Part shown: positions 1 to 64,000 of the stretch, piece by piece
How positions within the stretch are numbered: the stretch's first letter is position 1
How the letters are laid out: each line of letters starts with the position of its first letter
Source of the DNA: Candidatus Bathyarchaeia archaeon
GTDB lineage: Archaea; Thermoproteota; Bathyarchaeia; Bathyarchaeales; Bathycorpusculaceae
NCBI GenBank assembly: GCA_050012255.1
Contig: JBEKHN010000001.1
Coordinates: forward strand, 224,001-288,000
Direction of reading: 5' to 3'
DNA: 64,000 bases
The notes under the pieces: model-generated
Database searches by the model: none
The model's input: the letters and a program-made list of their open reading frames with translations, nothing else
Told to the model about the DNA's origin: nothing
Made by a program: the position numbers and the translations under genes

Positions 1-276
1 GGAGTATTCATGTCCCTTGAATATTGTCTTGGCAGTTTTGCCGTCAACTTCGGCTATTTGGAAGCGCATCTTCAGGTACTGATGAGCAAAGTCGTTCGTA
101 ATGTCGTAGAGCGTTGAGTCAACGACTCTTCCGATCAGTTTCTCCGGCTCGTCCGCTGGCACTCCTCCCAGCTCAACGTTTCCAAAGTATGGTGGAGACA
201 TCACCATGTACCATGCCTTGCCTCGCCACTTATCGCGCACACGCCTTGTCTTTGAGGACACGCTCTTTGAGGACAC
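1..276 (-). CDS. rps3ae: 30S ribosomal protein S3Ae (eS1), runs off window start
   Basis: Manual translation: (M)SSKTRRVRDKWRGKAWYMVMSPPYFGNVELG...LIGRVVDSTLYDITNDFAHQYLKMRFQI...TIFKGHEYS; GTG start at 276 or 261; conserved context next to serS/pcc1. Confidence 0.92.
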   Translation of the reverse strand, partial: MSSKSVSSKTRRVRDKWRGKAWYMVMSPPYFGNVELGGVPADEPEKLIGRVVDSTLYDITNDFAHQYLKMRFQIAEVDGKTAKTIFKGHEYS

Positions 277-324
277 GCTTACCCTCCGAATGCAGCTTAA
301 GTTCACAGCATAGTATTAAAAGTT

Positions 325-1614
325 TTACCGCTTTGGAGCTATTTTCTTGATGCCGCCCATGTATTTTCTCAACGCTTCTGGAACAACTACAGACCCGTCC
401 TTCTGTTGATAATTTTCGATTATCGCAACGATAGTTCTGCCGGTGGCCAAGGCTGTTGAATTCAAAGTGTGCACCAACCCTTTTGGCGCTGCGCCTTCCT
501 TTTCCCTGTACCTTATGTTTAGCCCTCGGGCCTGATAGTCTGTGTCGTTGCTGCATGAGATTATTTCCCTGTACGCGTTTTGCGCGGGCATCCAAGCTTC
601 AACGTCGTATCTCTTCGCCGCAACCGTACCCATGTCAGCTGTACAAACATTGACAACTCGGTAGGCCAAACCGAGTTTTTGCACAAGCTCCTCAGCATTG
701 CGTATTAGTTCCTCATGAATTGCCCATGAGTCTTCGGGCCTGCTGAAAACAAACTGTTCAACCTTGTTGAACTGGTGCGTTCGGAATATGCCGCGGGTGT
801 CTTTGCCGTGTGCGCCTGCCTCTTTTCTGAAGTTTGTGCTTACACCGATAAGCTTCAGCGGCAAGTCCTCAGCTTTCAGCACCTCGTCCATGAACATCGC
901 TGCCATCGGATGCTCCGAAGTTGCGATTAGATACAGGTCTTCATCTTCAACCTTGTAGAGCACGTCTTCGAAATCGCTTAGGGCCACGACGCCTTCGTAC
1001 GGTTTTCGTCTCATGAGGAAGGGCGGTTCTATCGGCGTGTAGCCTTTTTCGGCTATCTCTTCTAGAGCAAAGTTGATCAAAGCCATGTCGAGGAGAACCC
1101 CGTCACTTCTTAGGTAGAAGAAGCGTGCTCCAGCAATCTTTCCAGCTCTTTCAACGTCAACTATGTTGAGGTTTAGGCCCAGGTCCATGTGGTCCCTCAC
1201 TGGAAAACCGAATTTGGGTATGTCACCCCACTTTCTTATTTCGACATTGCCATTCTCGTCCTTGCCAAGCGGAACAGTGTCGTGCAGAAGGTTTGGAAGG
1301 CGCAACAGGTAATCGTGAACCTTCTCTTCGCACTCTGTTACTTGCTTTTCCAGTTTCGTGATTTTGGCATCAACATGTTTTGCTTTCAACATTTCGCTGC
1401 TTGAATCCGTTCCTCTCTTTTTGGCCTCAGCAATCTTGGCTGTTACCTGTCTCCTTTCATGTCGCAGATTATTCAACTGTGTCAGGTACTGTCGCCATTT
1501 TCTGTCGTAGTCGATCAGTCCATCGAGCATCTTTAGGTTGTCAGGGTCTCCCCTCTTCTTCAGGTTGTTCCTCACAAGCTCAGGGCTTTCGCGGATCAGT
1601 TTGATGTCCAGCAT
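325..1614 (-). CDS. serS: Serine--tRNA ligase
   Basis: MLDIKLIRE N-terminal coiled coil; LIATSEHP, FRKEAG..TRGIFRTHQFNKVEQ and EIISCSN motifs. Confidence 0.98.
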   Translation of the reverse strand: MLDIKLIRESPELVRNNLKKRGDPDNLKMLDGLIDYDRKWRQYLTQLNNLRHERRQVTAKIAEAKKRGTDSSSEMLKAKHVDAKITKLEKQVTECEEKVHDYLLRLPNLLHDTVPLGKDENGNVEIRKWGDIPKFGFPVRDHMDLGLNLNIVDVERAGKIAGARFFYLRSDGVLLDMALINFALEEIAEKGYTPIEPPFLMRRKPYEGVVALSDFEDVLYKVEDEDLYLIATSEHPMAAMFMDEVLKAEDLPLKLIGVSTNFRKEAGAHGKDTRGIFRTHQFNKVEQFVFSRPEDSWAIHEELIRNAEELVQKLGLAYRVVNVCTADMGTVAAKRYDVEAWMPAQNAYREIISCSNDTDYQARGLNIRYREKEGAAPKGLVHTLNSTALATGRTIVAIIENYQQKDGSVVVPEALRKYMGGIKKIAPKR

Positions 1615-1714
1615 GCTTTCACTCGCAACCTCTAGGTCTAGCCTTGAATTAGCTATTTAACCTTACGATAAAGCACATTCAATATGCTGGAGACGACTCT
1701 GGCTACGAAGTCTC

Positions 1715-1963
1715 TCACTCAAGCTTTCTTGCTGCTTGAAGAACTCGCTCAGCTGTTGATGCACAAAAGAGAAGGTCGTCGATTGTGGCAATGAATGTTG
1801 CGAGTTTTCCACGGTAGTTTACGTAAGTGATGACTCTCGTTGACTGCCATGATGTTTTAATAGACAGACCACTCGGCGTTTTTAGGTTGTCAGGCGAAAC
1901 TGCTTTGGCAACAGCCTCAGCAAGTCTCACATCGTCGTATTCCAGTGCTATTTCAGCTTCCAA
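1715..1963 (-). CDS. pcc1: KEOPS complex subunit Pcc1
   Basis: 82 aa with AVSPDN and ATIDDLL pattern; canonical position downstream of the DHH gene. Confidence 0.85.
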   Translation of the reverse strand: MEAEIALEYDDVRLAEAVAKAVSPDNLKTPSGLSIKTSWQSTRVITYVNYRGKLATFIATIDDLLFCASTAERVLQAARKLE

Positions 1964-3416
1964 TCTTCTCGCCCTTGAGCTGTTTGCCGACGAGTTCGTT
2001 TACAGTTTTTATGAAGTCATCGATGTTTCCAATCGAGACTTGCGCGCCTGCGGCTATGTTGTGTCCGCCGCCGTTTCCATGGAATTTTTCGGCGGCAACC
2101 TGCATCACTTCGCCTAGGTTGACGCCTCTGTTTATGACGGTGTCCATGGTTCTCGCTGAGATTTTTGCGATTCCTTCGTCTTGCAAGTTTGCGTATGCGA
2201 TCAAGGGTTTCTCCGGGTTTGGAAGACTTGAAGTAAGTATGGACGAGATCGCTCCGACCATTTTGTCGTCGATGAAGTCTTCGCCGTAAACGACGTATAT
2301 GTTTTCGAACTCTTTCATTCTTTCGGGCTTCTCCATCACCCAGCCGAGGTACTTGTGTATGGTTCTTCTGTAATCCTCAAGCACTTTGTTGGCTCCCTCA
2401 AGCGCCGAACCCCTGTCGCCCATGCAGACAGCCACGCCGAGACCAGCCTTGCCCATACGACCAGTTGCGTTCAACAAGACGGCAAATTCACGGGCATCCC
2501 TGAGCGGGGTCCAAGGCTCCTCACTACAAAGAACGTAAACATGCCCGATGAGGCTCGACACCTCGTAATGTAGACCTTTAGAAACCAAGTGCTCAGCCAA
2601 CTTTGAGCACAACCGTTTCTTTTCGTCTTCAGAGAGGTCCCTCAAGGCGCGCCACTTGTCCCCAACCCTTGGCTCGATACCCAGGCTTTTCAAGAAAGCC
2701 AAGCTCTTGTTCTCGTCCCCGCTTATGTCTGGGATGAATGGGCTTGTCGTCGAAGCCAGCGCTCTAATGATTGGCCGAGTTTCCCTGCCGAAGAAAACTA
2801 GGTCTTTGTCAACGGTCAGGAGACCTGAGTTTGTTGCATCCTCAACGATCTTTTCATTCAGCCCCTTCAGCATGCGCTGGTCATATTTGTCCTGCATGTC
2901 TCCGAGGGCGCCGACAACGGCGACGGGCGATAGGTCAACGTTCACCTTGTCCAGAGCCTTAGCCACAAAGTACGCAACGCCGGAACCGCTGATGTCTCGA
3001 GCCCCATCGACCCCGTGCAGATGGGGGTTCACGTGGACAATGTTGTCTGACTCTTTGCCGACGATTTGATGATGGTCCAAGATTACAATTTTGAAGTCTG
3101 GAAGTTTCTGGCTGAGCAGGTCAACGTAACCGCTTCCCAGGTCAGTGAAGATTATGAGCTGAGGCTTGTCTGAAAGAACTTCGCCGACGATCTTGTCCTC
3201 AATCCACTGGGTTATGCGGATTCGAAACCTCGCGTCCAGCCTCAACAGCGCTTTTCCTATGATTCCGGCTGCGGCAACCCCGTCAGCGTCCAAATGCGAG
3301 AAAACGTGTATCAACCCGTCTTGCCTGACAGTTTCTGAGATTGTTTTGGCTGCCCTTTCAGCCAGACCTAAAAAACCAGCGGCCTGATCTTCGAAAGCTG
3401 AGGCCATGACAATCAC
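1953..3416 (-). CDS. DHH/DHHA1 phosphoesterase (RecJ/GAN-like)
   Basis: HLDADG, TDLGSG, DHH and GGGHNIAAG motifs. Confidence 0.93.
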   Translation of the reverse strand: MIVMASAFEDQAAGFLGLAERAAKTISETVRQDGLIHVFSHLDADGVAAAGIIGKALLRLDARFRIRITQWIEDKIVGEVLSDKPQLIIFTDLGSGYVDLLSQKLPDFKIVILDHHQIVGKESDNIVHVNPHLHGVDGARDISGSGVAYFVAKALDKVNVDLSPVAVVGALGDMQDKYDQRMLKGLNEKIVEDATNSGLLTVDKDLVFFGRETRPIIRALASTTSPFIPDISGDENKSLAFLKSLGIEPRVGDKWRALRDLSEDEKKRLCSKLAEHLVSKGLHYEVSSLIGHVYVLCSEEPWTPLRDAREFAVLLNATGRMGKAGLGVAVCMGDRGSALEGANKVLEDYRRTIHKYLGWVMEKPERMKEFENIYVVYGEDFIDDKMVGAISSILTSSLPNPEKPLIAYANLQDEGIAKISARTMDTVINRGVNLGEVMQVAAEKFHGNGGGHNIAAGAQVSIGNIDDFIKTVNELVGKQLKGEKIGS

Positions 3417-3689
3417 TTTAGCCTAGGAACCCAGTTATTTAAAGCTAGCCAACTTTTCTGGTTGGTCTGTGTTTCTGGATTAAACGTAAAAAAAGAGGAG
3501 TTTAAGCCTTCCGCACCGCTATGCTGCCGTCGCTGTTCTTCTCCATTCGTAGAGACGTTCCGCACGTCCCGCGCGCGAATCTTCGTGCGTTGCTGCGCAC
3601 ACTGTAAAACAACTACCAAACGAATAGAAGATTTCTCCACAAACCTTATCATTCCGTTAAACCAAACGTGATTAGGAGAAGGGGGAGGA

Positions 3690-4286
3690 GTGAGTACTAG
3701 CAAGATTCGCTGTAGTGCTCTTTTGCTTGTCTTTGTAATTCTGGTTTCAACCGTTTGTTTGCCTGTAACTGCTGCAAGCGCTACGGTGCAAAATATCGCT
3801 GTTACGAAGCTTATCGACGAACCCTACTATAAGAAGACATTGTTTGTAATAACAACTGACCAGACGACTTATCACATAATGGTTGAGGCCAACATCACAA
3901 CAGCGGGTAACGAGACTCTAATACAGCTCAGTGCAACCCTTTACAACCCGCAGAATGAGACAATCACAGCTTCTGCCCAAATACCTGACACTCTGACGGA
4001 TGCTCCTTATTACAGTGGACCGGTAGAAGCTTTTCACCTACACCTCGAAAAGTGGGTAGTTGATTTACTAAAATTCTGGCTTCCCATCGTCATAGTGGTG
4101 GCGCTCGTTGCTCAGGTTATTCTCATAGTTGAAGGCTATATCACGCAACCAGTTCTGGAACCTTTGAAAACGGTCCTTTTTGGCGGGCCTTTCATATACG
4201 CTTCCTTGCCGCAGGTTCTGTTGACACTGTTGCAAGACACAAACATATCAGACGGTTCATATGTATGTTCCTTATTGGCCACCTAG
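3690..4286 (+). CDS. Secreted/membrane protein; probably the N-terminal half of a frameshifted PKD surface-protein gene
   Basis: Signal peptide and internal TM segment; overlaps the next ORF by 26 bp in another frame. Confidence 0.6.
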   Translation: MSTSKIRCSALLLVFVILVSTVCLPVTAASATVQNIAVTKLIDEPYYKKTLFVITTDQTTYHIMVEANITTAGNETLIQLSATLYNPQNETITASAQIPDTLTDAPYYSGPVEAFHLHLEKWVVDLLKFWLPIVIVVALVAQVILIVEGYITQPVLEPLKTVLFGGPFIYASLPQVLLTLLQDTNISDGSYVCSLLAT

Positions 4287-5751
4287 CCCTCATATCAATT
4301 TGATTCTGCAAAAATGTTACTTCATAGCCACAAGCTTGAACTGGTGGAGAATAAAGGAACAGGAAGTATATACTGACATACCTATTCCTTTCGACGGTGT
4401 CTGGCACATCGTATGGTTTACCTACTTTGTTGCTAAGTGGTGGAGTTCACGTCAACAATCTATTCCGCTACCGCCGACTGCTGAATTCGTGTGGAGACCA
4501 AACCAACCTGTCGTGAACGAAAATGTAAGTTTCACATCGACTAGTTTCGCTCCAAATGGAACGATTACAACTTATCAATGGTGGCTCGGAGATGGAAATC
4601 AAAAAACAGATATGAACTTCACGTATGTTTACAACAGTGCTGGCAACTACAACGTAACGCTAAAAGTGACAGATAACAATGGCCTTACTGGCAACGTTAC
4701 TCACACGGTAAGCGTGCAACCTTCAGTCGCAGCAACCTTGAGAGTTATTCCAGACCACTTACAGGTAAGCGTGCAAATAGGACAAAATGCAACTGCACAG
4801 TTTCTAGTAGGAGAAACTCTTAACCGATCGGACTTACTCGGTGTGAATTTCAAGGCATTTGATTTATCGAAAACTTTCGAGAATCAGATAATCTCTTCTG
4901 GGAACGTGACCTTCAATAGGAATGGGATTAATGTGACGAAAGGAACCTATACGAATGTGACTGCAACGTTCCAAGCACCGTCAGATTCATCATTAGGGTG
5001 GTATTCTGGAAACATTACAGCCACAAGCACAAACGGAGGAAACAGCACAATCTTTGCTGACTTATTCGTTTATGGTCCACCTGTTGCAAACTTCACTTGG
5101 AATCCACTAACACCAAAAGTCGGAGAAGTGGCAACATTTGACGCGGCATCATCAATACCTAGCGGTGGTTCCATCGTGGATTACGAATGGAACTTTGGAG
5201 ACGGTCACACGGCATCTGGACAAACAACAGTGCACACTTATACAACTGCAACAATCTACACGGTAACACTAAACGTTACAGATAGCAATGGTCTGTGGAA
5301 CACTACGCAAGAGCAAGTGCAAGTAGTCCAGCCACACGGTCCAAAAGCAGAATTTACTGTAGTTCCTGAAACCGCAAGTATCGGCCAACTCGTGAAGTTT
5401 GATGCTACAAGTTCTCAGCCAGGATGGAATGGCACGAACCAAATGCCAATTACCAAATACAGTTGGGACTTCGGAGACGGAAACAATACTAACACAACCG
5501 CTCCGATAATATCTCACTCCTTCAGTAGTTCAGGGATATATTACCCAACTCTGACCGTCTACGCAAGCGGAGCTACACCAGAAACCGACACGATAACACA
5601 GAGAGTGCTCATCATTTCAACACCGGTTGGAGGCTACTCAGTTTCTATAAAAGGATACAACACGGCGTTGCCATCGTCTTTCTATCTCGCAACATTAATA
5701 CTGCTATCAGCCGTTTTCACAGGAATCAGACGCAAGAGACGAAGGAAATAA
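4261..5751 (+). CDS. PKD-repeat cell-surface protein with C-terminal TM anchor
   Basis: Three PKD repeats (YQWWLGDG, YEWNFGDG, YSWDFGDG); PVGG motif, TM helix and RRKRRRK tail; many N-x-S/T sequons. Confidence 0.88.
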   Translation: MYVPYWPPSPHINLILQKCYFIATSLNWWRIKEQEVYTDIPIPFDGVWHIVWFTYFVAKWWSSRQQSIPLPPTAEFVWRPNQPVVNENVSFTSTSFAPNGTITTYQWWLGDGNQKTDMNFTYVYNSAGNYNVTLKVTDNNGLTGNVTHTVSVQPSVAATLRVIPDHLQVSVQIGQNATAQFLVGETLNRSDLLGVNFKAFDLSKTFENQIISSGNVTFNRNGINVTKGTYTNVTATFQAPSDSSLGWYSGNITATSTNGGNSTIFADLFVYGPPVANFTWNPLTPKVGEVATFDAASSIPSGGSIVDYEWNFGDGHTASGQTTVHTYTTATIYTVTLNVTDSNGLWNTTQEQVQVVQPHGPKAEFTVVPETASIGQLVKFDATSSQPGWNGTNQMPITKYSWDFGDGNNTNTTAPIISHSFSSSGIYYPTLTVYASGATPETDTITQRVLIISTPVGGYSVSIKGYNTALPSSFYLATLILLSAVFTGIRRKRRRK

Positions 5752-6135
5752 TACAAGCTCAAACGGTCAAGATGCTTCTTGACCACTTGTTCCGTCGCGC
5801 CCGCGCTTTTGCCACAAGAGGCGCACATTGAGTTCGCGCGCGCGATGCCTACGTCAAAGAGATAATGGCCGCGGGGTTGGATAAGCTTACGAACCTGATA
5901 AGGATCTGCGGTTTCTTGATGCAGAAAGGTGTACCTTTTCTGGAGAAAAGAGAATCGACTCTTCTTTCCAAGATTCTCGTGAGCTTTCCATAACTGGTTT
6001 TCAATTTTCATGTTAAAACTGCCTGGCCTGCGTGGACTTCGCTTATTTACGACGTTTTTTCTCTCTTAGTCGAAAGCTTTCGAAGCTGGCAAACGTACAT
6101 AGGTTTGAAGAATCAAGATTCATCCGCGTGATAGT

Positions 6136-6504
6136 ATGAGCAAGTCAGTTGGAAAAAACTCAACGGGCCCCGAGGCGGGTTATGAGAACCGCTTCATGGC
6201 TTTGGAAGAGATTGAATTGCTTCTTAGATCCAGACACGTAAAGCTGGAAGATTTGTTTGATGTTCTAGGGAATTCAGATGATGGCTGCCTGGATTTCAAC
6301 ATTGGAGACATTGCAATCCAGTTTGTGCGCGGTTTTGGTGTTTGGTCTGATAGAAGAGACGTGATTCAAGTAACAGCTGAGCTGCTAGCCACAGCCAAGA
6401 AAGGCAATGTAAGTGAAATGGTGGGCTATGAATATACATTTGATGAGCTCAGAAGATTGCGTTCGGAGAAACTCGCAAAGATTGAATGTTCAGGAGAAGA
6501 GTGA
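6136..6504 (+). CDS. Hypothetical protein, first gene of a coupled three-gene operon
   Basis: 122-aa ORF whose TGA directly abuts the next ATG. Confidence 0.6.
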   Translation: MSKSVGKNSTGPEAGYENRFMALEEIELLLRSRHVKLEDLFDVLGNSDDGCLDFNIGDIAIQFVRGFGVWSDRRDVIQVTAELLATAKKGNVSEMVGYEYTFDELRRLRSEKLAKIECSGEE

Positions 6505-6690
6505 ATGAGAGAAAACTACATGGTTGAAAAAGACAAGATTGTCCGTACCAACCCTTTCTGTCCAAGATGCGGCGAAGGAGTCTTCATGGCAGACAAAGGT
6601 GAATGGTGGTCATGTGGAAAATGCGGAGACAGATATAGCAAAAAAACCATTAAAGTTCATAAATACAAAGTGAATACCTGCGGCCAGTGA
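6505..6690 (+). CDS. Ribosomal protein S27ae (eS31)-like zinc-ribbon protein, divergent copy
   Basis: YxVEKDKIVRTNPFCPRCGEGVFMAD...CGKCG matches the S27ae pattern, with KGEWW where HxDRx is usual. Confidence 0.8.
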   Translation: MRENYMVEKDKIVRTNPFCPRCGEGVFMADKGEWWSCGKCGDRYSKKTIKVHKYKVNTCGQ

Positions 6691-7622
6691 GCTTTCAGAA
6701 GGAATATGACTGTATGAAGAACGAATGTAGAAAAGCATTATTGATTACGATAGCAGTTGATACAAGTTCAGCCAAGGGCAAAGGAAAATACGTACCTAAT
6801 TTCAACGGTGGATTTAGAGGACCGTTCTGGGGAAAGGGAGAGGAATTCGAATATATACCCATCCCTGAGACGATGATGGGGCAGCGGTCGGACAAGAAGT
6901 GGGAGTGGAAAGGCAAATATGTCGAAGGCGGGAAAGCCACCTACAAAACTGCACTAGGCAACAGATCAAAGACAAATATCCTCACTTACGTCCCTGCGGA
7001 ACTCCGAGCAAATCTTGAGCACGCAGCAATACATTATGATCCAGATTTCAAGAATCTAACCTACGGGGATGGCAAAAAGGAAACTCCTAGAGGGAAGCAA
7101 TTGGCCAAACTCAACCCAGGTGATCTCTTAGTCTTCTGCCCATCTTTGGAAAACCCTGAGACAAGAGAACCTGACCGTGGTCGTTTCATAATCGGCTCCT
7201 TTACCGTGGAATGTGCCTACGACTTTACAAATGCTGAATTCGAAAAGCGATTCAAATGCACCCGCTCTGATGTTGTTGAGAAATACAAGAATAAGAACGC
7301 GCATTTTTCAGAAGAATTCGCGCGCGCGTGGGATTGTAGTCGGAAAGAGCTTCTCGAGAGCTATGACGACAAAGAAGAAGCAGACCTTGTGCTTGTGGCC
7401 GGCATAGAAAAGGAGAGTGGTCTGTTTGAAAATGCCATCAGGATAACGCGACCGCATGACGGCAAGTATTTTGTCATGCCGAAGGATCTTGTTGGAGATC
7501 TTGGCCTGAAAAAGCCGCCCGGACCGCTAAAATATGAAAGAGGATGGAAGTGGGTGAAAGGCGATCAATATCTTAGAAATCTTCACAATCTGTTGAAGAA
7601 AGGTGGAGACTTCGTCAAATGA
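6687..7622 (+). CDS. Nmad3-like (nucleotide modification associated domain 3) protein
   Basis: DT..GG..GP..FEYIPIPE, HYDPDF..TYGD, LNPGDLLVF, IIGSF and NAH motifs. Confidence 0.75.
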   Translation: MSFQKEYDCMKNECRKALLITIAVDTSSAKGKGKYVPNFNGGFRGPFWGKGEEFEYIPIPETMMGQRSDKKWEWKGKYVEGGKATYKTALGNRSKTNILTYVPAELRANLEHAAIHYDPDFKNLTYGDGKKETPRGKQLAKLNPGDLLVFCPSLENPETREPDRGRFIIGSFTVECAYDFTNAEFEKRFKCTRSDVVEKYKNKNAHFSEEFARAWDCSRKELLESYDDKEEADLVLVAGIEKESGLFENAIRITRPHDGKYFVMPKDLVGDLGLKKPPGPLKYERGWKWVKGDQYLRNLHNLLKKGGDFVK

Positions 7623-7838
7623 TATGTTTAGTCAAACCATTGCGAGGAAGCGCACCTAGGCCCGCAGTCCTGAGTGGAAAAAAGGGATTTGCAGGAGACA
7701 TCACCACCGGCCATGGGGTGCAAACCCTTTGCTGACCATTTTCAGTCCACAGCTGAAGCAGATACAAATCTTGCACGTTGGGCAGTAGTTGGCGCCTTGA
7801 ATACGATTGCCGCACACACCTCTGAGCTTGAGGGAAAT

Positions 7839-8321
7839 TTATCTTCTATGTCCCGCACAATATGGACAACGGTCTATTGATTCATTGTACAAATTACCAC
7901 AGAATTGGCATCTTATTTTCACAATCTCTCTAACGATTTCCGTTTCTCTAACTATTGAACGTTTTTCTTCCAAATCTGCTCTTCCTTCAAAAGCAAGTTT
8001 AGACCAAAACTCTGGCTCATGCTCTATCCCAAGATGTTCTCTACCTTTGCCACCATGACTCTCTTTCTCAAGTTTCGCCCATCTCAAGCCACCAGTGAAG
8101 CCAAAGTAAACGTGCCATGAGGCACCACATCTGGAACAAATTGCATAGTCTTTCCCACCGACACTGTGAACTTTGCATCTGACGGCATTTCCCATGTAGC
8201 ACAATGGGCAGTATCTAAAAAACGTCGAAATAGCTCGTCTCTTCTCCCTTTTTGCTCTTTCCAATGCATAATAACCGTAACTATAACCCATCTTTCTCCT
8301 CCTCAAAAGGAATAGAGTCAA
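7839..8321 (-). CDS. Multi-zinc-ribbon hypothetical protein
   Basis: CPLC/CSRC pair and C-terminal IVKIRCQFCG...CPYCA ribbon. Confidence 0.7.
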   Translation of the reverse strand: MTLFLLRRRKMGYSYGYYALERAKREKRRAISTFFRYCPLCYMGNAVRCKVHSVGGKDYAICSRCGASWHVYFGFTGGLRWAKLEKESHGGKGREHLGIEHEPEFWSKLAFEGRADLEEKRSIVRETEIVREIVKIRCQFCGNLYNESIDRCPYCAGHRR

Positions 8322-8492
8322 ACCAAATTATAAGTTTTGACTATTCAAAGAGCGCGCGCTAAATAGCGCGGTACGTCCCACTTTTTTCCCTGTCTTCGGT
8401 ACTAGATCGCGCGCGCATAAAGATTTAAACTGCACATTCCACAGGCCGTTAGCGGATATGTCTGTTAGAAAACGCCCAGAATACGGGAATAT

Positions 8493-8936
8493 TCAGGTTA
8501 TTGAAGCTATCTTGGGTTCGTACTTCCACGTCGGCGGCAAGAGACCTTCACGCTTGTAATACCTCGAGAGCTTGTGGACCTTCGCTTCAATCAGCTGAAG
8601 CGCCCTTCTGTTGTAAAGGTCGGTCCTGTACTTCTCCAAGTGAAGCCCTAGACTATGAGCCTTCTTAAGCAGACTCGCCAAGTCCTCAGGTAAGGATGGA
8701 GCCAGCTCGTTCTCCCTGAGCACCTTTAACACTCTCTTGCCGGTTATCGGCTTCGACAAGGGAATCGCATGCTGGTCCCTCAGGATCGTCCCTATCCCGC
8801 TCGGTGAATGCCCCTCCTTGCCCAACTTGACGATGAGGGCCTCCACTTCCTCAGGCTGATACTTGCACCAGCTCGGAGCCCGCTTGCCGACAGGCCTCGT
8901 CCCGTGCGACTTTCCCTTTTCCTGCTTGGGCATCAC
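8493..8936 (-). CDS. rps15: 30S ribosomal protein S15 (uS15)
   Basis: GKSHGTRP, SGIGTILRDQHAIP, LPEDL and RLSRYYK-like motifs. Confidence 0.96.
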   Translation of the reverse strand: MMPKQEKGKSHGTRPVGKRAPSWCKYQPEEVEALIVKLGKEGHSPSGIGTILRDQHAIPLSKPITGKRVLKVLRENELAPSLPEDLASLLKKAHSLGLHLEKYRTDLYNRRALQLIEAKVHKLSRYYKREGLLPPTWKYEPKIASIT

Positions 8937-9198
8937 TAATCCCTTGAACCTGTATCAGCGAGGGCGCACGCATATTTAAAAATAGCTGTCACTCTTGGAA
9001 AATAGCCGTCTCCTTCATCTTTTTTCCCCTTCCTAAAGGGGCTTCTTGGACGAGTGCGATACTGTTAAGTCATTTGACATGGCTTAAACCGATAATATGG
9101 TTACTACGTGACCATTTACATTTTTATGATTTTGACTCAGAAAAAGACCTTATACAAGGAATAAACAAAGTTGATCGATTACATATAGGTGACTTTGT

Positions 9199-9956
9199 TT
9201 GAAAGATTATTCGATTACGTCTCCTGAGCTTCTATTAAATTGTTTTAAGCGACTTGTACCTGTCCCTGAGATAATTGTGATAGCCTCTAAAGGGGAAACA
9301 CAGAAGCTCGCGAATTAACCAATGCTTCCGAGGTTGTTTGGGGCTTTGACCCCCTATACGTAGGAAAGGTCGAAACCAAGAAAATAGGTCTAGTACGCCA
9401 AGAATCTGGAGCATCGGCCACAGCCTTCTTAGTCGAGCATCTTATAGCTTGCGGTGCCAAAGTGATCCTGTTCTCTACTGCTTTAGGCGCCTTTCAGCCG
9501 TATATGAAACCTGGAGACTTCGTTATTCCTTCAAAGATAGTAATAGGTGAAGGAACTTCAAGATACTATTATCCGAGAATAAAGGTGATAAGACCTGATC
9601 TGGAGATCGTGAAGATTCTCAAAGAAGCCTGCAGCAAAATCGGCGTCAAACCCTTTATTGGATCCGTTTGGGATACAGACGCTATCTACAGGGAAATGCG
9701 AGGTCGAATAGAAAAGCTGCAAGCCCAAGGAGTGCTAGGAGTGGAGATGGAATCATCCGCCACATTCACCGTGGCAAAATTTAGGGGAATCAAGGCTGCG
9801 TCCTTGCTTGTGGTTTCTGACAGTCTGGCAAATTTCAAATGGGAATTATACTTCTTAAACGATGGGTACCTAAAAAGCCACTTGGAGACCTCAAGTAAGA
9901 TCATTCTGGAAGCATTGAAAGTCTTAGCACGGGACGACGATGTGACGAATGATTGA
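9199..9956 (+). pseudogene. Nucleoside phosphorylase (PNP/UDP family), frameshifted near 9290-9315
   Basis: AGGTGA SD and TTG 9199 read MKDYSITSPELLLN...KLAN*; the -1 frame continues ...GASATAFLVEHLIACGAK...EGTS...WDTDAIYRE...GVEMES...VVSD. Confidence 0.75.
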
Positions 9957-10038
9957 TGAGAAATAAGTATACAGTATCGTGTCTGCGGTAATCTTTCCAA
10001 ACCAAAGAAGTGCTACGCAGCCCGCAACATATGCTTTC

Positions 10039-11334
10039 TCAATGTCGGTCTGAGATTGACTTTTTGCGTTGTCTTGTGTAGACAGCGAGCAGCGTGAGCA
10101 TAACTAAACCTGAAAACACTGCGAGAGCAAAAAATCCGATTAGCAGCAGGAGTGGGGTTGGTGACAAGCTAACTTCAGACGTTACGGAGAATGAAGCGAA
10201 ACTTATGATTCTCGCTCCCGTGTCTACAGCTCTTATCGTGTAGTTTCCGAGTGAAACGCTGGGCACCTGAAAAGAGGTGCTCCAGTCTCCTGAGCTTGGC
10301 TTGGCGACTGAGGCTACCTGCGTGTTGTTGAGGTAAACTTGAATTTCGCCGCCCGAAGCATAATGTCCTGAGACGGTTACGAATATGCCCGGTGGTCCAG
10401 ATGCGGGCGTAGCGGTGAAGGGGACGAAGAACAGTATGGGCAGTGTTGTGTTGACCAACATAGGCAGTGTTATGTTCGTCGCGGAAATGTACGGCCAAGT
10501 CATGTTCGTTACTTCTTCATACGTGAAGATGGTCGCGGGTACGATGGTTATGTTCATCAAAAGAGCGCGCACTGTTGTCCAATTAACAAGTTGTGTCAAA
10601 TTAACAGGGTTTGGAAACACTTCAATAGGCGGTGTCACAATAATAGGTACTGTCCAATTAGCAGGCAGTGTCCAATTAATAGGTAGTGTCGAATTAGGTT
10701 CTCCTCCTGTCTGATTGTTGTTTGGAACATTGGGTTCGTCAGGAGTCTGTGGCGGTTCTGTTTCTCCAGAATGAAGCAAAACCTTCACAGAACCACCCAA
10801 AGCAGTGTGCTTTATCGGCAATGCTAGGCTGTTGCCAAGTTTTGTGCCTCCAAGCGTTAATGCTGTTGTTCCCGAATGTATCGCCTCGAACGTTAGGGTC
10901 ACAAGACTCATTGAACCATTGAACGAGGGTTCTGGATAAACTCCTGTTTGCGCTTTAGAGTAACATCCGTGCGTAGCATTGTAGTTCGCTTGCAAACCGT
11001 GACCATACAGTAGATTGAAATCTCCCCACTCAGGTGGTGCATTGATTGTCGCGTTTATGCAGCTGAGTACAGTTCTGTTCCAATAAAGGTCGAACTGCCA
11101 GCCGCAGAGGTCAGAGACATTGGTCAGTGTAACATTTACAATGAAAGTGTCGTTCCTAAACACGGTCAGTTGATCTGGCTCCACGAAAATAGTGGTGGTA
11201 CCAGAAGCGGCAAGTGACCAACTACCTGAGCTATCTTGCGTCCCTGAACCGACTGCTGGACCAATGTGTATTACAGATACGATAGTTAACAACAAGGCTG
11301 CTACTAGTACACTTACCAGTTTCATTTTGCTCAT
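10039..11334 (-). CDS. Secreted cohesin-domain cell-surface protein with C-terminal TM anchor
   Basis: Signal peptide; VNVTLTNVSDLCGWQFDLYWN cohesin-like motif; P/T/N-rich linker; Ig-like domain; TM helix and basic tail. Confidence 0.8.
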   Translation of the reverse strand: MSKMKLVSVLVAALLLTIVSVIHIGPAVGSGTQDSSGSWSLAASGTTTIFVEPDQLTVFRNDTFIVNVTLTNVSDLCGWQFDLYWNRTVLSCINATINAPPEWGDFNLLYGHGLQANYNATHGCYSKAQTGVYPEPSFNGSMSLVTLTFEAIHSGTTALTLGGTKLGNSLALPIKHTALGGSVKVLLHSGETEPPQTPDEPNVPNNNQTGGEPNSTLPINWTLPANWTVPIIVTPPIEVFPNPVNLTQLVNWTTVRALLMNITIVPATIFTYEEVTNMTWPYISATNITLPMLVNTTLPILFFVPFTATPASGPPGIFVTVSGHYASGGEIQVYLNNTQVASVAKPSSGDWSTSFQVPSVSLGNYTIRAVDTGARIISFASFSVTSEVSLSPTPLLLLIGFFALAVFSGLVMLTLLAVYTRQRKKSISDRH

Positions 11335-11387
11335 TCTAGAATTCTCTCCGTGTCACTTAAACTTTCGCATCATAGGAGGGGCTGTTT

Positions 11388-11824
11388 TTTTGGGTTTGGG
11401 GGTAAAGGTTTGTTTCTTTCTGCATATGATTTTTACCGATACAGTCTATCGTTAGCGTTGAATTTTATACTAAGCCCTAGGACGCGGTGTTCCAGAAGTT
11501 AGAACGGTCGCATTAACCATACGCGGGCGGCTTCGTACTAGAAGATTGTCGTGACGATGGCTCCTCAATTCTGGCAATGGAGAGTCCAGAATGTTCCGTT
11601 ACGGTTCTATCTGTGGCTTGTACCAATCGCTGTATTCTGGATTGGACGACTGGAAGAAGGACCAAAGCATCTGAAAGATAGGTGAAAGCGCGCGCTGAGA
11701 AACGACACACATCGTTGCAGCAATGCTCAGAATCATTTCTGCGAAGGCATCGCATAAGAGTCTAAAAAAGGATTGACCCACGAAGTCTGGATGATCGGAT
11801 AAAGTTTTAACCCCAAACCCAAAA
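11388..11824. repeat. 19-bp inverted repeat pair enclosing about 400 bp of decayed sequence
   Basis: TTTTGGGTTTGGGGGTAAA (11388-11406) versus reverse complement of 11806-11824, 18/19 identical. Confidence 0.65.
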
Positions 11825-12039
11825 CCCTTGCTTGTATATTATAATGTAATATGGCGCGCGTGGCAATTCTGGGAATTGTTTGCCATTAACTTGTAACAGT
11901 TCACAAGCAATCCAAGAGGTAAAGAACAACATGGAAGAGAAAAGAACTTGGTAAAAAGACCATTCATTTTGCAGTATTGGACTATTATAAAATGAGAGAA
12001 AGGAAGACTGGGGCAATTGGATAGGCCAAAGCCACGCCT

Positions 12040-12765
12040 TTAGCGCGCACGTGTTGCTAAGGTATGCTTTCTTCTGTAAATTATGATTGCTAGTAGGGTC
12101 GCTATCATGAATAATGGGAGAATAATGATTGACGTAAATTCTGGTATCCAATCTTGAGTAGAAATTAGGTTTCCCCAACTTGAGGGGTTAATGGGCAGAT
12201 AACTTGCTTCTGGCGGCCAGTAGTGTAAGTTCGGATAGTCCACTGATTCAAGAGCTATTCCAATAGTTTTCAGGACACCAGCAGTTACGTTTAACCTTGA
12301 ATATGTAATGTTGAACTCAGCTTGCCAACCCGTGTTCGTTGAAGACACCAGGGCATTCCATCCGCCAGTCGGAGGAGTAACACCATCCGGAAAATGGATT
12401 TCATTCAGTCCGCCGTTGCGATATGTAGCGAACATGTAGTCATCAGACTTCACAGATGGGCCACCATTATTTTCTAAGTCAAGGTAAATGGCCGCTCCAT
12501 CATAACCCAGACTCACTGAGGCATCTGAAATATTGAAAGCTACGTAGAGACTAGTGCCATCCTGTTTAACAAAAACCGTTGTCTGATTTGAGATGGATGT
12601 CACAGAAGCATCACTCCACTCGCCAACATTAATGATACCGTCAATAGTAGGGGCTGAACCATGGACAGCATCGATTTGATAGGCGGGATTGTAGGCCTCA
12701 ACTCTGATTGTTGCGAAAGCTAAAAAAAGTACTAAAGCAATTGCTGATAGCAGCTTCTTGGTCAT
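12040..12765 (-). CDS. Secreted DOMON/CBM9-like protein with PEF-CTERM sorting signal
   Basis: Signal peptide; PTIDG...GEWSDA, LYVAF and WQAEFNI motifs; IPEF, TM helix and RRK tail. Confidence 0.82.
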   Translation of the reverse strand: MTKKLLSAIALVLFLAFATIRVEAYNPAYQIDAVHGSAPTIDGIINVGEWSDASVTSISNQTTVFVKQDGTSLYVAFNISDASVSLGYDGAAIYLDLENNGGPSVKSDDYMFATYRNGGLNEIHFPDGVTPPTGGWNALVSSTNTGWQAEFNITYSRLNVTAGVLKTIGIALESVDYPNLHYWPPEASYLPINPSSWGNLISTQDWIPEFTSIIILPLFMIATLLAIIIYRRKHTLATRAR

Positions 12766-12834
12766 TTGACATCGCTCTCCATGTTTTCTGTCTCTCCCTT
12801 TTTATAATTTGTGCCCACGTCTAAGCGCGCGCGC

Positions 12835-13528
12835 TTGTTTTGAGCAAAATTGAAGGGCAAAACCAAGTCTTAAAAAAATACGGTTTGAAGCGTCACGACT
12901 TCTCAGTTATGCAAAAAGTGAAAAGTCTTGAAGATGAGGATTCAGCCAAGCTCAGAGTCAGGTTGATGAGTATTGAAGGTCATGCTTCTGACAGATACTT
13001 CAATCAGATATTCGGTTTGATTCCTGAATTGATTAGACCTGAATACAGGAAGACTTTCAAGGCTTATGATGGTTTGAATAACATTTTCAACTTGGCCTAT
13101 GAAATGCTGTCGTGGAAAGTGCATCATGCTTTGATTAAGGCTAAGCTTGAACCCTACCTTGGTTTTCTGCATAGCATTGCTGAGGGTAAGCCTAGTCTAA
13201 TCTGTGACTTCATGGAGCTTTACCGTTATCTTGTTGATGACTTTGTTATTGAGTATTGTCAAAGACTTCAGAAGCGAGACTTCATAATGAAGAATGAGGA
13301 CTTTTCAACGAGCCGAAAGGGAAAGAGGGAATACCTCAACGATTCTCTGACGCACAGTCTAATCAGAGGCTTGAACGAATACTTCCAGACCAAAGTCGGG
13401 ATTCCAGAATTAGAATGGGAAAGGAACAGGAAATTGAGACGTTAATCAATGAAGAGGCTTTGCTGTTGGCTATGTATTTGAGGAATGCAAAGCAAACTTG
13501 GATTCCCAGAATTGCAAACCTTTGCTAG
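12835..13528 (+). pseudogene. cas1: Stand-alone Cas1 (Cas1-solo/casposase-like), 5'-truncated and frameshifted
   Basis: IEG, NNIFNLAY, EPYLGFLH and DFMELYR motifs; frameshift near 13405, other frame continues RIRMGKEQEIETLINEEALLLAMYL...WIPRIANLC*. Confidence 0.85.
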
Positions 13529-13563
13529 AGCTTGGATGTAGGTGTAGTTTAGCGTAGGATAAA

Positions 13564-13824
13564 CTATGTGTGCTGAAGACATTTCACGAATGACTTGCCG
13601 AAATTATCACCAGTCTTGCAGTGCAGCTTTCTCTCTATGCTTCCATCGACAGCATATTGCAGAATATCAACATGCTGGCCGTGTCTATCTGAATAGTGCT
13701 CATCTGTTATGACAACATCGTCGTTTTTGCCCAGAAATATCCTGAACTCTTTTTTGCTTCCGAAACCCTCAGGGAGTTTCCACTTTCCTTTCCAAATGTA
13801 CATGTCAGCGTAATCTTCAGGCAT
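13564..13824 (-). CDS. Hypothetical protein
   Basis: 86-aa ATG ORF with plausible composition, convergent on cas1. Confidence 0.5.
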   Translation of the reverse strand: MPEDYADMYIWKGKWKLPEGFGSKKEFRIFLGKNDDVVITDEHYSDRHGQHVDILQYAVDGSIERKLHCKTGDNFGKSFVKCLQHT

Positions 13825-13996
13825 TTCAACACGACGTAGGTAGTAAGTCTAAGTTCAGACATAAGTTTTTGGGCGGTCCCCCTGTCTTTTAAGCCACTCC
13901 ATATCGACACGCTCACACAGTGTGAGAGTGCGGTCACTATGTATAGGTAGGTAGGGTGAGTGAGAGTAAGAGTGATAAGAGGAGTAAGAGTGGCGT

Positions 13997-14022
13997 TGGT
14001 TGGTTGGGGTAAAGTTTTATCT
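13997..14022 (+). repeat. Dispersed repeat D, copy 1
   Basis: TGGTTGGTTGGGGTAAAGTTTTATCT is the exact reverse complement of 58903-58928. Confidence 0.85.
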
Positions 14023-14151
14023 CACGCACAAATCTCAGCTGAGAAGCGCGCCAGAATTACTTTAAAACAACGTCAAGCAGCTTTCTCTGAAGAGCAAACG
14101 AGTAAAAAGAAGCTGAGCAAGGAAGCATATTAGACCGAATATCTGTGTGCG

Positions 14152-14310
14152 CTAAGTGGATTTCTCGCGGCACTCTTTACAGATGGTGCTGTCAAGCTCT
14201 TGTCCACGTGCCTTAATCTTATATGGTTTGAACATTTTGCCGCACATCCGACAGCGCTCAAGCTCTTCTTCAGATACGAGAAAAGTCTCCGGTTCGACCC
14301 TTGCTTCCAA
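14152..14310 (-). CDS. Small zinc-finger protein (52 aa, below ORF-track cutoff)
   Basis: Manual translation MEARVEPETFLVSEEELERCRMCGKMFKPYKIKARGQELDSTICKECREKST with two CxxC pairs. Confidence 0.6.
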   Translation of the reverse strand: MEARVEPETFLVSEEELERCRMCGKMFKPYKIKARGQELDSTICKECREKST

Positions 14311-14703
14311 CAGAATCACTGCTTAAACATCAATGCTACTGAACAATAAACGTTGTGAAGCCTCAATCAGGACGTTTAATCCTCAAAGCGCGCGTGAAGG
14401 ACCATAGAGGGCAGTTTTTCTCAGCCCAGTCCAGTGTCGGCGTCCAACAGCGAGGAACTTCGATTCCGAAACTGAAACCTCACGATCTCTTCCAGCTGGA
14501 GTGGGACCCAACACTCATGAGCCTTTCCGATGCGGTAACAATGGTCTATGCAGATCAGATAATGAGAGAATACGAAAAATGTGCAAAGCCCGCCCCTTGT
14601 CTGCTCAGTGCTAGGCCACCAACTTTGAATAAGCGCTGTCAAATTACCAATCAAAAAAGCTCTTGCGTGCAACCCCCTGATCAATGAGCGTGTGGAAGAG
14701 GTG

Positions 14704-14898
14704 GTGACGGTCGAGCGCATTGAAAAGTTACGACCCTTCCCCAGACCCTCTGCCGAGCACTCAGCACGCACTCAGCTTCAAGCCCATACAAATCCACTAG
14801 GACCTTCAAAAAAGTCCACGTGCAGTACTAGCACCCTAGGGGGGAGGGGGAGGGTGGAATAGACGGGGCCAAAACGCGAACACAGGGATGTAGCGTTC
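14704..14898 (+). repeat. Dispersed repeat C (G-tract containing), copy 1
   Basis: 14818-14898 matches the reverse complement of 57141-57221 at 79/81; 14704-14731 matches that of 57308-57335 at 26/28. Confidence 0.9.
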
Positions 14899-15088
14899 AG
14901 GTTCGGCATGGCTCAATGAGCAGGAAAGCAAGAACCGCAGCCATTATTATGGTTGAAAGGATTTCTGGGGCTTCCCCAAGCATCTGTCTTCTGTGAACAT
15001 TAGACTCTTCAGCAGGGTCATACGAAAGTTTTAATATGCCATGCTCTTAGCTTCGTTTCTCCATCAGAATTGTCACGGGTGAAATTGC

Positions 15089-15877
15089 TTGAAACGCATA
15101 CTCGTTTGCCTCAAACAGGCAGTTGACGTTTCACAGTTGAAGGTTGACCCCGCAACGAGGAGGCTGGTTACGGCTGGCGCCCCTAAGAAAATAAGCGATT
15201 TCGACAAGAACGCATTGGAGGAAGCCATCAGAATCAAAGAGAAGCTCGGCGGCGTCGAAGTGTTCACGCTGACTGTAAGCCCTGAAGACGCAAGGCCCGT
15301 GTTGAGGGAAGCGCTCGCGATCGGCGCTGACAGAGCCTACATCGTCAATGACCCAAGCGTTCAGGGAACAGACACTATGGGCACGGCTTACATCCTCGCT
15401 GAAATGATAAAGAAGATCGCCGACTTCGACCTGATTCTCTGTGGCGAAACATCCCTGGACAGCTTCAGCGGACTCGTCGGCTCCAGACTGTCAGAACTGT
15501 TAAACCTGCCCCAGATAACCTCTGTCAGAAAAGTTGCGGTGGAAGGCGACACGGTCGTCGCCGAAAGGTCGCTTGAGGACGCAAGCGAGACCGTGAAGGC
15601 GAAAATGCCTGCCTTAATCTCGGTAACGCGGGAAATAAACCAGCCGAGAATCCCGTCGCTCATGATGATAATGAAAGCCTCGAAGAAAGAAATCGTCACT
15701 TGGACGCTGAAAGGCCTCAACGTTTCCACCGAAAAAATCGCCGCAAAAACCGAAGTCATAGACGCCCTGGCACCGAAGATGGAGAGAAAGAAGATCAAAA
15801 TCACAGGCGAATCCGTGCAGGAGATCGCGGAGAAGCTGGCCAAAGCACTGATTCAAGAGGGCGTCGTCGGAAGGTGA
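15089..15877 (+). CDS. etfB: Electron transfer flavoprotein beta subunit
   Basis: VCLKQAVD, DKNALEEA, ALAIGAD, DLILCG and NQPRIPSL motifs. Confidence 0.96.
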   Translation: MKRILVCLKQAVDVSQLKVDPATRRLVTAGAPKKISDFDKNALEEAIRIKEKLGGVEVFTLTVSPEDARPVLREALAIGADRAYIVNDPSVQGTDTMGTAYILAEMIKKIADFDLILCGETSLDSFSGLVGSRLSELLNLPQITSVRKVAVEGDTVVAERSLEDASETVKAKMPALISVTREINQPRIPSLMMIMKASKKEIVTWTLKGLNVSTEKIAAKTEVIDALAPKMERKKIKITGESVQEIAEKLAKALIQEGVVGR

Positions 15878-15882
15878 ACCAG

Positions 15883-16848
15883 ATGAGCGAAAACAGAGGA
15901 GTCTGGGTCTACTCAGAAGCACACGACCTGACCATCGAAATGCTCGGGAAAGCAAGAGAACTAGCAGACAAGCTGCAAACGGAACTCACAGCCATCCTCA
16001 TAGGAAACAACGTACAAGACAAAGCAAACGAAATGATAAGCTACGGAGCAGACAAAGTCCTCTTGGTCGACAACCCGGCTCTGGAGCGTTTTCAGGCTGA
16101 AGCCTACTTGGGCATCCTGCACAACTTGGCCATGACCTACCGGCCAGAAATCCTGCTGATCGGGTCGACGAGAAACGGAAAACCCCTCGCAGCCAGACTC
16201 GCAACCCGGCTAGACACCGGATGCGTACCAGACTGCGCAAGACTGAGTGTTGACGAGAACAAAAGACTCATCGGCGAAAGGATAACCTACGGCGGAAACG
16301 CCGTGGCCAAGGTGACCTTCAAGTCCAAGCCACAGGTAGCAACCGTGCCCGCAAGAGCGTTCGAGAAGCCCACGCCTCAAACCCGAAACGGACAGGTAAT
16401 CAAACTGGACGTGAAGATTGAGGAACCGAAGACCCAAGTGGTTGAAAGAAAACCCTTGGAAACGTCAAGCGTGAACGTCGAGGAAGCCCAGTACCTGGTC
16501 TGCTGCGGAAGAGGCCTAGAGAAAAAAGACGACAAGGTCCTGCTCGAAGAACTCGCAAACGTTCTAGGCGGCCAAGTCGGCTGCTCACGCCCACTGGTCG
16601 AGGATAGAAAGTGGTTCACAGAATGGATAGGACTCTCAGGACACAAGGTCAAACCTAAGCTCTACATGGCATGCGGCATCTCCGGCGTGATCCAACACGT
16701 CGCCGGCATACGCGACTCCAAAATAATCGTGGCGATAAACAAGGACCCAGAAGCACCTATATTTGAAATCGCAGACTACGGAGTCGTAGGCAACCTGTAC
16801 GAAGTGTTGCCAGCCCTTAGAGATGCATTAAAAAGGCAGCTTCAATGA
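15883..16848 (+). CDS. etfA: Electron transfer flavoprotein alpha subunit
   Basis: CGRG, GCSRP, IGLSG..VKPKLY..GISGVIQH and INKDPEAPIF motifs; ATG 15883 after AGGTGA. Confidence 0.96.
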   Translation: MSENRGVWVYSEAHDLTIEMLGKARELADKLQTELTAILIGNNVQDKANEMISYGADKVLLVDNPALERFQAEAYLGILHNLAMTYRPEILLIGSTRNGKPLAARLATRLDTGCVPDCARLSVDENKRLIGERITYGGNAVAKVTFKSKPQVATVPARAFEKPTPQTRNGQVIKLDVKIEEPKTQVVERKPLETSSVNVEEAQYLVCCGRGLEKKDDKVLLEELANVLGGQVGCSRPLVEDRKWFTEWIGLSGHKVKPKLYMACGISGVIQHVAGIRDSKIIVAINKDPEAPIFEIADYGVVGNLYEVLPALRDALKRQLQ

Positions 16849-16888
16849 TTGTTCGCTTTCCAAAGGGAAAAAACGAGAAGGGCTTTGT

Positions 16889-18115
16889 CTACTTGTACGC
16901 GATGAAGTCCTTTCCCAGCAGTTCTCTTGCAATCACCGTTCTCTGTATGTTCGTGGCTCCTTCAGCTCCAACGCAATAGGACATTATGCCGCGCAGACCC
17001 ATCTCCAACGGGCATTCTCTGGTGTAGCCCCATGCTCCCAGCCAAATCATGGCATGCTTGTAAACGTCAAAGGCCAGATGCGGCGCTAGGAGCTTGCAGG
17101 CCGCGATCATTTTGGTCACCTCAAGCGGCGTAAACTTGCTTTCCTTGTAGCGCATGTCCAACATCCACGCAGTTCTGTACGTCAAAGACCGCAGAGCCTC
17201 AAGGTGCGCCCAATCGTCAGCTACTTCAAACTGGATGCCCTGGAACTTGCCGATCGCTCTGCCGAAGGCTTTTCGCTCCTTTATGTAATCAATGCCGACG
17301 TCGAGTGCGCGTCTGGCAGCCCCGACACACACACTGGAGATCAGGACGCGTGCGGCGTCGAAGCCTTCCATCGTCAGGTAGAAACCCCTGTCCACATCGC
17401 CTAAACGATAAGCATCAGGTATCTTGACGTTATTCATGACAAAGCCACCTGTTGAAATCGCCATCCTTCCCATGTCCTCGTAGCGCTTGTTAATCTCAAC
17501 CCCAGCCGCGTTCATGGGCACGTAGAAACCAGTCATTCCACGATGGGCAGCTTCCGGCGATATTGGTGATGTTCGTGCAAGGACGAAGTAGCCGCCGCCG
17601 AGCTTCTTTGCCTCCTCAGTGCCGCTTATGTACGTTTTTTCACCGTTCAGGACCCAGTCATTACCCACTTTCTTTGCCGAAGACTTTAAGGCCGCAACGT
17701 CTGACCCTCCGCCGGCTTCTGTGGAACCGATGCCTATGAACGCGTCGCCTCTGATTGCCGGGCGTATGACGTCGTTGCGGACGCTTTCGCTCGCGTGCCT
17801 GTCGACCACGTATCCCCAGGATGATTCTACCAGCCAAAGCACCGGCAGAGCAATGCTCACGTCTGCGTAGCCAAGCTCTTCTCCTGCAATGCACGCCGTG
17901 ACCCAGTCTGCGCCTGTTCCGCCGTGCTCCTCCGGAGCCGTCATTATGTTCAGTCCCATTTCGCCCATGCTCTTGAGCATCGACTGAGGGATCCAACCCT
18001 GAGTGTCCATTTCCCTAATCTTTTCTATCGGCAGGTTCTTCTCGCACCATTCACGCACAGCCTTGCGAAAGAGTTCCTGTTCCTCTGTGAACCCAAATTC
18101 AACCATCTTCTCCAC
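16889..18115 (-). CDS. Acyl-CoA dehydrogenase
   Basis: TEAGGGSD, LNGEKTYIS, RKAFGRAIGKFQGIQF and EGATNIQR motifs. Confidence 0.95.
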   Translation of the reverse strand: MEKMVEFGFTEEQELFRKAVREWCEKNLPIEKIREMDTQGWIPQSMLKSMGEMGLNIMTAPEEHGGTGADWVTACIAGEELGYADVSIALPVLWLVESSWGYVVDRHASESVRNDVIRPAIRGDAFIGIGSTEAGGGSDVAALKSSAKKVGNDWVLNGEKTYISGTEEAKKLGGGYFVLARTSPISPEAAHRGMTGFYVPMNAAGVEINKRYEDMGRMAISTGGFVMNNVKIPDAYRLGDVDRGFYLTMEGFDAARVLISSVCVGAARRALDVGIDYIKERKAFGRAIGKFQGIQFEVADDWAHLEALRSLTYRTAWMLDMRYKESKFTPLEVTKMIAACKLLAPHLAFDVYKHAMIWLGAWGYTRECPLEMGLRGIMSYCVGAEGATNIQRTVIARELLGKDFIAYK

Positions 18116-18164
18116 CTTTTGAAGGAAAGCTTTACGAAAGCCAATATAAAAGTTGTTTGCAGCT

Positions 18165-19040
18165 CTAACTCGAAACCTTTGCCAGAAGCACTTCTGCCGG
18201 GCTTTGATTCAAATGCAAGCCCAGCTTCCTGTCGTCTATGCCGAGCGCAAGGCCGAGCAGCTGCGTGTAGTAAACTACAGGAACGTCGAGTTTCACTCCC
18301 ACAGTCGTCCCCGCGTCCTTCTGCTTCGCGTCAAACATCAGCTGACACTCAGGGCACGATACGACTAGGCCTGCCACGTTCAAGCCTTGCACGGCTTTCA
18401 GCTTGGAACCCGCAAGTGAAAGGGCAGAATCGGGATGACTGCGCATCAACGCCGCGCCACAGCAATCAAGCTTTTCAGCATAGTCCACGGCTTCAGCACC
18501 CATTGCTTCTATCAACTCGTCGAGCTTTCTCGGGTTTTCTGCGTCGTCAACCCTTCCTAAGTCACTGTACCGTATTACCTGGCAGCCCACGTGGGTTGCG
18601 ACCTTCAAACCCCTGAGGGGTTTCTTCACAGCTTTCCTGATTTTCTCCAACCCCACGAGGTCGTGTAGAAGGTCGATCGTGTGCCAGATCTTGATGTTCG
18701 GGCCGTAGTCTAACCCCTCCTCTTTCAGCAAACTGATGATCTTCTGAGCGGTCTGAGGGTTCTTCTTCATAGTGTCTTGAGCCTCAGTGAGTGTGAAGTG
18801 GCAGCGGTTGCACGGGACAAGCAAATTGTCCAGGCCGGTTGAATTTGCTAGGGCTAGAATCCTAGCCGCTAGGAAGTTGGCCGCAAACTCGTTGACACTC
18901 TTCACTGGGTCGCCGCAGCAGACGGATTCGCTGAGGTCGACCAGCTCGACGCCAAACTTGGGAAGAGTTGCGCGAAGCGACATCTCGTAGGCGAACTGGT
19001 TAGCCTGTATGCAACAGCCCCAGTAAACGGCGATTTTCAC
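18165..19040 (-). CDS. hdrB: Heterodisulfide reductase subunit B
   Basis: Two CCG domains (WGC..CCG..PCNRC; HVGC..CCG..SCPECQLMFD). Confidence 0.93.
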   Translation of the reverse strand: MKIAVYWGCCIQANQFAYEMSLRATLPKFGVELVDLSESVCCGDPVKSVNEFAANFLAARILALANSTGLDNLLVPCNRCHFTLTEAQDTMKKNPQTAQKIISLLKEEGLDYGPNIKIWHTIDLLHDLVGLEKIRKAVKKPLRGLKVATHVGCQVIRYSDLGRVDDAENPRKLDELIEAMGAEAVDYAEKLDCCGAALMRSHPDSALSLAGSKLKAVQGLNVAGLVVSCPECQLMFDAKQKDAGTTVGVKLDVPVVYYTQLLGLALGIDDRKLGLHLNQSPAEVLLAKVSS

Positions 19041-19041
19041 C

Positions 19042-19551
19042 CTACTTCTCCTCCATAGCCTTCATGAAGGTGGCTTGAAAAGTCTGCTTCGGAGGCTTGA
19101 TCTTCGGCAGTTTCGCGGATTCGCGGTCAACGGTTTCCATCTTTCTGGTCACGATCTTCTGAGGAGGCTCTGCCAATCCGGTTTCCAGTATCTGTGAAAC
19201 GATTTTCAAGTATCCCTCGGGCACTTTTGCCCCTCTTTCAACGGCAAGGTTTCTGAGGGCTATTATGACGTGGTAGGGCGAAGCCTTCTGCGGGCACCTT
19301 TGGACGCATTTCAGGCACGTGACGCAGGTCCAAATGATGTCTGAAGATGGCAACTCCTCCACGAGACCCAGGTTGACGAGCTTCACTATTTCGTGCGGCT
19401 TCAGCTCCAGCAGCTTCAGGGCCGTGCAACCGCTCGTGCATCTTATACACTGATAACAGTTTACGAGCTCCCTTCCGCCGAGCTTCAACAGAATTCTGTC
19501 TCGCAATTCGAAGTTGGGCTTGGCCGTAGACATCAAGTCAACCAGACTCAA
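19042..19551 (-). CDS. hdrC: Heterodisulfide reductase subunit C
   Basis: CYQCIRCTSGC and WTCVTCLKCVQRCP 4Fe-4S motifs. Confidence 0.92.
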   Translation of the reverse strand: MSLVDLMSTAKPNFELRDRILLKLGGRELVNCYQCIRCTSGCTALKLLELKPHEIVKLVNLGLVEELPSSDIIWTCVTCLKCVQRCPQKASPYHVIIALRNLAVERGAKVPEGYLKIVSQILETGLAEPPQKIVTRKMETVDRESAKLPKIKPPKQTFQATFMKAMEEK

Positions 19552-19552
19552 G

Positions 19553-21532
19553 TCACCCTTCTCCTTCAGCGCATGTCTCTGCTAGTGCTGCTTGAACTTG
19601 AGTCACGACCTGCTTGTTGTCATATTGCTGGATTTTGACGGCGCCCGTCGGACAAGCAGAGCTGCACAGACCGCAACCCTGGCACACGGCCTCAACGACT
19701 TCAGCCGTTAGCTTTTCTTCACCCTTCACGAGCTCGGACTTCATCTCTATAGCAACAAAAGGACAGATCGACTCGCAGATCCTGCATCCACTGCACAGGT
19801 CCTTGTCAACCACAGCTTTCAACGGTTCAATATCGATCTCTCCGCTTAAAAGCAAGTCTATCACCTTTGCCGCGGCTCCACTTGCCTGCGCTACCGTATC
19901 AGGAATGTCCTTGGGTCCTTGACACACGCCCGCGAGAAACACGCCTGCCATCGCACTCTCGAGCGGTCGCAGCTTCGGGTGTGCTTCCAAGAGGAAACCG
20001 TCTGCACTTCTAGGCGCATGCAATAACGCACTGATTTTCCCGAGGTCGCCACTAGGTACGAGTCCCGTTCCAAGCACGACCAGGTCTGCGTGAACTTCTA
20101 GGAGCTTGTTTGTTCCCCTGTCATAAACGTCGAAGTAGAGTGAACCGTCCGCTGCGCAATGGATTTCAGAGGGTAAGCCAGCCACAAAATCTATGTCCAT
20201 GTCCCTTGCACGCCCATAGAATTCCTCGTAGCCCTTTCCGAACGCTCGAAGGTCAATGAAGCATGTGTATATCTTCAAGTCGCCCGGGATCTTCTCGCGG
20301 GCCAAGATTGCCTGCTTAAGCGTTACCATGCATCCCACGCGGCAGCAGTACTCGTGGAAGCGCTTGTCGCGGGAGCCCACGCACTGTATGAAAGCTATGC
20401 TTCTGGGTATCTTCCCGTCCGAAAGTCTTGTCAGATGTCCTCCTGTCGGGCCAGATGCGCATACAAGGCGTTCAAGTTCCATGGCTGTTATGACATTCTT
20501 AAATCGCTTGTATCCATACTGCGGAATCGCCGAAGGGTCGAAAACGTCGAAGCCGGTTGAAACAACGATTGCTCCAACGTTGAGCTCGATCTCTTCTGGT
20601 TTCTGCGCCCTGTTGACTGCATCGGTCGGACAGACCTTCTCGCAGAGACCGCATTCAACGCAGCTTTCCTTGTCTATTACTGGCACTCTGGGAACCGCTT
20701 GCATGAAGGGTGTGTAGATCGCTTTTCTCACTCCTATGCACTCATCAAACTCGCTCTGCGCTTCTGCGGGGCAGTTCTCCGAGCAGATTAGGCATCCGGT
20801 GCACTTTTTCTCGTCGACGTATCTCGGCTTTTTAAGAACCGTCACCTTGAAATTGCCGACCGAGCCCTTCACTCCTTTGACTTCCGAGTAGGTGAGTAGT
20901 TGAACGTTCGGGTGGTGCGCACAATCTATCATTTTCGGCGCAAGAATGCACATTGAACAGTCCATCGTGGGAAAAGTCTTGTCCAGCTGGGCCATCTTTC
21001 CGCCTATGCTGGGGGATTTCTCGACTAGGTAAACTTTGAAGCCTGCATTGGCCAGGTCAAGCGAGGCTTGTATGCCCGCTATGCCGCCTCCCAGGACCAA
21101 GACGCCCTTTTCAACGCGTATCTTGTGTTTCTCTAATGGCTCCAGAAGCCTCGCGCGAGCCACACCCATCCTAACGAGCGCTTCAGCTTTTTCTGTTGCC
21201 TTCTCAGGTTCATGAGTGTGCGCCCAGGAGACTTGTTCTCGCAAGTTGACTATCTCAGTCAGGTATGGGTTGAGCCCCGCCTCTGCAACTGCTCTGCGGA
21301 ACGTTTCTTCGTGCATGCGAGGCGAGCATGTTGCAATTACTATTCTGTCAAGTTTGTGGTCTTCAATATCATCCTGAATAAGCTGTTGGCCAGGTTCAGA
21401 ACACATGTAAGCGTAATGCTTAGCTGTCACAACATCTGGCAGAGTTTTGGCGTATTCTACCACTTTTTCCACATCAACAACACCAGCGATGTTTGAGCCG
21501 CAGTGGCAGACGTACACGCCTATCCTTGCCAT
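19553..21532 (-). CDS. hdrA: Heterodisulfide reductase subunit A
   Basis: VYVCHCGSNI, GGGIAG, LDKTFPTMDC, IQCVGSRD, HPKLRP and ferredoxin motifs. Confidence 0.97.
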   Translation of the reverse strand: MARIGVYVCHCGSNIAGVVDVEKVVEYAKTLPDVVTAKHYAYMCSEPGQQLIQDDIEDHKLDRIVIATCSPRMHEETFRRAVAEAGLNPYLTEIVNLREQVSWAHTHEPEKATEKAEALVRMGVARARLLEPLEKHKIRVEKGVLVLGGGIAGIQASLDLANAGFKVYLVEKSPSIGGKMAQLDKTFPTMDCSMCILAPKMIDCAHHPNVQLLTYSEVKGVKGSVGNFKVTVLKKPRYVDEKKCTGCLICSENCPAEAQSEFDECIGVRKAIYTPFMQAVPRVPVIDKESCVECGLCEKVCPTDAVNRAQKPEEIELNVGAIVVSTGFDVFDPSAIPQYGYKRFKNVITAMELERLVCASGPTGGHLTRLSDGKIPRSIAFIQCVGSRDKRFHEYCCRVGCMVTLKQAILAREKIPGDLKIYTCFIDLRAFGKGYEEFYGRARDMDIDFVAGLPSEIHCAADGSLYFDVYDRGTNKLLEVHADLVVLGTGLVPSGDLGKISALLHAPRSADGFLLEAHPKLRPLESAMAGVFLAGVCQGPKDIPDTVAQASGAAAKVIDLLLSGEIDIEPLKAVVDKDLCSGCRICESICPFVAIEMKSELVKGEEKLTAEVVEAVCQGCGLCSSACPTGAVKIQQYDNKQVVTQVQAALAETCAEGEG

Positions 21533-21694
21533 CAGTCAGCCATCCATAAAGTTGCTCCTGTTTAATTGCCCTTGCCGCTCTCTATTATCTTTTCTGCCGA
21601 AAGCATGGTGATTTCAATGTTGCAAAAAAGGCGACGTGAAATGGGCTGTTCAAAACGCAGTTTTACTTAGAACACGATAATCGCTTTTGGCCGC

Positions 21695-22219
21695 TTAGTA
21701 TACTGAGACCTTGGCCACTCCTTTCACATTCAGTAACTCAGGAATGAGTTCCCCTGGAATTTTCTTTTCAACGATCAGTGACAGTTTGGGTTCGGGTGAA
21801 AGCTCGGGGTCATCCACGATTGCCTGTCTAATGCTCAAACCATTCTTCGCCAAAATCATTGCGGAGCTAGCTAATATTCCCGGGATCTTCGCGTCGACAG
21901 GTGTTATTTCTACAACTCCCAGGTTCAAGTGCTTGGCGATCTCCTTGAGTGAAAGTCCAGAAGATCTTATGCCCTCAAATATCAACCTAAGTTCACGGTC
22001 AGACTTGATTGCGTTCAATGTCTCCTTGACAGTTCTCCTGTCCACCCCTGCAGCCCGGGCCACACGCACTGGCGGAATCTCGATCTCGTTAAGGTAAATC
22101 TTCCCATCCCTTGCACTGAGTCCATTTTCTATGAGAACACGGGCTACCCTGAGCCTCTCAGGATGTCCCTCGAAATATTTCTTCACGTTATTCCACATGA
22201 CGGCTGGCCCCGTGTACAT
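21695..22219 (-). CDS. HTH plus ACT-domain regulator of amino-acid metabolism (COG2150-like)
   Basis: ARAAGVDRRTV HTH; PGILA..ISIRQA-like ACT domain; DPEL motif. Confidence 0.85.
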   Translation of the reverse strand: MYTGPAVMWNNVKKYFEGHPERLRVARVLIENGLSARDGKIYLNEIEIPPVRVARAAGVDRRTVKETLNAIKSDRELRLIFEGIRSSGLSLKEIAKHLNLGVVEITPVDAKIPGILASSAMILAKNGLSIRQAIVDDPELSPEPKLSLIVEKKIPGELIPELLNVKGVAKVSVY

Positions 22220-22287
22220 TTTTGTGCAACAAAGTATAAATATGTTCTTGCCATATTGAGTCTGTTAAAGAGCATCAATGCATAGAA

Positions 22288-23673
22288 ATGTTCATTGGAG
22301 AACCTAAAATGACACAACAATCGCACAAAAACCAAGAATACGTGACAAACTTAAACCCAGACGACATACCTACATCTTGGTACAACATACAAGCCGACCT
22401 CCCAGAACCTCTGGCACCTCCGTTGGATCCAACAACGCTGAAGCCAATAGGTCCAGAAATGCTTGAAAGGATATTTGCAAAAGAACTTGTCAGACAAGAG
22501 GTTTCAGCGGAACGCTTCATCACAATACCGAATGACGTGCTTGACGCTTATCTAGGGCTTCCGCGTCCAACCCCGCTTTATCGTGCACGCAGGCTTGAGA
22601 AGTTCTTGAAGACGCCTGCGCAGATATACTTTAAGTGTGAAAACTTCAGTCCCACGGGGAGCCACAAGACCAACACAGCCATCGCACAAGCCTACTACAA
22701 CAAGAAACAAGGAGTCGAAAGACTTGCCACTGAGACAGGCGCGGGGCAGTGGGGAACAGCCTTGGCCTTGGCAACCAGGCTTTTTGGTTTGAAATGTCGA
22801 ATATACATGGTCCGAGTGAGCTATGAACAGAAGCCCGGCAGGAGAACGATAGCGCAACTGTACGGAGCTGAGATGTTCCCATCGCCAAGCGACCAGACAA
22901 GCTTCGGCAGGAAACTGCTTAAAGAGAATCCGAACCTTCCTGGGACACTCGGCATAGCTATCACTGAAGCCATAGAAGACACTCTCGCTCACGACGATAC
23001 CAGATATTCGCTTGGCTCAGTGCTGAACCATGTTTTGATGCACCAAACCATCGTAGGATTGGAGGCCAAAAAACAGTTTGAACTCTTAGACATAAGCCCC
23101 AACGTGGTCTGCGGTTGCATAGGCGGCGGTTCCAACTATGGCGGTTTCTGCTTCCCGTTCATGAAGGACAAGCTCAGAGGAAAAACAAGCACGGAGTTTG
23201 TTGCATGCGAATCGAAGGCGATTCCGCACACAACGAGAGGCGTTTACACTTATGACCACGGCGACACTGGCAAGATGACTCCACTTATCAAAATGCTGAC
23301 AATTGGACACGATTATGCGTGCCCCCCAGTCCATGCGGGTGGTTTAAGATATCATGGGATGGCGCCGTTGATATCGTACCTGATCTACAAAGGCTATGCG
23401 AGATCAGTTGCATACGGTCAAGGCGAGGTTTTCGAGGCCGCGAAGCTGCTGGCTCAAACAGAAGGATTGATAACGGCTCCTGAAACGGCTCACAGCCTGA
23501 AATTTGTCGTAGACGAGGCTTTGAGATGCAAGAGGACTGGTGAAAAAAGAATAATCGCGATGAATTACAGTGGACACGGCTTGCTTGATCTATCAGCGTA
23601 TGAGCAGTTTCTTGCCGGAAAGCTCGTCGAGTACGAACCTGAGAAAATCGAAGTTCCAACCTTCAGCCATTAG
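22288..23673 (+). CDS. trpB2: TrpB2 (tryptophan synthase beta-like PLP enzyme)
   Basis: SPTGSHKTN, TETGAGQWG, GGGSN, HAGGLRYHG and SGHGLLDL motifs. Confidence 0.95.
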   Translation: MFIGEPKMTQQSHKNQEYVTNLNPDDIPTSWYNIQADLPEPLAPPLDPTTLKPIGPEMLERIFAKELVRQEVSAERFITIPNDVLDAYLGLPRPTPLYRARRLEKFLKTPAQIYFKCENFSPTGSHKTNTAIAQAYYNKKQGVERLATETGAGQWGTALALATRLFGLKCRIYMVRVSYEQKPGRRTIAQLYGAEMFPSPSDQTSFGRKLLKENPNLPGTLGIAITEAIEDTLAHDDTRYSLGSVLNHVLMHQTIVGLEAKKQFELLDISPNVVCGCIGGGSNYGGFCFPFMKDKLRGKTSTEFVACESKAIPHTTRGVYTYDHGDTGKMTPLIKMLTIGHDYACPPVHAGGLRYHGMAPLISYLIYKGYARSVAYGQGEVFEAAKLLAQTEGLITAPETAHSLKFVVDEALRCKRTGEKRIIAMNYSGHGLLDLSAYEQFLAGKLVEYEPEKIEVPTFSH

Positions 23674-23687
23674 GGGATCGGAAACCA

Positions 23688-24332
23688 TTGACGTCAACTA
23701 CCTTGAGAACCGAAAATTCAAGATTCAATAGAGTGGTTTTGTTGCAAATTGACCAGCTCAGACCACATGAAAAGGGTTCTCCAGTCTACTTGGAACTTCT
23801 CAGACGCGAAATACTCAGGGATGGCATGCTCAGGTATCCGATAGTAGCTGACGAAAAGACACGCGTCATCCTAGACGGAATGCATCGTTGGCTGGCGCTG
23901 AAGAGCATTGGCTACAAGGCAATACCAGTCTTGCTAGTTGACGTTTTCCAAAAACCAGCGATTCGCGTTGGAAGAAAAAGGATTCATCAATACATAAGTG
24001 ATTCGATTGAAGAGATGACTGTTGAGAGGGTTATCTCGGTGGGACTTGATGGGCAACTCATGGAACCTCGTACGACTAGGCATTTCTTTCCGTTCTCAAA
24101 ATATCAGCTCATCAATTATCCATTGAGCCTGTTGAAGAGGGGAGCACCTTGCGACGTTTCTTCATACTTGTCCAAGGAGAGTGATGAAGAATGCAGCTTA
24201 GCTATTAAACAGTGGCTAGAAGAGATATCCGAGGAATTGGATTTTCTGACAAAAAAGAAGGCAGAAGTGGAGAAGGAAAAGGAAGAGTTTCTGAATAGAG
24301 TCAAGAACCTAGGCAGTTTTTCAACCTTTTAG
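23688..24332 (+). CDS. ParB/Srx-fold protein, probable SerK/SbnI-like free L-serine kinase
   Basis: LRPHE, PIVAD..VILDGMHRW.AL and PRTTRH motifs; no ParB HTH. Confidence 0.65.
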   Translation: MTSTTLRTENSRFNRVVLLQIDQLRPHEKGSPVYLELLRREILRDGMLRYPIVADEKTRVILDGMHRWLALKSIGYKAIPVLLVDVFQKPAIRVGRKRIHQYISDSIEEMTVERVISVGLDGQLMEPRTTRHFFPFSKYQLINYPLSLLKRGAPCDVSSYLSKESDEECSLAIKQWLEEISEELDFLTKKKAEVEKEKEEFLNRVKNLGSFSTF

Positions 24333-24504
24333 GTTTCATGAAATTCTGGCTGCACAGAAAAAGTCATGCACATAGGTTATTAGCCAATAAATAAGGAGAG
24401 ACGATGCAAAGGCTGTTGCTGCAGGTTTGTCCACGCTAGGTTTAAATAGAATCAGCGGCTAGTATTGAACCCCCATCTGATCTGGGTTTTGAGAGGAATC
24501 GTTT

Positions 24505-25839
24505 ATGCAGAAGACGAGAGTTATTATAATGGGCGCGGCTGGTAGGGACTTCCATAACTTTAACGTCTACTTCAGAAACAACGATGCTTATGAGGTTGTA
24601 GCTTTCACGGCAACGCAGATTCCTGGGATAGGAGGGAGAAACTATCCGCCGGAGCTTGCAGGTTCAAGATATCCAGACGGTATACCAATATACCAAGAGG
24701 AAGAATTGCCTAAGCTGATAAGAGACTACGATGTTGACCAGGTTGTTTTTGCGTATAGTGACGTTTCGCATGAATACGTTATGCACAAGGCTTCCATTGC
24801 GCTTGCAAACGGCGCAGACTTTCGGTTGATGGGCCCGAAGACGACAATGCTAAAAGCAAAAGTGCCAGTGATTGCCGTCTGCGCGGTCAGGACTGGATCA
24901 GGAAAGAGTCAAACTTCACGGCAAGTTGCCAAGATTCTGAAGAGTAAGGGTTTGAATGTTGTAGCAATCAGGCATCCGATGCCTTATGGAGACCTGACGA
25001 AGCAAATCTGTGAACGCTTTGCCTCTTATGAGGATCTGGACAGGTATGACTGCACGATTGAGGAGAGAGAGGAGTATGAGCCACACATCGACAACGGCAT
25101 AATTGTCTACGCTGGAGTTGACTACGAAAAAATACTGCGCGAGGCAGAGGAAGAAGCAGACGTGATAGTTTGGGATGGCGGCAACAATGACTTGTCCTTC
25201 TACAAGCCAGATCTGTGCATTGTTGTGGCTGACCCTCATAGAGCTGGTCATGAACTGGCTTACCATCCTGGTGAGGCAAATCTGCGGATGGCCAACGTGA
25301 TAATAATTAACAAGGTTGACACCGCTGACCCGCAGAAAGTGAAGCTAGTCAAAGAAAACATCAAGCTAGTCAATCCAAACGCAACAGTCTTGGAAGCTGC
25401 TTCACCGATAACCGCTGACAACCCAGAGGCTGTCAGGGGCAAACGTGCGTTGGTGATTGAGGATGGACCTACGATCACTCATGGGAACATGCCCTACGGA
25501 GCTGGAGTGATATTTGCGCAGAAGTTCGGAGCAGGTGCAATCGTCGATCCGAGGCCCTACGCTGTGGGCTCAATTAAGGAAGCATATGAAAAGTACAGGC
25601 ATCTGGGCGCGGTGCTTCCCGCGCTGGGCTACGGTGGAAAACAGATAGCTGAACTCAAAGAAACCATTGACCGCACTCCATGTGATGTTGTGGTGATCGG
25701 CACACCCATAGATTTGAGAAGGGTGATAACTATCAAGCAGCCAACGGTGAGAGTCAAGTATGAACTCAAAGTTTTAGGGCCCGTTTCGCTTGAGCACGTC
25801 TTGGAAGAGTTCATTGAAAGAAGTGTGAAAAGGCAATGA
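24505..25839 (+). CDS. cDPG-synthetase-like P-loop enzyme, probable arginine synthetase ArcE
   Basis: GAAGRDFHNFN, AFTATQIP, RTGSGKSQT, RHPMPYG, EEREEYE and WDGGNND motifs. Confidence 0.75.
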   Translation: MQKTRVIIMGAAGRDFHNFNVYFRNNDAYEVVAFTATQIPGIGGRNYPPELAGSRYPDGIPIYQEEELPKLIRDYDVDQVVFAYSDVSHEYVMHKASIALANGADFRLMGPKTTMLKAKVPVIAVCAVRTGSGKSQTSRQVAKILKSKGLNVVAIRHPMPYGDLTKQICERFASYEDLDRYDCTIEEREEYEPHIDNGIIVYAGVDYEKILREAEEEADVIVWDGGNNDLSFYKPDLCIVVADPHRAGHELAYHPGEANLRMANVIIINKVDTADPQKVKLVKENIKLVNPNATVLEAASPITADNPEAVRGKRALVIEDGPTITHGNMPYGAGVIFAQKFGAGAIVDPRPYAVGSIKEAYEKYRHLGAVLPALGYGGKQIAELKETIDRTPCDVVVIGTPIDLRRVITIKQPTVRVKYELKVLGPVSLEHVLEEFIERSVKRQ

Positions 25840-26243
25840 GTGAAGAGAAAAGTCAAGAGAAAAGTGAAGAGAAAGGAGAAGTCTCTCGTGTAAAAGTGAA
25901 GTTCACGGTTGAAGGGATGGGCGAAACCGAAGGAGAGCTTGTGCGTTTCTTGGCTCCGAGAACGATAGATATGATAGTTCGGAGACTACCGATAGAAGGA
26001 AGAGCTGCCCTGTGGAAGGAAGAGGTGTACTTTGAAACTCCTGTCAAGATGGGCGAAGAAAAGGCTAAGGCCACTGTCGAAACTGGGACGATCGCGTTCT
26101 GGCCCATGGGAAGCGCAATATGCATCTTCCACGGAAAATCGCAGCCCTACAGCCCGGTGAACATCATTGGAAAGGTAACCGGCGATCTTGAGCTGTTCAG
26201 GCAGGTCAAGAGTGGGACAAAAATAAGAGTTGAAAGTCTCTAG
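25836..26243 (+). CDS. Cyclophilin-like fold protein (DUF369-like)
   Basis: WKEEVYF, GTIAFWPMGSAICIF.G and SPVNIIG motifs. Confidence 0.85.
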   Translation: MSEEKSQEKSEEKGEVSRVKVKFTVEGMGETEGELVRFLAPRTIDMIVRRLPIEGRAALWKEEVYFETPVKMGEEKAKATVETGTIAFWPMGSAICIFHGKSQPYSPVNIIGKVTGDLELFRQVKSGTKIRVESL

Positions 26244-26245
26244 TA

Positions 26246-26450
26246 GCGCGCATGCTTGTTCCGAAATTCCTAGATTCCGCTCAAGAGGAAAGGCATGATG
26301 TTTCTCTATGGTTACTGTCACGGTTCAGCTGGGTGCTTGCGTGCTCACACCCTCCCCCCGGTATCCTATATGAGCCAAATATGATTGAAGAGCAGAATAA
26401 GCAGCACAAGCCACTTCCCAAAAGAATTCAGGAACATGCTAGCGCGCGCG
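26246..26450 (+). mobile_element. MITE-like element family A, copy 1
   Basis: Ends GCGCGCATGCTTGTTCCGAAATT and AATTCAGGAACATGCTAGCGCGC; homologous along its length to the reverse complement of 57561-57765. Confidence 0.82.
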
Positions 26451-26559
26451 AGCAAGCTCGCCTTAATGTCAATCCGAGATAAATTGATAGTGTCAGGAAA
26501 GGCACTGTGAGAAAGAGAATGTAGTGCGCACGGAGGAGCATATACGTTCTGCATATACG

Positions 26560-27194
26560 GGTTCTGTTGACTCTTAGGAGCTAAGTGTTGAAAAGGGCTC
26601 TGGTAACAACTTGATCACATTATCTACTCTTGGTATTCGTATTCAATGAAAACAGTCAAAAAATGGGTGAAACTGCCGTTGTCCTATGATTTTAAATACA
26701 AGTTATGCCAAACATCCCAAAATACAACTATAAGGGAGGTGGCTTGAGTGGCTAGATTTTTCAACTTGTGGCGCGTGAATCCGTCGGCACCATGGCCTAC
26801 AGACCCTTCTAAGCTCTTAGAACTCCACGAAATGATATGGGCAACCATGGATGGACTGATAAAGAAGGGCGAGATTGAAGAGTGGGGGATTTTCCCAGAT
26901 GCGCACGTTGGATACGCAATCGGCAAAGGGGAAACTGTAGATGTCTATAGAAACGTGAGCATGTTCTATCCTTACTTTGTCTCTGAGGTACATGAGATCA
27001 TATCATACGAGAAAAACAAAGAAATTATAAGAACAGTTCTAAAAGCTCGAATCGCAGCAATGAAGAAGTAAGCCTTCATCCCCTTAGATCATATTCTTCT
27101 TTTTTCATAGCAAGTCTTTATTCTTCCATTTTGAGATGTGCTAGTAATTCAGGAAAATCTTCCATCATTCAAGCCCCGAAGAGTTAACAGAACC
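26560..27194. mobile_element. Non-autonomous IS6-type cassette with one passenger gene
   Basis: Left GGTTCTGTTGACTCTTAGGAGC and right GCCCCGAAGAGTTAACAGAACC closely match the TIRs at 41763 and 48332. Confidence 0.8.
26748..27071 (+). CDS. Hypothetical small alpha/beta protein (DUF3303-like), passenger gene
   Basis: GGAGGTGG SD; GEIEEWGIFPD..GYAI pattern; T-rich terminator-like tail. Confidence 0.7.
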   Translation: MARFFNLWRVNPSAPWPTDPSKLLELHEMIWATMDGLIKKGEIEEWGIFPDAHVGYAIGKGETVDVYRNVSMFYPYFVSEVHEIISYEKNKEIIRTVLKARIAAMKK

Positions 27195-27389
27195 CTTGGC
27201 TATATGCATGCACATCAATACATGAATGAAGGTAAGGCCAAAAAAGAAGAATCCTGTGGGAGCGTAAAATGCGCTCAAGTAACTGAGAGAAAGTTCAAGG
27301 AAAAAAGCCAGTACGGCACTAATTATCAACAAACCTTCAATTGCCCATACATGTTTACCGTAGACTATCAAGAATTTACTGATTCTCAA
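27165..27389 (-). pseudogene. Membrane protein fragment truncated by the IS6-type right end
   Basis: Two TM helices; the last residues (GSVNSSGL) are encoded by the TIR. Confidence 0.5.
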
Positions 27390-27529
27390 TTTCGCTTTCC
27401 CAATATGTTCATATCAAAGCGCTTGAAGCTAAAGTTTTTATCCAATAGGTTTTTCGCGTTCTCCGTTTAGAAAATATCTTATGAGCATGGAATTTAATAG
27501 GCGATATATGAAAAGCTGATCCTAGCGCG

Positions 27530-28027
27530 CTAGTAAACCAGGGAGCTTTCTTTCCACATTTTTAGAAGCTTCTGGCATTCTTCTGCTACTTCTTTTTCGC
27601 GCGTCTTGCTCTTCAAAGCTTCGAGGAACTCTATTCGTTTCTCATTTGAACGCTTTTCCGCTGCTCCTCCATAGTAGAGTTCTCCCTCAAGATACTCCTT
27701 CATGCTGTTGGCTTTCTGCACGAAGACGCTGGCCGCGTCAACCGAATTTTCAACAGCATATTCATTTGCCCACACAGCCACTTCTGCCTGTCGGAGCTGC
27801 GTCAGACCGTCAATCTGTTTTATGCTGCGTACGTACGTTCTGAGAAAATCGTAATAGCCGGCGGTCTTGACGAGAGCCAATGCTTTTCTGACTTTCTGCC
27901 TGAAGGCTGCACTTCCTCTGATCCCTATGCGGTGCTTGTATCCCCTGTCGATTAGCGCTCTGGCCTGTCTGACTTCTTCTTCCGTGTAGACTCGTGTGGG
28001 GAAATCCAAGGAAATCTTGACCCTCAA
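27530..28027 (-). CDS. Conserved hypothetical protein
   Basis: 165-aa ORF with host-like codon usage, downstream of eS25. Confidence 0.75.
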   Translation of the reverse strand: MRVKISLDFPTRVYTEEEVRQARALIDRGYKHRIGIRGSAAFRQKVRKALALVKTAGYYDFLRTYVRSIKQIDGLTQLRQAEVAVWANEYAVENSVDAASVFVQKANSMKEYLEGELYYGGAAEKRSNEKRIEFLEALKSKTREKEVAEECQKLLKMWKESSLVY

Positions 28028-28078
28028 GTCAGTAAAAGCAAGTTCTGTAACTGAAGGGGGAGCAAGCCCTTGAACAGC

Positions 28079-28402
28079 TCAGTCTACCCTGTATATTTTG
28101 ATGTTGTGATTTCCTGAAACCAGTTGGATCGCGCCGTTTTCTTTCAGTTGAACTAGCAAGTCTTTCGCTGCGCTTATGCGCACGTTGAAATGCGTCGCCA
28201 CAGAATACGGTGTCAACACGTGCATCTTCTTCAGCTCGCCAATGACCTTATCACTCTTCGCATCTGGCGGGATCACTGCAGCCAGTTTCTTTTCTTTTGA
28301 AGGTCCCGCCTTTTCCTTTTTCTTCTTGTCTTTATCCTCAGTGTCCTTTTTGTCCTGCATGCGTTCAATTTGTTTCAGGCTGAGTTTCTTTTTTCCACCC
28401 AT
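28079..28402 (-). CDS. rps25e: 30S ribosomal protein S25e
   Basis: MGGKKK start, K-rich N-terminus, LTPYSVA...ISAAKDLL winged helix. Confidence 0.9.
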   Translation of the reverse strand: MGGKKKLSLKQIERMQDKKDTEDKDKKKKEKAGPSKEKKLAAVIPPDAKSDKVIGELKKMHVLTPYSVATHFNVRISAAKDLLVQLKENGAIQLVSGNHNIKIYRVD

Positions 28403-28570
28403 CTTTATCGGCTTCCAGTATTGAAATTTGCAGGGTGGTTCTTAAGCGTTTTCCGTGTCGGAAGTCGTTTTCGCGGGCATTGAAGATGGTTGGAGACGAC
28501 TAAGATCACGGAGTAGGCAGGAAGAAGCTTCTAATTTGACAAAAAAGAAAGAGAGAATTGGCGAAAATGG

Positions 28571-28792
28571 CTATTTGCCCATCACTTTTTTCGCTGCGAT
28601 TTCTATGTCCTCAGACTTTATGGTTTTTCTCCCAGCGTGCATTGCGAAGTCCAGAGCTTCTCTTGCGATTTTCACACCGATTTCCTCTAACGCTTTGGCC
28701 AATTCTTTTGCTGCCGCTTCGCTTACTCTATCCGCCCCAGCTTTCTTGCACAATCTATGCATTGGGGCTACGGCTAATTCTAATTCGACCAC
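28571..28792 (-). CDS. Archaeal histone (HMf family)
   Basis: [19 protein letters not shown]...[12 protein letters not shown]. Confidence 0.95.
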
Positions 28793-28847
28793 AAATAGTC
28801 CTCCGTAGCCTCTTTTTCTCTTTAAAGCCGTATTTAACGTTTATTGT

Positions 28848-29768
28848 TCACAATTCTTCTCGGTTGATCGTGCTCGTTTCATCTGCAGCCTTTTCGGAGA
28901 TGGATTTAAGATACTCTAAGCAACTGCTGTTCACCTTCTTGGGTTCTAAGAGTGCTATTTCTCTTAAATCGCATGTCTTTTCCAATCTGCGGATGAAAAC
29001 ATAACCTAGAAAATATCCTGTTTGCTTTTTTCCTTGGATGCTGAACCAGGAACCAAAAAAGTCTTTTACTGAAGCGTGTCTTTCCAGTCTTCTAAGAAAC
29101 TCGCTTGCCAGCCAGCCTTTATGCTGTTCGCACCATTGGAGCCATTGTTTGCCTGATTTCATGTGCCACGTCTCTTTTCCAAGAATCACATGCTCGCATC
29201 TCTGGGCGAATCCTTCACTGTACAGTTGGAACAAAGGGTCCTCCTCGGCTTTCTCGAAGGTTTTCCATTCTTCGCGCCATTTCATATGGGTGAGATGCCC
29301 CATTTCGTGGCACATCAGACCTTGAAGCTTGTTCTTTCTATGCCATTTCTCTTCTGCAATGTTTTCCAATCCCAAGAGGACAGAAGGCTGTTTGTCATAC
29401 GTGGTTGCCCATCCCGCACCGCATCCGATACCGACGTAGACGACGAAGGTTACATTGAAGTCTATTCCCAGCCTCTCTGTGGCCTTCAAGTACGTAGATT
29501 TACAGATTTGGACAATGTTGTCTCTTGCTTCCTGCATCAACGGGAGACGCTGTGGTACTAGTTGCAAGGTTTTCTTAGCATTCTCTTGCCAGTTGACGTT
29601 CGCTTCCTTACAGTTTTCAACCTGTTTTCTTAACAGTTCAGGATACTTCTTCAAGTAAGAGGTCTGCCACAGAGTCACCTGTTCATCGACTTTTTTGAAA
29701 CTTGAATCTGCCCAGTAAGCCAAGAAATCCGGGTACGTGTCTATCAGGTTGCAGCGTCGTTTGTTCAT
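28848..29768 (-). CDS. Putative zinc-dependent peptidase (DUF2268-like)
   Basis: HEMGH, YSEGFA and GYFLGY zincin-like motifs. Confidence 0.65.
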   Translation of the reverse strand: MNKRRCNLIDTYPDFLAYWADSSFKKVDEQVTLWQTSYLKKYPELLRKQVENCKEANVNWQENAKKTLQLVPQRLPLMQEARDNIVQICKSTYLKATERLGIDFNVTFVVYVGIGCGAGWATTYDKQPSVLLGLENIAEEKWHRKNKLQGLMCHEMGHLTHMKWREEWKTFEKAEEDPLFQLYSEGFAQRCEHVILGKETWHMKSGKQWLQWCEQHKGWLASEFLRRLERHASVKDFFGSWFSIQGKKQTGYFLGYVFIRRLEKTCDLREIALLEPKKVNSSCLEYLKSISEKAADETSTINREEL

Positions 29769-30250
29769 GTCTCATCAATATTTTCCTCTTCAAGATAAAA
29801 GCCTGATATTGTCCCCTTGGGAAGCTATGAAAAGCGACAGATGATGAGTTCTGTGCTGTGCTCAAGGCTGTGCAGTGATGAAGATACTCTGACCACGAAT
29901 ACCATTTTCAACCATTGCAGCAATGCTCATGCGCGCCGAAAAGTTTCTCCCAACAAACTGCTCAGACCTGCCATTCAAGATCGCACACCGAACCCAACAG
30001 ATCATATTTGGCTGCAGATGGAGGGGCCTACCACTGTTGCAAGACCCAAAACTCCACGAGACAGGACCGATGTTCAGGCTCATTGCATTTAACAACACAT
30101 TCAGCACTAAACATGCAGGCTGTTTCAGTTTATTCGACAGTCGGAATAGGTAAAGTTAAATTAGCCTTGTCATGTTTATGAGAGGTTGCTTCAGCAAATC
30201 CTTAATCATGGAGCACAGAACAACAGATCGATGCTTGGAGGAACAGTTGC

Positions 30251-30475
30251 GTGGGGAGTGTTCGAACCGAACAGATAAAGCGCACGGCCAAAGAACTGAT
30301 CAGGCGTTTCCCTGGCAAGTTTTCCCATGATTTCGAAAACAACAAGCATATGGTTGCGACTCTAGTGCAGGGAGGGACGCCGAAAGTGAGAAATCAGATC
30401 GCTGGGTACATAACGCGCTATTTCGCGTCTGAAGAAGCTGAGCTGCCCAGCGAAGTTGTAGAAGAAGCTGAGTAG
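30251..30475 (+). CDS. rps17e: 30S ribosomal protein S17e
   Basis: VRTEQIKRTAKEL, DFENNK and VRNQIAGYIT motifs. Confidence 0.95.
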   Translation: MGSVRTEQIKRTAKELIRRFPGKFSHDFENNKHMVATLVQGGTPKVRNQIAGYITRYFASEEAELPSEVVEEAE

Positions 30476-30506
30476 CTCTGTTAGGGGCGAGTTAACCTCA
30501 AAACTC

Positions 30507-30905
30507 GTGCAGAGACGAAGGAAATTGATGGACCAGTACAGAAAGGGTTGGGCGCTTCGATATCTGCGCGAAGCAAAGGCAGAGCTTGAAGCTGCGAGGA
30601 AAATGCCCTATATGGCTCCGAGCCTGGTTTTGGAGGCTGTTAGAAAAGCTCGAAACGCCATTTACTACAGCTTGGGGGAGCCTGCGTTCGTCGAAATCGT
30701 CGTGCGAGAGACTGCAGAAAAAGCGCTGCCTCAGATGATTAGCGATCCCGTCCTGAAGTGTCTAGTTGAAATCGAAGGAATCGTGTACCAGCTGTCGCAG
30801 CTTGAGGAAGTGGACGGCGAGAGAGCGATGAAGCAGGCAGACACTCTGATACAGTTAGCCTCAGACATCGTTGAAACTCTAACGGAAGAAAAAATAGAGG
30901 ATTGA
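30507..30905 (+). CDS. Helical (HEPN-like) conserved protein
   Basis: WALRYLREAKAEL..A helical-bundle pattern. Confidence 0.6.
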   Translation: MQRRRKLMDQYRKGWALRYLREAKAELEAARKMPYMAPSLVLEAVRKARNAIYYSLGEPAFVEIVVRETAEKALPQMISDPVLKCLVEIEGIVYQLSQLEEVDGERAMKQADTLIQLASDIVETLTEEKIED

Positions 30906-30911
30906 GGAAGC

Positions 30912-32084
30912 CTATTGCTTCTTCAGAGACTTCTCTATGCGGTCTAAGGCTTTCTTGATGTTTTCAATCGAGTTTGCAAAGGATATGCGCAGATAGCCCT
31001 CGCCGAACTTGCCGAAGGACGTTCCAGGCAACACTGCCACGCCTGCGTTGTAGAGCAGGTGATCCCCGAGCTTGCGACTGTCCATCCCGGTTCCCCTTAT
31101 GTTTGGAAACACGTAGAAAGCCCCGTGAGGCTTCTTGCAGGTCATGCCTTTTATGTCGTTCAGGCCCTTGACTATGACTTCTCTTCTCTTCTTGAACTCC
31201 TCGACCATTCTCTCCGGTTCTTTCTGAGATCCCGTTAAGGCTTCAACTCCCGCAAGCTGAGTGAACGTGGCAGTACATGAGTTTGAGTTAGTCATCAGCT
31301 GCGCGACTTTTTCAGCTAGGTCTTTTCTCATGACACCGTAGCCGAGTCTCCATCCCGTCATGGCATAAGTTTTTGAGAAACCGTCCAGCAAGATCGTCTT
31401 GTCCTTCATCCCTGAGAATTGGGTTATACTTTCATGTTTGCCCTCGTAGACTATCCTGCTGTAGATCTCATCTGAAAGCACAAAAACATCGTCTCTGTCT
31501 TTTATGCAGTCGGCAATGACCTTCAACTGCTCCTTCGTGACGACCCCACCGGTTGGGTTTTCTGGAGAGTTGAGGATTATCATTTTCGTCTTCTTCGTTA
31601 CCTGTTTCTTCACATATTCCGGGTCAAGGCCGAACTCGTTTTCCTCTTTGAGGGGTATGGGCACGGCTTTCGCGCCAACAAAGTTTATCATAGACTCGTA
31701 GATTGGGAAGCCCGGATTCGGGAACAGTACCTCGTCGCCGGGGTTTACCAGCGCCAGGATGCTGAAGAACATTATCGGCTTGCCGCCAGGCGTGACGACC
31801 ACTTCTTCTGGCTTGACTTCCAGTTTTCTGGTTTTGGAAATGTAGTCGGCAATGGCCTGTCTCAGTTCTGGGATACCTGCAGACGGTGTGTAGTGAGTGT
31901 AGCCTGCGCTGAGGGCTTTCGTCGCGGCGTCCTTGATGTTTTTCGGCGTGTCAAAGTCTGGTTCACCTATCTCCAAGTGCACGATGTCCTTTCCCTGCTT
32001 CTCAAGTGCCCTAGCCTTTGCAAGAACTTCGAACGCTGTTTCTGTTCCTAGAGTTTTCATCCTATCTGCGAAGATAGAGCTCAC
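30912..32084 (-). CDS. Class I/II PLP aminotransferase (aspartate aminotransferase-like)
   Basis: IGEPDFDTP, NSPENPTG, SDEIY and FSKTYAMTGWRLG motifs. Confidence 0.95.
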   Translation of the reverse strand: MSSIFADRMKTLGTETAFEVLAKARALEKQGKDIVHLEIGEPDFDTPKNIKDAATKALSAGYTHYTPSAGIPELRQAIADYISKTRKLEVKPEEVVVTPGGKPIMFFSILALVNPGDEVLFPNPGFPIYESMINFVGAKAVPIPLKEENEFGLDPEYVKKQVTKKTKMIILNSPENPTGGVVTKEQLKVIADCIKDRDDVFVLSDEIYSRIVYEGKHESITQFSGMKDKTILLDGFSKTYAMTGWRLGYGVMRKDLAEKVAQLMTNSNSCTATFTQLAGVEALTGSQKEPERMVEEFKKRREVIVKGLNDIKGMTCKKPHGAFYVFPNIRGTGMDSRKLGDHLLYNAGVAVLPGTSFGKFGEGYLRISFANSIENIKKALDRIEKSLKKQ

Positions 32085-32279
32085 TCAAATCACCTAGTTT
32101 TGAGAGGAAATTAGACGTAGAAGAGGATGAGTATTTAACCATTTTACTCTCCCTGCTTCAAATTCATGATCCGACCCTGCATCATAGCTTCGAAAAACCG
32201 ATGAAAACATCAGAGAAAGGTGTGGAAAAGGGTTGATTTGAGCTATTGCTGACCCTATTTGCTGCGATGCCTAGAACTG

Positions 32280-33272
32280 TCATGTCAGTGGCCGAGTTTT
32301 CATTACGTCTGGGTTGATCAGGTTCGGTGGTTTCTTTCCATCGAAGAACGCAACTAGGTTTTCTGCGACCATCTCGGCCATTTTGGAGCGGGTTTCGAGG
32401 CTTGCGCTTGATATGTGTGGGGCTACGACGACGTTGTCGAGCTTGAGCAACGGGCTGTCGACCGGTATGGGTTCCTGTTCGAAAACGTCCAGTGCTGCGC
32501 CGGCAATCCAACCCTCTTTTAATGCTTTGTACAATGCTTTCTCGTCTACGACGGGCCCTCGTGAATTGTTTATCAGATAAGCTGTTTTCTTCATCAGTCT
32601 GAGCTTCTGCTCGTTTATCAGATGATGCGTCTCTTTCATCAGCGGGACATGGATGCTGACAAAGTCCGACTGTTTCAGCAGTGTGTCGAGGTCGGCTTTC
32701 TTCGCTCCAAGCTTCTCTATCTCTGGTCTTGGCACAACATCGTAGAACAGGATTTTCATGTCGAATCCTGTTGCTCGTTTGGCCACAGCGTAGCCGATTC
32801 TTCCCGCGCCCACAACGCCGATGGTTGCGCCGTAGACATCTCTGCCCGCCATCATGTTGGGGTGCCATCCGACCTTCCATTGCCCAGTGCGAACGTACTT
32901 GTCTGCTTCAGCCACTCTTCTGGCAACCGCTAGTAGCAAGGCCCAAGCGAAGTCTGCAGTTGTGTCGGTTAGGACTTCCGGCGTGTTCGTTACGTAAATT
33001 CCTCTTTTCGTAGCTTCAGGGACGTCTATGTTGTCAAAGCCCACGGCTAATTGAGAAACGATCTTTAGTTTTGGTGCCGCATCAAAGACTTCACCGTCTA
33101 TCTTATCAGACAAAAGCGTGGCAAGTGCGTCCACGTTTCTTGCTTTCTCTATTATTGTTTTTTTCGGTGGTGGAGCGTACTCAGGCCAGACTTCGGTGTC
33201 GAAGTGCTGCCTTATTATTTTCAGGCCTCTTTCACCGATATCTCGGGTAACGTAAATCTTCGGTTTTGCCAT
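32280..33272 (-). CDS. gyaR: Glyoxylate reductase / D-2-hydroxyacid dehydrogenase
   Basis: AVGFDNID, GAGRIG, NNSRGPVVD, LDVFEQEP and PHISSA motifs. Confidence 0.9.
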   Translation of the reverse strand: MAKPKIYVTRDIGERGLKIIRQHFDTEVWPEYAPPPKKTIIEKARNVDALATLLSDKIDGEVFDAAPKLKIVSQLAVGFDNIDVPEATKRGIYVTNTPEVLTDTTADFAWALLLAVARRVAEADKYVRTGQWKVGWHPNMMAGRDVYGATIGVVGAGRIGYAVAKRATGFDMKILFYDVVPRPEIEKLGAKKADLDTLLKQSDFVSIHVPLMKETHHLINEQKLRLMKKTAYLINNSRGPVVDEKALYKALKEGWIAGAALDVFEQEPIPVDSPLLKLDNVVVAPHISSASLETRSKMAEMVAENLVAFFDGKKPPNLINPDVMKTRPLT

Positions 33273-33368
33273 GTAATTCACCGTGCAAATGTTTGCGCAA
33301 TTCTTTATTAGAGTTGACTTATTACACTTACGCAATCGTCTTTGAGGAAGGTCCGAGGAACTGCAGAG

Positions 33369-34745
33369 ATGGTGACAATAAGGAATAAGGAACAGTTGGT
33401 CAAAAACGGCGAGACCGAGCTTGTCAGAAGAGCGAGGGAGCTTGCCCTCGGAAGCCTCGAAGCTGCGCTGAACGCGGTCGACCCCAAAAAGATAATAGAA
33501 TCAAAAGTAGTCCTGAAAGATTGCACTCTGAAAGTTGATGACTATTCCTTTGACGTGAGAGAGTTCAAGAACATCTACGTCATAGGCGGCGGAAAAGCGA
33601 GTGGATCCATGGCAGAAGCCTTGGAGCAGGTTCTGGACGCGCGCATAACGGATGGGCTTGTGAACGTTCTCCATGAAAGCAGAAACAAGACTAGAATCAT
33701 AAAGCTTCACGGAGCAAATCACCCTGTTCCAGACGAGGCTGGAGTCGAAGGAACACGCAGGATGCTTGAGATAGCCGAAGGCGCAACCGCTGACGACCTG
33801 ATCATATGCCTGATCTCAGGCGGAGGCTCAAGCCTGATGCCTCTGCCAAGGGGAGACGTCACGCTTGCGGACAAGAGACAGGTAACAGATGCACTGCTCA
33901 AGAGCGGCGCCACAATAAACGAGGTCAACACGGTCCGAAAACACATTTCAGACTTCAAGGGTGGTTGGCTTGCGAAGAAAGCCTACCCAGCTACGATTTT
34001 GAATCTGATCCTTTCCGACGTCATAGGTGATCCGTTGGATTTCATCGCTTCAGGCCCGACTGTTCCAGACTCCACAACGTTCAGCGAGGCCATAGGAGTT
34101 CTGAAGAAGTACGATCTGTGGGCGGAGGCTCCGTCATCTATAAGGAGGCTCTTGTCTGAGGGGGAGAAGGGTCTAGCTCTTGAAACGCCAAAAGCCGGAG
34201 ATGAGGCTTTCAAGAAGGTTTACAGTTTTGTCGTTGGGAACAACCGGTTCGCAACTCAAGCGGCCTGCGGAGGTTTGAAGTCTGCCGGTTTGAACACGTT
34301 GATGCTAACTGCCATGCTGGAGGGGGAAGCCAGACAAGTAGGAATCGTGCTGGCTTCGATCGTACGTGAAGCTTCGGTTTCTGGAAACCCTGTTCCAAGG
34401 CCAGCGGGCATAGTTGCAGGAGGAGAAACAACCGTGTCTGTGGTTGGGAAGGGCATGGGAGGAAGAAACCAGGAGATTGCCTTAGCAGCCGCAATGAAGC
34501 TTGAAGGTCTGGACGGTGTGGCTGTGGCTTCCTTGAGCACGGACGGCGTCGACGGCCCGACGGATGCTGCCGGAGCAGTCGTCGACGGGCAATCGCTGGC
34601 CAGGGCAAAGAAGATCGGCCTAGCTCCTGAGAAGTTCTTGGCTGACAATGATTCGTACCACCTCTTTTCCAGGCTCGGCGACCTCATCTTCACAGGGCCC
34701 ACGGGCACAAACGTGAACGATGTTTCGGTAATGGTCATTCTGTAA
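33369..34745 (+). CDS. Glycerate 2-kinase (MOFRL family)
   Basis: GGGKA, HPVPD, ISGGGS, IASGPT, GGETTV, GGRNQE and TGTNVND motifs. Confidence 0.94.
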   Translation: MVTIRNKEQLVKNGETELVRRARELALGSLEAALNAVDPKKIIESKVVLKDCTLKVDDYSFDVREFKNIYVIGGGKASGSMAEALEQVLDARITDGLVNVLHESRNKTRIIKLHGANHPVPDEAGVEGTRRMLEIAEGATADDLIICLISGGGSSLMPLPRGDVTLADKRQVTDALLKSGATINEVNTVRKHISDFKGGWLAKKAYPATILNLILSDVIGDPLDFIASGPTVPDSTTFSEAIGVLKKYDLWAEAPSSIRRLLSEGEKGLALETPKAGDEAFKKVYSFVVGNNRFATQAACGGLKSAGLNTLMLTAMLEGEARQVGIVLASIVREASVSGNPVPRPAGIVAGGETTVSVVGKGMGGRNQEIALAAAMKLEGLDGVAVASLSTDGVDGPTDAAGAVVDGQSLARAKKIGLAPEKFLADNDSYHLFSRLGDLIFTGPTGTNVNDVSVMVIL

Positions 34746-34761
34746 GACGGGAAGGAAAGCT

Positions 34762-35049
34762 GTGATGATTGTAAGCGTGAAGTTCGTCGGATCTTTTCGA
34801 GGCATCTCAGGCAAAGACAAGCTAACACTCAAGTTTGGACGGCCCGTTTCGCTTACGGCCCTCGTGAAGAAGACTGTTGAACAGCTGCCTAAACTCAAAT
34901 CTTCTCTGATCGACCCCGAGTCCGGAGAGCCTAGAAGGAGCATGCTGGTGCTCGTGAACGGAAAGGAAATCAGTGTTTTGAACGGTTTGGAGACGCGCGT
35001 GAATGATGAGGATGAAGTGATTTTTGTTCCCGTCGTGCACGGAGGTTGA
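34762..35049 (+). CDS. MoaD/ThiS/SAMP ubiquitin-like protein
   Basis: Beta-grasp pattern, LVNG and C-terminal VHGG. Confidence 0.9.
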   Translation: MMIVSVKFVGSFRGISGKDKLTLKFGRPVSLTALVKKTVEQLPKLKSSLIDPESGEPRRSMLVLVNGKEISVLNGLETRVNDEDEVIFVPVVHGG

Positions 35050-35055
35050 GCTCGC

Positions 35056-35844
35056 TTGAGGCTCATTGCCGTCAAGACACGTGTCGTTAAGACTGGAGAT
35101 GACTTGGTCGAGTTGGTTCTCAGGTCTTTGAAGGCTAAAGGCTTGCAGCTGGAAGATAACGATGTGTTGGCGTTGACTTCGAAGGTTGTGTCCTGTTCAG
35201 AAGGACGCGTAGTTAAGCTAAGTGAGGTGAAACCCTCGGAAGAGGCCAAGAGACTGGCAAAGGAATACTCGTTGAAGCCAGAATTTGCCGAGCTGATCCT
35301 GCGAGAAGCAGACAGGATCTGCGGAGGAGTTGAGAAAGCCGTTTTGACGCTCAAGAACGGAGTCATGGCTGCCAACGCGGGCATAGACAACAAGAACGCG
35401 CCCTCTGATTACGCTGTCCTGTGGCCCAAGAACCCTGCGGCTTCTGCAAGAGAGGTCAAGGACCGAATCAAACGCAGAACTGGCAAAGATGTCGCCGTTA
35501 TGATAGTTGACAGCGGTCTGGTTCCTCTCAGAATCGGAACGACCGGCTTGGCCTTGGCAGTTGCAGGGTTTAAACCCATAAGGGACAACAGAGGCTGCAA
35601 GGACCTCTTCGGAAAGTCCATCGTGATCACGCGACAGGCAGTTGCGGATGATCTGGCGTCAGCAGCCCACTTGCTGATGGGCGAGGCGACTGAGAAAACT
35701 CCCCTAGTGCTGATCAAGGGTGCTCCTGTGGATTTTGATGATGGCGTTTACGGTTCCGCTGACATGATGATGCCCTTCAAAGAATGCATATTCATGAACA
35801 CCTTGGGAACGCAATCAAGCGTAAAGAGAAAGGCCAGAGCATGA
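35056..35844 (+). CDS. cofE: Coenzyme F420-0:L-glutamate ligase
   Basis: TSKVVS..EG, ANAGID, VDS, ADDLASAA.LLMGE motifs. Confidence 0.88.
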   Translation: MRLIAVKTRVVKTGDDLVELVLRSLKAKGLQLEDNDVLALTSKVVSCSEGRVVKLSEVKPSEEAKRLAKEYSLKPEFAELILREADRICGGVEKAVLTLKNGVMAANAGIDNKNAPSDYAVLWPKNPAASAREVKDRIKRRTGKDVAVMIVDSGLVPLRIGTTGLALAVAGFKPIRDNRGCKDLFGKSIVITRQAVADDLASAAHLLMGEATEKTPLVLIKGAPVDFDDGVYGSADMMMPFKECIFMNTLGTQSSVKRKARA

Positions 35845-36674
35845 TCGTTGCCCTTCATGAGGCTCCGAAAGGGTTTTTCAAAACAAGCCCGCCGCACGGC
35901 AACGACGAACTCTTGAGGCTTGTGCGGAAAACAGCTGTGCTAGGTTTCAGGGCTCTCGAGGTCGGCCCGCTTGCCGACTATGCGTCGATCAATGGTGGAC
36001 TTTTGAAACAGGTCCTTGACGAGCTGGACATGAGGAGAAGTATGCATGTTGGAGGGCTGTTCGACGCTTCGAAGTTCGCTTCGTCCGAAGCAGAGTATAA
36101 TAGAATGATACAGCAGGTGCGCCGTGGAGTTACGTTGGGCAGTGAGATAGGTGCGACTTTGGTGTCAGTTCATCCGCCGTTTTTTTCGATGGGAGACGAA
36201 TCGGCCGAGTTGTGGTTGGAGGCGAGGGCACGTTTCCTGAGACTGTTGAAGGAGCAGGTGGATTTTGCACGTAGCAAAAACATCAAGCTGGCTTTGGAAT
36301 CATTCTGCTACAGGCCTTTCATCTTTGAAGGCTTGACTGATTTTGTTCGGTTTGTTTCGGATTTTCCGTCGGAAGGGCTCGGCGTTCTCTTAGAAGCTGG
36401 TCACTTGCACCAAGTGGATATCAGTCTTTCCGAAGCGGTTCACATGTTTAAAGGCAGACTTGTGGATGTTCACGTTCATGATGCTACGTTGGAGAAGGAT
36501 TACCGAAAAGCGACTCATCTTGCACTCGGAAAGGACAATATAGATTTTCGAAGTCTTGTCAAGTGCTTGCGAGAGGTTCATTATGATGGCTGGCTCACGT
36601 TGGAAATTCGGGCAGGTGAGAAGGAGATCGAGGAAAGCAGGAAGTATCTGGAAGGCTTACTCGCCGAGACGTGA
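35841..36674 (+). CDS. Sugar phosphate isomerase/epimerase (TIM barrel)
   Basis: LALES, AGH, HVHD, HLALG and LTLE metal-binding pattern. Confidence 0.8.
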   Translation: MIVALHEAPKGFFKTSPPHGNDELLRLVRKTAVLGFRALEVGPLADYASINGGLLKQVLDELDMRRSMHVGGLFDASKFASSEAEYNRMIQQVRRGVTLGSEIGATLVSVHPPFFSMGDESAELWLEARARFLRLLKEQVDFARSKNIKLALESFCYRPFIFEGLTDFVRFVSDFPSEGLGVLLEAGHLHQVDISLSEAVHMFKGRLVDVHVHDATLEKDYRKATHLALGKDNIDFRSLVKCLREVHYDGWLTLEIRAGEKEIEESRKYLEGLLAET

Positions 36675-36986
36675 GCTTGTGGAGCATAATCTAGTTCTTG
36701 TTTCGCTTTTTGCCACAGATACAACATTCCCTCTTTCGCGTTTTGCCTCGTCTAACACGTCTACCCCTTCCCCCTCGTTTTTTTCTCTAGACGGTACTGT
36801 TGATGTAGCCCTTTGGTGGAAGCTGGCGGGGGCTTTTCGCTGATCGGGACGCTTTCTTAACATAGAGTTCAGAACGCGCTCTCTCGATCGAATAGCCTGG
36901 TCCCCTTGCACGAGCCACGTGCGAATCATGCGTAAAGCCTTTTATGAAGTATGAATTATGTGAAATATGCAAAAAGTGGAATAGCT

Positions 36987-37217
36987 ATGAGTGCACGTGA
37001 CGAAGGTATGTCTGTTTATGGGACGGTGAAAGTCGGCGACCGAGGCCAAGTCGTCATTCCCGTCAAGGCTCGAAAAGACTTCAACATAAAGCCAGGAGAC
37101 CTGTTGCTCGTGGTGGCGGGCAAGAAGAGGCGCGGCATCGCGATGGTCAAGGCAGATGCGATGAGGGAGTTCGCGTCAAGAGTCCTGAAAGGTCTAGAGC
37201 AGACCGCAGACGAGTAA
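36987..37217 (+). CDS. AbrB/MazE/SpoVT DNA-binding protein
   Basis: VKVGDRGQVVIPVKARKDFNIKPGD. Confidence 0.9.
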   Translation: MSARDEGMSVYGTVKVGDRGQVVIPVKARKDFNIKPGDLLLVVAGKKRRGIAMVKADAMREFASRVLKGLEQTADE

Positions 37218-37247
37218 CGAGCACGGTGTCCACGGGGTTGGAATGTC

Positions 37248-37712
37248 ATGTTCGAAAGGCGTGAACGGATCGAAAGATGGTTCCACGATGTCGTCGAGAA
37301 GTTTCGCCAGAAGGGAGCGATCAGTCCTGACAAGGCGATGACGGCTGAGGAGCTCGGTCTTCCGCCGAGGTTCGAAGAGGCGATGAAGAGGCGTCTCGGT
37401 CGCTTAGGCGTCTTCGTGGAAGTGAACGGCAAGTACTATCTTTCAGAAGAAAGGTTAAAGCAAGTAGAAGAACTGCGATCTGCGCGAGGCGGGGCATGGA
37501 ATCCAAGAAACAGAATCATAACGCTAAGACTAGTTCAGTTGGTCACTATTGCTCTCTTCGTTACTCTTTTCCTTGTGAACCTCTTCGTTCAGAGTTGGGA
37601 GCTGAGAATAGTATCCGCCGTCCTTTTGGTTGTTTGGCTAGTGATAGCCATGCTGCAGATATACTTTCTGTCACGGGTCCGAAAGAGATACTCTTCTCAG
37701 CAGGTCAGCTAG
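37248..37712 (+). CDS. Membrane protein with N-terminal winged-helix-like domain
   Basis: Soluble N-terminus and two C-terminal TM helices. Confidence 0.7.
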   Translation: MFERRERIERWFHDVVEKFRQKGAISPDKAMTAEELGLPPRFEEAMKRRLGRLGVFVEVNGKYYLSEERLKQVEELRSARGGAWNPRNRIITLRLVQLVTIALFVTLFLVNLFVQSWELRIVSAVLLVVWLVIAMLQIYFLSRVRKRYSSQQVS

Positions 37713-37846
37713 GCACGGACGGCTATGTGTGCCTCGCCCGTCGACGGAAGTCGCGACATTCAACGGCACTCTCGTCTCTGTCTGGAGCATAGAATCCGTC
37801 ACTTATGACGAAGCATCTGCCACTTTGAACCTCTTGCAGCAGCTGT

Positions 37847-38563
37847 TCAACGCTTCCGTGGACCGGGCCAGAGATTGGTTGATTTCAGAACTTTTGACAA
37901 CGAAGCTCCGATGGACATCGCACCTAATGCGATGACAATTCGCTCTACAGGATAAAGAACCGTGAGTGTTTGCCAAGTCGGCAACAGAGTTGTCGCATTC
38001 GGTGTCAAGGCTTCGAAGATTAATGACCCGGCAATCTGACCTGCGAGCGTGGACGTCAGACAAGTGATGAAAAATCCGAGGAGCAGTTTCAGGTTGCTTC
38101 CAGATTCTAGAGACCTTGCAGCCGCGGACTGCAGGGGCGAGACCAGAATGATGAGACCCGCTATCTGGAACCACAGTTCTAAGGGGAACAGCCATGCAGG
38201 TCCGACAATTGGATAGAACGCAAAAAGCAGTAGCAGAGAAAGGTAGGCTAGTATGCTGATTATTCTTTTTCCACTTTTGACCATTCCGGCACAGAATGCT
38301 GCAGCAACGCCTGAGGCGAAGCTCAGGTAGGAGAGGGCGCCCAGAAAAAACCCGATCGTTCCCCCCAGAAACGCGGATAGAGTTCCTATGTAGGGGCCGA
38401 GCAGTATTCCAATGATCGGCGCTATGATCGCAGCAGCAGTGATTGCTTGCCCTGGTAGGCCGATTATCGGAGAGATCTTTATGAATCCGAAAACAGCGTA
38501 CAAAGCCGTGAAAGTCACCGTCAACGCAGTGTCCTTGGTCGTCAGTTTTCCGTAGTGCTTCAT
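37847..38563 (-). CDS. ECF transporter S-component-like membrane protein
   Basis: Multi-TM protein; F.ALYAV and GILLGPY.G pattern. Confidence 0.7.
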   Translation of the reverse strand: MKHYGKLTTKDTALTVTFTALYAVFGFIKISPIIGLPGQAITAAAIIAPIIGILLGPYIGTLSAFLGGTIGFFLGALSYLSFASGVAAAFCAGMVKSGKRIISILAYLSLLLLFAFYPIVGPAWLFPLELWFQIAGLIILVSPLQSAAARSLESGSNLKLLLGFFITCLTSTLAGQIAGSLIFEALTPNATTLLPTWQTLTVLYPVERIVIALGAMSIGASLSKVLKSTNLWPGPRKR

Positions 38564-38629
38564 TCTTGCAGTCCTTCGGTGCTTACGCGTGGAAACTTAA
38601 TTATTGGGTGTTGTTTATAAAAGAATGAC

Positions 38630-39424
38630 ATGGCTCGGCGCATAATCACTCTGACGACTGATTTTGGCTTGAAGGACCCATATGTGGCAGAGATGAAAGC
38701 TGTGATTCTGAACATATGCCTCGGCGCCATGATCGTGGACGTATCTCATCAGGTCGAAAAATTCAACGTAAGGATGGGGGCATACATCTTAGCGTCAGCA
38801 GCTCCGTATTTTCCAGAAGGCACCATCAACGTTGCGGTTGTCGACCCTGGAGTTGGAACCAAGAGGCGTCCGCTGTGTATACGAACGAGACACGGTTATT
38901 TCATTGGGCCAGACAACGGAGTGCTTGTTCTGGCGGCGAAAGCCCAGGGAATAGAGCACGTTTACGAGTTAACGAACTCAAGGTTCATGATGCCAAACGT
39001 CTCCGACACGTTTCATGGACGGGACATCTTCTCGCCAGCAGCAGCCCACCTAGCAAACGGAAAACCCCCGTCAGACTTTGGGCGAGAAACAAGAAAGATG
39101 ACAGCCCCTGAATTTACGAAAGTCGTCAGGAGGAAGGCAGGGCTTGTTGGTGAGGTGATTCACGTGGACGACTTTGGAAACATAATAACAAACATTGGAG
39201 AAAAAGAGCTTGCGCCGATGCGAACTATAAAGGCTGTGAAGGTCAAGGTGAAAAACACTTGGTTTACATTGAGGTTCTGCAGGGCCTACGGGGAAGTTGA
39301 GGCGCAGGAACCGCTAGCACTGATTGGAAGTCACAATTTCCTTGAACTCTCAATAAACCAAGGCAACGCATCAAAAGCGTTCAAGGTAAAGAACGGAGAC
39401 AAGGTCCTCCTTCATCGATCTTAG
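38630..39424 (+). CDS. SAM hydroxide adenosyltransferase (DUF62)
   Basis: TTDFG, VVDPGVG, GPDNG, TFHGRD and DDFGN motifs. Confidence 0.93.
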   Translation: MARRIITLTTDFGLKDPYVAEMKAVILNICLGAMIVDVSHQVEKFNVRMGAYILASAAPYFPEGTINVAVVDPGVGTKRRPLCIRTRHGYFIGPDNGVLVLAAKAQGIEHVYELTNSRFMMPNVSDTFHGRDIFSPAAAHLANGKPPSDFGRETRKMTAPEFTKVVRRKAGLVGEVIHVDDFGNIITNIGEKELAPMRTIKAVKVKVKNTWFTLRFCRAYGEVEAQEPLALIGSHNFLELSINQGNASKAFKVKNGDKVLLHRS

Positions 39425-39860
39425 CCTCGGCCATCAGTCCAGACGGTCGTTCTATATGTCGGTTTCTTGAATATGAGTGCCCGCTACCTATTTCAAGCGT
39501 GGAAATCCTGCTTTTAGGCTGAGATGAGAACGTATTCTTGACCAGAAATGTTCGAGGAAATATTCGTCAACGCTACCCAGACGTTGATACTTCTCTTTCT
39601 GTCTCAATTGTCTGTGATCGTAATCGCAGGCGCGATCTGGGCGGGGAGAAGGCAGTGAGGCTTTTCAGAAATCGAGGAAAGGCTGTAAGAAAATGGCGCA
39701 TGAGAGCGCTTTTTGTTGATCTTCACAAGACGAGGATAACGATTTGGACGCCTCTAGGAAAGCATTTACCTCCTTGGATTTTTAAACGGTCGACACCTTG
39801 CGAGAAGGAGAGCAATCATTCATAATCTGTGAGTGTGCAAGGTCTCTTTATCGAATGCCG

Positions 39861-40385
39861 TTAGACTTTGTCGCTCTTGCTCAGGTCTTTGAGCCTGTTG
39901 ATTCCGTCTATTTCTCTTATAAAAGCTACCACGCTTTTGGGCACGAGGTTTTCCCAGTTTTCGTCCTTGACCATTCTCTCTCTGATCTCGGTCGAAGAGT
40001 ATAGCTTTCTGTCAAAGAAACGAATGGGCTTCACCTTGTATCTAGCCTCAGTGAAGAGACGACGCGTCAACGGTTCGTTAGAGTAGACAACGTCAAAGCG
40101 GGGAGTATAGCCCTCTAAGGAAGAGACCCACATCATGTGCAAGTGCACATCCGGAACGGGCACGATCCAAACCCGTCTATAGTCTACTTCGCATTCCTCC
40201 AACGCTTCACGAACCATAACCAGCCTTTCTCCTGCGGTAAACGGGTTGCTAAGGTTGTGGCTGTACTGCGCGCTGCCGATGACGATTACCGTTTCGTCAA
40301 CCTCTTTCAGAACTTCCTTTATCGCGCTGAGGTGCCCCAGATGAAAAGGTTGAAACCTTCCTACGTAAAGACCCCGCTTGCTCAT
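39861..40385 (-). CDS. nadM: Nicotinamide-nucleotide adenylyltransferase
   Basis: GRFQPFHLGH, NPFTAGER and SSTEIR motifs. Confidence 0.95.
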   Translation of the reverse strand: MSKRGLYVGRFQPFHLGHLSAIKEVLKEVDETVIVIGSAQYSHNLSNPFTAGERLVMVREALEECEVDYRRVWIVPVPDVHLHMMWVSSLEGYTPRFDVVYSNEPLTRRLFTEARYKVKPIRFFDRKLYSSTEIRERMVKDENWENLVPKSVVAFIREIDGINRLKDLSKSDKV

Positions 40386-40431
40386 TCGGATCGTCTCTTG
40401 GAACATGTTATCTGTGGAAGAGAATTAACAT

Positions 40432-41019
40432 TTACCCCTGCTGAGCTTTCCTGATCGCAAGCTCGACTGGAAACACTCGCAATTTCTTGCCGTCCACTGG
40501 AATTTCGCGTTCATCAGGGTATCCGCGCCTTTCACGCTTCAGAAAAGCAAGCTTGACGTCCAAGCCGCCTCCGTACCCACCCAGTGTGAAGTCCGCTCTT
40601 ACAACTCGATGGCACGGGCAGACCGGTGCGAAGGGGTTTGAAGCCATGATCTGCCCAACAGCTCTTGGCCCTCCTCCGACGGCTTTGGCAACTTCACCGT
40701 ACGTGGTTACGTAACCCAGCGGTACCTTGCAAACGGTTTCGATTACCTTCTTAGTGTACTTTGGCAGATGCTCCTCGGCCAGGGAGAAGCTGTGAGAAAC
40801 GTCTTTTCCATCGTAAATCTCCTTCAACGCTTCGATCACAGAGTGGGCAAACTCGGTTTTCTTTGGGTTTTCCGCAGAAACATGAAAGGGGACACTTTCT
40901 CTCAATCCTCGCAAAGCATTGTTCTGAGTTGAGGCAAACGTTGTCGCGTAGACAGATTCTCCTTCAAAGGCGACTCCAAACCAGACATTTCCGACCTTCT
41001 CGATGTAAACGCTTATCAT
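40432..41019 (-). CDS. ogt: Methylated-DNA--protein-cysteine methyltransferase
   Basis: TTYG, RAVG, PCHRVV and GGYGGG motifs. Confidence 0.93.
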   Translation of the reverse strand: MISVYIEKVGNVWFGVAFEGESVYATTFASTQNNALRGLRESVPFHVSAENPKKTEFAHSVIEALKEIYDGKDVSHSFSLAEEHLPKYTKKVIETVCKVPLGYVTTYGEVAKAVGGGPRAVGQIMASNPFAPVCPCHRVVRADFTLGGYGGGLDVKLAFLKRERRGYPDEREIPVDGKKLRVFPVELAIRKAQQG

Positions 41020-41534
41020 GCTTGCTTCCTCTCGTAGAACTATCGCCGCATCAAGTTTTATTTCTTGCTCCTCTTGTTCACTCTTGCACATACGCGCTCT
41101 ATTAAGAAAACCGCGCACACACTTGCCGAGGCATCGTCATCCGCGCGCGGAAGGCAGATTAGGAATGGCATTATTCATGCGGACAAATTTTTCAGCGGTA
41201 AAAAACGACGGGGTAGAGGAACGTTGCGGGCTCGTGTACCTTACAACGTTCTGATGCACGGTATTTCTTAGCTCCTAGCGGTAGGCTCTTTTTGGTTGCT
41301 CACACGAAAAAAGAATTATTTTCTTGTCATTCAGCGCCGGCTTCTATGGTCACCGCAAACACGAACCCTACAATGGTCTCAGCAAAAAGGGGCCCCAGCT
41401 CTCGTAGTAAACGAGAAGAGAAAAAACAGGGATCGTGCGGGAGAAGTCTCCAGCGCAGAACCACAAATCGTAAACTCTTTTATGGCACAACCCTACATAT
41501 AATCTAATAGTCAGCCTCAAGAACAGGGAAGACA

Positions 41535-41699
41535 ATGGCAGAAACAGTTACGAAGAAAGATTGGATACTATTTTTGCTTACCATTGCTTTCGTCATTTTT
41601 CTTGCCATTGCAATCTTCATCATATTGACTGGCCCAACTGGAAACCCGCCAGAAGGGCGGATGAGGCCATTGGTAACATTACTACGTACTTGGTTGTAG
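41535..41699 (+). CDS. Small single-TM peptide (54 aa)
   Basis: Manual translation MAETVTKKDWILFLLTIAFVIFLAIAIFIILTGPTGNPPEGRMRPLVTLLRTWL. Confidence 0.4.
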   Translation: MAETVTKKDWILFLLTIAFVIFLAIAIFIILTGPTGNPPEGRMRPLVTLLRTWL

Positions 41700-41875
41700 A
41701 CTTATCCGACGATTTTTTAAATGGAATCTAATCAGACGCAGACTTGACAGAACCCTTTATCAGGTTCTGTTAACTCTTAGGGTCTTAAAGAAGTTTGTTA
41801 ACTGTCGGGGCTTTTTATTAACTAAAAACCTTATTAATTAGGTGTTTCTATTCTGGCAAAATCAGTGGTAAATGA

Positions 41876-42055
41876 ATGAACTGCCCACGTTGCAACGCGG
41901 AGATTAACGTTAAGCATAAAAAGGAATGGAAATACCGTCAGGGTTACTATCTTGTGCGACAATATAAATGCCCAAAGTGCAGGAAACCATTTCGTACCTA
42001 TTTCCATGACAACAAGCTTTGTTTTACTATCCCTAAACCGAGCCAAAGATGTTAA
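41876..42055 (+). CDS. Small zinc-ribbon protein (59 aa, Cren7-like pattern)
   Basis: Manual translation MNCPRCNAEINVKHKKEWKYRQGYYLVRQYKCPKCRKPFRTYFHDNKLCFTIPKPSQRC; TATA-like CTTATTAA upstream. Confidence 0.7.
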   Translation: MNCPRCNAEINVKHKKEWKYRQGYYLVRQYKCPKCRKPFRTYFHDNKLCFTIPKPSQRC

Positions 42056-42081
42056 AAAGATAGACCGTACATTAAGACAAC

Positions 42082-45000
42082 ATGGCTAACAGCACCGATT
42101 TCTTCGAAAAAGCCCAAAGAGCTATCGAAAAATGCGAGCAAAAACGCGAGACGAAACTGGAAATAGAATTTGAGCATGTTCTCAAAAACTATTTTGAATG
42201 GCTAGGTTTCTCAAACATTGAAGGGCAATATGAACAAAAAGCAGGAAACATCTTTGTCGTTTCTAAGAAAAGACAGGATGCTACATATGGAAAAGTAATC
42301 ATAGAGTATGAGTCGGTCGGCAAACTCCTATCACATGCGGGAAAAGAACACGCACTAAATCAAATTAAAGATGACTATTTGGGTGCTTATCCTTCAGCGC
42401 AACGAGAAAAACTCGTTGGAATAGTCTTTGATGGCAAATTGATTATTTTTGTGCGTTGGATTGAAAGCGAGTGGGATTATGACGAAAGAGAGTTTACTAG
42501 GCAAAGTTTTGAGATGATGGTAAACTATCTTGTAGGTTTGTATAAGATTTCGTTCATTGAGTTACCCTCACAGTTTGGTTTCAATAAAGCAAAAACAAGA
42601 GAATCTTTGAAAACATTGTACTCAAAATCTGTCTGCAAGAATGAGAGGGCAAAGATGCTTTTTGACGAATGGAATTTGAGGTTTAGCTCGATATACGGCA
42701 ACTCTTTTAACAAGCAGAAAATTAAAGAACATTTCAAGGAATTTGCGAAACTAGTCGGTATAGAGGAAGCCGAAGAAAGCAGACTCATTTTTGCAATTCA
42801 TACATACTACGCTTTTATCGTTAAAATTGTCGCTTCTGAAGTAGCAAAAAACCTGTTTAATTATGCTACGGCTCAATCCCACATGAAAACCCTTTTGGAA
42901 TCGGAAAAGTTGGAAAAGGAACTAAAAGAGATAGAAGACGGGAAGTTCTTTCGGGATATTGGCATAGATAATTTTATAGAAGGAACTTTTCTTTCTTGGT
43001 ACTTAGATGTTTGGGATAAGGAAATAGAAGAGATCGCCAAAGACATAATTACACGCCTAGATTGGTTTGACTTCGCTGAGTTCATAACCAAACCAGAATA
43101 CGTTGTTGATTACTTGAAGAACTTTTACCAAGAAGTCTTTCCTAAACAGCTTAGACATGACCTGGGCGAGTTCTATACTCCAGATTGGTTAGCAAAATAT
43201 CTTGTTCGCCTTGCTGGTTTCGATGGCAATGTGAACACACGAGCACTCGATCCAGCATGTGGATCGGGAACATTCCTTGTGGCTATTATCAATAGGATTT
43301 TTGAAAAGTATAAAAAAGAACAACATAAGGAAAGACTAGTTGCGGATATTTCGAAAAACATAGTTGGCTTTGACATAAACCCAATAGCAGTCTTAACAGC
43401 AAGAACCAATTATCTAATAGCATTATCTCGCTTTAATTTGGTAAAAACACAAGTGACCATTCCAATATACCTCACCGATTCAATCGTTTTACCAGAACTT
43501 GAAAAACAGAAAAAATTAACAGACAAAGTAAACTTGTATAATATCAAAACAACAAAAGGGATTTTTCGCATACCCGCTGAAGCAAAGACTCGCATATCAG
43601 AAATCATGTATTTTCTAAAAAGCAATATTGACAAACAAATTGATGCAAAGCATACAAAAGAACAGTTAGAAAGCCAATTTGGGTACAACGACAAAGTGAT
43701 CTATCATCTATTAGAATTGTACGATAAGCTACTGGAGCTAAGCAACCAGAATCAAAACAAAATTTGGTGCGACATCATAATCAATCAGTTCTCCACTCTC
43801 TTCCAAGAACGATTTGATTTCGTAATTGGGAACCCTCCTTGGGTCAACTGGGAATTCTTGAACGACGAATACCAAAAACACATGATGGCAATCAATGATG
43901 AGTACGGTATGTACTTCACGAAAGGTTTAGAATCAAGATTGGGAAAAGTCAAGCGAGACATATCTGCCATATTCTTTTACGTGTGTTCGGATGTTTATTT
44001 GAAGAATCATGGTTCGATTGCTTTTCTCATAAAACCCATGTATCAAATTCCGTCTGGTAGAGGGTTCAGAAACTTCAACAGATTGCCTAAAGACGTGGAA
44101 ATTTCCAAACTCAAAAATCCGCTTAAGATTATTATTGTTGAAGATGTTAGCAAAGAAAACCCATTCGAGATTGGTAACGCAGTATCGCTGATCGTAGCGA
44201 AGAAAGGAGAAAAGACAGATTATCCTATAAAATACAGAAAGTGGGCTGGTAAGCGAACCCATGAGCTGGAAGATTATAAAGCAGACCCATCAGATGATAC
44301 TGATCCGCTCTCCACTTGGGCTATATACAAAGGCCAAAAACAGCTTAATGCTTCAGGAGAGTTTGACTACAAAATCAGGACAGGAGTTTATCATGGATTA
44401 AAAGAGCCATTTTTTGGCTTAGAATTGTTGATAGATAAGGGAACTCTTGTCCAGATACGAAACTGTGAAAGCAAAGTGAAAGACCTCGAAAAGGATAGAA
44501 TTTATCCATTGATTATGTCACGCCATATCAACAGATGGAAATTGGGGGATGTCAACGGAGAAAAATACACTTACTGTATTCTTCCACAGTCGCGCCTAGG
44601 TGAGAATAACGAAAATGAAATGAAAATGGATACGCCAAATACTTATGAATGGTTAGCCGATTTCAAAGAGAAACTATTAGATAGAAAGATTTTCTTGAAA
44701 ATGTTTCACAAGGGCAAAAACCCATTTTACTCGATCTATGATCTAAATGATTGGGATTCAAAATACAAAGTTGTTTGGAAGAACATGGGCTTCTATCCTG
44801 ATTTCTTAGTTGTGTCTTCTGTGGATGATAAAAAATTAGGCAAGAAACTAGTTCTTCCCGAACATGTCGTTTCGTATATTCCTCTGAACACTAGAAAAGA
44901 AGCTCATTACGTGTGTGCTATTCTCAATTCGTCTGTTGTCAGAACAAACCTTAGCACTTTATCTTCTGGTGGGAAATCTGGTCTATCCGCTTCGATTGTT

Positions 45001-45198
45001 GGAAAAGTACGACTAGACAAGTTCAACCCAAAAATCCCTTTACATGAAACGCTTGCGCTATTATCGATGTCAGCCCATTCATTGGCTGAACAAGATGATA
45101 CTGAGAGACTCAAGAAAGTTGAAAAGAGAATAGATGATTTTGTTGAGGCATTTTATAAGAACAAACGACAAAAAAACAGCCTCTTGAACAACCAATAA
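42082..45198 (+). CDS. Type IIG-like fused restriction endonuclease / N6-adenine methyltransferase
   Basis: GEFYTP, DPACGSGTFL, GFDINP and NPPW motifs; N-terminal QD...IIEYE nuclease-like motif; C-terminal TRD; AT-rich. Confidence 0.88.
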   Translation: MANSTDFFEKAQRAIEKCEQKRETKLEIEFEHVLKNYFEWLGFSNIEGQYEQKAGNIFVVSKKRQDATYGKVIIEYESVGKLLSHAGKEHALNQIKDDYLGAYPSAQREKLVGIVFDGKLIIFVRWIESEWDYDEREFTRQSFEMMVNYLVGLYKISFIELPSQFGFNKAKTRESLKTLYSKSVCKNERAKMLFDEWNLRFSSIYGNSFNKQKIKEHFKEFAKLVGIEEAEESRLIFAIHTYYAFIVKIVASEVAKNLFNYATAQSHMKTLLESEKLEKELKEIEDGKFFRDIGIDNFIEGTFLSWYLDVWDKEIEEIAKDIITRLDWFDFAEFITKPEYVVDYLKNFYQEVFPKQLRHDLGEFYTPDWLAKYLVRLAGFDGNVNTRALDPACGSGTFLVAIINRIFEKYKKEQHKERLVADISKNIVGFDINPIAVLTARTNYLIALSRFNLVKTQVTIPIYLTDSIVLPELEKQKKLTDKVNLYNIKTTKGIFRIPAEAKTRISEIMYFLKSNIDKQIDAKHTKEQLESQFGYNDKVIYHLLELYDKLLELSNQNQNKIWCDIIINQFSTLFQERFDFVIGNPPWVNWEFLNDEYQKHMMAINDEYGMYFTKGLESRLGKVKRDISAIFFYVCSDVYLKNHGSIAFLIKPMYQIPSGRGFRNFNRLPKDVEISKLKNPLKIIIVEDVSKENPFEIGNAVSLIVAKKGEKTDYPIKYRKWAGKRTHELEDYKADPSDDTDPLSTWAIYKGQKQLNASGEFDYKIRTGVYHGLKEPFFGLELLIDKGTLVQIRNCESKVKDLEKDRIYPLIMSRHINRWKLGDVNGEKYTYCILPQSRLGENNENEMKMDTPNTYEWLADFKEKLLDRKIFLKMFHKGKNPFYSIYDLNDWDSKYKVVWKNMGFYPDFLVVSSVDDKKLGKKLVLPEHVVSYIPLNTRKEAHYVCAILNSSVVRTNLSTLSSGGKSGLSASIVGKVRLDKFNPKIPLHETLALLSMSAHSLAEQDDTERLKKVEKRIDDFVEAFYKNKRQKNSLLNNQ

Positions 45199-45304
45199 TT
45201 TCCCCGATAAATGCCAAGACTTGGCTCTCCAACTTAAATGACAACTTGGCATTATCTTGTTTGATAACTTGTATGTTGAAATTTCAAAAATCAAAGAAAC
45301 TAAC

Positions 45305-46477
45305 TTAGAGAGGTTTTTGGACTTTTGTTGCTTTCTTGATTAGTGACTTCCAATTCTCAGGTGTTGAACTATCAGCAATTTTCGCTTGTTGTGCAGGAGT
45401 TTTTCCTCCTAGTGCTATGTGAGGTCTCATGAAGTTGTAGTAGATTCTCAGGCCATCCATCATTGTCTGTGCTGTCTCTTCATCATCGAGCCCGCGCATA
45501 ACCTTGTTTCTCTGCCTAATCGTTCCGTGAAGTCTTTCAATCATGTTGTTGTTTGAACGGTCTCTGATGTTGGGTATTCTAACGTGTTCTGTCCTCGGTG
45601 CTTTCATTGTGTAGAACTCTTTCGCTATCGCATCCTGATAGGATCTTAATCCATCTGTCACTATTGCCATTGGTCTGGTCTTTGAAAGGCTTGAGGCTTG
45701 AGCTAGAACTTGTCTTGCGTCTGCAATTTCTCTTTTCTCCGTTATTTGAGAGGCAAGCCAGAATCGGCTTTCGTTGTCGATTACGTTCCAAGCCCATCTC
45801 AGGTTTTCGTGATTGTCTAAGTCTTTTATGTTCAATGTCATTTCATCGCTATGCCAAATTCCGCTCACTTTTGGAACTAGCTGATCGCAATATTTCTTCA
45901 TCATGGAAACGTACTTTCTTATCCACTTGTAAATCGCTACATGGCTAACCTCTACCCCGTAGAACTGCTTTATGTGGTCAACTATCGCTCTCATGCTGAT
46001 TCCTTTGAAGTAAAGGTCAAGGGCTACGGTGACAGTTTCAGGAGTAGCCTTCATTCTCTCAAACCCTTCGTCAATAATGAATTTTCTCTTACAGTCTTTG
46101 CAGAAAAACCGTTGAACCTTTCCATTCTGAGTGTTTCGGTATCCTCTCTTCACGATATTTTGAGAGCCACAGAATTTACAAACCTGTTCTGGTGATTCTA
46201 CTTCTTTGCATAGGTTCTCACCCTCTTTCTCAAGAGGAAATGCAACCTGCTCATTTAACCTGATCTGTTGAACCGCATGAATGTGCTTGCATGCTACATG
46301 ATTAAGGACAAAATCGGGGCATTCGCATTTCCACTCAAGTCCCTCTCTTACCACGATGTAGTGTTTGCCTTCTTCAGTCTGAGACCAAACTCGATAAGTT
46401 GAATCGCTTATCTTGTCAACCTTACCGTGAGCCAGAAGAGAGTACGCACGGAGTTTGCGTGTGTTTGAGGTTTTCAT
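45305..46477 (-). CDS. IS6-family DDE transposase with N-terminal SWIM and IS1-like zinc fingers
   Basis: CECPDF...CKHIHA, CKFC...CKDC, HTH, WHSDEM / VTDG / NNNMIERLH triad, YYNFMRPH..LGGKTPA; frame intact. Confidence 0.92.
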   Translation of the reverse strand: MKTSNTRKLRAYSLLAHGKVDKISDSTYRVWSQTEEGKHYIVVREGLEWKCECPDFVLNHVACKHIHAVQQIRLNEQVAFPLEKEGENLCKEVESPEQVCKFCGSQNIVKRGYRNTQNGKVQRFFCKDCKRKFIIDEGFERMKATPETVTVALDLYFKGISMRAIVDHIKQFYGVEVSHVAIYKWIRKYVSMMKKYCDQLVPKVSGIWHSDEMTLNIKDLDNHENLRWAWNVIDNESRFWLASQITEKREIADARQVLAQASSLSKTRPMAIVTDGLRSYQDAIAKEFYTMKAPRTEHVRIPNIRDRSNNNMIERLHGTIRQRNKVMRGLDDEETAQTMMDGLRIYYNFMRPHIALGGKTPAQQAKIADSSTPENWKSLIKKATKVQKPL

Positions 46478-46600
46478 CGGTCTACACCTTGGTATATACT
46501 AATGTACACACAGGTATATAAGAGTTTCCACACCTATGTTTAGACCGTAGTATAAACCTTAAATACATGGTTCGTCTAAGTATATGCAGAGGTGTAGAAA

Positions 46601-46774
46601 TTGGCAGGTCAAGTTAAAACAAAGATCAACAAAGTCGGGTCACGACACACTATCTACCTCAAAACGGACCTAATCAACGATAGCAATTTCCCCTTCCATG
46701 TGGGTGAATCACTCATAGTGAGAATAGAAGGCGATAAACTGATCATTGAAAAAGAAAGCAAGAACGTGCGTTAA
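46601..46774 (+). CDS. AbrB/MazE-fold small DNA-binding protein (57 aa), divergent from the transposase
   Basis: GAGGTG SD; manual translation MAGQVKTKINKVGSRHTIYLKTDLINDSNFPFHVGESLIVRIEGDKLIIEKESKNVR. Confidence 0.75.
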   Translation: MAGQVKTKINKVGSRHTIYLKTDLINDSNFPFHVGESLIVRIEGDKLIIEKESKNVR

Positions 46775-46793
46775 GGGAATATAAGCAAAAAAG

Positions 46794-47741
46794 CTAACCT
46801 AGAGGTGGAGTATGCTCTAGACCTGCTGCTATATTTTGTCTAACATCATTCGCTTTAGGTAGTCTTTTGAAAGCTGGTTTGAACACGTTCTCGTAGACTT
46901 TCTGATACAGTTGCTCAAAGGATTTAGATTCCTTCGCGAAGTAGGTTACGCTTTGACCAATTTCCTCTTCTATTAATGTCTCTCTTAATGCTTCTTCAAA
47001 TCTCTGAGCCACTATTTTGTTATCCGCTAGCGTGCCAACGAAGAAACTTTGTCTTAATGGTCCAAGTTTTTCACGTACATCTGCTTCGCCTTGTTCGCTG
47101 AGAGCTGAATAGAAAAAGTCATATAGATACCGTCTGCTAGAGCAATGGATACCTCTGATGTTCTTGACCACTCCTTTTTCAGGGATTCCGACGGTGCAAA
47201 ATACTTCATGCGGAATAACGCTCTGTCCTTTTGCTGCATTATTCAGGGTTCTGATGATTTCTTTGAATATGCCTTTTGCATCGTCCCGTTTCCAAATTGT
47301 ATCTACCAAATCTTCTGTTTCGCCCTTTCCATAGGCATCGATCTCTATGTCGCGGTAGACCTCACGCCAGCTTGGACTATTGTTGATAGAGAAGAAACCT
47401 GAAAGCCGATCGCCATCTAAGTCCCAATAGCCTTCTATTCTCACAACTGTTGAAACTAGCAGCTCAAATGGAAAGAACTTGCTATCAGAGAATTGCTGTT
47501 TCAGCTTAGCCATATCTCGGAAAAATTCTGAGACTTTCACTTCTGGAAACAACCGTTCTCCCCCTAAAGCCTCTGAAGGTCGATTGTGCCAGACACTTAT
47601 CCCTTGAGGTTCGAACACATGCCCATTGACAAAGGAAAGTGCTATTTCTGTTGCATAGTGGAGCCGATTTAAAGCTACGTCTCTGAAGGTAGTTGCTTCA
47701 GGTCTTTTCAGAGTTATGTATATGCCCATTTCACCGATCAC
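46794..47741 (-). CDS. Hypothetical protein (transposon cargo)
   Basis: 315-aa ORF overlapping the upstream gene; no recognised motif. Confidence 0.75.
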   Translation of the reverse strand: MIGEMGIYITLKRPEATTFRDVALNRLHYATEIALSFVNGHVFEPQGISVWHNRPSEALGGERLFPEVKVSEFFRDMAKLKQQFSDSKFFPFELLVSTVVRIEGYWDLDGDRLSGFFSINNSPSWREVYRDIEIDAYGKGETEDLVDTIWKRDDAKGIFKEIIRTLNNAAKGQSVIPHEVFCTVGIPEKGVVKNIRGIHCSSRRYLYDFFYSALSEQGEADVREKLGPLRQSFFVGTLADNKIVAQRFEEALRETLIEEEIGQSVTYFAKESKSFEQLYQKVYENVFKPAFKRLPKANDVRQNIAAGLEHTPPLG

Positions 47742-48192
47742 CCGAAAGATTCTTATACATACGATACATGTTATCCACTTGTTCCTCGTAAAAAATCAGT
47801 AACTCCCAAGAAAACGGTGCAACCTTAACCCGATAAGGTTCATCATTTCTGCTTGGGTCAACTAGTCTATGTGTTCTAAGTTCTTGCTTAAAAAACCTAC
47901 TCTCGGTTCTGCTTAACCCGTCGGAGACAACTATGAGGAAATCCACTGGATTTTTGGGAACTAAGAGATGAGCTGAGGAGTCTAGTTGCTCTACTGCTTT
48001 GTGCATGTTTGACCTTTTGAACTCGATAATGGCACGCTTGCCATTGCTGTAGATGGTATATCTATCGGAAATTTTGCACGGATGTGCTGGGTCGCCCTTT
48101 GAGATCCCAAGTTCATGTTGGGCACTAGGGTCATCAAGATCGTACTCCTTGACGGGTTTCGCAGTGTCAATAAGAGGAGTTCTCTTCCCCAT
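47731..48192 (-). CDS. Putative PD-(D/E)xK nuclease-fold protein (transposon cargo)
   Basis: ISD-x11-IIEFK...KAVEQL pattern. Confidence 0.6.
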   Translation of the reverse strand: MGKRTPLIDTAKPVKEYDLDDPSAQHELGISKGDPAHPCKISDRYTIYSNGKRAIIEFKRSNMHKAVEQLDSSAHLLVPKNPVDFLIVVSDGLSRTESRFFKQELRTHRLVDPSRNDEPYRVKVAPFSWELLIFYEEQVDNMYRMYKNLSGDR

Positions 48193-48388
48193 TTTGAAAA
48201 CAGAACCTCGACGGTTCTTGTGGGTTGAACTTCTATTTAGGGTTTAAGACAAAACAAGAAACTTGCTAAAAGCCCCTCTGGTTAACATGGATAAACATTT
48301 ATCCATAAAAGACCCGAAGAGTTAACAGAACCCTTTATCATTAAGTTTAATAGTTTGTCCGTGCATAAAACGGGAAAGGTGTTGTCAT

Positions 48389-49006
48389 ATGGAAAAGCAA
48401 GCACAGAATGGTTACATGTTTATTCCAGGGGCCACAACTGTGGGCGTAATCTTCAAAGATGGTGCTATTCTGGCCTCTGAGAAGCGGGTTTCATATGGTT
48501 ATCTGATTGTGAGCAAGACAGGGAAGAAGGTTTTCAGAATCACGGACCACATAGGCGCAGCTTGTGCTGGACTGGTTTCAGATATGCAGGTTCTCATCAG
48601 AGAAGTCGAAGCCTACGGAAACCTGTTTAACCTGGATGTTGGCCGACCCATATCGGTCAGATCGGTCGCTAAGCTCATGTCCAGTCTACTCTTCAGCCGT
48701 CGGTTGGCACCTCTCATCACGCAGACAATCGTCGGGGGAGTGGACAAAGAGGGTCCCTCACTGTACTCGCTAGACCCACTGGGTTCAGTGCTTCCTGACA
48801 GGTATACGGTCGTTGGGTCGGGAACAGAGATTGCGATGGGAGTCGTTGAGGAAGGATACAAGGACAACATGGGGATGGATGAAGCGAAGGACCTGGTCAT
48901 GAGGGCAATGAAGTCTGCCGTGAGCAGAGACGTAATGAGCGGAGACGGGATAGATTTTCTGATAATAACTAAGGATGGAATACGCGAAGAATCAATGAAA
49001 TTTTAG
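48389..49006 (+). CDS. psmB: Proteasome beta subunit
   Basis: Propeptide followed by TTVG; KKVF.I.DHIG, GSG and SRD..SGDG motifs. Confidence 0.95.
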   Translation: MEKQAQNGYMFIPGATTVGVIFKDGAILASEKRVSYGYLIVSKTGKKVFRITDHIGAACAGLVSDMQVLIREVEAYGNLFNLDVGRPISVRSVAKLMSSLLFSRRLAPLITQTIVGGVDKEGPSLYSLDPLGSVLPDRYTVVGSGTEIAMGVVEEGYKDNMGMDEAKDLVMRAMKSAVSRDVMSGDGIDFLIITKDGIREESMKF

Positions 49007-49083
49007 ACCTTCCATTCTCAGCAAAGATTTAAACTTTGATCTCTGCACACTAGTATTCTCCGTGACGCGGGGAGTATTCAAAA

Positions 49084-49728
49084 TTGTCGTTTCAGCTTAG
49101 TCAGGATGAAGGCAGTTTTCTCGTGAAGCTGGCACGGAAGGCGGTTGAAGAGTATTTGAAAACTGGGAAGCACGCGAAGATTCCGATGGGTGTCTCGGAA
49201 GAACTGCTAAGACCATGCGGGGTCTTCGTTACGATAAATAAGCTTGAGGGTGACCAGAAAGCTCTCAGGGGATGCATTGGCTTTCCGTACCCGACGACGC
49301 CGCTGGTTGAAGCAGTTGTAGAGTCTGCGATAAGCGCGGCAACTCAGGACCTAAGGTTTCCGCCCGTTTCTCTTGGTGAACTTGATCACGTTGTCTTCGA
49401 GGTGAGCGTGCTCACACCTCCTGAGACAGTGGAGGTGAAGAACCCGAAGGAATACTGCGCGCAGATCAAGGTGGGCGAAGACGGTTTGATCGTTGAAAGA
49501 GGCGTCTGCAAGGGGCTGCTCCTGCCTCAAGTGCCTGTCGAATGGGAATGGGATGAGGAGACTTTCTTGTGCCAATGCTGCCTCAAGGCTGGCTTGCCTC
49601 CAGATTCTTGGCTTGTGAAAGGCACGAAGATTTACAAGTTCAGTTCCATCATTGCTGAAGAGCTTTCACCCAAAGGCGAAGTAGTGATGGTCGATATGCG
49701 AAAGAAAACGAGGACCAAGAAGCTCTAG
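49084..49728 (+). CDS. AMMECR1-domain protein
   Basis: GVFVT, LRGCIG, EVSVLT, GLLLPQV and CLKAG motifs. Confidence 0.93.
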   Translation: MSFQLSQDEGSFLVKLARKAVEEYLKTGKHAKIPMGVSEELLRPCGVFVTINKLEGDQKALRGCIGFPYPTTPLVEAVVESAISAATQDLRFPPVSLGELDHVVFEVSVLTPPETVEVKNPKEYCAQIKVGEDGLIVERGVCKGLLLPQVPVEWEWDEETFLCQCCLKAGLPPDSWLVKGTKIYKFSSIIAEELSPKGEVVMVDMRKKTRTKKL

Positions 49729-49810
49729 AGTCCTGCGCGCAAAGTTTTTCATTTGCTCGTGACGTAGGAAATTATGGTCATAGAGAAAAACGTGAGAGAC
49801 AAGATGTGAG

Positions 49811-50146
49811 CTACACGTATTTTTTGTCTCTGTCGCACCACCATCTCTGGTACTGCTCAATGTACCGTACCGGCCCGCCGCACGTGGGGCAGGTCGGTGC
49901 CGTCCTCTGTGTGTCTTGAACTTGGGCCTGTGCAGGCTTCAACACTATGAAGTCTCCTATGGCTTGGACTTCTTCCCATGATATGTCTCGACCTTCGCCT
50001 TTCTTTCCCTCAACGCGCAAAGACAAGCCCATCTTGCCAACCACGAAAGCTACATCTTTAACGGTTCCGACAGAACGACCATTAGAATCCACGACCGCCA
50101 TGCCAACGAGCATGTCCTTCGTGACAGCCTTTTCCTGTTTGGCCAT
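49811..50146 (-). CDS. PRC-barrel protein with C-terminal zinc ribbon
   Basis: GMAVVDSNG..VGTVKD, IGDFIVL and CPTCG...YQRWWC motifs. Confidence 0.82.
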   Translation of the reverse strand: MAKQEKAVTKDMLVGMAVVDSNGRSVGTVKDVAFVVGKMGLSLRVEGKKGEGRDISWEEVQAIGDFIVLKPAQAQVQDTQRTAPTCPTCGGPVRYIEQYQRWWCDRDKKYV

Positions 50147-50348
50147 ACTTACCCTCCTTTTCGTTGGTAAGTGCGTGTGCACAGCTTAAGAGTTTTACCT
50201 AAACGCTCTGCGAGTCCCCAAAAAGTTAAGAACCGCTCGGCATCCATTTGCGCTTAGCGGCGCATCTTTACGTCTTCGACTTTCAACAAGACTCTCGGGC
50301 TGATCTTTGATAAAGAACGATTAAGAGAAGAGATATGGCGCAAGGCTG

Positions 50349-51542
50349 TTGGCGGGAAATAGCGGTATGAAAGTCTATTTTGCTCCTAACGGGATCGGTT
50401 TGGGACATGTTGGAAGATGCGTGCCCGTTGCGAGGAGGCTCAAGGAAAACGGTGCTGAAGTGGTTTTTTCAACTTACCGAGAAGGCATAGGATACGTTGA
50501 GCGCGAGAATTTTCCACTCATAAAGGCTCCTCCAATTGGGTTCCAAGTCAAACCCGACGGGAGCGTTGATTTCACGCAGACTGCGATCAATCCGGGCCCG
50601 TTTTTGGCCACGTTCACTCTTCTAAAACAGCTCAACGCAGAAATCAGAACGATTGAGGGTTTCAAGCCGGATGTCGTTGTTTCAGACTCGCGTGCCTCAC
50701 CTTTGCTGGCGGGTAGACTTTTAAGGATTCCCAGAATCTGCATACTAAACCAGTTCCAGCCTATAGTTCCAAGGAGAAAGCGTCTTCTACATTTGTCAAG
50801 GTTCGCAGACGCAGTCACTTTGACTCTTGTTGGTAAAATTTGGACAGGGGGAAACACAGTTCTAATTCCGGATTTTCCGCAACCATACACAATAGCAATC
50901 GGCAATCTCACCATCCCAAAACCCTACCGAAAAAATGTGAAGCTTATAGGACCGATACTCCCGACGAAACCAGAAGAATTACCGGCTAGAGAGGAAATAT
51001 GCGAAAAATTGAACCTGCCAACAGACAGGCCAATAATATTTGCCGCAGTGAGCGGCCCAACGTCAGAGAAGGCTTTCGTAACCGGAGTTCTGAGAAGAAT
51101 CCTGCTGGAGTTTCCAGAAGATTATGAAATCATAATGTCCCTTGGCTATCCAAGCGCAGACAGCAAGCCCACACGCCATAATAACGTTACGATTTACAAG
51201 TGGGTTCCTAACCGTTTTGAATACCTGAAAGCGTGCGACTTGGTCATAGGACGCGCTGGACATGGAACGATAACTCAGTGTATGTGCTATGGCAAGCCCA
51301 TGATACTCGTACCCACACCTAGTCACACCGAGCAGATCAGCAATGCAAAACAGGCAGAGAACATCGGTGTTGCAAAAATCATCTTACAGAATCGCTTGAG
51401 CAAAGAAAAACTACTGCAAAACGTCAAAGCGACTTTGCAGGGTAAAATGGCTCAGAGAGCTGCTGAGGTTCAAGAAGAAGTCCTGAAGTATGACGGATTG
51501 GAAAACGCTGTTCAGAACGTGATTGAAGCGGCTGGAAAATAG
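50349..51542 (+). CDS. GT-B glycosyltransferase (MurG/GT28-like)
   Basis: GIGLGHVGR, PDVVVSD, RAGHGT and HTEQ..NA motifs. Confidence 0.9.
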   Translation: MAGNSGMKVYFAPNGIGLGHVGRCVPVARRLKENGAEVVFSTYREGIGYVERENFPLIKAPPIGFQVKPDGSVDFTQTAINPGPFLATFTLLKQLNAEIRTIEGFKPDVVVSDSRASPLLAGRLLRIPRICILNQFQPIVPRRKRLLHLSRFADAVTLTLVGKIWTGGNTVLIPDFPQPYTIAIGNLTIPKPYRKNVKLIGPILPTKPEELPAREEICEKLNLPTDRPIIFAAVSGPTSEKAFVTGVLRRILLEFPEDYEIIMSLGYPSADSKPTRHNNVTIYKWVPNRFEYLKACDLVIGRAGHGTITQCMCYGKPMILVPTPSHTEQISNAKQAENIGVAKIILQNRLSKEKLLQNVKATLQGKMAQRAAEVQEEVLKYDGLENAVQNVIEAAGK

Positions 51543-51589
51543 AAGACTGCAACAAGTGTTTTAAGCCGAATAGCTGAGAACTTAGAAGC

Positions 51590-52444
51590 ATGTTCTTGCC
51601 GCGCAAGATTCTAGAAGAGAAGCTTCGAGCATTGCTGGCCGAGGACATAGGACAAGGAGACATAACCACATCGCTGATAATTCCCGCAGACACAAATGTG
51701 AAGGCCTCAGTGGTAGCAAAACAGCTGGGGATCGTTGCTGGAATTGAAGAAGCAAAGATCTTTCTGCAGAGTTTAGGACTCGAAGTCAAAGCTTCAGTGA
51801 ATGACGGGAAAGAAGTGAGACCAGGTGAAGCTCTGCTCAGAATCTCCGGAGATGCTCGCACGCTTCTGGCGGCAGAACGGACCCTGGTTAATCTTCTTTC
51901 GCGCATGAGTGGCATAGCGACAGCGACGAGGAACTTGGTTGAGAAGCTTCGAAAGGCCAAGGTTAAGACTAGGGTTGCGTGCACCCGAAAGACTGCGCCT
52001 GGGCTCCTGTACTTCGACAAGAAAGCCGTGCTGATAGGCGGCGGAGACACGCATAGGCTTCATCTTGATGATATGATCCTGATAAAAGACAATCACGTAG
52101 CCCTGGCAGGAAGTGTCGAAAAAGCCGTTGAAAAAGCTAGGAAACACGCTTCCTTCAGCAAGAAGATTGAGGTTGAAGTAACCAAAACCGAGGAAGTTCT
52201 GCCCGCTGTTCGAGCTGGAGCTGACATCGTGATGCTGGACAACTTTTCTCCGAAACAGATAGAGAAGGCAATGACGTTGCTCAAAAGAGAGAAGTATTAT
52301 GGAAAAGTTTTGGTAGAAGCCAGTGGCGGAATAACGACGGAGAACATCACAAGATTTGCCTCAACAGGGGTCGATGTCGTGAGTCTGGGCGAAATAACTC
52401 AGAGCCCAAAAGCCTTAGACATGAGTCTGGAAATCAACAAATAG
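51590..52444 (+). CDS. nadC: Quinolinate phosphoribosyltransferase
   Basis: ED...GDITT, TRKT.PG, HRL.L.D.ILIKDNH and EASGGI motifs. Confidence 0.96.
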   Translation: MFLPRKILEEKLRALLAEDIGQGDITTSLIIPADTNVKASVVAKQLGIVAGIEEAKIFLQSLGLEVKASVNDGKEVRPGEALLRISGDARTLLAAERTLVNLLSRMSGIATATRNLVEKLRKAKVKTRVACTRKTAPGLLYFDKKAVLIGGGDTHRLHLDDMILIKDNHVALAGSVEKAVEKARKHASFSKKIEVEVTKTEEVLPAVRAGADIVMLDNFSPKQIEKAMTLLKREKYYGKVLVEASGGITTENITRFASTGVDVVSLGEITQSPKALDMSLEINK

Positions 52445-52469
52445 CGAAAAGTTGATCAATGGGATGGTA

Positions 52470-53015
52470 TTAGCCGCTAGCTGCATTTATCAGGGCGATT
52501 TCTGTGATTGCAGATACTAACAATATCAAAGTTACAATGGCGATGAGGACAGCGGCGTTTCTAAGCTCTCTCTTGCCGTAGCCTTGCATGGTCCTTCGAA
52601 TGAGCCAGACGCTTTCTGCTAGGCCTATGGACATCGAGATGTTCTCTAACCAATAGACCGGGATTAGAAAGTATGCGAGGAGAAACAGCAGCGGCGTTAA
52701 TCCCTGTGCCTTCGGAGACATGGAAAATGCGACCAATACGACGCCTGAGCTGTAGCTTGAAAAGAAGCCAAAGATTGGTCCGCCAATGGGCACGAATGTT
52801 GCTAGACAGAGAATGAGGTTGTGTCCGAAGATGTTTTCGACACTGGCTGCGGTCCGCTCCTGATCTATTTCCTGGTTTATACTGTTGGCGTCTTGTTGAC
52901 TTAGGTGCGTCAGAAGTCCTACACCGGTGGCGACCTGCCACAGCAATAGGAAGACCGCGACGGTGATAATGCGCTTCCTTCTTGATGAGGACCCTTTCCA
53001 AAAACTGGGCATCAA
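52470..53015 (-). CDS. SpoIIM-like membrane protein
   Basis: IFGHN, P..WLE and SAITE TM pattern. Confidence 0.75.
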   Translation of the reverse strand: MMPSFWKGSSSRRKRIITVAVFLLLWQVATGVGLLTHLSQQDANSINQEIDQERTAASVENIFGHNLILCLATFVPIGGPIFGFFSSYSSGVVLVAFSMSPKAQGLTPLLFLLAYFLIPVYWLENISMSIGLAESVWLIRRTMQGYGKRELRNAAVLIAIVTLILLVSAITEIALINAASG

Positions 53016-53714
53016 TCACTTTGCCTCCTTTGGGCTTATTCTTAATGCTCTGAAACCCCTTGCCACGGGGTTTAATACTTCTGTGATATTGACCTTTTTG
53101 AGAACTTCTCCTGTGTCCTCCCCGTCACCTCTTACGTCGTGCTCTGCAGGCATCAACGAGTATAGGTAAACGTTGTTTTCCGTTAGCCTTGGCTGGCATC
53201 TGGAAGGTAAACCTAGCAGGACAGTTTGTTTCTCATCGATAGCTCTTGCGCTTGCATAGAGTATCGCGTGTGCGCCCGATGTTAACTCGGCGATCCTTAC
53301 TGGCACGCTTTCTTTGCCTATGGCCAGCATTTCGACCCCGTACTTTTGCATTATTTCGTTGGCGATTTTTCTGAGCCTCGGCAACACCTTCAACAGGTGT
53401 CGTTTGGCATTTGCAGAAATTTTCATGTTGGTGAATTCTATCGGGGAGAGCTGTTCAAGCGTAACCGACCCCAAGGACATGTCGAGGTGCACAACGTCAG
53501 CCTTTGCTTTTGCGATTAGGTCTCTGCAGAGTTCTGCTTCGTGTATTATGACTTCGTGGCCGTTTTCAGCGTTGGCGAAGATGGGTTCGGTCAGAAAAGC
53601 GCTTGCTTCCCTGTATGGTGGGAGGGTCAGGACTGATGCGGCTGCAACGATCGACACCGGTTCAAACTTGTCGTTGAGTATGGCTGCTGAGGAATCTGCT
53701 GCGATTACTCTCAA
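53016..53714 (-). CDS. DUF4152-family conserved archaeal protein
   Basis: VIAADS, DVVHLDMSLG and AIGKESVPVRIAEL motifs. Confidence 0.7.
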   Translation of the reverse strand: MRVIAADSSAAILNDKFEPVSIVAAASVLTLPPYREASAFLTEPIFANAENGHEVIIHEAELCRDLIAKAKADVVHLDMSLGSVTLEQLSPIEFTNMKISANAKRHLLKVLPRLRKIANEIMQKYGVEMLAIGKESVPVRIAELTSGAHAILYASARAIDEKQTVLLGLPSRCQPRLTENNVYLYSLMPAEHDVRGDGEDTGEVLKKVNITEVLNPVARGFRALRISPKEAK

Positions 53715-53753
53715 CCTTTCACCTTGCTTGTCAATTAGCGCGGTGACGAGGAT

Positions 53754-54383
53754 TTATGTTTGCTGTTCTAAGCCTTGCTTCTTTAGGTGTGTTCCCAGAA
53801 TGAACATTTCTGAGCTTTTGGCTCTGCTGGCTTTCGGTTTTACCACGACTATGGTTTCGAAACAGTGTTCCACCTTGTGCACGAAGTCGTCAAGCATGTC
53901 TCCTTGGAAGACCTTGACGAAAAAGTTTCCAGAAGGTCTCAATGTCTGCAGCGCTATTTCGAGTGCGCATTGTGCTAGGTCTATTTGGCGAGCATGGTCA
54001 ACTTCCCATATTCCTGAGATGTTCGAGGAAGCATCGGAGATTATTGCATCGGCTTTTCTTGGGAGCATTTCCAGAATCTGTTGAACTGCTTCTTCTTCTG
54101 TTATGTCGCAAACTATCGTTCTCACGTAGGGTTGTGGAAACGGTTCGATGTGTTTCAGGTCGACGCCTAGGACAAAGCCTTTTTTGCCGACGGTTTTTCG
54201 TGCCGCTTGGATCCAGCCGCCTGGCGCTGCGCCCAGGTCGACGACAACGTCGCCGTACTCTATGAAATGATATTTCCCTATGGCTTCAAAAAGTTTGTAG
54301 GCTGCTCTTGAGCGGTATTTTTCCAGCTTTGCCTTCTTGTAGTAGTAGTCTCTTTTTCTGTCCTGAATCCATGCCTTAGGCAA
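53754..54383 (-). CDS. rlmE: 23S rRNA Um2552 methyltransferase
   Basis: YRSRAAYKL, DLGAAPGGW and KPKASR..SSE motifs. Confidence 0.95.
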   Translation of the reverse strand: MPKAWIQDRKRDYYYKKAKLEKYRSRAAYKLFEAIGKYHFIEYGDVVVDLGAAPGGWIQAARKTVGKKGFVLGVDLKHIEPFPQPYVRTIVCDITEEEAVQQILEMLPRKADAIISDASSNISGIWEVDHARQIDLAQCALEIALQTLRPSGNFFVKVFQGDMLDDFVHKVEHCFETIVVVKPKASRAKSSEMFILGTHLKKQGLEQQT

Positions 54384-54385
54384 GA

Positions 54386-54778
54386 CTAGCTGTCACCAAC
54401 AGCGCCCAGCTCGTCTTGAGAAATATAATGAAGCCACTCTGTGAGCTTTTCACAATCCTGCGGTGAAATGGCACTTGATGGGTCACATCGAGCGTTGTCT
54501 GGGCACATCAAGCATGGGCAGTCAGCTATAGAGTCTATTGATGCTGGCAGCCTTTTGGGAAACAGTCTGTACGTCCATCTTCCCTCTCGGAGTTCTTTCT
54601 CTCTCCGGATGAGTCCTTTGTTCTCGAGTTTAAGGGCTATTCTGGAGCCTTCGCGGCTGCTGGCGTCCAATTCATGCCACAGGTCAGATTGGAGCACACC
54701 CTCAAAGCCTGTGGTCATTATGAACTGCAGAGCCCTTTGCTCCAAGTCATTGCGCTTCGGCATCTTCATCAATTCCAA
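54386..54778 (-). CDS. TFE beta subunit (RPC34-like wHTH plus 4Fe-4S)
   Basis: GVLQSDLW..L..SSREGSR wHTH; CLMC-x5-C-x10-C..L..W cluster motif. Confidence 0.8.
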   Translation of the reverse strand: MELMKMPKRNDLEQRALQFIMTTGFEGVLQSDLWHELDASSREGSRIALKLENKGLIRREKELREGRWTYRLFPKRLPASIDSIADCPCLMCPDNARCDPSSAISPQDCEKLTEWLHYISQDELGAVGDS

Positions 54779-54842
54779 ATCTTCCTCTTTAATATGTGCA
54801 GCTTTTAAATAAAAAGCTGTATGTTTAAGATCGACAAAAACT

Positions 54843-55880
54843 ATGTTGAAAGATGGGAAAATGAAGGATAAGGCACGAAGAGGCTACTGCTTGGGAATCG
54901 AATCAACGGCTGACGACTTCAGCGTTGGTGTGTCGACGTTTGACGGTGAAATACTAGCGAACGCAATAGACGCTTACGTGCCGCCTGAAGGTGGCATCCA
55001 TCCGCGAGAGGCGGCTAGACACCATGCTGATGTGGCGAGTAAAGTTCTCCGAGAGGCTTTCACAAAATCTGGGATAAGGCCAAAAAGCTTGTCTGTCTTG
55101 GCGTTTTCTCAGGGTCCAGGCTTGGGTCCTTGTCTGCGCACTGGAGCGACTGTGGCCCGGGCTTTAGCGTCCTACTTGGGCATTCCGCTTGTGGGAGTAA
55201 ACCACTGCATAGCGCATATTGAGATAGGTAAGCTTAGAGCAGGTGCCAAGAACCCTGTGACACTGTATGTTTCTGGCGGCAACACGATGGTTGCAGCCTT
55301 TGAATCTGGGCGTTACCGAGTTTTCGGCGAGACGCTGGACATTGCTCTCGGAAATTGCCTTGATGTTTTCGCCAGGGAAAGTGGGCTACGTCAAAAGGTA
55401 GGTATGCCGTTTGGTGCTGTGATAGAGAAGCTCGCGTTAGGTGGCAAGAAGTTGATTCCGTTGCCTTACTCGGTCAAGGGCATGGATGTGTCCCTGAGTG
55501 GTCTGTTAACGGCGTCCGTTGCTCTGCTTAAGAAGGGAGACTGCAGGCTTGAGGACCTGTGCTACAGTCTTCAGGAGACGGCTTTTTCAATGGTAACCGA
55601 AGTGACTGAAAGGGCTCTTGCTCACACTGGGAAGGAAGAGCTTCTCTTGACTGGCGGCGTGGCTGCTAACAGAAGGTTGCAGTCAATGATCAGAGCCGTG
55701 GCAGAAGAGCATGGCGTCAAGTTCGAAACGGTGGAGACGCAGTTTGCGGTGGACAACGGCGCGATGATTGCTTGGACTGGGGCTCTTGCTTACAATCACG
55801 GGGTCGTTACGCCGGTGGAGAAGAGTTTTGTCAGGCTGAGGTGGCGCCCTGAAGAGGTTGAAGTTCCGTGGGCAGAGTGA
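54843..55880 (+). CDS. kae1: KEOPS t6A synthase Kae1
   Basis: GIESTA, GGIHP, GPGLGPCL, NHCIAHIE, VSGG and DNGAMIA motifs. Confidence 0.97.
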   Translation: MLKDGKMKDKARRGYCLGIESTADDFSVGVSTFDGEILANAIDAYVPPEGGIHPREAARHHADVASKVLREAFTKSGIRPKSLSVLAFSQGPGLGPCLRTGATVARALASYLGIPLVGVNHCIAHIEIGKLRAGAKNPVTLYVSGGNTMVAAFESGRYRVFGETLDIALGNCLDVFARESGLRQKVGMPFGAVIEKLALGGKKLIPLPYSVKGMDVSLSGLLTASVALLKKGDCRLEDLCYSLQETAFSMVTEVTERALAHTGKEELLLTGGVAANRRLQSMIRAVAEEHGVKFETVETQFAVDNGAMIAWTGALAYNHGVVTPVEKSFVRLRWRPEEVEVPWAE

Positions 55881-56542
55881 GTTCGCCAGTGCTGATCAAG
55901 AAGGGGGCTGAGGCTAACCTTTACCTTGCAGACTGGCATGGCAGAAGGGCAGTGATGAAGAAACGCCTGCGCAAAGAGTACAGACCGTGGAAGCTTGATG
56001 AGCAGATTCGCAAGTACAGAACGGTTCATGAGCCGCAGTTGATGCATGAGGCAAAGAGGGCTGGCGTGCCAACGCCGATGATCTTTCTGGTCGACGTGAA
56101 GAACACGACGATAATCATGGAGTACATCGATGGAAAACAGGTGAAACAGCTGCTGAGTGCGATTTCTGAGGGTGAGAGGCAACGCTTGTGCTTCAGGATT
56201 GGCCAGTTGATAGCGCGGCTTCACGAGTGCGGCTTGATTCATGGCGATTTGACCACGTCGAACATGATTGTGGGTTTGGGGGGAAGGGTTTTCTTCGTGG
56301 ATTTCGGGCTTGGCGACAGGAGCGGGGAGGTTGAGGCGAGGGGGGTTGACCTGCACTTGATGAAGAGGGCCCTTGAAAGTACGCATTACGAATTCGCTGG
56401 GACTTGTTTTGAGTCTGTTTTGGCGGGTTACGGAAGCGTGTTGGGCGCGGGAGCGGTGAAAAGTGTTTTAGATAAAGTCAGGGAAATAGAGAGGAGGGGA
56501 CGCTATGTCGCGGAGAGGAAACAGGAAGAGTCTTCAGTTTAA
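55877..56542 (+). CDS. bud32: KEOPS kinase Bud32
   Basis: KGAEA, HGDLTTSN, DFGL and RRGRY motifs. Confidence 0.95.
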   Translation: MSSPVLIKKGAEANLYLADWHGRRAVMKKRLRKEYRPWKLDEQIRKYRTVHEPQLMHEAKRAGVPTPMIFLVDVKNTTIIMEYIDGKQVKQLLSAISEGERQRLCFRIGQLIARLHECGLIHGDLTTSNMIVGLGGRVFFVDFGLGDRSGEVEARGVDLHLMKRALESTHYEFAGTCFESVLAGYGSVLGAGAVKSVLDKVREIERRGRYVAERKQEESSV

Positions 56543-57110
56543 GGGTCGCGTCATATTCTTTGCAACGAACAACGTTAACAAGTTCGATGAAGCCCGCCAG
56601 GTTCTAGCCGAATACAGCGTGGCGGTTGGCATGCTGAGAGTGAAGTCGCTTGAGATTCAGAGTGAGAGCCTCGAAGAGATTGCTAGGGCAAGCGTTTTGG
56701 ATGCTTTTGAGAAGTGTCGTTTGCCAGTCATGGTGGAGGATGCCGGGTTGTTTATAGACGCTCTGAATGGTTTTCCAGGCCCCTACGCCGCTTACGTGTA
56801 CAAGACTGTTGGAAATCAAGGTCTGTTGAGACTGATGAAGAACGTCAAGGCCAGAAGGGCACGCTTTGAGTCCGCAGTTGCGTACTTCTCAGCGGAGCTA
56901 CAGTCGCCAGTATGTTTTCACGGCGAAGTGATCGGAGAAATAGCGGATGAGGAGAGAAAGGGAAGCGAAAGGTCTGGTTTCGGTTTCGACCCGATCTTCA
57001 AGCCGCTGAATAGCAGTAAGACTTTCGCTGAGATGACCATCGCAGAGAAGAACGAGCATTCACATCGGGCAAGAGCTTTCCGAAAATTCGCAGAGTGGTA
57101 CAAGAGCTAG
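56505..57110 (+). CDS. rdgB: XTP/dITP diphosphatase (Ham1)
   Basis: ATNN..K, EDAGL..LNGFPGPY, GFGFDPIF and SHRARA motifs. Confidence 0.95.
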   Translation: MSRRGNRKSLQFKGRVIFFATNNVNKFDEARQVLAEYSVAVGMLRVKSLEIQSESLEEIARASVLDAFEKCRLPVMVEDAGLFIDALNGFPGPYAAYVYKTVGNQGLLRLMKNVKARRARFESAVAYFSAELQSPVCFHGEVIGEIADEERKGSERSGFGFDPIFKPLNSSKTFAEMTIAEKNEHSHRARAFRKFAEWYKS

Positions 57111-57140
57111 AGTCCTCCAGCCTCAGCCCACGATTGACCA

Positions 57141-57335
57141 GAACGCTACATCCCTGTATTCGCGTTTTGGCCCCGTCTATTCCACCCTCCCCCTCCCCCC
57201 TAGGGTACTAGTACTGCACGTAGGCGCTGGAGAAGGCCCTACTGACTCGGCATGGGCCTGAAGCCGAGTATATGCAGAGGGCTTGGCGGATAGTCACGGC
57301 AAGGGCGGTGACTTTTCAATGCGCTCGACCATCAC
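57141..57335 (-). repeat. Dispersed repeat C, copy 2
   Basis: Reverse complement of 14704-14898. Confidence 0.9.
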
Positions 57336-57560
57336 GCGATCTTCTGGTTCCATCCTTCCTTCACTGAGCTTGCGTGTGCGTTTGTCCTTCCCCTAAGGGC
57401 GTCAGTCCTCATAACAGGTATAGGCTTGACTTTCTTTGAACTGAGAAATTGAGGCTTGAGCACTTTGCAGCAGTGATTCTCGCCCGGTCTCGAACGTTAA
57501 GCTTAGACAGTAAAAGAGAAAGAGTTTCGAAAGAGCCCGCCCGCCACTTTCATGCTTGCC

Positions 57561-57765
57561 GCGCGCTAGCGTGTTCCTAAATTCTTTTGGGAAGTAGCTT
57601 GTACTGCTTATTCTGCTCTTCAACCATATTTGGGTCATGTAGAATACCCTGAGGGGGGAGGGTGTGAGCACGCAAGCACGCAGCTTGAACCGTGACAGTA
57701 ATCGTCGACCATGGGAAAACGCCATGCCTCCCTCTTGAGCATAATTTAGGAACAAGCACGCGCGC
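57561..57765 (-). mobile_element. MITE-like element family A, copy 2
   Basis: GCGCGCTAGCGTGTTCCTAAATT ... AATTTAGGAACAAGCACGCGCGC; homologous to 26246-26450. Confidence 0.82.
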
Positions 57766-57934
57766 TAATACCCAAAGTTTAAAACCAGTCTTTTGCAGAG
57801 TAGCATCTATAGCGCATGCTAAGACATACAAAGGAACTAACCCCACTGGGCCTAATGGTGAAATGGATGCGTAAAGGGTTGTTAGCGTTAGGAACGCGCG
57901 CGTGCTTATGGCAGAAAGACATGTCTGGAACAGA

Positions 57935-58232
57935 GCGCGCATGCCTGTTCCGAAAATGGTTAAAAATGGTCTTAATTCGCCTTTTGCGATTTAGAGGCAT
58001 TTTTGGGCTTCGCGTCTGTCTTCGTGCTTCTTTCAGTGCCCACGCTTCTCGAAATGTGCGGGCAGCCCGAAGGTGTTGGCCTGTGCGCTGTGATCCACTT
58101 ATCGTCAACACCCATGATTTTCCATCCTCACCACGGCTGAGACTGGCCTATCAGAGAAGCCCGAATCGGACGCAAAAAGGCAAAAGAAGAATAAAAACCA
58201 TTTTTGACCAATTTAGGAACACGCATGCGCGC
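57935..58232. mobile_element. MITE-like element family B with about 50-bp imperfect TIRs
   Basis: GCGCGCATGCCTGTTCCGAAAATGGTTAAAAATGGT... versus reverse complement of right end GCGCGCATGCGTGTTCCTAAATTGGTCAAAAATGGT... Confidence 0.82.
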
Positions 58233-58254
58233 TACTGTAAAGGAGGATGTATCT

Positions 58255-58827
58255 TTGAAGGACGTTGAGTTGAAGCTTATTTCTGAACTTATGAAGAACA
58301 GTCGCAGAAGCGACAGAGACTTGGCTAAAGCAATAGGAGTTTCTCAACCCACCGTATCGAGGATGATCAAAAAGCTGGAGAAAGAGGGCGTCATAAGGGA
58401 ATACACGATGATCCCTGATTTTAGCAAACTCGGATTCGAACTAATGTCTTTGGTAACCACAAAGGAGAATAGATTGCTCAGCGAAGAAGAAACTGAAGAA
58501 GCATGGAAGAAAGCTCGTGAAATGGCGAAGAAAATGCCCACGCCATTCCTTTTCGTCCTAAGCACTAAACCCTCAGCCGCTGACACAACCGCTCTTGCTT
58601 TGCACGAAAACTACTCGGATTACATCACATATATTAAGGGAATCAGGGAAAATCCGCTCGTAGGTATTGATGGTGTTGCGGGTTTCATCGCAGAGACGAA
58701 ACTCAAGAATCATTTTGTTCCCTTGACTCTATCTGAAGTGGCGAACTTCATAAAGAGAAGAGGACTAGCGAACAAGACCAAGAGCGTCCCCACAATCAAA
58801 GCAGGCAAGAGGGCAAAGGCTCCCTGA
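58255..58827 (+). CDS. Lrp/AsnC-family transcriptional regulator
   Basis: GGAGG SD; LISELMKNSRRSDRDLAKAIGVSQPTVSR HTH; IPDFSKLGF. Confidence 0.88.
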   Translation: MKDVELKLISELMKNSRRSDRDLAKAIGVSQPTVSRMIKKLEKEGVIREYTMIPDFSKLGFELMSLVTTKENRLLSEEETEEAWKKAREMAKKMPTPFLFVLSTKPSAADTTALALHENYSDYITYIKGIRENPLVGIDGVAGFIAETKLKNHFVPLTLSEVANFIKRRGLANKTKSVPTIKAGKRAKAP

Positions 58828-58902
58828 CTACAGAGGTCTGGGCAGAAAGCGCGAAGGCAATAACTAAGGTTTCTGCGTGTTCAAAGTGTCTTGGGGTTTT
58901 GA

Positions 58903-58928
58903 AGATAAAACTTTACCCCAACCAACCA
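58903..58928 (-). repeat. Dispersed repeat D, copy 2
   Basis: Exact reverse complement of 13997-14022. Confidence 0.85.
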
Positions 58929-59232
58929 TAACGACACCCTAGTTGGAAGAATTGGGGACCTAACAGAGGCGCGCGCGCTATCGCTGTGGCCGAAAAGGTG
59001 CTAAACCATGTCCAAATGTTGTTTCCCGGTTTGGAAAGCAAGACGGTGAAATCAAAGTTACCTTCAATTTCGCCGGTTGATTAGAAAGTGTGAAAAGGAA
59101 TGACAAGGAACGGTGAGCATCATAACTGTGTACCTCTTATTCCTGAGCGCGCGCAAACTAAATGTGAAACCACTGCAACAATACTGTTGGGTGAGCTTTG
59201 CGAAGGCAAGAAGAAACGAGACCGTCTAAAGG

Positions 59233-59421
59233 GCGCATGCGTGTTCCCAAAACGTTGAAAATGGTGTTTGTTCCTCTTTCATGATTTGATGGCAGTTTTG
59301 GGCCGCATATCTGTTCTGCGGGCGTGTTTGGGCGGAAATCCTATGCCTCTTATCATCCCTCAACACGGCCAAGAGTAGCCTATCAAACAAACCTGCACCA
59401 GACCCAGACAGGCAAAAGCAA
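59233..59421 (+). mobile_element. Degenerate, internally deleted copy of MITE family B
   Basis: GCGCATGCGTGTTCCCAAAACGTTGAAAATGGT left end; CACGGC..GAG..GCCTATCA...AGGCAAAAG block shared with 58130-58190. Confidence 0.65.
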
Positions 59422-59531
59422 GCGACTCACGAAGCAAAGGGTAAGCAACAATCTATCGGTAGTAGGACTTTCCTGCAATAGAGGTAGTCAACGCGGCTTA
59501 CAAGAATGAGAGTACGGTAAGAGTTATCTTC

Positions 59532-59630
59532 CTATCTTCTCTTCTGTTTCTTTCCGCCGCGAGCTCTTCTCGCCTGATGCCCCTTCTGCCTATCGATTGA
59601 TTTTCCCATAGGCTTACTTCTCCTACTCAT
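59532..59630 (-). CDS. Very small basic peptide (32 aa)
   Basis: GGAGGTGA SD 5 nt before ATG; overlaps upstream stop; MSRRSKPMGKSIDRQKGHQARRARGGKKQKRR. Confidence 0.55.
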   Translation of the reverse strand: MSRRSKPMGKSIDRQKGHQARRARGGKKQKRR

Positions 59631-59910
59631 TTTCGTCACCTCCGCCTGAAGTTTGCTCGAGAACTGATTCCGCTCCTCTCGGATGCTTCTCCATCCAATT
59701 CAACGCATAGGCTTCTGCTTTCGATGCAGTCGCATACGCTGGTGATATAGCCTCTCCTTTATCATCAACCCTTACCCTGGGAAACAGCAGCACGACGTAT
59801 TGCGCTCCAAACTCTTTCTTTGTGACGACCAGATTCTGTCCCGTGGTCTCATTCACGAATCCTCGCTGTCGGTCCATTTTTCTCCAGCCTTCTACTATTT
59901 TCAATGACAA
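59623..59910 (-). CDS. Hypothetical protein
   Basis: GAGGA SD and TTG 59910; (M)SLKIVEGWRK...WMEKHPRG; start shortened relative to the ORF track. Confidence 0.65.
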   Translation of the reverse strand: MSLKIVEGWRKMDRQRGFVNETTGQNLVVTKKEFGAQYVVLLFPRVRVDDKGEAISPAYATASKAEAYALNWMEKHPRGAESVLEQTSGGGDENE

Positions 59911-59942
59911 TTCCTCAGTCGTTCTTCTTTGGCCAGCAGGCC

Positions 59943-60587
59943 CTAAGAGCTGATCACGGCTTTCACCTGACAGCTTGACTCGTCGACGCTGCTGAGCAAG
60001 CTCTTTTTTCCAATGTTCAATTGCCTTTGGCCTTTGAACGTAGAAGCCCTTGCATTCTCGATCTGAATGGTGTCTCCAGCAGAAATGCAACGTATCTGCT
60101 CGTTCCAAAGACACAGTCTGATCGTTCCGGTTTCATCTGCTATCAGGGCATTTGCCACGCTCGCATAGTTTCCATAGCGCGTGTAGACCATGGTTGGCTT
60201 CGGAATCTCCAAGACCTTGGCCTTCAGACAAACCTGCGTCATCCCACTCCGCAGATCTCTGATTGGAAGAAGCGATGATTGCCTAGCCTTCTTGGCCAGG
60301 AATCTGCGTATCTTGTCAGTTTCCATGAAGTCTCTAATGGGGTGGCCTTTCTCCAAGAGGAATTCCTTAAATACTGAAAGCTGTGCAACAACTTTGGAAC
60401 TCGTCAGAATTAGAAACATGACCTTGTCCCGTGTTTCGCCCCGCCACTCGATTGAAAGGTCTCCGCACCTGGATTTTTCACTTTCTTCTGCCAAGATCAA
60501 CGCGTTGAAGAGCCTGTCGGGGTCGACATCATATTTTGCTGAAAGAAACGCGAGGTATTCGTTGGTTGATGTATTTTTCCTTCTCAA
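59943..60587 (-). CDS. OB-fold ssDNA/RNA-binding protein (RPA/SSB-like) with N-terminal extension
   Basis: IRDLRSGM..V.LKAKVLE, IADETGTIRLCLWN and QLNIG motifs. Confidence 0.85.
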   Translation of the reverse strand: MRRKNTSTNEYLAFLSAKYDVDPDRLFNALILAEESEKSRCGDLSIEWRGETRDKVMFLILTSSKVVAQLSVFKEFLLEKGHPIRDFMETDKIRRFLAKKARQSSLLPIRDLRSGMTQVCLKAKVLEIPKPTMVYTRYGNYASVANALIADETGTIRLCLWNEQIRCISAGDTIQIENARASTFKGQRQLNIGKKSLLSSVDESSCQVKAVISS

Positions 60588-60661
60588 ACCCTTTCACTCA
60601 TTCCCCAATGCTGAACATATTTCGGAAATACGGGTCAATTTCAAAGTAGACCTCAGATTGG

Positions 60662-60967
60662 CTACATCGTGAGGTAGCCTTTGAGTCTCAATTGTTCAGT
60701 CTGGTTCTTCCTGTACCGCCAGAATATGTCTCCTCGAGTGTCTGACTGGAAGTCCCAGGGGGAGACTAGCACGATGTCTCCGTCTCTGATCCACACGCGT
60801 CTCTTTAACTTGCCTCGGACTCTGCATAATCGTTCCTTTCCGTCTTGACACTTGACCATGATTCGGTCGAAGCCAAGCATTTTGACCGCCACGCCTAACA
60901 CGTCATTTTTGCTTGGGAACAACATGTTTTCCAAGTTTTCTTCGTTTATGACTTTTCTTTTACCCAA
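60662..60967 (-). CDS. eif1a: Translation initiation factor aIF-1A
   Basis: MLG, CQDGKERLCRVRGKLKRRVWIRDGD.VLVSPWDFQ and GDIFWRY motifs. Confidence 0.95.
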   Translation of the reverse strand: MGKRKVINEENLENMLFPSKNDVLGVAVKMLGFDRIMVKCQDGKERLCRVRGKLKRRVWIRDGDIVLVSPWDFQSDTRGDIFWRYRKNQTEQLRLKGYLTM

Positions 60968-61238
60968 TTTTTCCACCTCCAAACCATGAGAACATGATTC
61001 CATGATAGCTAGACTAGTCAGAACGATCAGAGAAAAAGCGTACTTCGCGATTAGACTCTTCCTCTAGAGAATCCCAACTGCTGCTAAAGGATGCGTCGCC
61101 AAGTATATAGGTCTATGCAGGCAGATTTGTGAAAGTGTCATCTGACACACACATCGTGCTCAGACCAGCGAGTTTCTCGAGTCTTTCGGCCTTTGGTCTG
61201 GGCGCGCTCAGACTCGTTTTTCGCTGGAAAGCATCATA

Positions 61239-61511
61239 TTACCGGCAGAAGACATTAGTGGGCTCTAGCTCCTTTCTTCCTTTCCAGTCTTCTCCTCGTC
61301 GTGCCCATGCCTGTTTCGGATCAAAATTGAAGCTCGTACTCTTATTTTCTGATCGCTTGAGCATGCGTTTCGAGAAGCAGGTTCTACAGTAAACTGGTTT
61401 GCTTACCGTAGGCTCGAAAGACACAGCGTTGCCGTTGCCACAGTCCGTACAAATGACTTCGAACATTCCTTTTTGGAACGCGTAAATCACCCCTGTTGGT
61501 GTTGAGCGCAA
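61239..61511 (-). CDS. CxxC-x17-CxxC zinc-ribbon protein with C-terminal extension
   Basis: MFEVICTDCG...VSFEP..KPVYCRTCF; true start probably downstream of the ORF start. Confidence 0.8.
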   Translation of the reverse strand: MRSTPTGVIYAFQKGMFEVICTDCGNGNAVSFEPTVSKPVYCRTCFSKRMLKRSENKSTSFNFDPKQAWARRGEDWKGRKELEPTNVFCR

Positions 61512-61567
61512 TTGGAAAATGTGAAAAATAGAAAAAAACGATGCTAAGCTAGAGTTGTTGGCTTAGC

Positions 61568-61708
61568 TTAGAATCTTCTTCTTGGTGGTCCTCGTTTCGA
61601 ATAGCAATCTCGACAGTAAACAGGTCTGCTTGGGTCAGGCTTGAATGGAACTTCACAGTCTTTTCCACAATCAGCACAGACTGCCTTATGCATTTCTTTC
61701 TCTGCCAT
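61568..61708 (-). CDS. CxxC-x17-CxxC zinc-ribbon protein (46 aa, below ORF-track cutoff)
   Basis: Manual translation MAEKEMHKAVCADCGKDCEVPFKPDPSRPVYCRDCYSKRGPPRRRF; GGAG SD. Confidence 0.9.
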   Translation of the reverse strand: MAEKEMHKAVCADCGKDCEVPFKPDPSRPVYCRDCYSKRGPPRRRF

Positions 61709-61870
61709 ATACTATTTCAACTCCTGATATGCTGCTGTGCAAAAATCGCTTCTTACACGCTGCGCTAAGATTCGCGTCGGGGCTTATAAACAGAGCACCC
61801 TCAAATCGAGAAGTTATACATGTTTAAGAGCGAGACATGCGTTAGAAGGGTGTTGCAGTGGGGTATGCTT

Positions 61871-62140
61871 ATGTCTCAACCTGTTTATGGAACAATAGTG
61901 AACTATCGAATAGGCATCAGAACACAGATGCCAAAATGGTGCCTCATCCAAATCATGGGTGAAAATACAGTATCTAACGCAGGCCAGCTAGTTGGGCGAA
62001 AAATGATCTTGAAATTCGGAAAGAAAAGCTTCATCGGCAGAATCATGGACTTGCACGGCAAGAAAGGCGTTGTCAAAGTCAAATTCCGCGAAGGCGTACC
62101 TGGACAAGCACTAGGGGCAAGAGTCGAACTGCTTGGCTAG
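61871..62140 (+). CDS. rpl35ae: 50S ribosomal protein L35Ae (eL33)
   Basis: G.IVNYR.G..TQ, LVGRK and GRI...HG..GVV.VKF...VPGQALG motifs. Confidence 0.9.
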   Translation: MSQPVYGTIVNYRIGIRTQMPKWCLIQIMGENTVSNAGQLVGRKMILKFGKKSFIGRIMDLHGKKGVVKVKFREGVPGQALGARVELLG

Positions 62141-62453
62141 CGCGCGCCTTGCATTAAACTTGCTTGTTTCCGTTTGAACGTAAAGTACGCTTCTTAGACT
62201 AGAGCACGGGCCCTTTCCCCAGCACCATATGGCGTGCTGACACCATAGTGGCGATATCTCCCGCCAATCCCTCTTTTTTATACCACACGCACGCTCCACA
62301 TTAGCGCCCGCGACGACTTCAATAACTATAGACAGGTATGCCTAGCAGCTAAGCTATATAAGTGATGTTGAGAATATTGAGATGCACATTCCAGATCTAT
62401 TATTTTAGCGATAGATTTGTCGAGTGAAAAAAAGCAGAGTGGAAACAAGCTAG

Positions 62454-63143
62454 ATGGCTAAGCAGATTTGGAGAGCTAGAGGCAGGCCTCTTAACAGCAT
62501 GCCTTCATACAAAGATGGAAGGATTCTGGAGAACCTTGCCAGAATCGCGATGCAGCATAAGGTTGATTCGAGTGAATTCTTCAATCGCGTTGTCGAAGCT
62601 TGGAATCACGACGGGTCAGAATGTGCGCAGTTGGCTATAAAATGTCGTAAGAAGACGAAAAATTCAGCGATTTTTCTCTTTACCAACGGTCGGAAGCGCG
62701 CGCGGAAGGTTATAGCTCAATTTCCGATATCGATTGCCATCTTGCAAGGAAAGAATCAGCTCGAAAGCTACACAGAAACAATTTTGGCCAGAACTTCCTC
62801 AGTCAAGAATTTCGAGGGGGTAACCTCGAAGATTGGTAACTTGAAAGTCGGAATGAGAAAAGTCAGCCTGAAAGCAGAAGTGCTCGAGATTCCAGAATCT
62901 AAAATCGTCTACACGAGATATGGAACGACGGCTTGTATATCAAATGCACTTATCAAAGACGAAACTGGTTCAATGAAAATGAGTTTATGGAACCACCAGA
63001 TCAGCATGGTGCATAAGGGCGACGTAGTTGACATCAAAAATGGCAAAGTAACCTGGTTCAGCGGCGAAAGGCAGTTGCGACTGGGGAGAAGCGGAAGCTT
63101 AAGCGTCATCGAATGCGCGCGCACTATAAGAAGTGATTTTTAA
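62454..63143 (+). CDS. OB-fold ssDNA/RNA-binding protein, paralog of 59943-60587
   Basis: IGNLKVGMRKVSLKAEVLEIP, VYTRYG and DETG..KMSLWN motifs. Confidence 0.85.
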   Translation: MAKQIWRARGRPLNSMPSYKDGRILENLARIAMQHKVDSSEFFNRVVEAWNHDGSECAQLAIKCRKKTKNSAIFLFTNGRKRARKVIAQFPISIAILQGKNQLESYTETILARTSSVKNFEGVTSKIGNLKVGMRKVSLKAEVLEIPESKIVYTRYGTTACISNALIKDETGSMKMSLWNHQISMVHKGDVVDIKNGKVTWFSGERQLRLGRSGSLSVIECARTIRSDF

Positions 63144-63703
63144 TGCCGAAGACTAAAGCCATAGTACACATTCAAAACGTTGTTGCTTCTGCTACATTAG
63201 ACCAGAAGGTTGACTTGAACGCTGTGGTGAAGAGTTTCCCAGGAGTTGAGTATCGTCCAGAACAGTTCCCAGGACTTGTGTTTAGGCTTAAGAGACCGAA
63301 GACCGCCACGCTGATCTTCAACTCTGGAAAAATGGTGTGCACTGGAGCGAAATCGGAAAAAGAAGCGCGCAGGGCAGTTATGACAGTTGTTAAAGAGCTG
63401 AAAAGGAGTGGAATAATCATCATCAGCAAACCCGAGCTTAAAATTCAGAACATTGTTGCCTCCGTAAGCTTAGGCGGAAAGGTAGATTTGGAACAGGCAG
63501 TTGGCAAGCTTGGAAAAACCATGTATGAACCGGAGCAGTTTCCAGGATTGATCTACAGGATGGACGAGCCTAAGGTGGTCATACTGATATTCGCAAGCGG
63601 AAACCTTGTCTGCACCGGAGCGAAGAAAGAACAGGACGTTTACGACGCAGTGCAAAAGCTTCACGAAAGCTTAGAGGAACAAAACCTCATATTCTACGAA
63701 TAG
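63143..63703 (+). CDS. tbp: TATA-box-binding protein
   Basis: Two repeats IQNVVAS...EY.PEQFPGL...LIF.SG..VCTGAK. Confidence 0.97.
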   Translation: MPKTKAIVHIQNVVASATLDQKVDLNAVVKSFPGVEYRPEQFPGLVFRLKRPKTATLIFNSGKMVCTGAKSEKEARRAVMTVVKELKRSGIIIISKPELKIQNIVASVSLGGKVDLEQAVGKLGKTMYEPEQFPGLIYRMDEPKVVILIFASGNLVCTGAKKEQDVYDAVQKLHESLEEQNLIFYE

Positions 63704-63775
63704 AACTTCATACGTTAATGGCCTAGCGCACGCTAAGATCCTAAAACCCAAGAAAGGTCCATGTTGAAGCAGGAG

Positions 63776-63991
63776 TTACTTGAACGATCGATCGACTTCA
63801 AGGTTTGTTGGCATAAAATGAAGCCTAAATGATTTTGCAGCCTTCAACTTGGCTTGTTCGTACTCCTTCTCAACTCCATAGTAAAGTAGATTGGCCGCTT
63901 CTCTCGCAATTCTTTTTCTTGAACTGATAGAATCGACTGTCACGAATTCACCGAAAAACTCCGGGATAGACGTCGGACTACCCCGCTCCAA
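63776..63991 (-). pseudogene. N-terminal fragment of an archaeal nucleotidyltransferase-domain protein
   Basis: RIAREAANLLY.G.EKEY.QAK.KAA...PTNLEV followed by an early stop. Confidence 0.5.
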
Positions 63992-64000
63992 GCTTAGCGT

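Follow-up and report, generated by a model that had tools for sequence, protein, structure and literature searches.

What produces the short alternating CG runs that punctuate this 64-kb stretch of DNA (hereafter, the window), and what do they mark? The window is part of G000, a 2.35-Mb Bathyarchaeia MAG, and contains 38 alternating CG runs of at least 6 nt, 15 of which are 8-10 nt long (Table 1). These 15 had been located by an earlier, sequence-only reading, and all were recovered at the same places, with one start corrected from 63116 to 63115. Its estimate of about one run of at least 8 nt by chance agrees with Markov simulations of the window (n = 100), which gave means of 1.09 (maximum 4) at order 1 and 1.95 (maximum 6) at order 3; the order-5 expectation was high (10.4) because a model of that order already contains the motif. 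Across the whole of G000 there are 393 runs of at least 8 nt, and the length histogram (6 nt, n = 517; 7, n = 171; 8, n = 201; 9, n = 123; 10, n = 63; at least 11, n = 6) has a bump at 8-10 nt, the like of which was not found for AT, AC, GT, AG or CT alternations in G000. The commonest octamer of this genome is GCGCGCGC, with 434 sites against 27, 25 and 31 expected (Markov orders 1, 2 and 3), a ~14- to 17-fold enrichment, and the GCGC and CGCG tetramers by themselves are not enriched. The great excess of short GCGCGCGC runs is real, and the runs mark the places at which this archaeal genome acquires and sheds DNA.

The runs had been likened to HIP1 (GCGATCGC) of cyanobacteria, which is likewise palindromic, 8 nt long, extremely abundant and framed by GC...GC. 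HIP1 is described as over-represented 15- to 300-fold (PMC5861425), and as a conserved, quasi-periodic feature of the genome that is linked to the methyltransferases DmtA and DmtC (PMC13756078). A genome signature of this kind, in which a methyltransferase, mismatch-repair bias or chromosome-wide selection drives the octamer everywhere, would fit the palindromic form and the enrichment, and the decay of the runs, dominated by CpG transitions, could hint at cytosine methylation. The distribution of the runs argues against it. Of the 393 runs, 329 (~84%) are non-genic, 57 genic and 7 at gene edges, whereas the DNA outside the present gene calls is roughly 20% of the genome, and 145 inter-run gaps are shorter than 1 kb versus 55 expected. 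Among the 49 runs that could be aligned to the nearest complete relative (G001) at ~93% identity, 20 were kept at 8 nt or longer and 19 were replaced by substituted sequence, which is not conservation above a neutral rate. The lack of tetramer enrichment points the same way, as does the C5 methyltransferase family (PF00145), which was found in only two of the 11 genomes of the genus (G000 and G007) and was not found in the closed G001 genome with its 464 sites. A term search of the HIP review PMC4390886 gave no mention of GCGCGC. The runs differ from HIP1 in lying outside genes, in their clustering and poor conservation, in their link to a transposon (see below) and in having no co-distributed C5 methyltransferase, and we regard a HIP1-like signature as very unlikely.

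An equally improbable reading is that the runs are selected for a function of their own in cis, as terminators, promoter or regulator sites, uptake sequences or Z-DNA switches. They are mostly intergenic, as such signals would be, and their TA flank gives stop codons on both strands. However, spacers are hit in proportion to their total lengths (tandem, 158 runs in 213,617 bp; divergent, 81 in 122,365 bp; convergent, 71 in 87,644 bp), the runs lie at widely varying distances from gene ends (median 149 nt to the stop and 224 nt to the start), conservation is poor, and the runs are concentrated in DNA missing from relatives. The adjacency to stop codons reported in the sequence-only reading follows from the preferred TA flank, TA-G reading as TAG, and is not tied to gene ends; the stop-linked or gene-bracketing sites that it listed are 6- and 7-mers (12043-12048, 26246-26251, 27525-27530, 14046-14051 and 14388-14394).

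The runs cluster in variable DNA, with 306 of the 393 in G000 sequence that is not alignable to G001, and the proposal that they mark junctions was borne out. Ends of G000/G001 alignment blocks lie within 5 nt of 59 of the 393 runs, compared with 2.3% of 20,000 random intergenic positions, and in the reciprocal count 86 of 455 G001 runs were at block ends, compared with 0.7% of random positions. A run was detected on the short allele of 42 of 118 clean indels, and 52 of the 244 replaced-segment boundaries have one. The other 76 indels resemble ordinary deletions, 29 of them without filler, and one run-less deletion that was checked has GTCGAC microhomology. In the window, the core blocks were correctly described as free of runs of at least 8 nt: none occurs in 12835-26441 or 41150-57894, which are syntenic blocks common to G001.

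A composite end, TTTAGGAACA-N-GC-NN-GCGCGC, occurs in 122 places in G000, with the sequence outside the hexamer unique to each copy. Inward-facing ends form 33 pairs of 162-310 bp and two larger ones of 1085 and 1620 bp. The CG run adjoining the inverted repeat is exactly 6 nt at 77 of 90 CG-flanked ends in G000 and 44 of 55 in G001, and the outer flank of the 90 G000 ends is TA in 48 and NA in 77. Between such ends, G000 C24:15248-16332 encodes DUF772 (E 1.7e-9) and DDE_Tnp_1 (E 8.4e-12), and in G001:1671432-1672550 the two domains fall in ORFs that overlap (116 and 217 aa). Both domains exceed the Pfam cut-offs in copies from the two genomes, and terminal inverted repeats are common to the copies, as in IS5-family elements. 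The earlier reading had suggested looking for a co-distributed transposase, and a co-occurring one was found. In G003, an uninterrupted 332-aa frame matching this transposase is flanked by CGCGCGC and GCGCGCGC. The transposase query had no match in G008, G004, G002, G005 and G010, which are MAGs, where repeats assemble poorly. The smaller pairs are MITEs, being short and non-coding, with the ends of the autonomous element, multi-copy (33 pairs) and present or absent between relatives. On balance, the runs appear to belong with this IS5-family transposon (DUF772 + DDE_Tnp_1, ~1.1 kb) and its 160-310-bp MITEs.

Table 1 Alternating CG runs, MITEs and related features in the 64-kb window.
Feature	Position	Length (nt)	Context
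Accessory island	3445-8417		Between recJ (1953-3416, minus strand) and rpS15 (8493-8936, minus strand)
CGCGCGCG run	3570-3577	8	Within the recJ-rpS15 island (5 kb)
(CG)5 run	5835-5844	10	Between island modules; DNA not aligning to G001
(CG)5 run	7319-7328	10	Inside Nmad3-domain ORF 6687-7622
GCGCGCGC run	8352-8359	8	Flanks A and TA
CGCGCGCGC run	8408-8416	9	Right end of island; G001 and G007 synteny resumes 1 nt away (8418)
GCGCGCGC run	11688-11695	8	93% homology of 11552-11686 to G007:C5 ends 1 nt before
(GC)5 run	12825-12834	10	5 nt upstream of cas1 ORF 12840-13445
MITE	26246-26447	202	GCGCGC brackets; right hexamer extended to 9-nt run 26442-26450
GCGCGC within CTAGCGCGCTAG	27525-27530		G001 synteny resumes exactly here; GCGCGCGC at same point in G001
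CGCGCGCG run	41142-41149	8	Inside conserved block; in G001 too
MITE	57561-57765	205	Hexamer-plus-TIR at both ends
CGCGCGCG run	57895-57902	8	Directly after TAGGAAC half-TIR; looks like a solo element end
MITE	57935-58232	298	Inverted repeats of ~44 nt; GCGCGC brackets
(GC)5 run	58969-58978	10	In MITE-rich variable stretch 57129-59519
GCGCGCGC run	59147-59154	8	Same variable stretch (57129-59519); degenerate TIR end after, at 59231
GCGCGCGC run	62140-62147	8	Overlaps stop codon of ORF 61820-62140; 6-mer in G001
GCGCGCGCG run	62696-62704	9	Inside ORF 62454-63143; 7-mer in G001
GCGCGCGC run	63115-63122	8	Conserved in G001

Where a relative or strain is missing a copy, one (GC)4-like run is often in its place. 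Of eight MITE sites polymorphic between G000 and G001, four have an empty allele consisting of (GC)4, GCGCACGC (twice) or a 7-mer, and three without an 8-mer have GCACC, GC or nothing. The site at C3:43050 reads TA-GCGCGCGC-TA in G001 and G010, with a decayed 8-nt version in G007. At C2:86881, G000 and G007 have (GC)4; the G001 allele is a 1750-bp element with the inverted repeat and a gene for a MEDS/HTH protein. In the window, two other studies yielded strains without the MITE at 57935-58232; their contigs run GCGC-A-CGC at this point, and the joint 57938>58230 was found in X2 (depth 4.76, side 88) and X5 (depth 6.05, side 67). Of the earlier idea of a HIP1-like signal serving as insertion target or excision scar, the part on target and scar survives, as the runs appear to behave as both for a mobile element.

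The explanation we lean towards is that one genus-confined transposon family left the (CG)4-5 runs as residue of its attachment sites, each run being an empty site. The family comprises a ~1.1-kb IS5-family IS with overlapping DUF772 and DDE_Tnp_1 ORFs, its 160-310-bp MITEs and at least one cargo-carrying derivative. A typical copy reads TA-GCGCGC-[inverted repeat ... inverted repeat]-GCGCGC-TA, and in its absence the two hexamers are represented by one (GC)4, (GC)5 or point-mutated version. The element may land, sometimes at a break or deletion junction; its later loss, with or without neighbouring DNA, would leave the joined GC half-sites behind; the scar could again be a preferred landing site, and runs would erode by point mutation, mostly CpG transitions. 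Through such re-use, runs and elements would accumulate in variable DNA, cutting islands into modules the size of a gene and coming to lie exactly at synteny breaks. We infer the direction of most events. The residue itself may stem from a 4-bp GCGC duplication or from four terminal bases kept from each end. The copy at C14:45899 fits a 4-bp target duplication and six mutated copies do not; because the flanks are palindromic (GCGCGC, TA), target duplication and inverted-repeat extension are not separable. In the run-poor genome G017, the hexamers of a related element are of the GCGTGC type and stand in inverted orientation, which is compatible with a travelling hexamer and with target duplication alike. 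Slippage collapse between the 6-nt repeats should leave 6-mers, and the observed excess at 8 nt counts against the transposon.

Other observations count against the transposon family, and some favour instead a process that writes runs without any transposon, such as GC-filler end joining or break repair, or a (GC)4-directed nuclease or recombinase, with the IS5-like element merely preferring these palindromes as targets. DNA loss is usually coupled to the run residue (80-3700 bp), and only two of the 49 alignable runs were added without other loss, as a plain footprint. In 29 of the 42 run-bearing short alleles, the long allele has no inverted repeat and no run at its ends; since most of these alleles replace ordinary DNA, a transposon origin needs a second, unobserved step, and deletion scars would probably form by a two-step route. 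Fillers of 6-12 nt of pure GC occur at deletion junctions where the ancestral sequence has no GC repeat or element, and several junctions have 2-4 nt of GC microhomology. Three of the run-bearing indels could be polarised as deletions with a new run (C8:12774-16064, C5:91746-92036 and C5:96966-98439), and these count for the transposon reading too: more distant congeners (G003, G009, G004 or G007) have the long allele as one contiguous stretch, and the derived short allele has GC filler missing from the ancestor. Polarity is mixed, however, which counts against the transposon: at C6:52178, A-GCGCGCGC is common to G001 and G007 where G000 has 1011 bp, and at C19:4135, 2.6 kb of G000 is missing from the outgroup G003. 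In two polarised cases, read with the identity ranking, the element looks like a later arrival at an existing (GC)4.

The distribution over genomes bears on both explanations. Run abundance is a trait of the genus, seen in all 10 congeners, and 26 of 30 other relatives have at most 14 sites. The composite ends have a parallel distribution (9 of 10 congeners; 3 of 30 other relatives, with 1-2 copies each), which counts for a transposon origin. Run counts nevertheless do not scale with element copies, which counts against it: G009, G008 and G004 are run-rich (GCGCGCGC counts of 359, 254 and 128) yet almost without recognisable element ends (2, 2 and 1), although these too are MAGs with poorly assembled repeats. 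For transposon-free writing no candidate enzyme was identified, and, with most clean indels unmarked, a general repair pathway is not marking every event. Solo runs have the same (T)A...T(A) flank as the element brackets, with A at 64-81% and no signal beyond 2 nt, as one shared reaction predicts. We hold transposon-free writing to be possible though rather unlikely.

In its Pfam domains, ~1.1 kb size, TIRs, short non-coding derivatives with the same ends, and copies present or absent between relatives, the family resembles IS5-family IS and their MITEs. Elements of the IS5 group insert at short words that contain A/T, for example YTAR or TNA. The copies here are typically bracketed by the alternating GC hexamer, and the empty site is the genome's commonest octamer; a limited literature search found no element with a (GC)n site. 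As a precedent, movement of IS5 coupled to a large deletion is reported in E. coli (PMC11708052). REP/REPIN sequences with their RAYT are also short palindromes outside genes that are over-represented, and a transposase accounts for their abundance (PMC3116915 and PMC3337134). REPs form longer, imperfect hairpins (20-40 nt) of conserved sequence and are served by a tyrosine (HUH Y1) transposase, whereas the unit here is 8-10 nt, lacks a conserved flank beyond 2 nt and goes with a DDE transposase. Membership of that class was rejected, as only 20 of ~780 run flanks fall in repeat families anchored at the run, with no signal beyond position -2. Cut-and-paste elements (Tc1/mariner, hAT, piggyBac) leave footprints, short palindromic donor-site residues of duplicated target and/or terminal element bases, known mainly from eukaryotes with end joining. 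The present case differs in its archaeal host, constant residue, usual 80-3700 bp loss and apparent re-use as a target.

The accessory island of the window recalls integron cassette arrays, with gene-sized modules between short sites, hot spots and modules differing between relatives. The absence of a conserved flank beyond 2 nt excludes an attC-like site; no such element of 60-140 bp accompanies the 8-10-nt sites, and the associated enzyme is a transposase. Runs at 3570, 5835, 7319, 8352 and 8408 cut the island into modules, and both ends carry a (T)AAAG duplication. In G007, G003, G009 and G004, recJ is next to rpS15 across a single unbroken spacer; in G001 the insertion is at the same point and has ~48 nt of the left end in common, after which it diverges exactly at a CGCGCGC run of G001's own. 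Farther right, G001 synteny breaks inside the run at 26442-26450, and the 1078-bp segment before 27525 is replaced in G001 by 1066 bp of unrelated DNA. The 7-mers at 57560 and 57759 are accounted for by the hexamer-plus-TIR ends of the 205-bp MITE. The cas1 ORF next to the run at 12825 lacks its N-terminus, matching positions 107-279 of the 283 in the Pfam Cas1 profile.

Uninterrupted alternating CG tracts (hereafter runs, counted from 8 nt upward unless a shorter length is given) were profiled in the window and across its source genome, G000 (38 contigs, 2.35 Mb, 48% G+C; the window lies in contig C1), which has archaeal gene content, i.e., archaeal RecJ, HdrA2 and a TrpB-like enzyme. The window contains 38 runs of ≥6 nt, of which 15 are 8–10 nt long. 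All 15 had been listed in a sequence-only reading as HIP1-like palindromes at accessory-gene junctions, and they are present where it placed them (one shifted by 1 base), as are its run-free blocks, with zero runs of ≥8 nt in 12.8–26.4 kb or 41.2–57.9 kb. Markov simulation of the window predicted 1.09 (order 1) or 1.95 (order 3) runs of ≥8 nt, with maxima of 4 and 6 over 100 trials. Genome-wide there are 393 runs, and their lengths form a bulge (n = 201, 123 and 63 for 8, 9 and 10 nt, respectively, and 6 in total above 10 nt), unlike five other dinucleotide alternations in G000, which decay smoothly with length. The run core, GCGCGCGC, is the top-ranking octamer of G000 by count, with 434 sites where Markov models of orders 1, 2 and 3 predict 27, 25 and 31, respectively. 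GCGC and CGCG themselves are at Markov expectation. The flanks carry a single signal, an A at −1 (64–81%) with a less marked T at −2, and its mirror image on the opposite side. BLAST of 200-nt flanks placed only 20 flanks in 5 run-anchored families, which rules out a longer repeat with the run as its core. Rfam and tRNA searches of the window gave no matches, and a limited literature search found no description of the motif in archaea. We conclude that the run enrichment is real, strong and biologically meaningful.

Most runs (329/393) fall in the 20% of G000 outside gene calls, as delimited by a crude set of 2193 ORFs covering 80% of the genome. Spacer types carry runs in proportion to spacer length and the distances from runs to gene ends are broad, so a role as terminators or promoters was rejected. 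Runs are clustered (145 neighbor gaps <1 kb vs 55 expected), reaching a density of up to ~10 per 10 kb on small contigs and contig ends. GCGCGCGC is abundant in each of the 10 congeneric species (29–464 sites, roughly tracking assembly size), and 26 of 30 genomes of other genera in the same family and order have ≤14 sites, the exceptions being G032 (n = 227), G018 (n = 53), G027 (n = 30) and G039 (n = 19). The proposed likeness to HIP1 is contradicted by the location, clustering, conservation and methyltransferase distribution, and cis-signal readings fail on the same grounds. A hyper-abundant palindrome need not be a mark of methylation or repair, as HIP1 is. Two C5 cytosine methyltransferase genes were detected in G000 (C7:4931-5887 and C6:37304-38281); the same Pfam search found none in the closed genome of its nearest complete relative, G001.

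The whole G001 chromosome (2,346,764 bp, ~93% identical) was aligned to G000. Fifty-nine of the 393 G000 runs lie ≤5 nt from an alignment-block end, compared with 2.3% of 20,000 random intergenic positions, and 306 are in unaligned DNA, compared with 52% of the control positions. Reciprocally, 86 of 455 G001 runs are ≤5 nt from a block end (0.7% of random positions) and 353 are in unaligned DNA (38% of random positions). The sequence-only reading had predicted such an association with synteny breakpoints, and its functional guess, that the runs are insertion targets, excision scars or recombination points for gene cassettes, proved largely right. A run is borne by 69 of 946 block ends, so the majority of breakpoints are unmarked. 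Among 246 colinear junctions, 118 are clean indels (short-allele gap ≤30 nt, long-allele gap ≥40 nt), and the short allele has a run of ≥8 nt in 28 and a 6–7-mer in 14. In 29 of these 42 run-bearing indels the ends of the long allele (80–3700 bp) lack both an inverted repeat and a run, and the run of the short allele takes the form of a filler of typically 6–12 nt, sometimes with 1–4 nt of flanking G/C. Recombination between two pre-existing runs was rejected because the long alleles have no runs at their ends. The 76 run-less indels look ordinary (29 without filler; the one inspected used a GTCGAC repeat). Replaced segments (n = 122) have a run of ≥6 nt within ~10 nt at 52 of 244 boundaries, usually in one genome only.

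The genes recJ and rpS15 are adjacent, with one short spacer, in the congeners G007, G003, G009 and G004, and this spacer is the site of a run-divided island in G000 (see table). G001 shares the insertion point and ~48 nt of the left end, up to a CGCGCGC run at which its island diverges into 6.1 kb of different DNA. Homology to G007 ends 1 nt ahead of run 11688 and 6 nt past the 7-mer at 14388, and synteny with G001 breaks within run 26442 and restarts at the hexamer at 27525. A cas1 ORF without its N-terminus begins 5 nt past the (GC)5 at 12825. This Cas1 homolog (12840-13445) covers profile positions 107–279 of 283 only, although a similarly short ORF is found at another locus in G001, with copies in G007, G004 and G009. 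A PNP_UDP_1 phosphorylase ORF (9462-9953), covering profile positions 73–202 of 233 only, is probably truncated.

Coordinates of the island, MITEs and polarized deletions
Feature	Location	Size	Remarks
Island in G000	window 3445-8417	4.97 kb	splits the recJ/rpS15 spacer; (T)AAAG at both ends
Runs dividing the island	window 3570, 5835, 7319, 8352, 8408		last one adjoins the right junction
MITE	window 26246-26447		accounts for bracketing 6-/7-mers of the sequence-only reading at 26246/26442
MITE	window 57561-57765		accounts for bracketing 6-/7-mers of the sequence-only reading at 57560/57759
MITE	window 57935-58232	298 bp	third MITE of the window
Polarized deletion	C8:12774-16064		G003 and G009 contiguous over both boundaries; G004 has a separate match per boundary
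Polarized deletion	C5:91746-92036		long allele contiguous in G007 and G009
Polarized deletion	C5:96966-98439		contiguous in G003; G009 spans the left boundary

Octamers like TAGGAACA were also prominent in the G000 count, and listing their contexts exposed a recurrent end consisting of an A/T-rich stretch, TTTAGGAACA, N, GC, AT or TA, and then GCGCGC, beyond which the sequence differs at every copy. With ≤3 mismatches allowed, G000 has 122 such ends, including 33 inward-facing pairs of 162–310 bp, i.e., MITEs of several size classes, and two larger pairs. The common element flank is TA|GCGCGC...GCGCGC|TA, and CG runs adjoining the inverted repeat have a length of precisely 6 nt at 77 of 90 G000 ends and 44 of 55 G001 ends. 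As the flanks are palindromic, a hexamer carried by the element looks like one duplicated from the target. Fragments of DUF772 and DDE_Tnp_1 are encoded within a 1085-bp pair in C24, a 1119-bp copy in G001 has both domains in two ORFs (116 and 217 aa) that overlap, and G003 has unbroken ~330-aa frames matching the transposase, of which the one inspected is bracketed by 7-nt and 8-nt CG runs. Co-distribution of the transposase with the runs, a check suggested by the sequence-only reading, is only partial: one transposase query matched 6 of 11 genus genomes, and distant homologs also occur in 5 run-poor genomes. The elements form an IS5-family transposon/MITE system, which probably uses a GC palindrome as its site and leaves a constant scar. 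A second repeat family of ~190–200 bp (window 14695-14900 and 57137-57335), unrelated to the GC-bracketed MITEs, has many copies at 77–90% identity in G000, G001, G007 and G010. Beside it, at window 57180-57215, co-occur the octamers CCCTAGGG, GGGGGAGG/CCTCCCCC and GTACTAGT, which are over-represented genome-wide after high-order Markov correction.

G000 and G001 together have 82 paired elements; an alignable orthologous site exists for 17, and 8 of these are polymorphic. The empty allele is (GC)4 at one site, GCGCACGC at two and a 7-mer at one; the remaining four have GCACC, GC, nothing and a 23-nt remnant. The organism occurs in peat, sediment and wetland communities. Strain comparison used contigs only, so that uncovered parts of the window are uninformative; Logan contigs X2 (depth <5) and X5, from two studies, connect position 57938 to 58230 through a single additional A, giving GCGC-A-CGC in place of the 298-bp MITE. 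GCGCACGC, in which the central CpG is altered, occurs at three MITE-empty alleles (window 57938/58230, G000 C12:25828 and the G000 ortholog of G001:256990), with the same strand orientation to the flanks in each case. It was rejected as a specific product, as its genome-wide count of 107 compares with 123 and 91 for other CpG-transition variants.

At three loci where G001 has a deletion with a run, more distant congeners carry the long allele without a break (see table), and the run is therefore new there. At C8:12774-16064, G007 has its own (GC)4, with the same right endpoint as G001 and a left endpoint ~100 nt off, which suggests repeated one-sided loss from a common starting point. Two loci read as insertion into an existing run, given that G000 and G001 are the closest pair by identity: C3:43050, with a MITE in G000, TA-(GC)4-TA in G001 and G010 and an 8-nt decayed copy in G007, and C2:86881, with (GC)4 in G000 and G007 and a 1750-bp insert in G001 that bears the inverted repeat of the element ends and codes for two proteins, one of MEDS/HTH type and a small one resembling a zinc finger. 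Repeated loss is the alternative at both, as pairwise identities are not tree-like from locus to locus, which also makes four-taxon parsimony unsafe. Simple deletion does not fit C6:52178, where the run is common to G001 and G007 and G000 has 1011 bp, or C19:4135, where 2.6 kb of G000 are absent from the outgroup G003 too. Runs inside aligned blocks (n = 49) turn over: 20 are kept in G001, 8 are 6–7-mers there, 19 are substituted at constant length and 2 are opposite gaps. The substitutions are often CpG transitions, with ≥3 changes in several runs, and single-transition variants of the octamer are 1.5–2 times commoner than transversion variants.

The transposon best unites the runs with the hexamer brackets and with the association at junctions. 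A run would be the vacant form of a transposon site, produced when an element departs and reused when one arrives. If a GCGC target were duplicated and both copies stayed behind on excision, the 8-mer and the 6+6 brackets would both be explained. This account is incomplete because GC fillers occur at deletion scars whose ancestor had no GCGC, and composite excision between two elements was rejected as a full account for the same fillers. Scars at deletions without an ancestral GC repeat would need a second step, in which an element lands at the break or deletion and is then lost; such landing has been reported for IS5 in E. coli (PMC11708052). The main rival is that an element-independent process writes the GC fillers and the element merely prefers such sites as targets, and in its favor G009, G008 and G004 are rich in runs yet poor in the element.

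A bolder reading, which we consider unlikely, is that the genus has a transposase-based cassette system in which (GC)4 serves as an 8-bp palindromic attachment site for inserting, exchanging and deleting gene-sized modules, each event writing or consuming a GC scar. If so, the system would be the archaeal counterpart of an integron in function and would record structural change like a natural barcode; the runs, not the elements, would persist and stay abundant even where element copies are nearly gone. One 8-nt word would then pinpoint several hundred past gains, losses and replacements per genome, and the tempo and hot spots of genome flux could be counted in an uncultured, globally common archaeal group. 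It would also mean a DDE transposon with a GC-palindrome site whose loss leaves a constant scar tied to kilobase deletions; a limited literature search found no prokaryotic precedent for this combination.

Several other features of these genomes were observed. Two elements of ~80–100 nt (window 11460-11564 and 12064-12148) are conserved at 73–87% identity, both among several congeners and beyond the genus (G018 and G020), with no Rfam match at the gathering threshold. A low-GC island (41453-48313; 37–42% G+C) differs from G001 (6.9 kb here vs 5.3 kb), has no GC run at its borders and encodes a protein of 1038 aa that weakly matches adenine methyltransferases of the BREX/MADS type. An additional ~10 kb is present in G001 at window 54805-54815, a point at which G000 lacks a GC run. 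Three large variable segments of G000 (C7:14562-32508, C15:50144-58435 and C13:34158-34773) lie directly next to tRNA-like 3′ ends, a second copy of which is found at the opposite border, suggesting integrated elements; in the C7 segment, GCGCGCGC lies 2 nt past the tRNA-like repeat.

Follow-up and report, generated by a model that had tools for sequence, protein, structure and literature searches.

A single-transposase IS6-like unit transposon carrying a type IIG restriction-modification gene upstream of an archaeal psmB promoter

Introduction

Elements of the IS6 type are textbook movers of accessory genes only as two-copy composites. The 64,000-nt stretch of a Candidatus Bathyarchaeia genome analyzed here (hereafter, the window; contig JBEKHN010000001.1) contains, directly upstream of psmB, a segment in which one IS6-type transposase gene lies among several other genes. 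This locus raises the questions whether a single transposase can mobilize such a gene set as one unit, and what determined the place of insertion.

Boundaries and ends of the element

The segment spans window positions 41763-48332 (6,570 bp) and is, with high confidence, an intact unit transposon that is autonomous and belongs to an IS6-like lineage of archaea. It is bounded by two 24-nt terminal inverted repeats, the left one at 41763-41786 on the forward strand (reading GGTTCTGTTAACTCTTAGGGTCTT) and the right one at 48309-48332 on the reverse strand, which are complementary at 23 of the 24 positions and share the tip GGTTCTGTTAAC..., with a GG start and the cTGTt motif. The genome contains 8 matches to the terminal 24-mer with at most 3 mismatches and none to the reversed control, so that the terminal repeat is beyond chance. 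Further inside, each end contains a second motif copy of the form TGTTAAC-N4/5-GGG(G/T)CTT, located in a 20-nt subterminal repeat pair with an 80% match (41796-41815, forward strand, TGTTAAC..GGGGCTTTT; 48268-48287, reverse strand). The same motif is found in the ends of relatives, and the subterminal repeat is a probable second binding site of the transposase. The flanks carry a perfect 8-bp direct repeat, CTTTATCA, which is the target duplication (left copy, 41755-41762; right copy, 48333-48340). The preliminary description of this DNA, which was made from the letters alone, had reported the 24-bp repeats with 23/24 identity, the perfect 8-bp duplication, the single DDE transposase and the unit length of 6,570 bp, all of which are confirmed.

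The direct repeat is longer than 8 bp, with 16 identical nucleotides (41747-41762 and 48325-48340) and an extension to 26 nt at 88% match. The 16-nt identity arises because the left flank carries the solo end of a related IS6-like element (41705-41754, reverse strand), which abuts the 8-mer, reads GGTTCTGTCAAGTCTGCGTC... leftwards from 41754, and over 26 nt matches the right end plus the duplication at 88%. As judged by eye, the architecture of this solo end resembles that of other ends in the genome; it is an older remnant at this hotspot and lies outside the transposon. The repeat also occurs elsewhere in the genome, in solo ends and in MITE-like copies.

Empty site and junctions

An empty counterpart of the locus was identified in run X3, whose study is not that of the source run. 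A contig of 530 nt from a near-identical strain in another peat metagenome (an assembled contig rather than raw reads, depth 5.95) joins 41488-41746 to 48325-48595 with 0 and 2 mismatches, respectively, and 16 nt fit both sides. The contig skips 6,578 nt (6,570 + 8), contains a single CTTTATCA and retains the solo end; it is the very site upstream of psmB that the preliminary description had proposed to look for. In run X4, a joint from 41451 to 48337 with 8 other letters in between weakly suggests a site without any IS remnants. Contig similarity stops exactly at 41763 in 14, 9 and 9 contigs of runs X2, X3 and X4, respectively, runs X2 and X4 have loose contig ends at 48332/48333, and the source run has contigs across both junctions. 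The three observations that had been named beforehand as arguing against a unit transposon, namely relatives devoid of an empty site, terminal repeats that hug the homologous transposase genes, and unspanned junctions, all turned out in its favor: distant congeners also possess an unoccupied psmB promoter, the homologous transposases sit in units of 2.3-7.2 kb, and both junctions are covered at the contig level.

Genes inside the element

The transposon encompasses six ORFs, none of which encodes an integrase. The transposase (390 aa; 45305-46477, reverse strand) is the sole full copy in this genome, so that copy number does not show activity here. It consists of a SWIM zinc finger (20.7 bits), a C4 zinc ribbon and an IS6/IS240-type DDE domain (DDE_Tnp_IS240, PF13610; 62.7 bits, with a cut-off of 27). 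The catalytic residues D211, D275 and E314 and both cysteine clusters are invariant across 6 homologs, and a basic residue, R321, is located 7 residues past E314.

The best characterized cargo gene (42082-45198, forward strand; GC content of 0.37 compared with 0.48-0.52 in the flanks) encodes a full-length type IIG restriction-modification (R-M) enzyme of 1,038 aa that is predicted to be active. Residues 6-1025 align with positions 10-1081 of the 1100 in the PADLOC profile REase_MTase_IIG (E 1.3e-200), Pfam searches identify Eco57I and N6_Mtase, and the DPACGSG and GNPPW motifs are present; profile and motifs together match the type IIG layout, in which nuclease, gamma-type N6-adenine methyltransferase and specificity regions reside in one polypeptide. 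Directly upstream of this gene, a 59-aa protein (41876-42055, forward strand) contains four cysteines in the arrangement CPRC...CPKC, and all of its matches to Pfam zinc ribbons are under the cut-off.

Divergently from the transposase gene, a 57-aa AbrB/MazE-like protein is encoded (46601-46774, forward strand; MazE_antitoxin, PF04014, 13.9 bits, E 0.052, under the cut-off of 24.7). The intergenic region (46481-46598) is bracketed by a 20-nt inverted repeat with 85% identity (46481-46500 and 46579-46598), a possible operator pair. Positional equivalents of the 57-aa gene in relatives encode RHH_1, DUF7557 or MazE proteins that score above the cut-off, among them those in loci L047 and L086. 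Because most relatives fill this slot with some small DNA-binding protein, the gene, originally counted as cargo, probably encodes the core regulator of the element itself.

The remaining two genes form a module on the reverse strand. The first one encodes a 153-aa protein (47731-48192) that, given the invariant D43...E57-x-K59 motif in the alignment, appears PD-(D/E)xK-like; its structural neighbors in the Atlas, Mrr_cat_2, DUF91 and SduA_C, have TM scores of 0.50-0.55 and provide a lead only. The second one encodes a 315-aa protein (46794-47741) with no match in Pfam, NCBIfam, PADLOC or PHROG and with 18 homologs, none of them named. Neither gene has a match in defence libraries. Thus, the gene content of the preliminary description (R-M, zinc ribbon, AbrB-like protein, transposase and two-gene module) is reproduced, with a firm label for the R-M gene and sub-threshold Pfam matches behind the zinc-ribbon and AbrB labels; likewise, the "defence payload" is borne out for the R-M gene and unproven for the two-gene module.

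Relatives of the element

Two relatives repeat the architecture at other loci with duplications of their own, which shows that it is mobile. In locus L038, a transposase with 82% identity resides in a 5,818-bp element with 62-nt repeats and the duplication CTGAAAAA, along with homologs of the 153-aa and 315-aa proteins (35% and 31% identical, respectively), a small divergent gene and a gene for a 907-aa type IIG enzyme. In locus L203, the same ends enclose 6,584 bp with a SWIM transposase and a 953-aa type IIG enzyme, flanked by the duplication CGGTTTTC. Together with the empty site, these elements display the defining property of a unit transposon, one transposase and its passengers enclosed in one pair of ends and moved as a whole.

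The family set comprises 47 loci with full-length homologs. Clean end pairs were found by script in 21 of these, yielding 22 delimited elements, and in 26 no such pair was found; with the element in the window, 23 elements are available, ranging from 2,272 to 7,161 bp. Target duplications are perfect over 8 bp in 14, 9 bp long in 3, matched at 7 of 8 positions in 1 and absent in 5. Genes for methyltransferases or R-M enzymes are present in 13 of the 23, in support of the earlier suggestion that such elements are a vehicle for anti-virus genes, and two more have PADLOC candidate-defence matches. Among A-type ends in metagenomes, 14 of 23 pairs have 8/8 duplications. Homologs come from Bathyarchaeia, Methanoperedens, Methanoregula and Nitrosopumilus records, and the lineage amounts to 410 cluster representatives at E<=1e-30. 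A literature search found no description of this transposon family. The window contains another copy, at 26560-27194, which has no duplication.

Relation to known transposons and mode of movement

According to the accessible part of a review of the IS6 family (PMC7986276), its members share GG tips, the cTGTt motif and an 8-bp duplication, clades h and i of Clostridia possess an N-terminal zinc-finger extension, and the single member named there as having a passenger gene is ISDsp3. In the wide sense of ISfinder (IS26, IS257, ISCpe7 and archaeal clades), the IS6 label given initially holds: the element shares the IS240/IS6 DDE domain with a basic residue after the glutamate, the GG/CTGTT ends, the 8-bp duplication, the single transposase gene and, with clades h and i, the zinc-finger extension. 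It departs from the simple organization of this group (about 0.8 kb, typically 0.7-0.9 kb and up to 1.76 kb, with one ORF) in that it measures 6.6 kb, has five further genes inside its ends, and possesses an extra SWIM finger, bipartite ends (24 nt plus the subterminal repeat) and a promoter register. In the strict sense the label fails: the score with the NCBIfam IS6 model (NF033587) is 122.7 bits, just under the cut-off of 125, identity to IS257 is 22.5% (E 3e-6), and a quick tree gives IS257 a very long branch. In line with IS6 kinship, the best annotated plasmid matches are Clostridium proteins labeled "IS6 family transposase" (27-32% identity, E 1e-22 to 1e-27). The element also lacks the close kinship and the short H-HTH + DDE protein by which Harmer and Hall (2019) define the IS26 family, and in the accessible part of their article these authors would keep archaeal and long forms out of it (PMC6807381).

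Pseudo-compound transposons of IS26 and IS257 resemble this element in that a related type of transposase mobilizes accessory genes; there, two direct-repeat IS copies flank the cargo and move via cointegrate resolution, whereas here one transposase and the cargo lie inside one inverted pair of ends. A two-copy transposon of that kind was considered for the present locus and rejected, given the single transposase gene, the sole full copy in the genome. Closer in layout are the tIS elements (members of IS481, ISL3 and ISNCY), with a single transposase and passengers in one repeat pair and one duplication; however, these employ other transposase families, carry transporters and regulators, and are described in the accessible part of the source (PMC6305408) with no report of a promoter register, whereas here R-M genes dominate.

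We propose that one transposase would recognize the bipartite ends, 24-bp terminal repeat plus subterminal repeat, and would move everything between them as one piece, producing the 8-bp duplication; the movable load would be the type IIG R-M gene, the small zinc-ribbon gene and the two-gene module. According to the accessible part of PMC6807381, transposition has not been assayed for any archaeal or long IS6-like element; hence, the proposed chemistry is taken over from IS26, and by analogy with IS26 and IS257 it would be of the copy-in (cointegrate) type. Cut-and-paste movement, a somewhat unlikely alternative, would fit the lack of any sign of cointegrates in the data, the N-terminal SWIM and zinc-ribbon domains and bipartite ends that are unlike those of IS26, and a weak profile match to the structure of a Mutator-family transposase (6xg8, E 0.0024); the catalytic domain is, however, closest to IS6/IS240 models, and the missing duplications in 5 of the 23 elements and at 26560-27194 are what intramolecular replicative events would leave behind, although they could also be due to decay.

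Insertion at a fixed distance from promoters

The core promoter region of psmB (48341-48388, forward strand; ATG at 48389) lies immediately outside the element and begins with ttaag, followed by the TATA-like TTTAATAG at 48346-48353. The target duplication ends 5 nt upstream of this box, and the TATA-like hexamer starts at outward position 14. The locus is present in 9 of the 11 genomes of the genus, unoccupied in 5 and occupied in 4, and the promoter region is kept in all 9. The occupants are three different elements that abut (C/G)TTTATCA|TTAAG, and in three sister genomes different family members are stacked on the same CTTTATCA, because insertion occurs at a fixed distance from the promoter motif. 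The insertion point at psmB is thus not a random target but a hotspot that different elements share and that the promoter defines.

The same register is seen across the family. In 14 of 90 distinct ends, the hexamer TT[AT][AT]A[AT], a promoter motif recognized in sequence rather than from mapped transcription starts, begins at outward position 15; another 4 have it at position 14, compared with 7 ends for positions 17-53 together; at positions 13-16, it is observed in 19 ends against an expectation of 0.76. Among 25 sites defined by duplications, the motif is confined to one side in 16, and 5 lack a TATA-like run even by a relaxed rule. Of 15 ends with the motif, 11 have an outward ORF that starts at a distance of 35-110 nt, compared with 18 of 57 ends without it. 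These data, which represent standing insertions and not fresh events, show that the family inserts at a fixed distance from a BRE/TATA-like motif, with the hexamer starting 6-7 nt past the duplication; most of the delimited relatives also land just upstream of the core promoter of a gene.

In the favored explanation, family members choose targets at this distance from BRE/TATA-like motifs; each newcomer therefore lands on whichever copy of the 8-mer is nearest to the promoter, and the resulting stacks are head-to-tail with the newest element closest to the promoter. We further put forward, tentatively and at slightly less than even confidence, the hypothesis that IS6-like archaeal transposons read the basal promoter itself and that each insertion regenerates the landing site beside the intact promoter, so that defence-loaded stacks would build up as elements arrive one after another and would be passed from strain to strain. 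What is read may be the DNA of the BRE/TATA or its sharp bending by bound TBP/TFB. Ty3, which integrates at TFIIIB-bound Pol III starts, and Tn7, which uses attTn7, similarly insert at a fixed distance from a conserved landmark and spare the gene; their enzymes are unrelated, and in the present family the landmark may be recognized by its DNA sequence.

It is improbable that stacks arise instead when newcomers target the ends of resident relatives, in the manner of IS26 targeted conservative cointegration or of IS30. The elements have the terminal GGTTCTG in common, and tail-to-head junctions of the form CAGAACC-N8-GGTTCTG are over-represented, with a spacer of exactly 8 in 13 of the 75 forward matches listed from 401 genomes and no other spacer in the range of 0-30 exceeding 5 among them. 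However, promoter targeting alone already predicts the order X-E1-X-E2-X-promoter, isolated insertions with no resident element nearby keep the same TATA register, the stacked ends differ here, and the intact element is promoter-proximal in the window and in loci L049 and L047. Still less probable is survivorship, whereby insertions are random and persist only where they do no harm, just upstream of core promoters. Insertions that spare the BRE/TATA and the gene are indeed expected to be tolerated, and standing insertions are what is sampled; selection, however, would permit any intergenic position upstream of a promoter, whereas the observed peak is only 1-2 nt wide (positions 14-15, 18 of the 90 ends). 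Finally, a segment that is not one element at all, be it resident or island DNA between solo ends or MITEs, or an integrase island with a 16-bp att, for which the solo ends and MITE-like copies in the genome and the 16-nt length of the repeat might be quoted, is very improbable and already contradicted by the empty-site contig, which removes exactly 6,570 + 8 nt, the lack of an integrase among the six ORFs, the origin of the extra 8 nt in the tip of the neighboring solo end, and the layout of L038 and L203 with their different 8-bp duplications.

Implications

A sizeable archaeal branch of IS6-like elements moves accessory genes as single-copy unit transposons instead of two-copy composites. 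With methyltransferase or R-M genes in more than half of the delimited members, these elements supply a tangible means for R-M systems to spread patchily among uncultured archaea, one that gene-by-gene annotation does not reveal. The single-nucleotide register relative to BRE/TATA-like motifs provides a testable model of target choice by archaeal transposons and helps to locate insertion hotspots and to read the arrival order in stacks, and the combination of bipartite ends with one transposase would give archaeal genetics a compact candidate tool for inserting DNA close to promoters. If the hypothesis of promoter reading is true, promoters are self-renewing landing pads for transposons that carry R-M and defence genes. 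TFIIIB contains TBP and a TFB homolog, and promoter reading via TBP/TFB would be the archaeal counterpart of Ty3 integration at TFIIIB.

Structure and gene content of the element

The 6,570-bp element located next to the psmB promoter (window 41763-48332) is bounded by inverted ends, GGTTCTGTTAACTCTTAGGGTCTT at 41763-41786 versus 48309-48332, with a single mismatch (24 nt, 96%), and CTTTATCA is found immediately outside both of them (41755-41762 and 48333-48340). Both features had been claimed in the preliminary description, which overlooked that the direct repeat at the borders extends over 16 nt without a mismatch, or over 26 nt at 88% identity. The DNA adjoining the left 8-mer on its outer side is the tip of a related element that reads leftwards (GGTTCTGTCAAGTCTGCGTC...), a solo end identified by eye because it resembles other ends of this genome. 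A search with the terminal 24-mer, allowing up to three mismatches, gives 8 matches in the 2.35-Mb host genome versus 0 for the reversed control. Each end contains a subterminal second copy of the motif TGTTAAC-N4/5-GGG(G/T)CTT, so that the ends are bipartite. In the right end, the near-perfect palindrome TGGATAAACATTTATCCA (48289-48306) lies between the terminal and subterminal repeats and is partly kept in the right ends of relatives (genus genome G001, contig L123, which is classed as viral, and contig C5 of the host genome); it may represent a binding site.

Six ORFs are present between the ends. The transposase, a 390-aa ORF (45305-46477, minus strand), matches Pfam DDE_Tnp_IS240 (62.7 bits), the SWIM domain (20.7 bits, with the cut-off at 19.6) and the IS1/IS1595-type Zn-binding domain, and scores 122.7 bits against the NCBIfam IS6 model, slightly below the cut-off of 125. 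An alignment with five full-length homologues shows that D211, D275, E314 and both cysteine clusters are invariant. The claimed restriction-modification (R-M) payload is borne out by the 1,038-aa ORF (42082-45198), which aligns with the PADLOC type IIG profile over its whole length (E 1.3e-200) and contains the DPACGSG and GNPPW motifs. The 59-aa ORF encodes a four-cysteine Zn ribbon with Pfam matches below the cut-off, and the MazE/AbrB match of the 57-aa ORF is sub-threshold only (E 0.052).

The two-gene module encodes proteins of 153 and 315 aa without matches in Pfam, NCBIfam, PADLOC or PHROGs; profile searches of PDB sequences started with either protein return nothing usable. In the 153-aa protein, D43...E57-x-K59 is invariant in six sequences, and its structure neighbours in the Atlas are PD-(D/E)xK families (TM 0.50-0.55), a lead only. 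The 315-aa protein belongs to a family of 18 unnamed members; an Atlas search with it finds nothing, its own model having a pLDDT of 0.31. The GC content is 0.48-0.52 in the flanks, 0.37 in the R-M gene and 0.41-0.43 in the rest of the element.

Evidence for a single mobile unit

Contigs of four metagenome runs were aligned to window 41300-48800. A 530-nt contig from X3, a peat metagenome of a study different from that of the probable source run X1, combines 41488-41746, without a mismatch, and 48325-48595, with 2 mismatches; the joint omits 6,578 nt, and 16 nt there are compatible with either side. The missing length corresponds precisely to the element and one copy of the 8-mer, and what remains is one CTTTATCA and the adjacent solo end; this is the empty site for which the preliminary description had proposed to look. 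In X4, a joint connects 41451 to 48337 with 8 other letters between, its shorter side being only 23 nt, and the site is free of all IS debris. Similarity is lost exactly at 41763 in 14, 9 and 9 contigs from X2, X3 and X4, respectively, with differing flanks, and further contigs lose it at 48332/48333. In these three runs, there is next to no cover over 42053-45315, the region of the R-M gene.

The same architecture is found elsewhere. At locus L038, which encodes a transposase 82% identical to that of the window, the element is 5,818 bp long, with 62-nt repeats and the duplication CTGAAAAA, and carries, besides the transposase gene, a type IIG gene of 907 aa, a small divergent gene and homologues of the 153-aa (35%) and 315-aa (31%) proteins. 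The 6,584-bp element at L203 has the same ends as that of the window and the duplication CGGTTTTC, and encodes a SWIM transposase and a type IIG protein of 953 aa; the module slot is occupied by two unrelated genes, for which homology to the 315-aa family was ruled out (hhalign probability <1%). The empty site, the contig boundaries, the relatives at the same locus and the same architecture elsewhere all agree, and the description of the element as a complete unit transposon of recent insertion, with one transposase and an R-M payload, is right in substance.

A large family of related elements

A scan of one genome per species identified 187 stretches that encode relatives; among the best 80 of the 187, which were used here, the hosts are Bathyarchaeia, Methanoperedens, Methanoregula, Nitrosopumilus, other Nitrososphaerota and a few others. 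A repeat-and-duplication finder applied to the 47 loci with full-length homologues delimited 22 elements at 21 loci and gave no clean pair at 26. With the window's element, the set comprises 23 elements of 2,272-7,161 bp, all with GG(T/C)(T/A)CTG... tips; the duplication is a perfect 8 bp in 14, 9 bp in 3 and 7/8 in 1, and is missing in 5, the 8-bp duplications being unrelated in sequence. The number of cluster representatives detected by a profile-free exhaustive search is 3,952 at E<=1e-3, 1,660 at 1e-10 and 410 at 1e-30.

Cargo was annotated by running Pfam on 107 ORFs and PADLOC on 66 of those. DNA methyltransferase or R-M genes are present in 13 of the 23 elements, including complete type II pairs in L084 (6988-11156; an EcoRI-type methylase and a GmrSD/HNH-type restriction enzyme, PADLOC E 1e-128 and 1e-132) and L086 (6994-11147). 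Two further elements, in L042 and L051, have PADLOC candidate-defence matches; the former (L042:7591-12339) encodes a ParB_N-DUF488 protein and SocA/Panacea, which match PDC-M19A/B. Other cargo in other elements includes PIN, SocA/Panacea, ParB-DUF488 and a ClpP-like protease. Most elements contain a gene for a small DNA-binding protein directly upstream of, and divergent from, the transposase gene. Matches to RHH_1, DUF7557 or MazE are above the cut-off in six elements, and eight others, including the window's, show weaker matches to MazE, DUF7557, winged-helix or Zn-ribbon domains. Because most relatives have a small DNA-binding protein in this position, the 57-aa gene of the window appears to occupy a core regulator slot.

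The terminal repeat of the window's element (A-type) is found in at least 120 metagenome stretches, 80 of which were analysed as loci. These yield 23 end pairs of 485-6,584 bp, with 8/8 duplications in 14 and 7/8 duplications in 2, and most of them are short non-autonomous derivatives. The host genome contains one such derivative with a duplication, the 510-bp C14:32583-33092 (GCATTTTC), and one without, the 635-bp MITE-like derivative at window 26560-27194, which has A-type ends and an internal 107-aa ORF. The two flanks of the latter are in part inverted complements (TGCATATA.. / ..TATATGCA), and its similarity to the C14 derivative is confined to about 40 nt at the left end and about 100 nt at the right end. 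A search for shared 8-mers finds no convincing partners for the solo A-type ends of the host genome (C5:28499, C6:16131, C20:7642 and others). Two IMG/VR contigs classed as viral, L122 and L123, encode transposases 85% and 88% identical to that of the window, with one A-type end each.

At 33 loci of the short form, a related lineage without the SWIM finger, the inverted-repeat finder gave few clean pairs. The host genome contains two elements of this lineage with GGTACTGGTGCG.. ends: C21:713-3576 (2,864 bp), which encodes a transposase of about 295 aa without SWIM and has the 9-bp duplication CTTTCAACA, and the non-autonomous C13:30574-32946 (2,373 bp), with a 7/8 duplication. In both, a TATA-like run is found 6-8 nt past the duplication.

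Promoter register of insertions

Empty sites were rebuilt for 25 duplication-defined insertions. In most of these, an A-rich stretch and then a TATA-like box are found 5-7 nt past the duplication, on one side only, and the consensus of the 14 clearest sites is (duplication ending in G) AAAagC TTATAAgt. The strict motif is present on exactly one side in 16 of the 25 sites (20 by a relaxed rule). Among 90 distinct A-type ends, 14 have TT[AT][AT]A[AT] starting at outward position 15 and 4 have it at position 14, versus 7 starts at positions 17-53 combined; for positions 13-16, 19 ends are observed and 0.76 expected. Of the ends with the motif, 11 of 15 have the start of an outward ORF (50 aa or longer) 35-110 nt away, compared with 18 of 57 ends that lack the motif. 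In the window, ttaag and then TTTAATAG come after the duplication, and the ATG of psmB is 49 nt past it. The orientation of A-type ends shows no clear bias relative to the TATA side.

The SWIM finger as the cause of promoter targeting is unsupported: all five delimited short-form elements, which have no SWIM domain, share the pattern (a TATA-like run 6-8 nt past the duplication, judged by eye), so this domain does not set the register. The target readout could be the BRE/TATA sequence or a complex bent by TBP/TFB.

The psmB hotspot and its stacks

The psmB region is present in 9 of 11 genus genomes. Five sites are unoccupied (G002, G003, G004, G005 and G008), with ordinary DNA before the conserved promoter TTAAGTTTAATAG (TAAGGTTTAATAG in G003), and in the four occupied ones (G000, G001, G007 and G010), (C/G)TTTATCA and an element tip precede the promoter; the elements at these four sites are of three different kinds. 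In G001 and G007, different family members form tandem stacks with CTTTATCA between each. The G001 stack starts with a 331-bp stretch that has a left-type end at its start and a degenerate far end, followed by TGTTATCA (6/8), a 735-bp A-type derivative, CTTTATCA, a 4,259-bp element, CTTTATCA and psmB; its left border (GGGAGAAGTCTCCACCT|CTTTATCA) agrees with the unoccupied sites of G005 and G002. The G007 stack opens with a truncated A-like element in inverted orientation, continues with an element of 4,147 bp that has a PIN gene, and ends, next to psmB, with one of 7,161 bp that encodes an MTase/Eco57I-type protein of 890 aa.

Targeting of element ends was the first reading of these stacks and was abandoned as their main cause once the promoter register appeared. 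A search of 401 genomes of the order for CAGAACC-N(0-30)-GGTTCTG (forward matches, spacers counted by hand) gives a spacer of 8 in 13 of the 75 matches listed and at most 5 for every other spacer length; among these 13 junctions, four are at the psmB hotspot and nine elsewhere, with other 8-mers. The fixed-distance promoter rule would explain the stacks without end-targeting: each newcomer would land at a constant distance from one promoter, using the 8-mer copy that lies closest to it, and would displace older elements upstream. This rule fits the window, where the element is promoter-proximal and is the one missing in the X3 strain, and also the 7,161-bp element of G007 and G010, which lies between psmB and the element common to G007 and G001.

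Tip-to-tip junctions of two different IS6-like ends, 8 nt apart, were observed at C20:32679-32700 in the host genome, L118:1501-1522 and L119:824-845, with the 8-mers CGACGAGA, TTGAATAT and CTGCATAG, respectively; in the stretches examined, no outer copies of these 8-mers are found next to ends.

In the window, about 300 bp of older IS debris (41452-41754) separate the conserved GGGAGAAGTCTCC motif from the element. Within this debris are an end-like stretch that is truncated (..GCGCAGAACC, then GTAAACTCTTT..), a hydrophobic ORF of 54 aa (41535-41699) and the solo end (41705-41754); the unoccupied sites of G005 and G002 lack the whole stretch. To the left of the hotspot is an ogt-like gene (40432-41118; 228 aa, with a 6-O-methylguanine DNA methyltransferase domain). 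In the corresponding position of G007 (L025:7795-8640), the longest ORF has 281 aa, and the ogt-like 5' region is overlapped by a truncated ORF for an A-like transposase (180 aa; 79% identity across residues 211-387), which suggests a deletion from the stack into this neighbouring gene.

Relationship to known systems and implications

The assignment to IS6 made in the preliminary description stands for the wide sense of the family, with which the element shares the catalytic domain, the GG...CTGTT tips and the 8-bp duplication; it does not extend to the simplicity that defines the family, which the element lacks, or to the IS26 family in the strict sense, outside which it falls. In a quick tree of 48 transposases, of the kind that this description had recommended, the window's transposase pairs with that of L038 (support 100), and it is the Zn-ribbon-only short forms, not the SWIM forms, that group with clostridial IS6 transposases (a 26-row set, support 95).

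In the available part of the IS6 review (PMC7986276), a single passenger-carrying member, ISDsp3, is named, and Zn-finger extensions are restricted to clostridial clades. Passenger-carrying IS are known in other families (PMC6305408, available part). In the accessible portion of a survey of thaumarchaeal mobile elements, IS-like transposons consist of 1 or 2 genes (PMC6563490), and transposon carriage is not mentioned in the corresponding portion of an archaeal defence census (PMC12988326). A full-text literature search, which does not reach supplementary IS tables (e.g., the thaumarchaeal ones), revealed no account of IS6-like cargo transposons with a SWIM domain, or of archaeal insertions in register with a promoter. 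By analogy with IS26/IS257 (PMC7986276, same part), the transposase would form a copy-in cointegrate resolved by host recombination, and the entire 6.6 kb would be copied because the cargo is inside the ends; experimental data are absent for archaeal or long forms, according to the accessible text of PMC6807381.

The element belongs to a large archaeal family whose members share three habits that are absent from the searchable literature: R-M genes dominate the cargo inside the ends, a small gene with a probable regulatory role is divergent from the transposase gene and, as the compared sequences suggest, insertion occurs at a constant distance from promoter motifs of the BRE/TATA-like kind, from which stacks of elements would arise.
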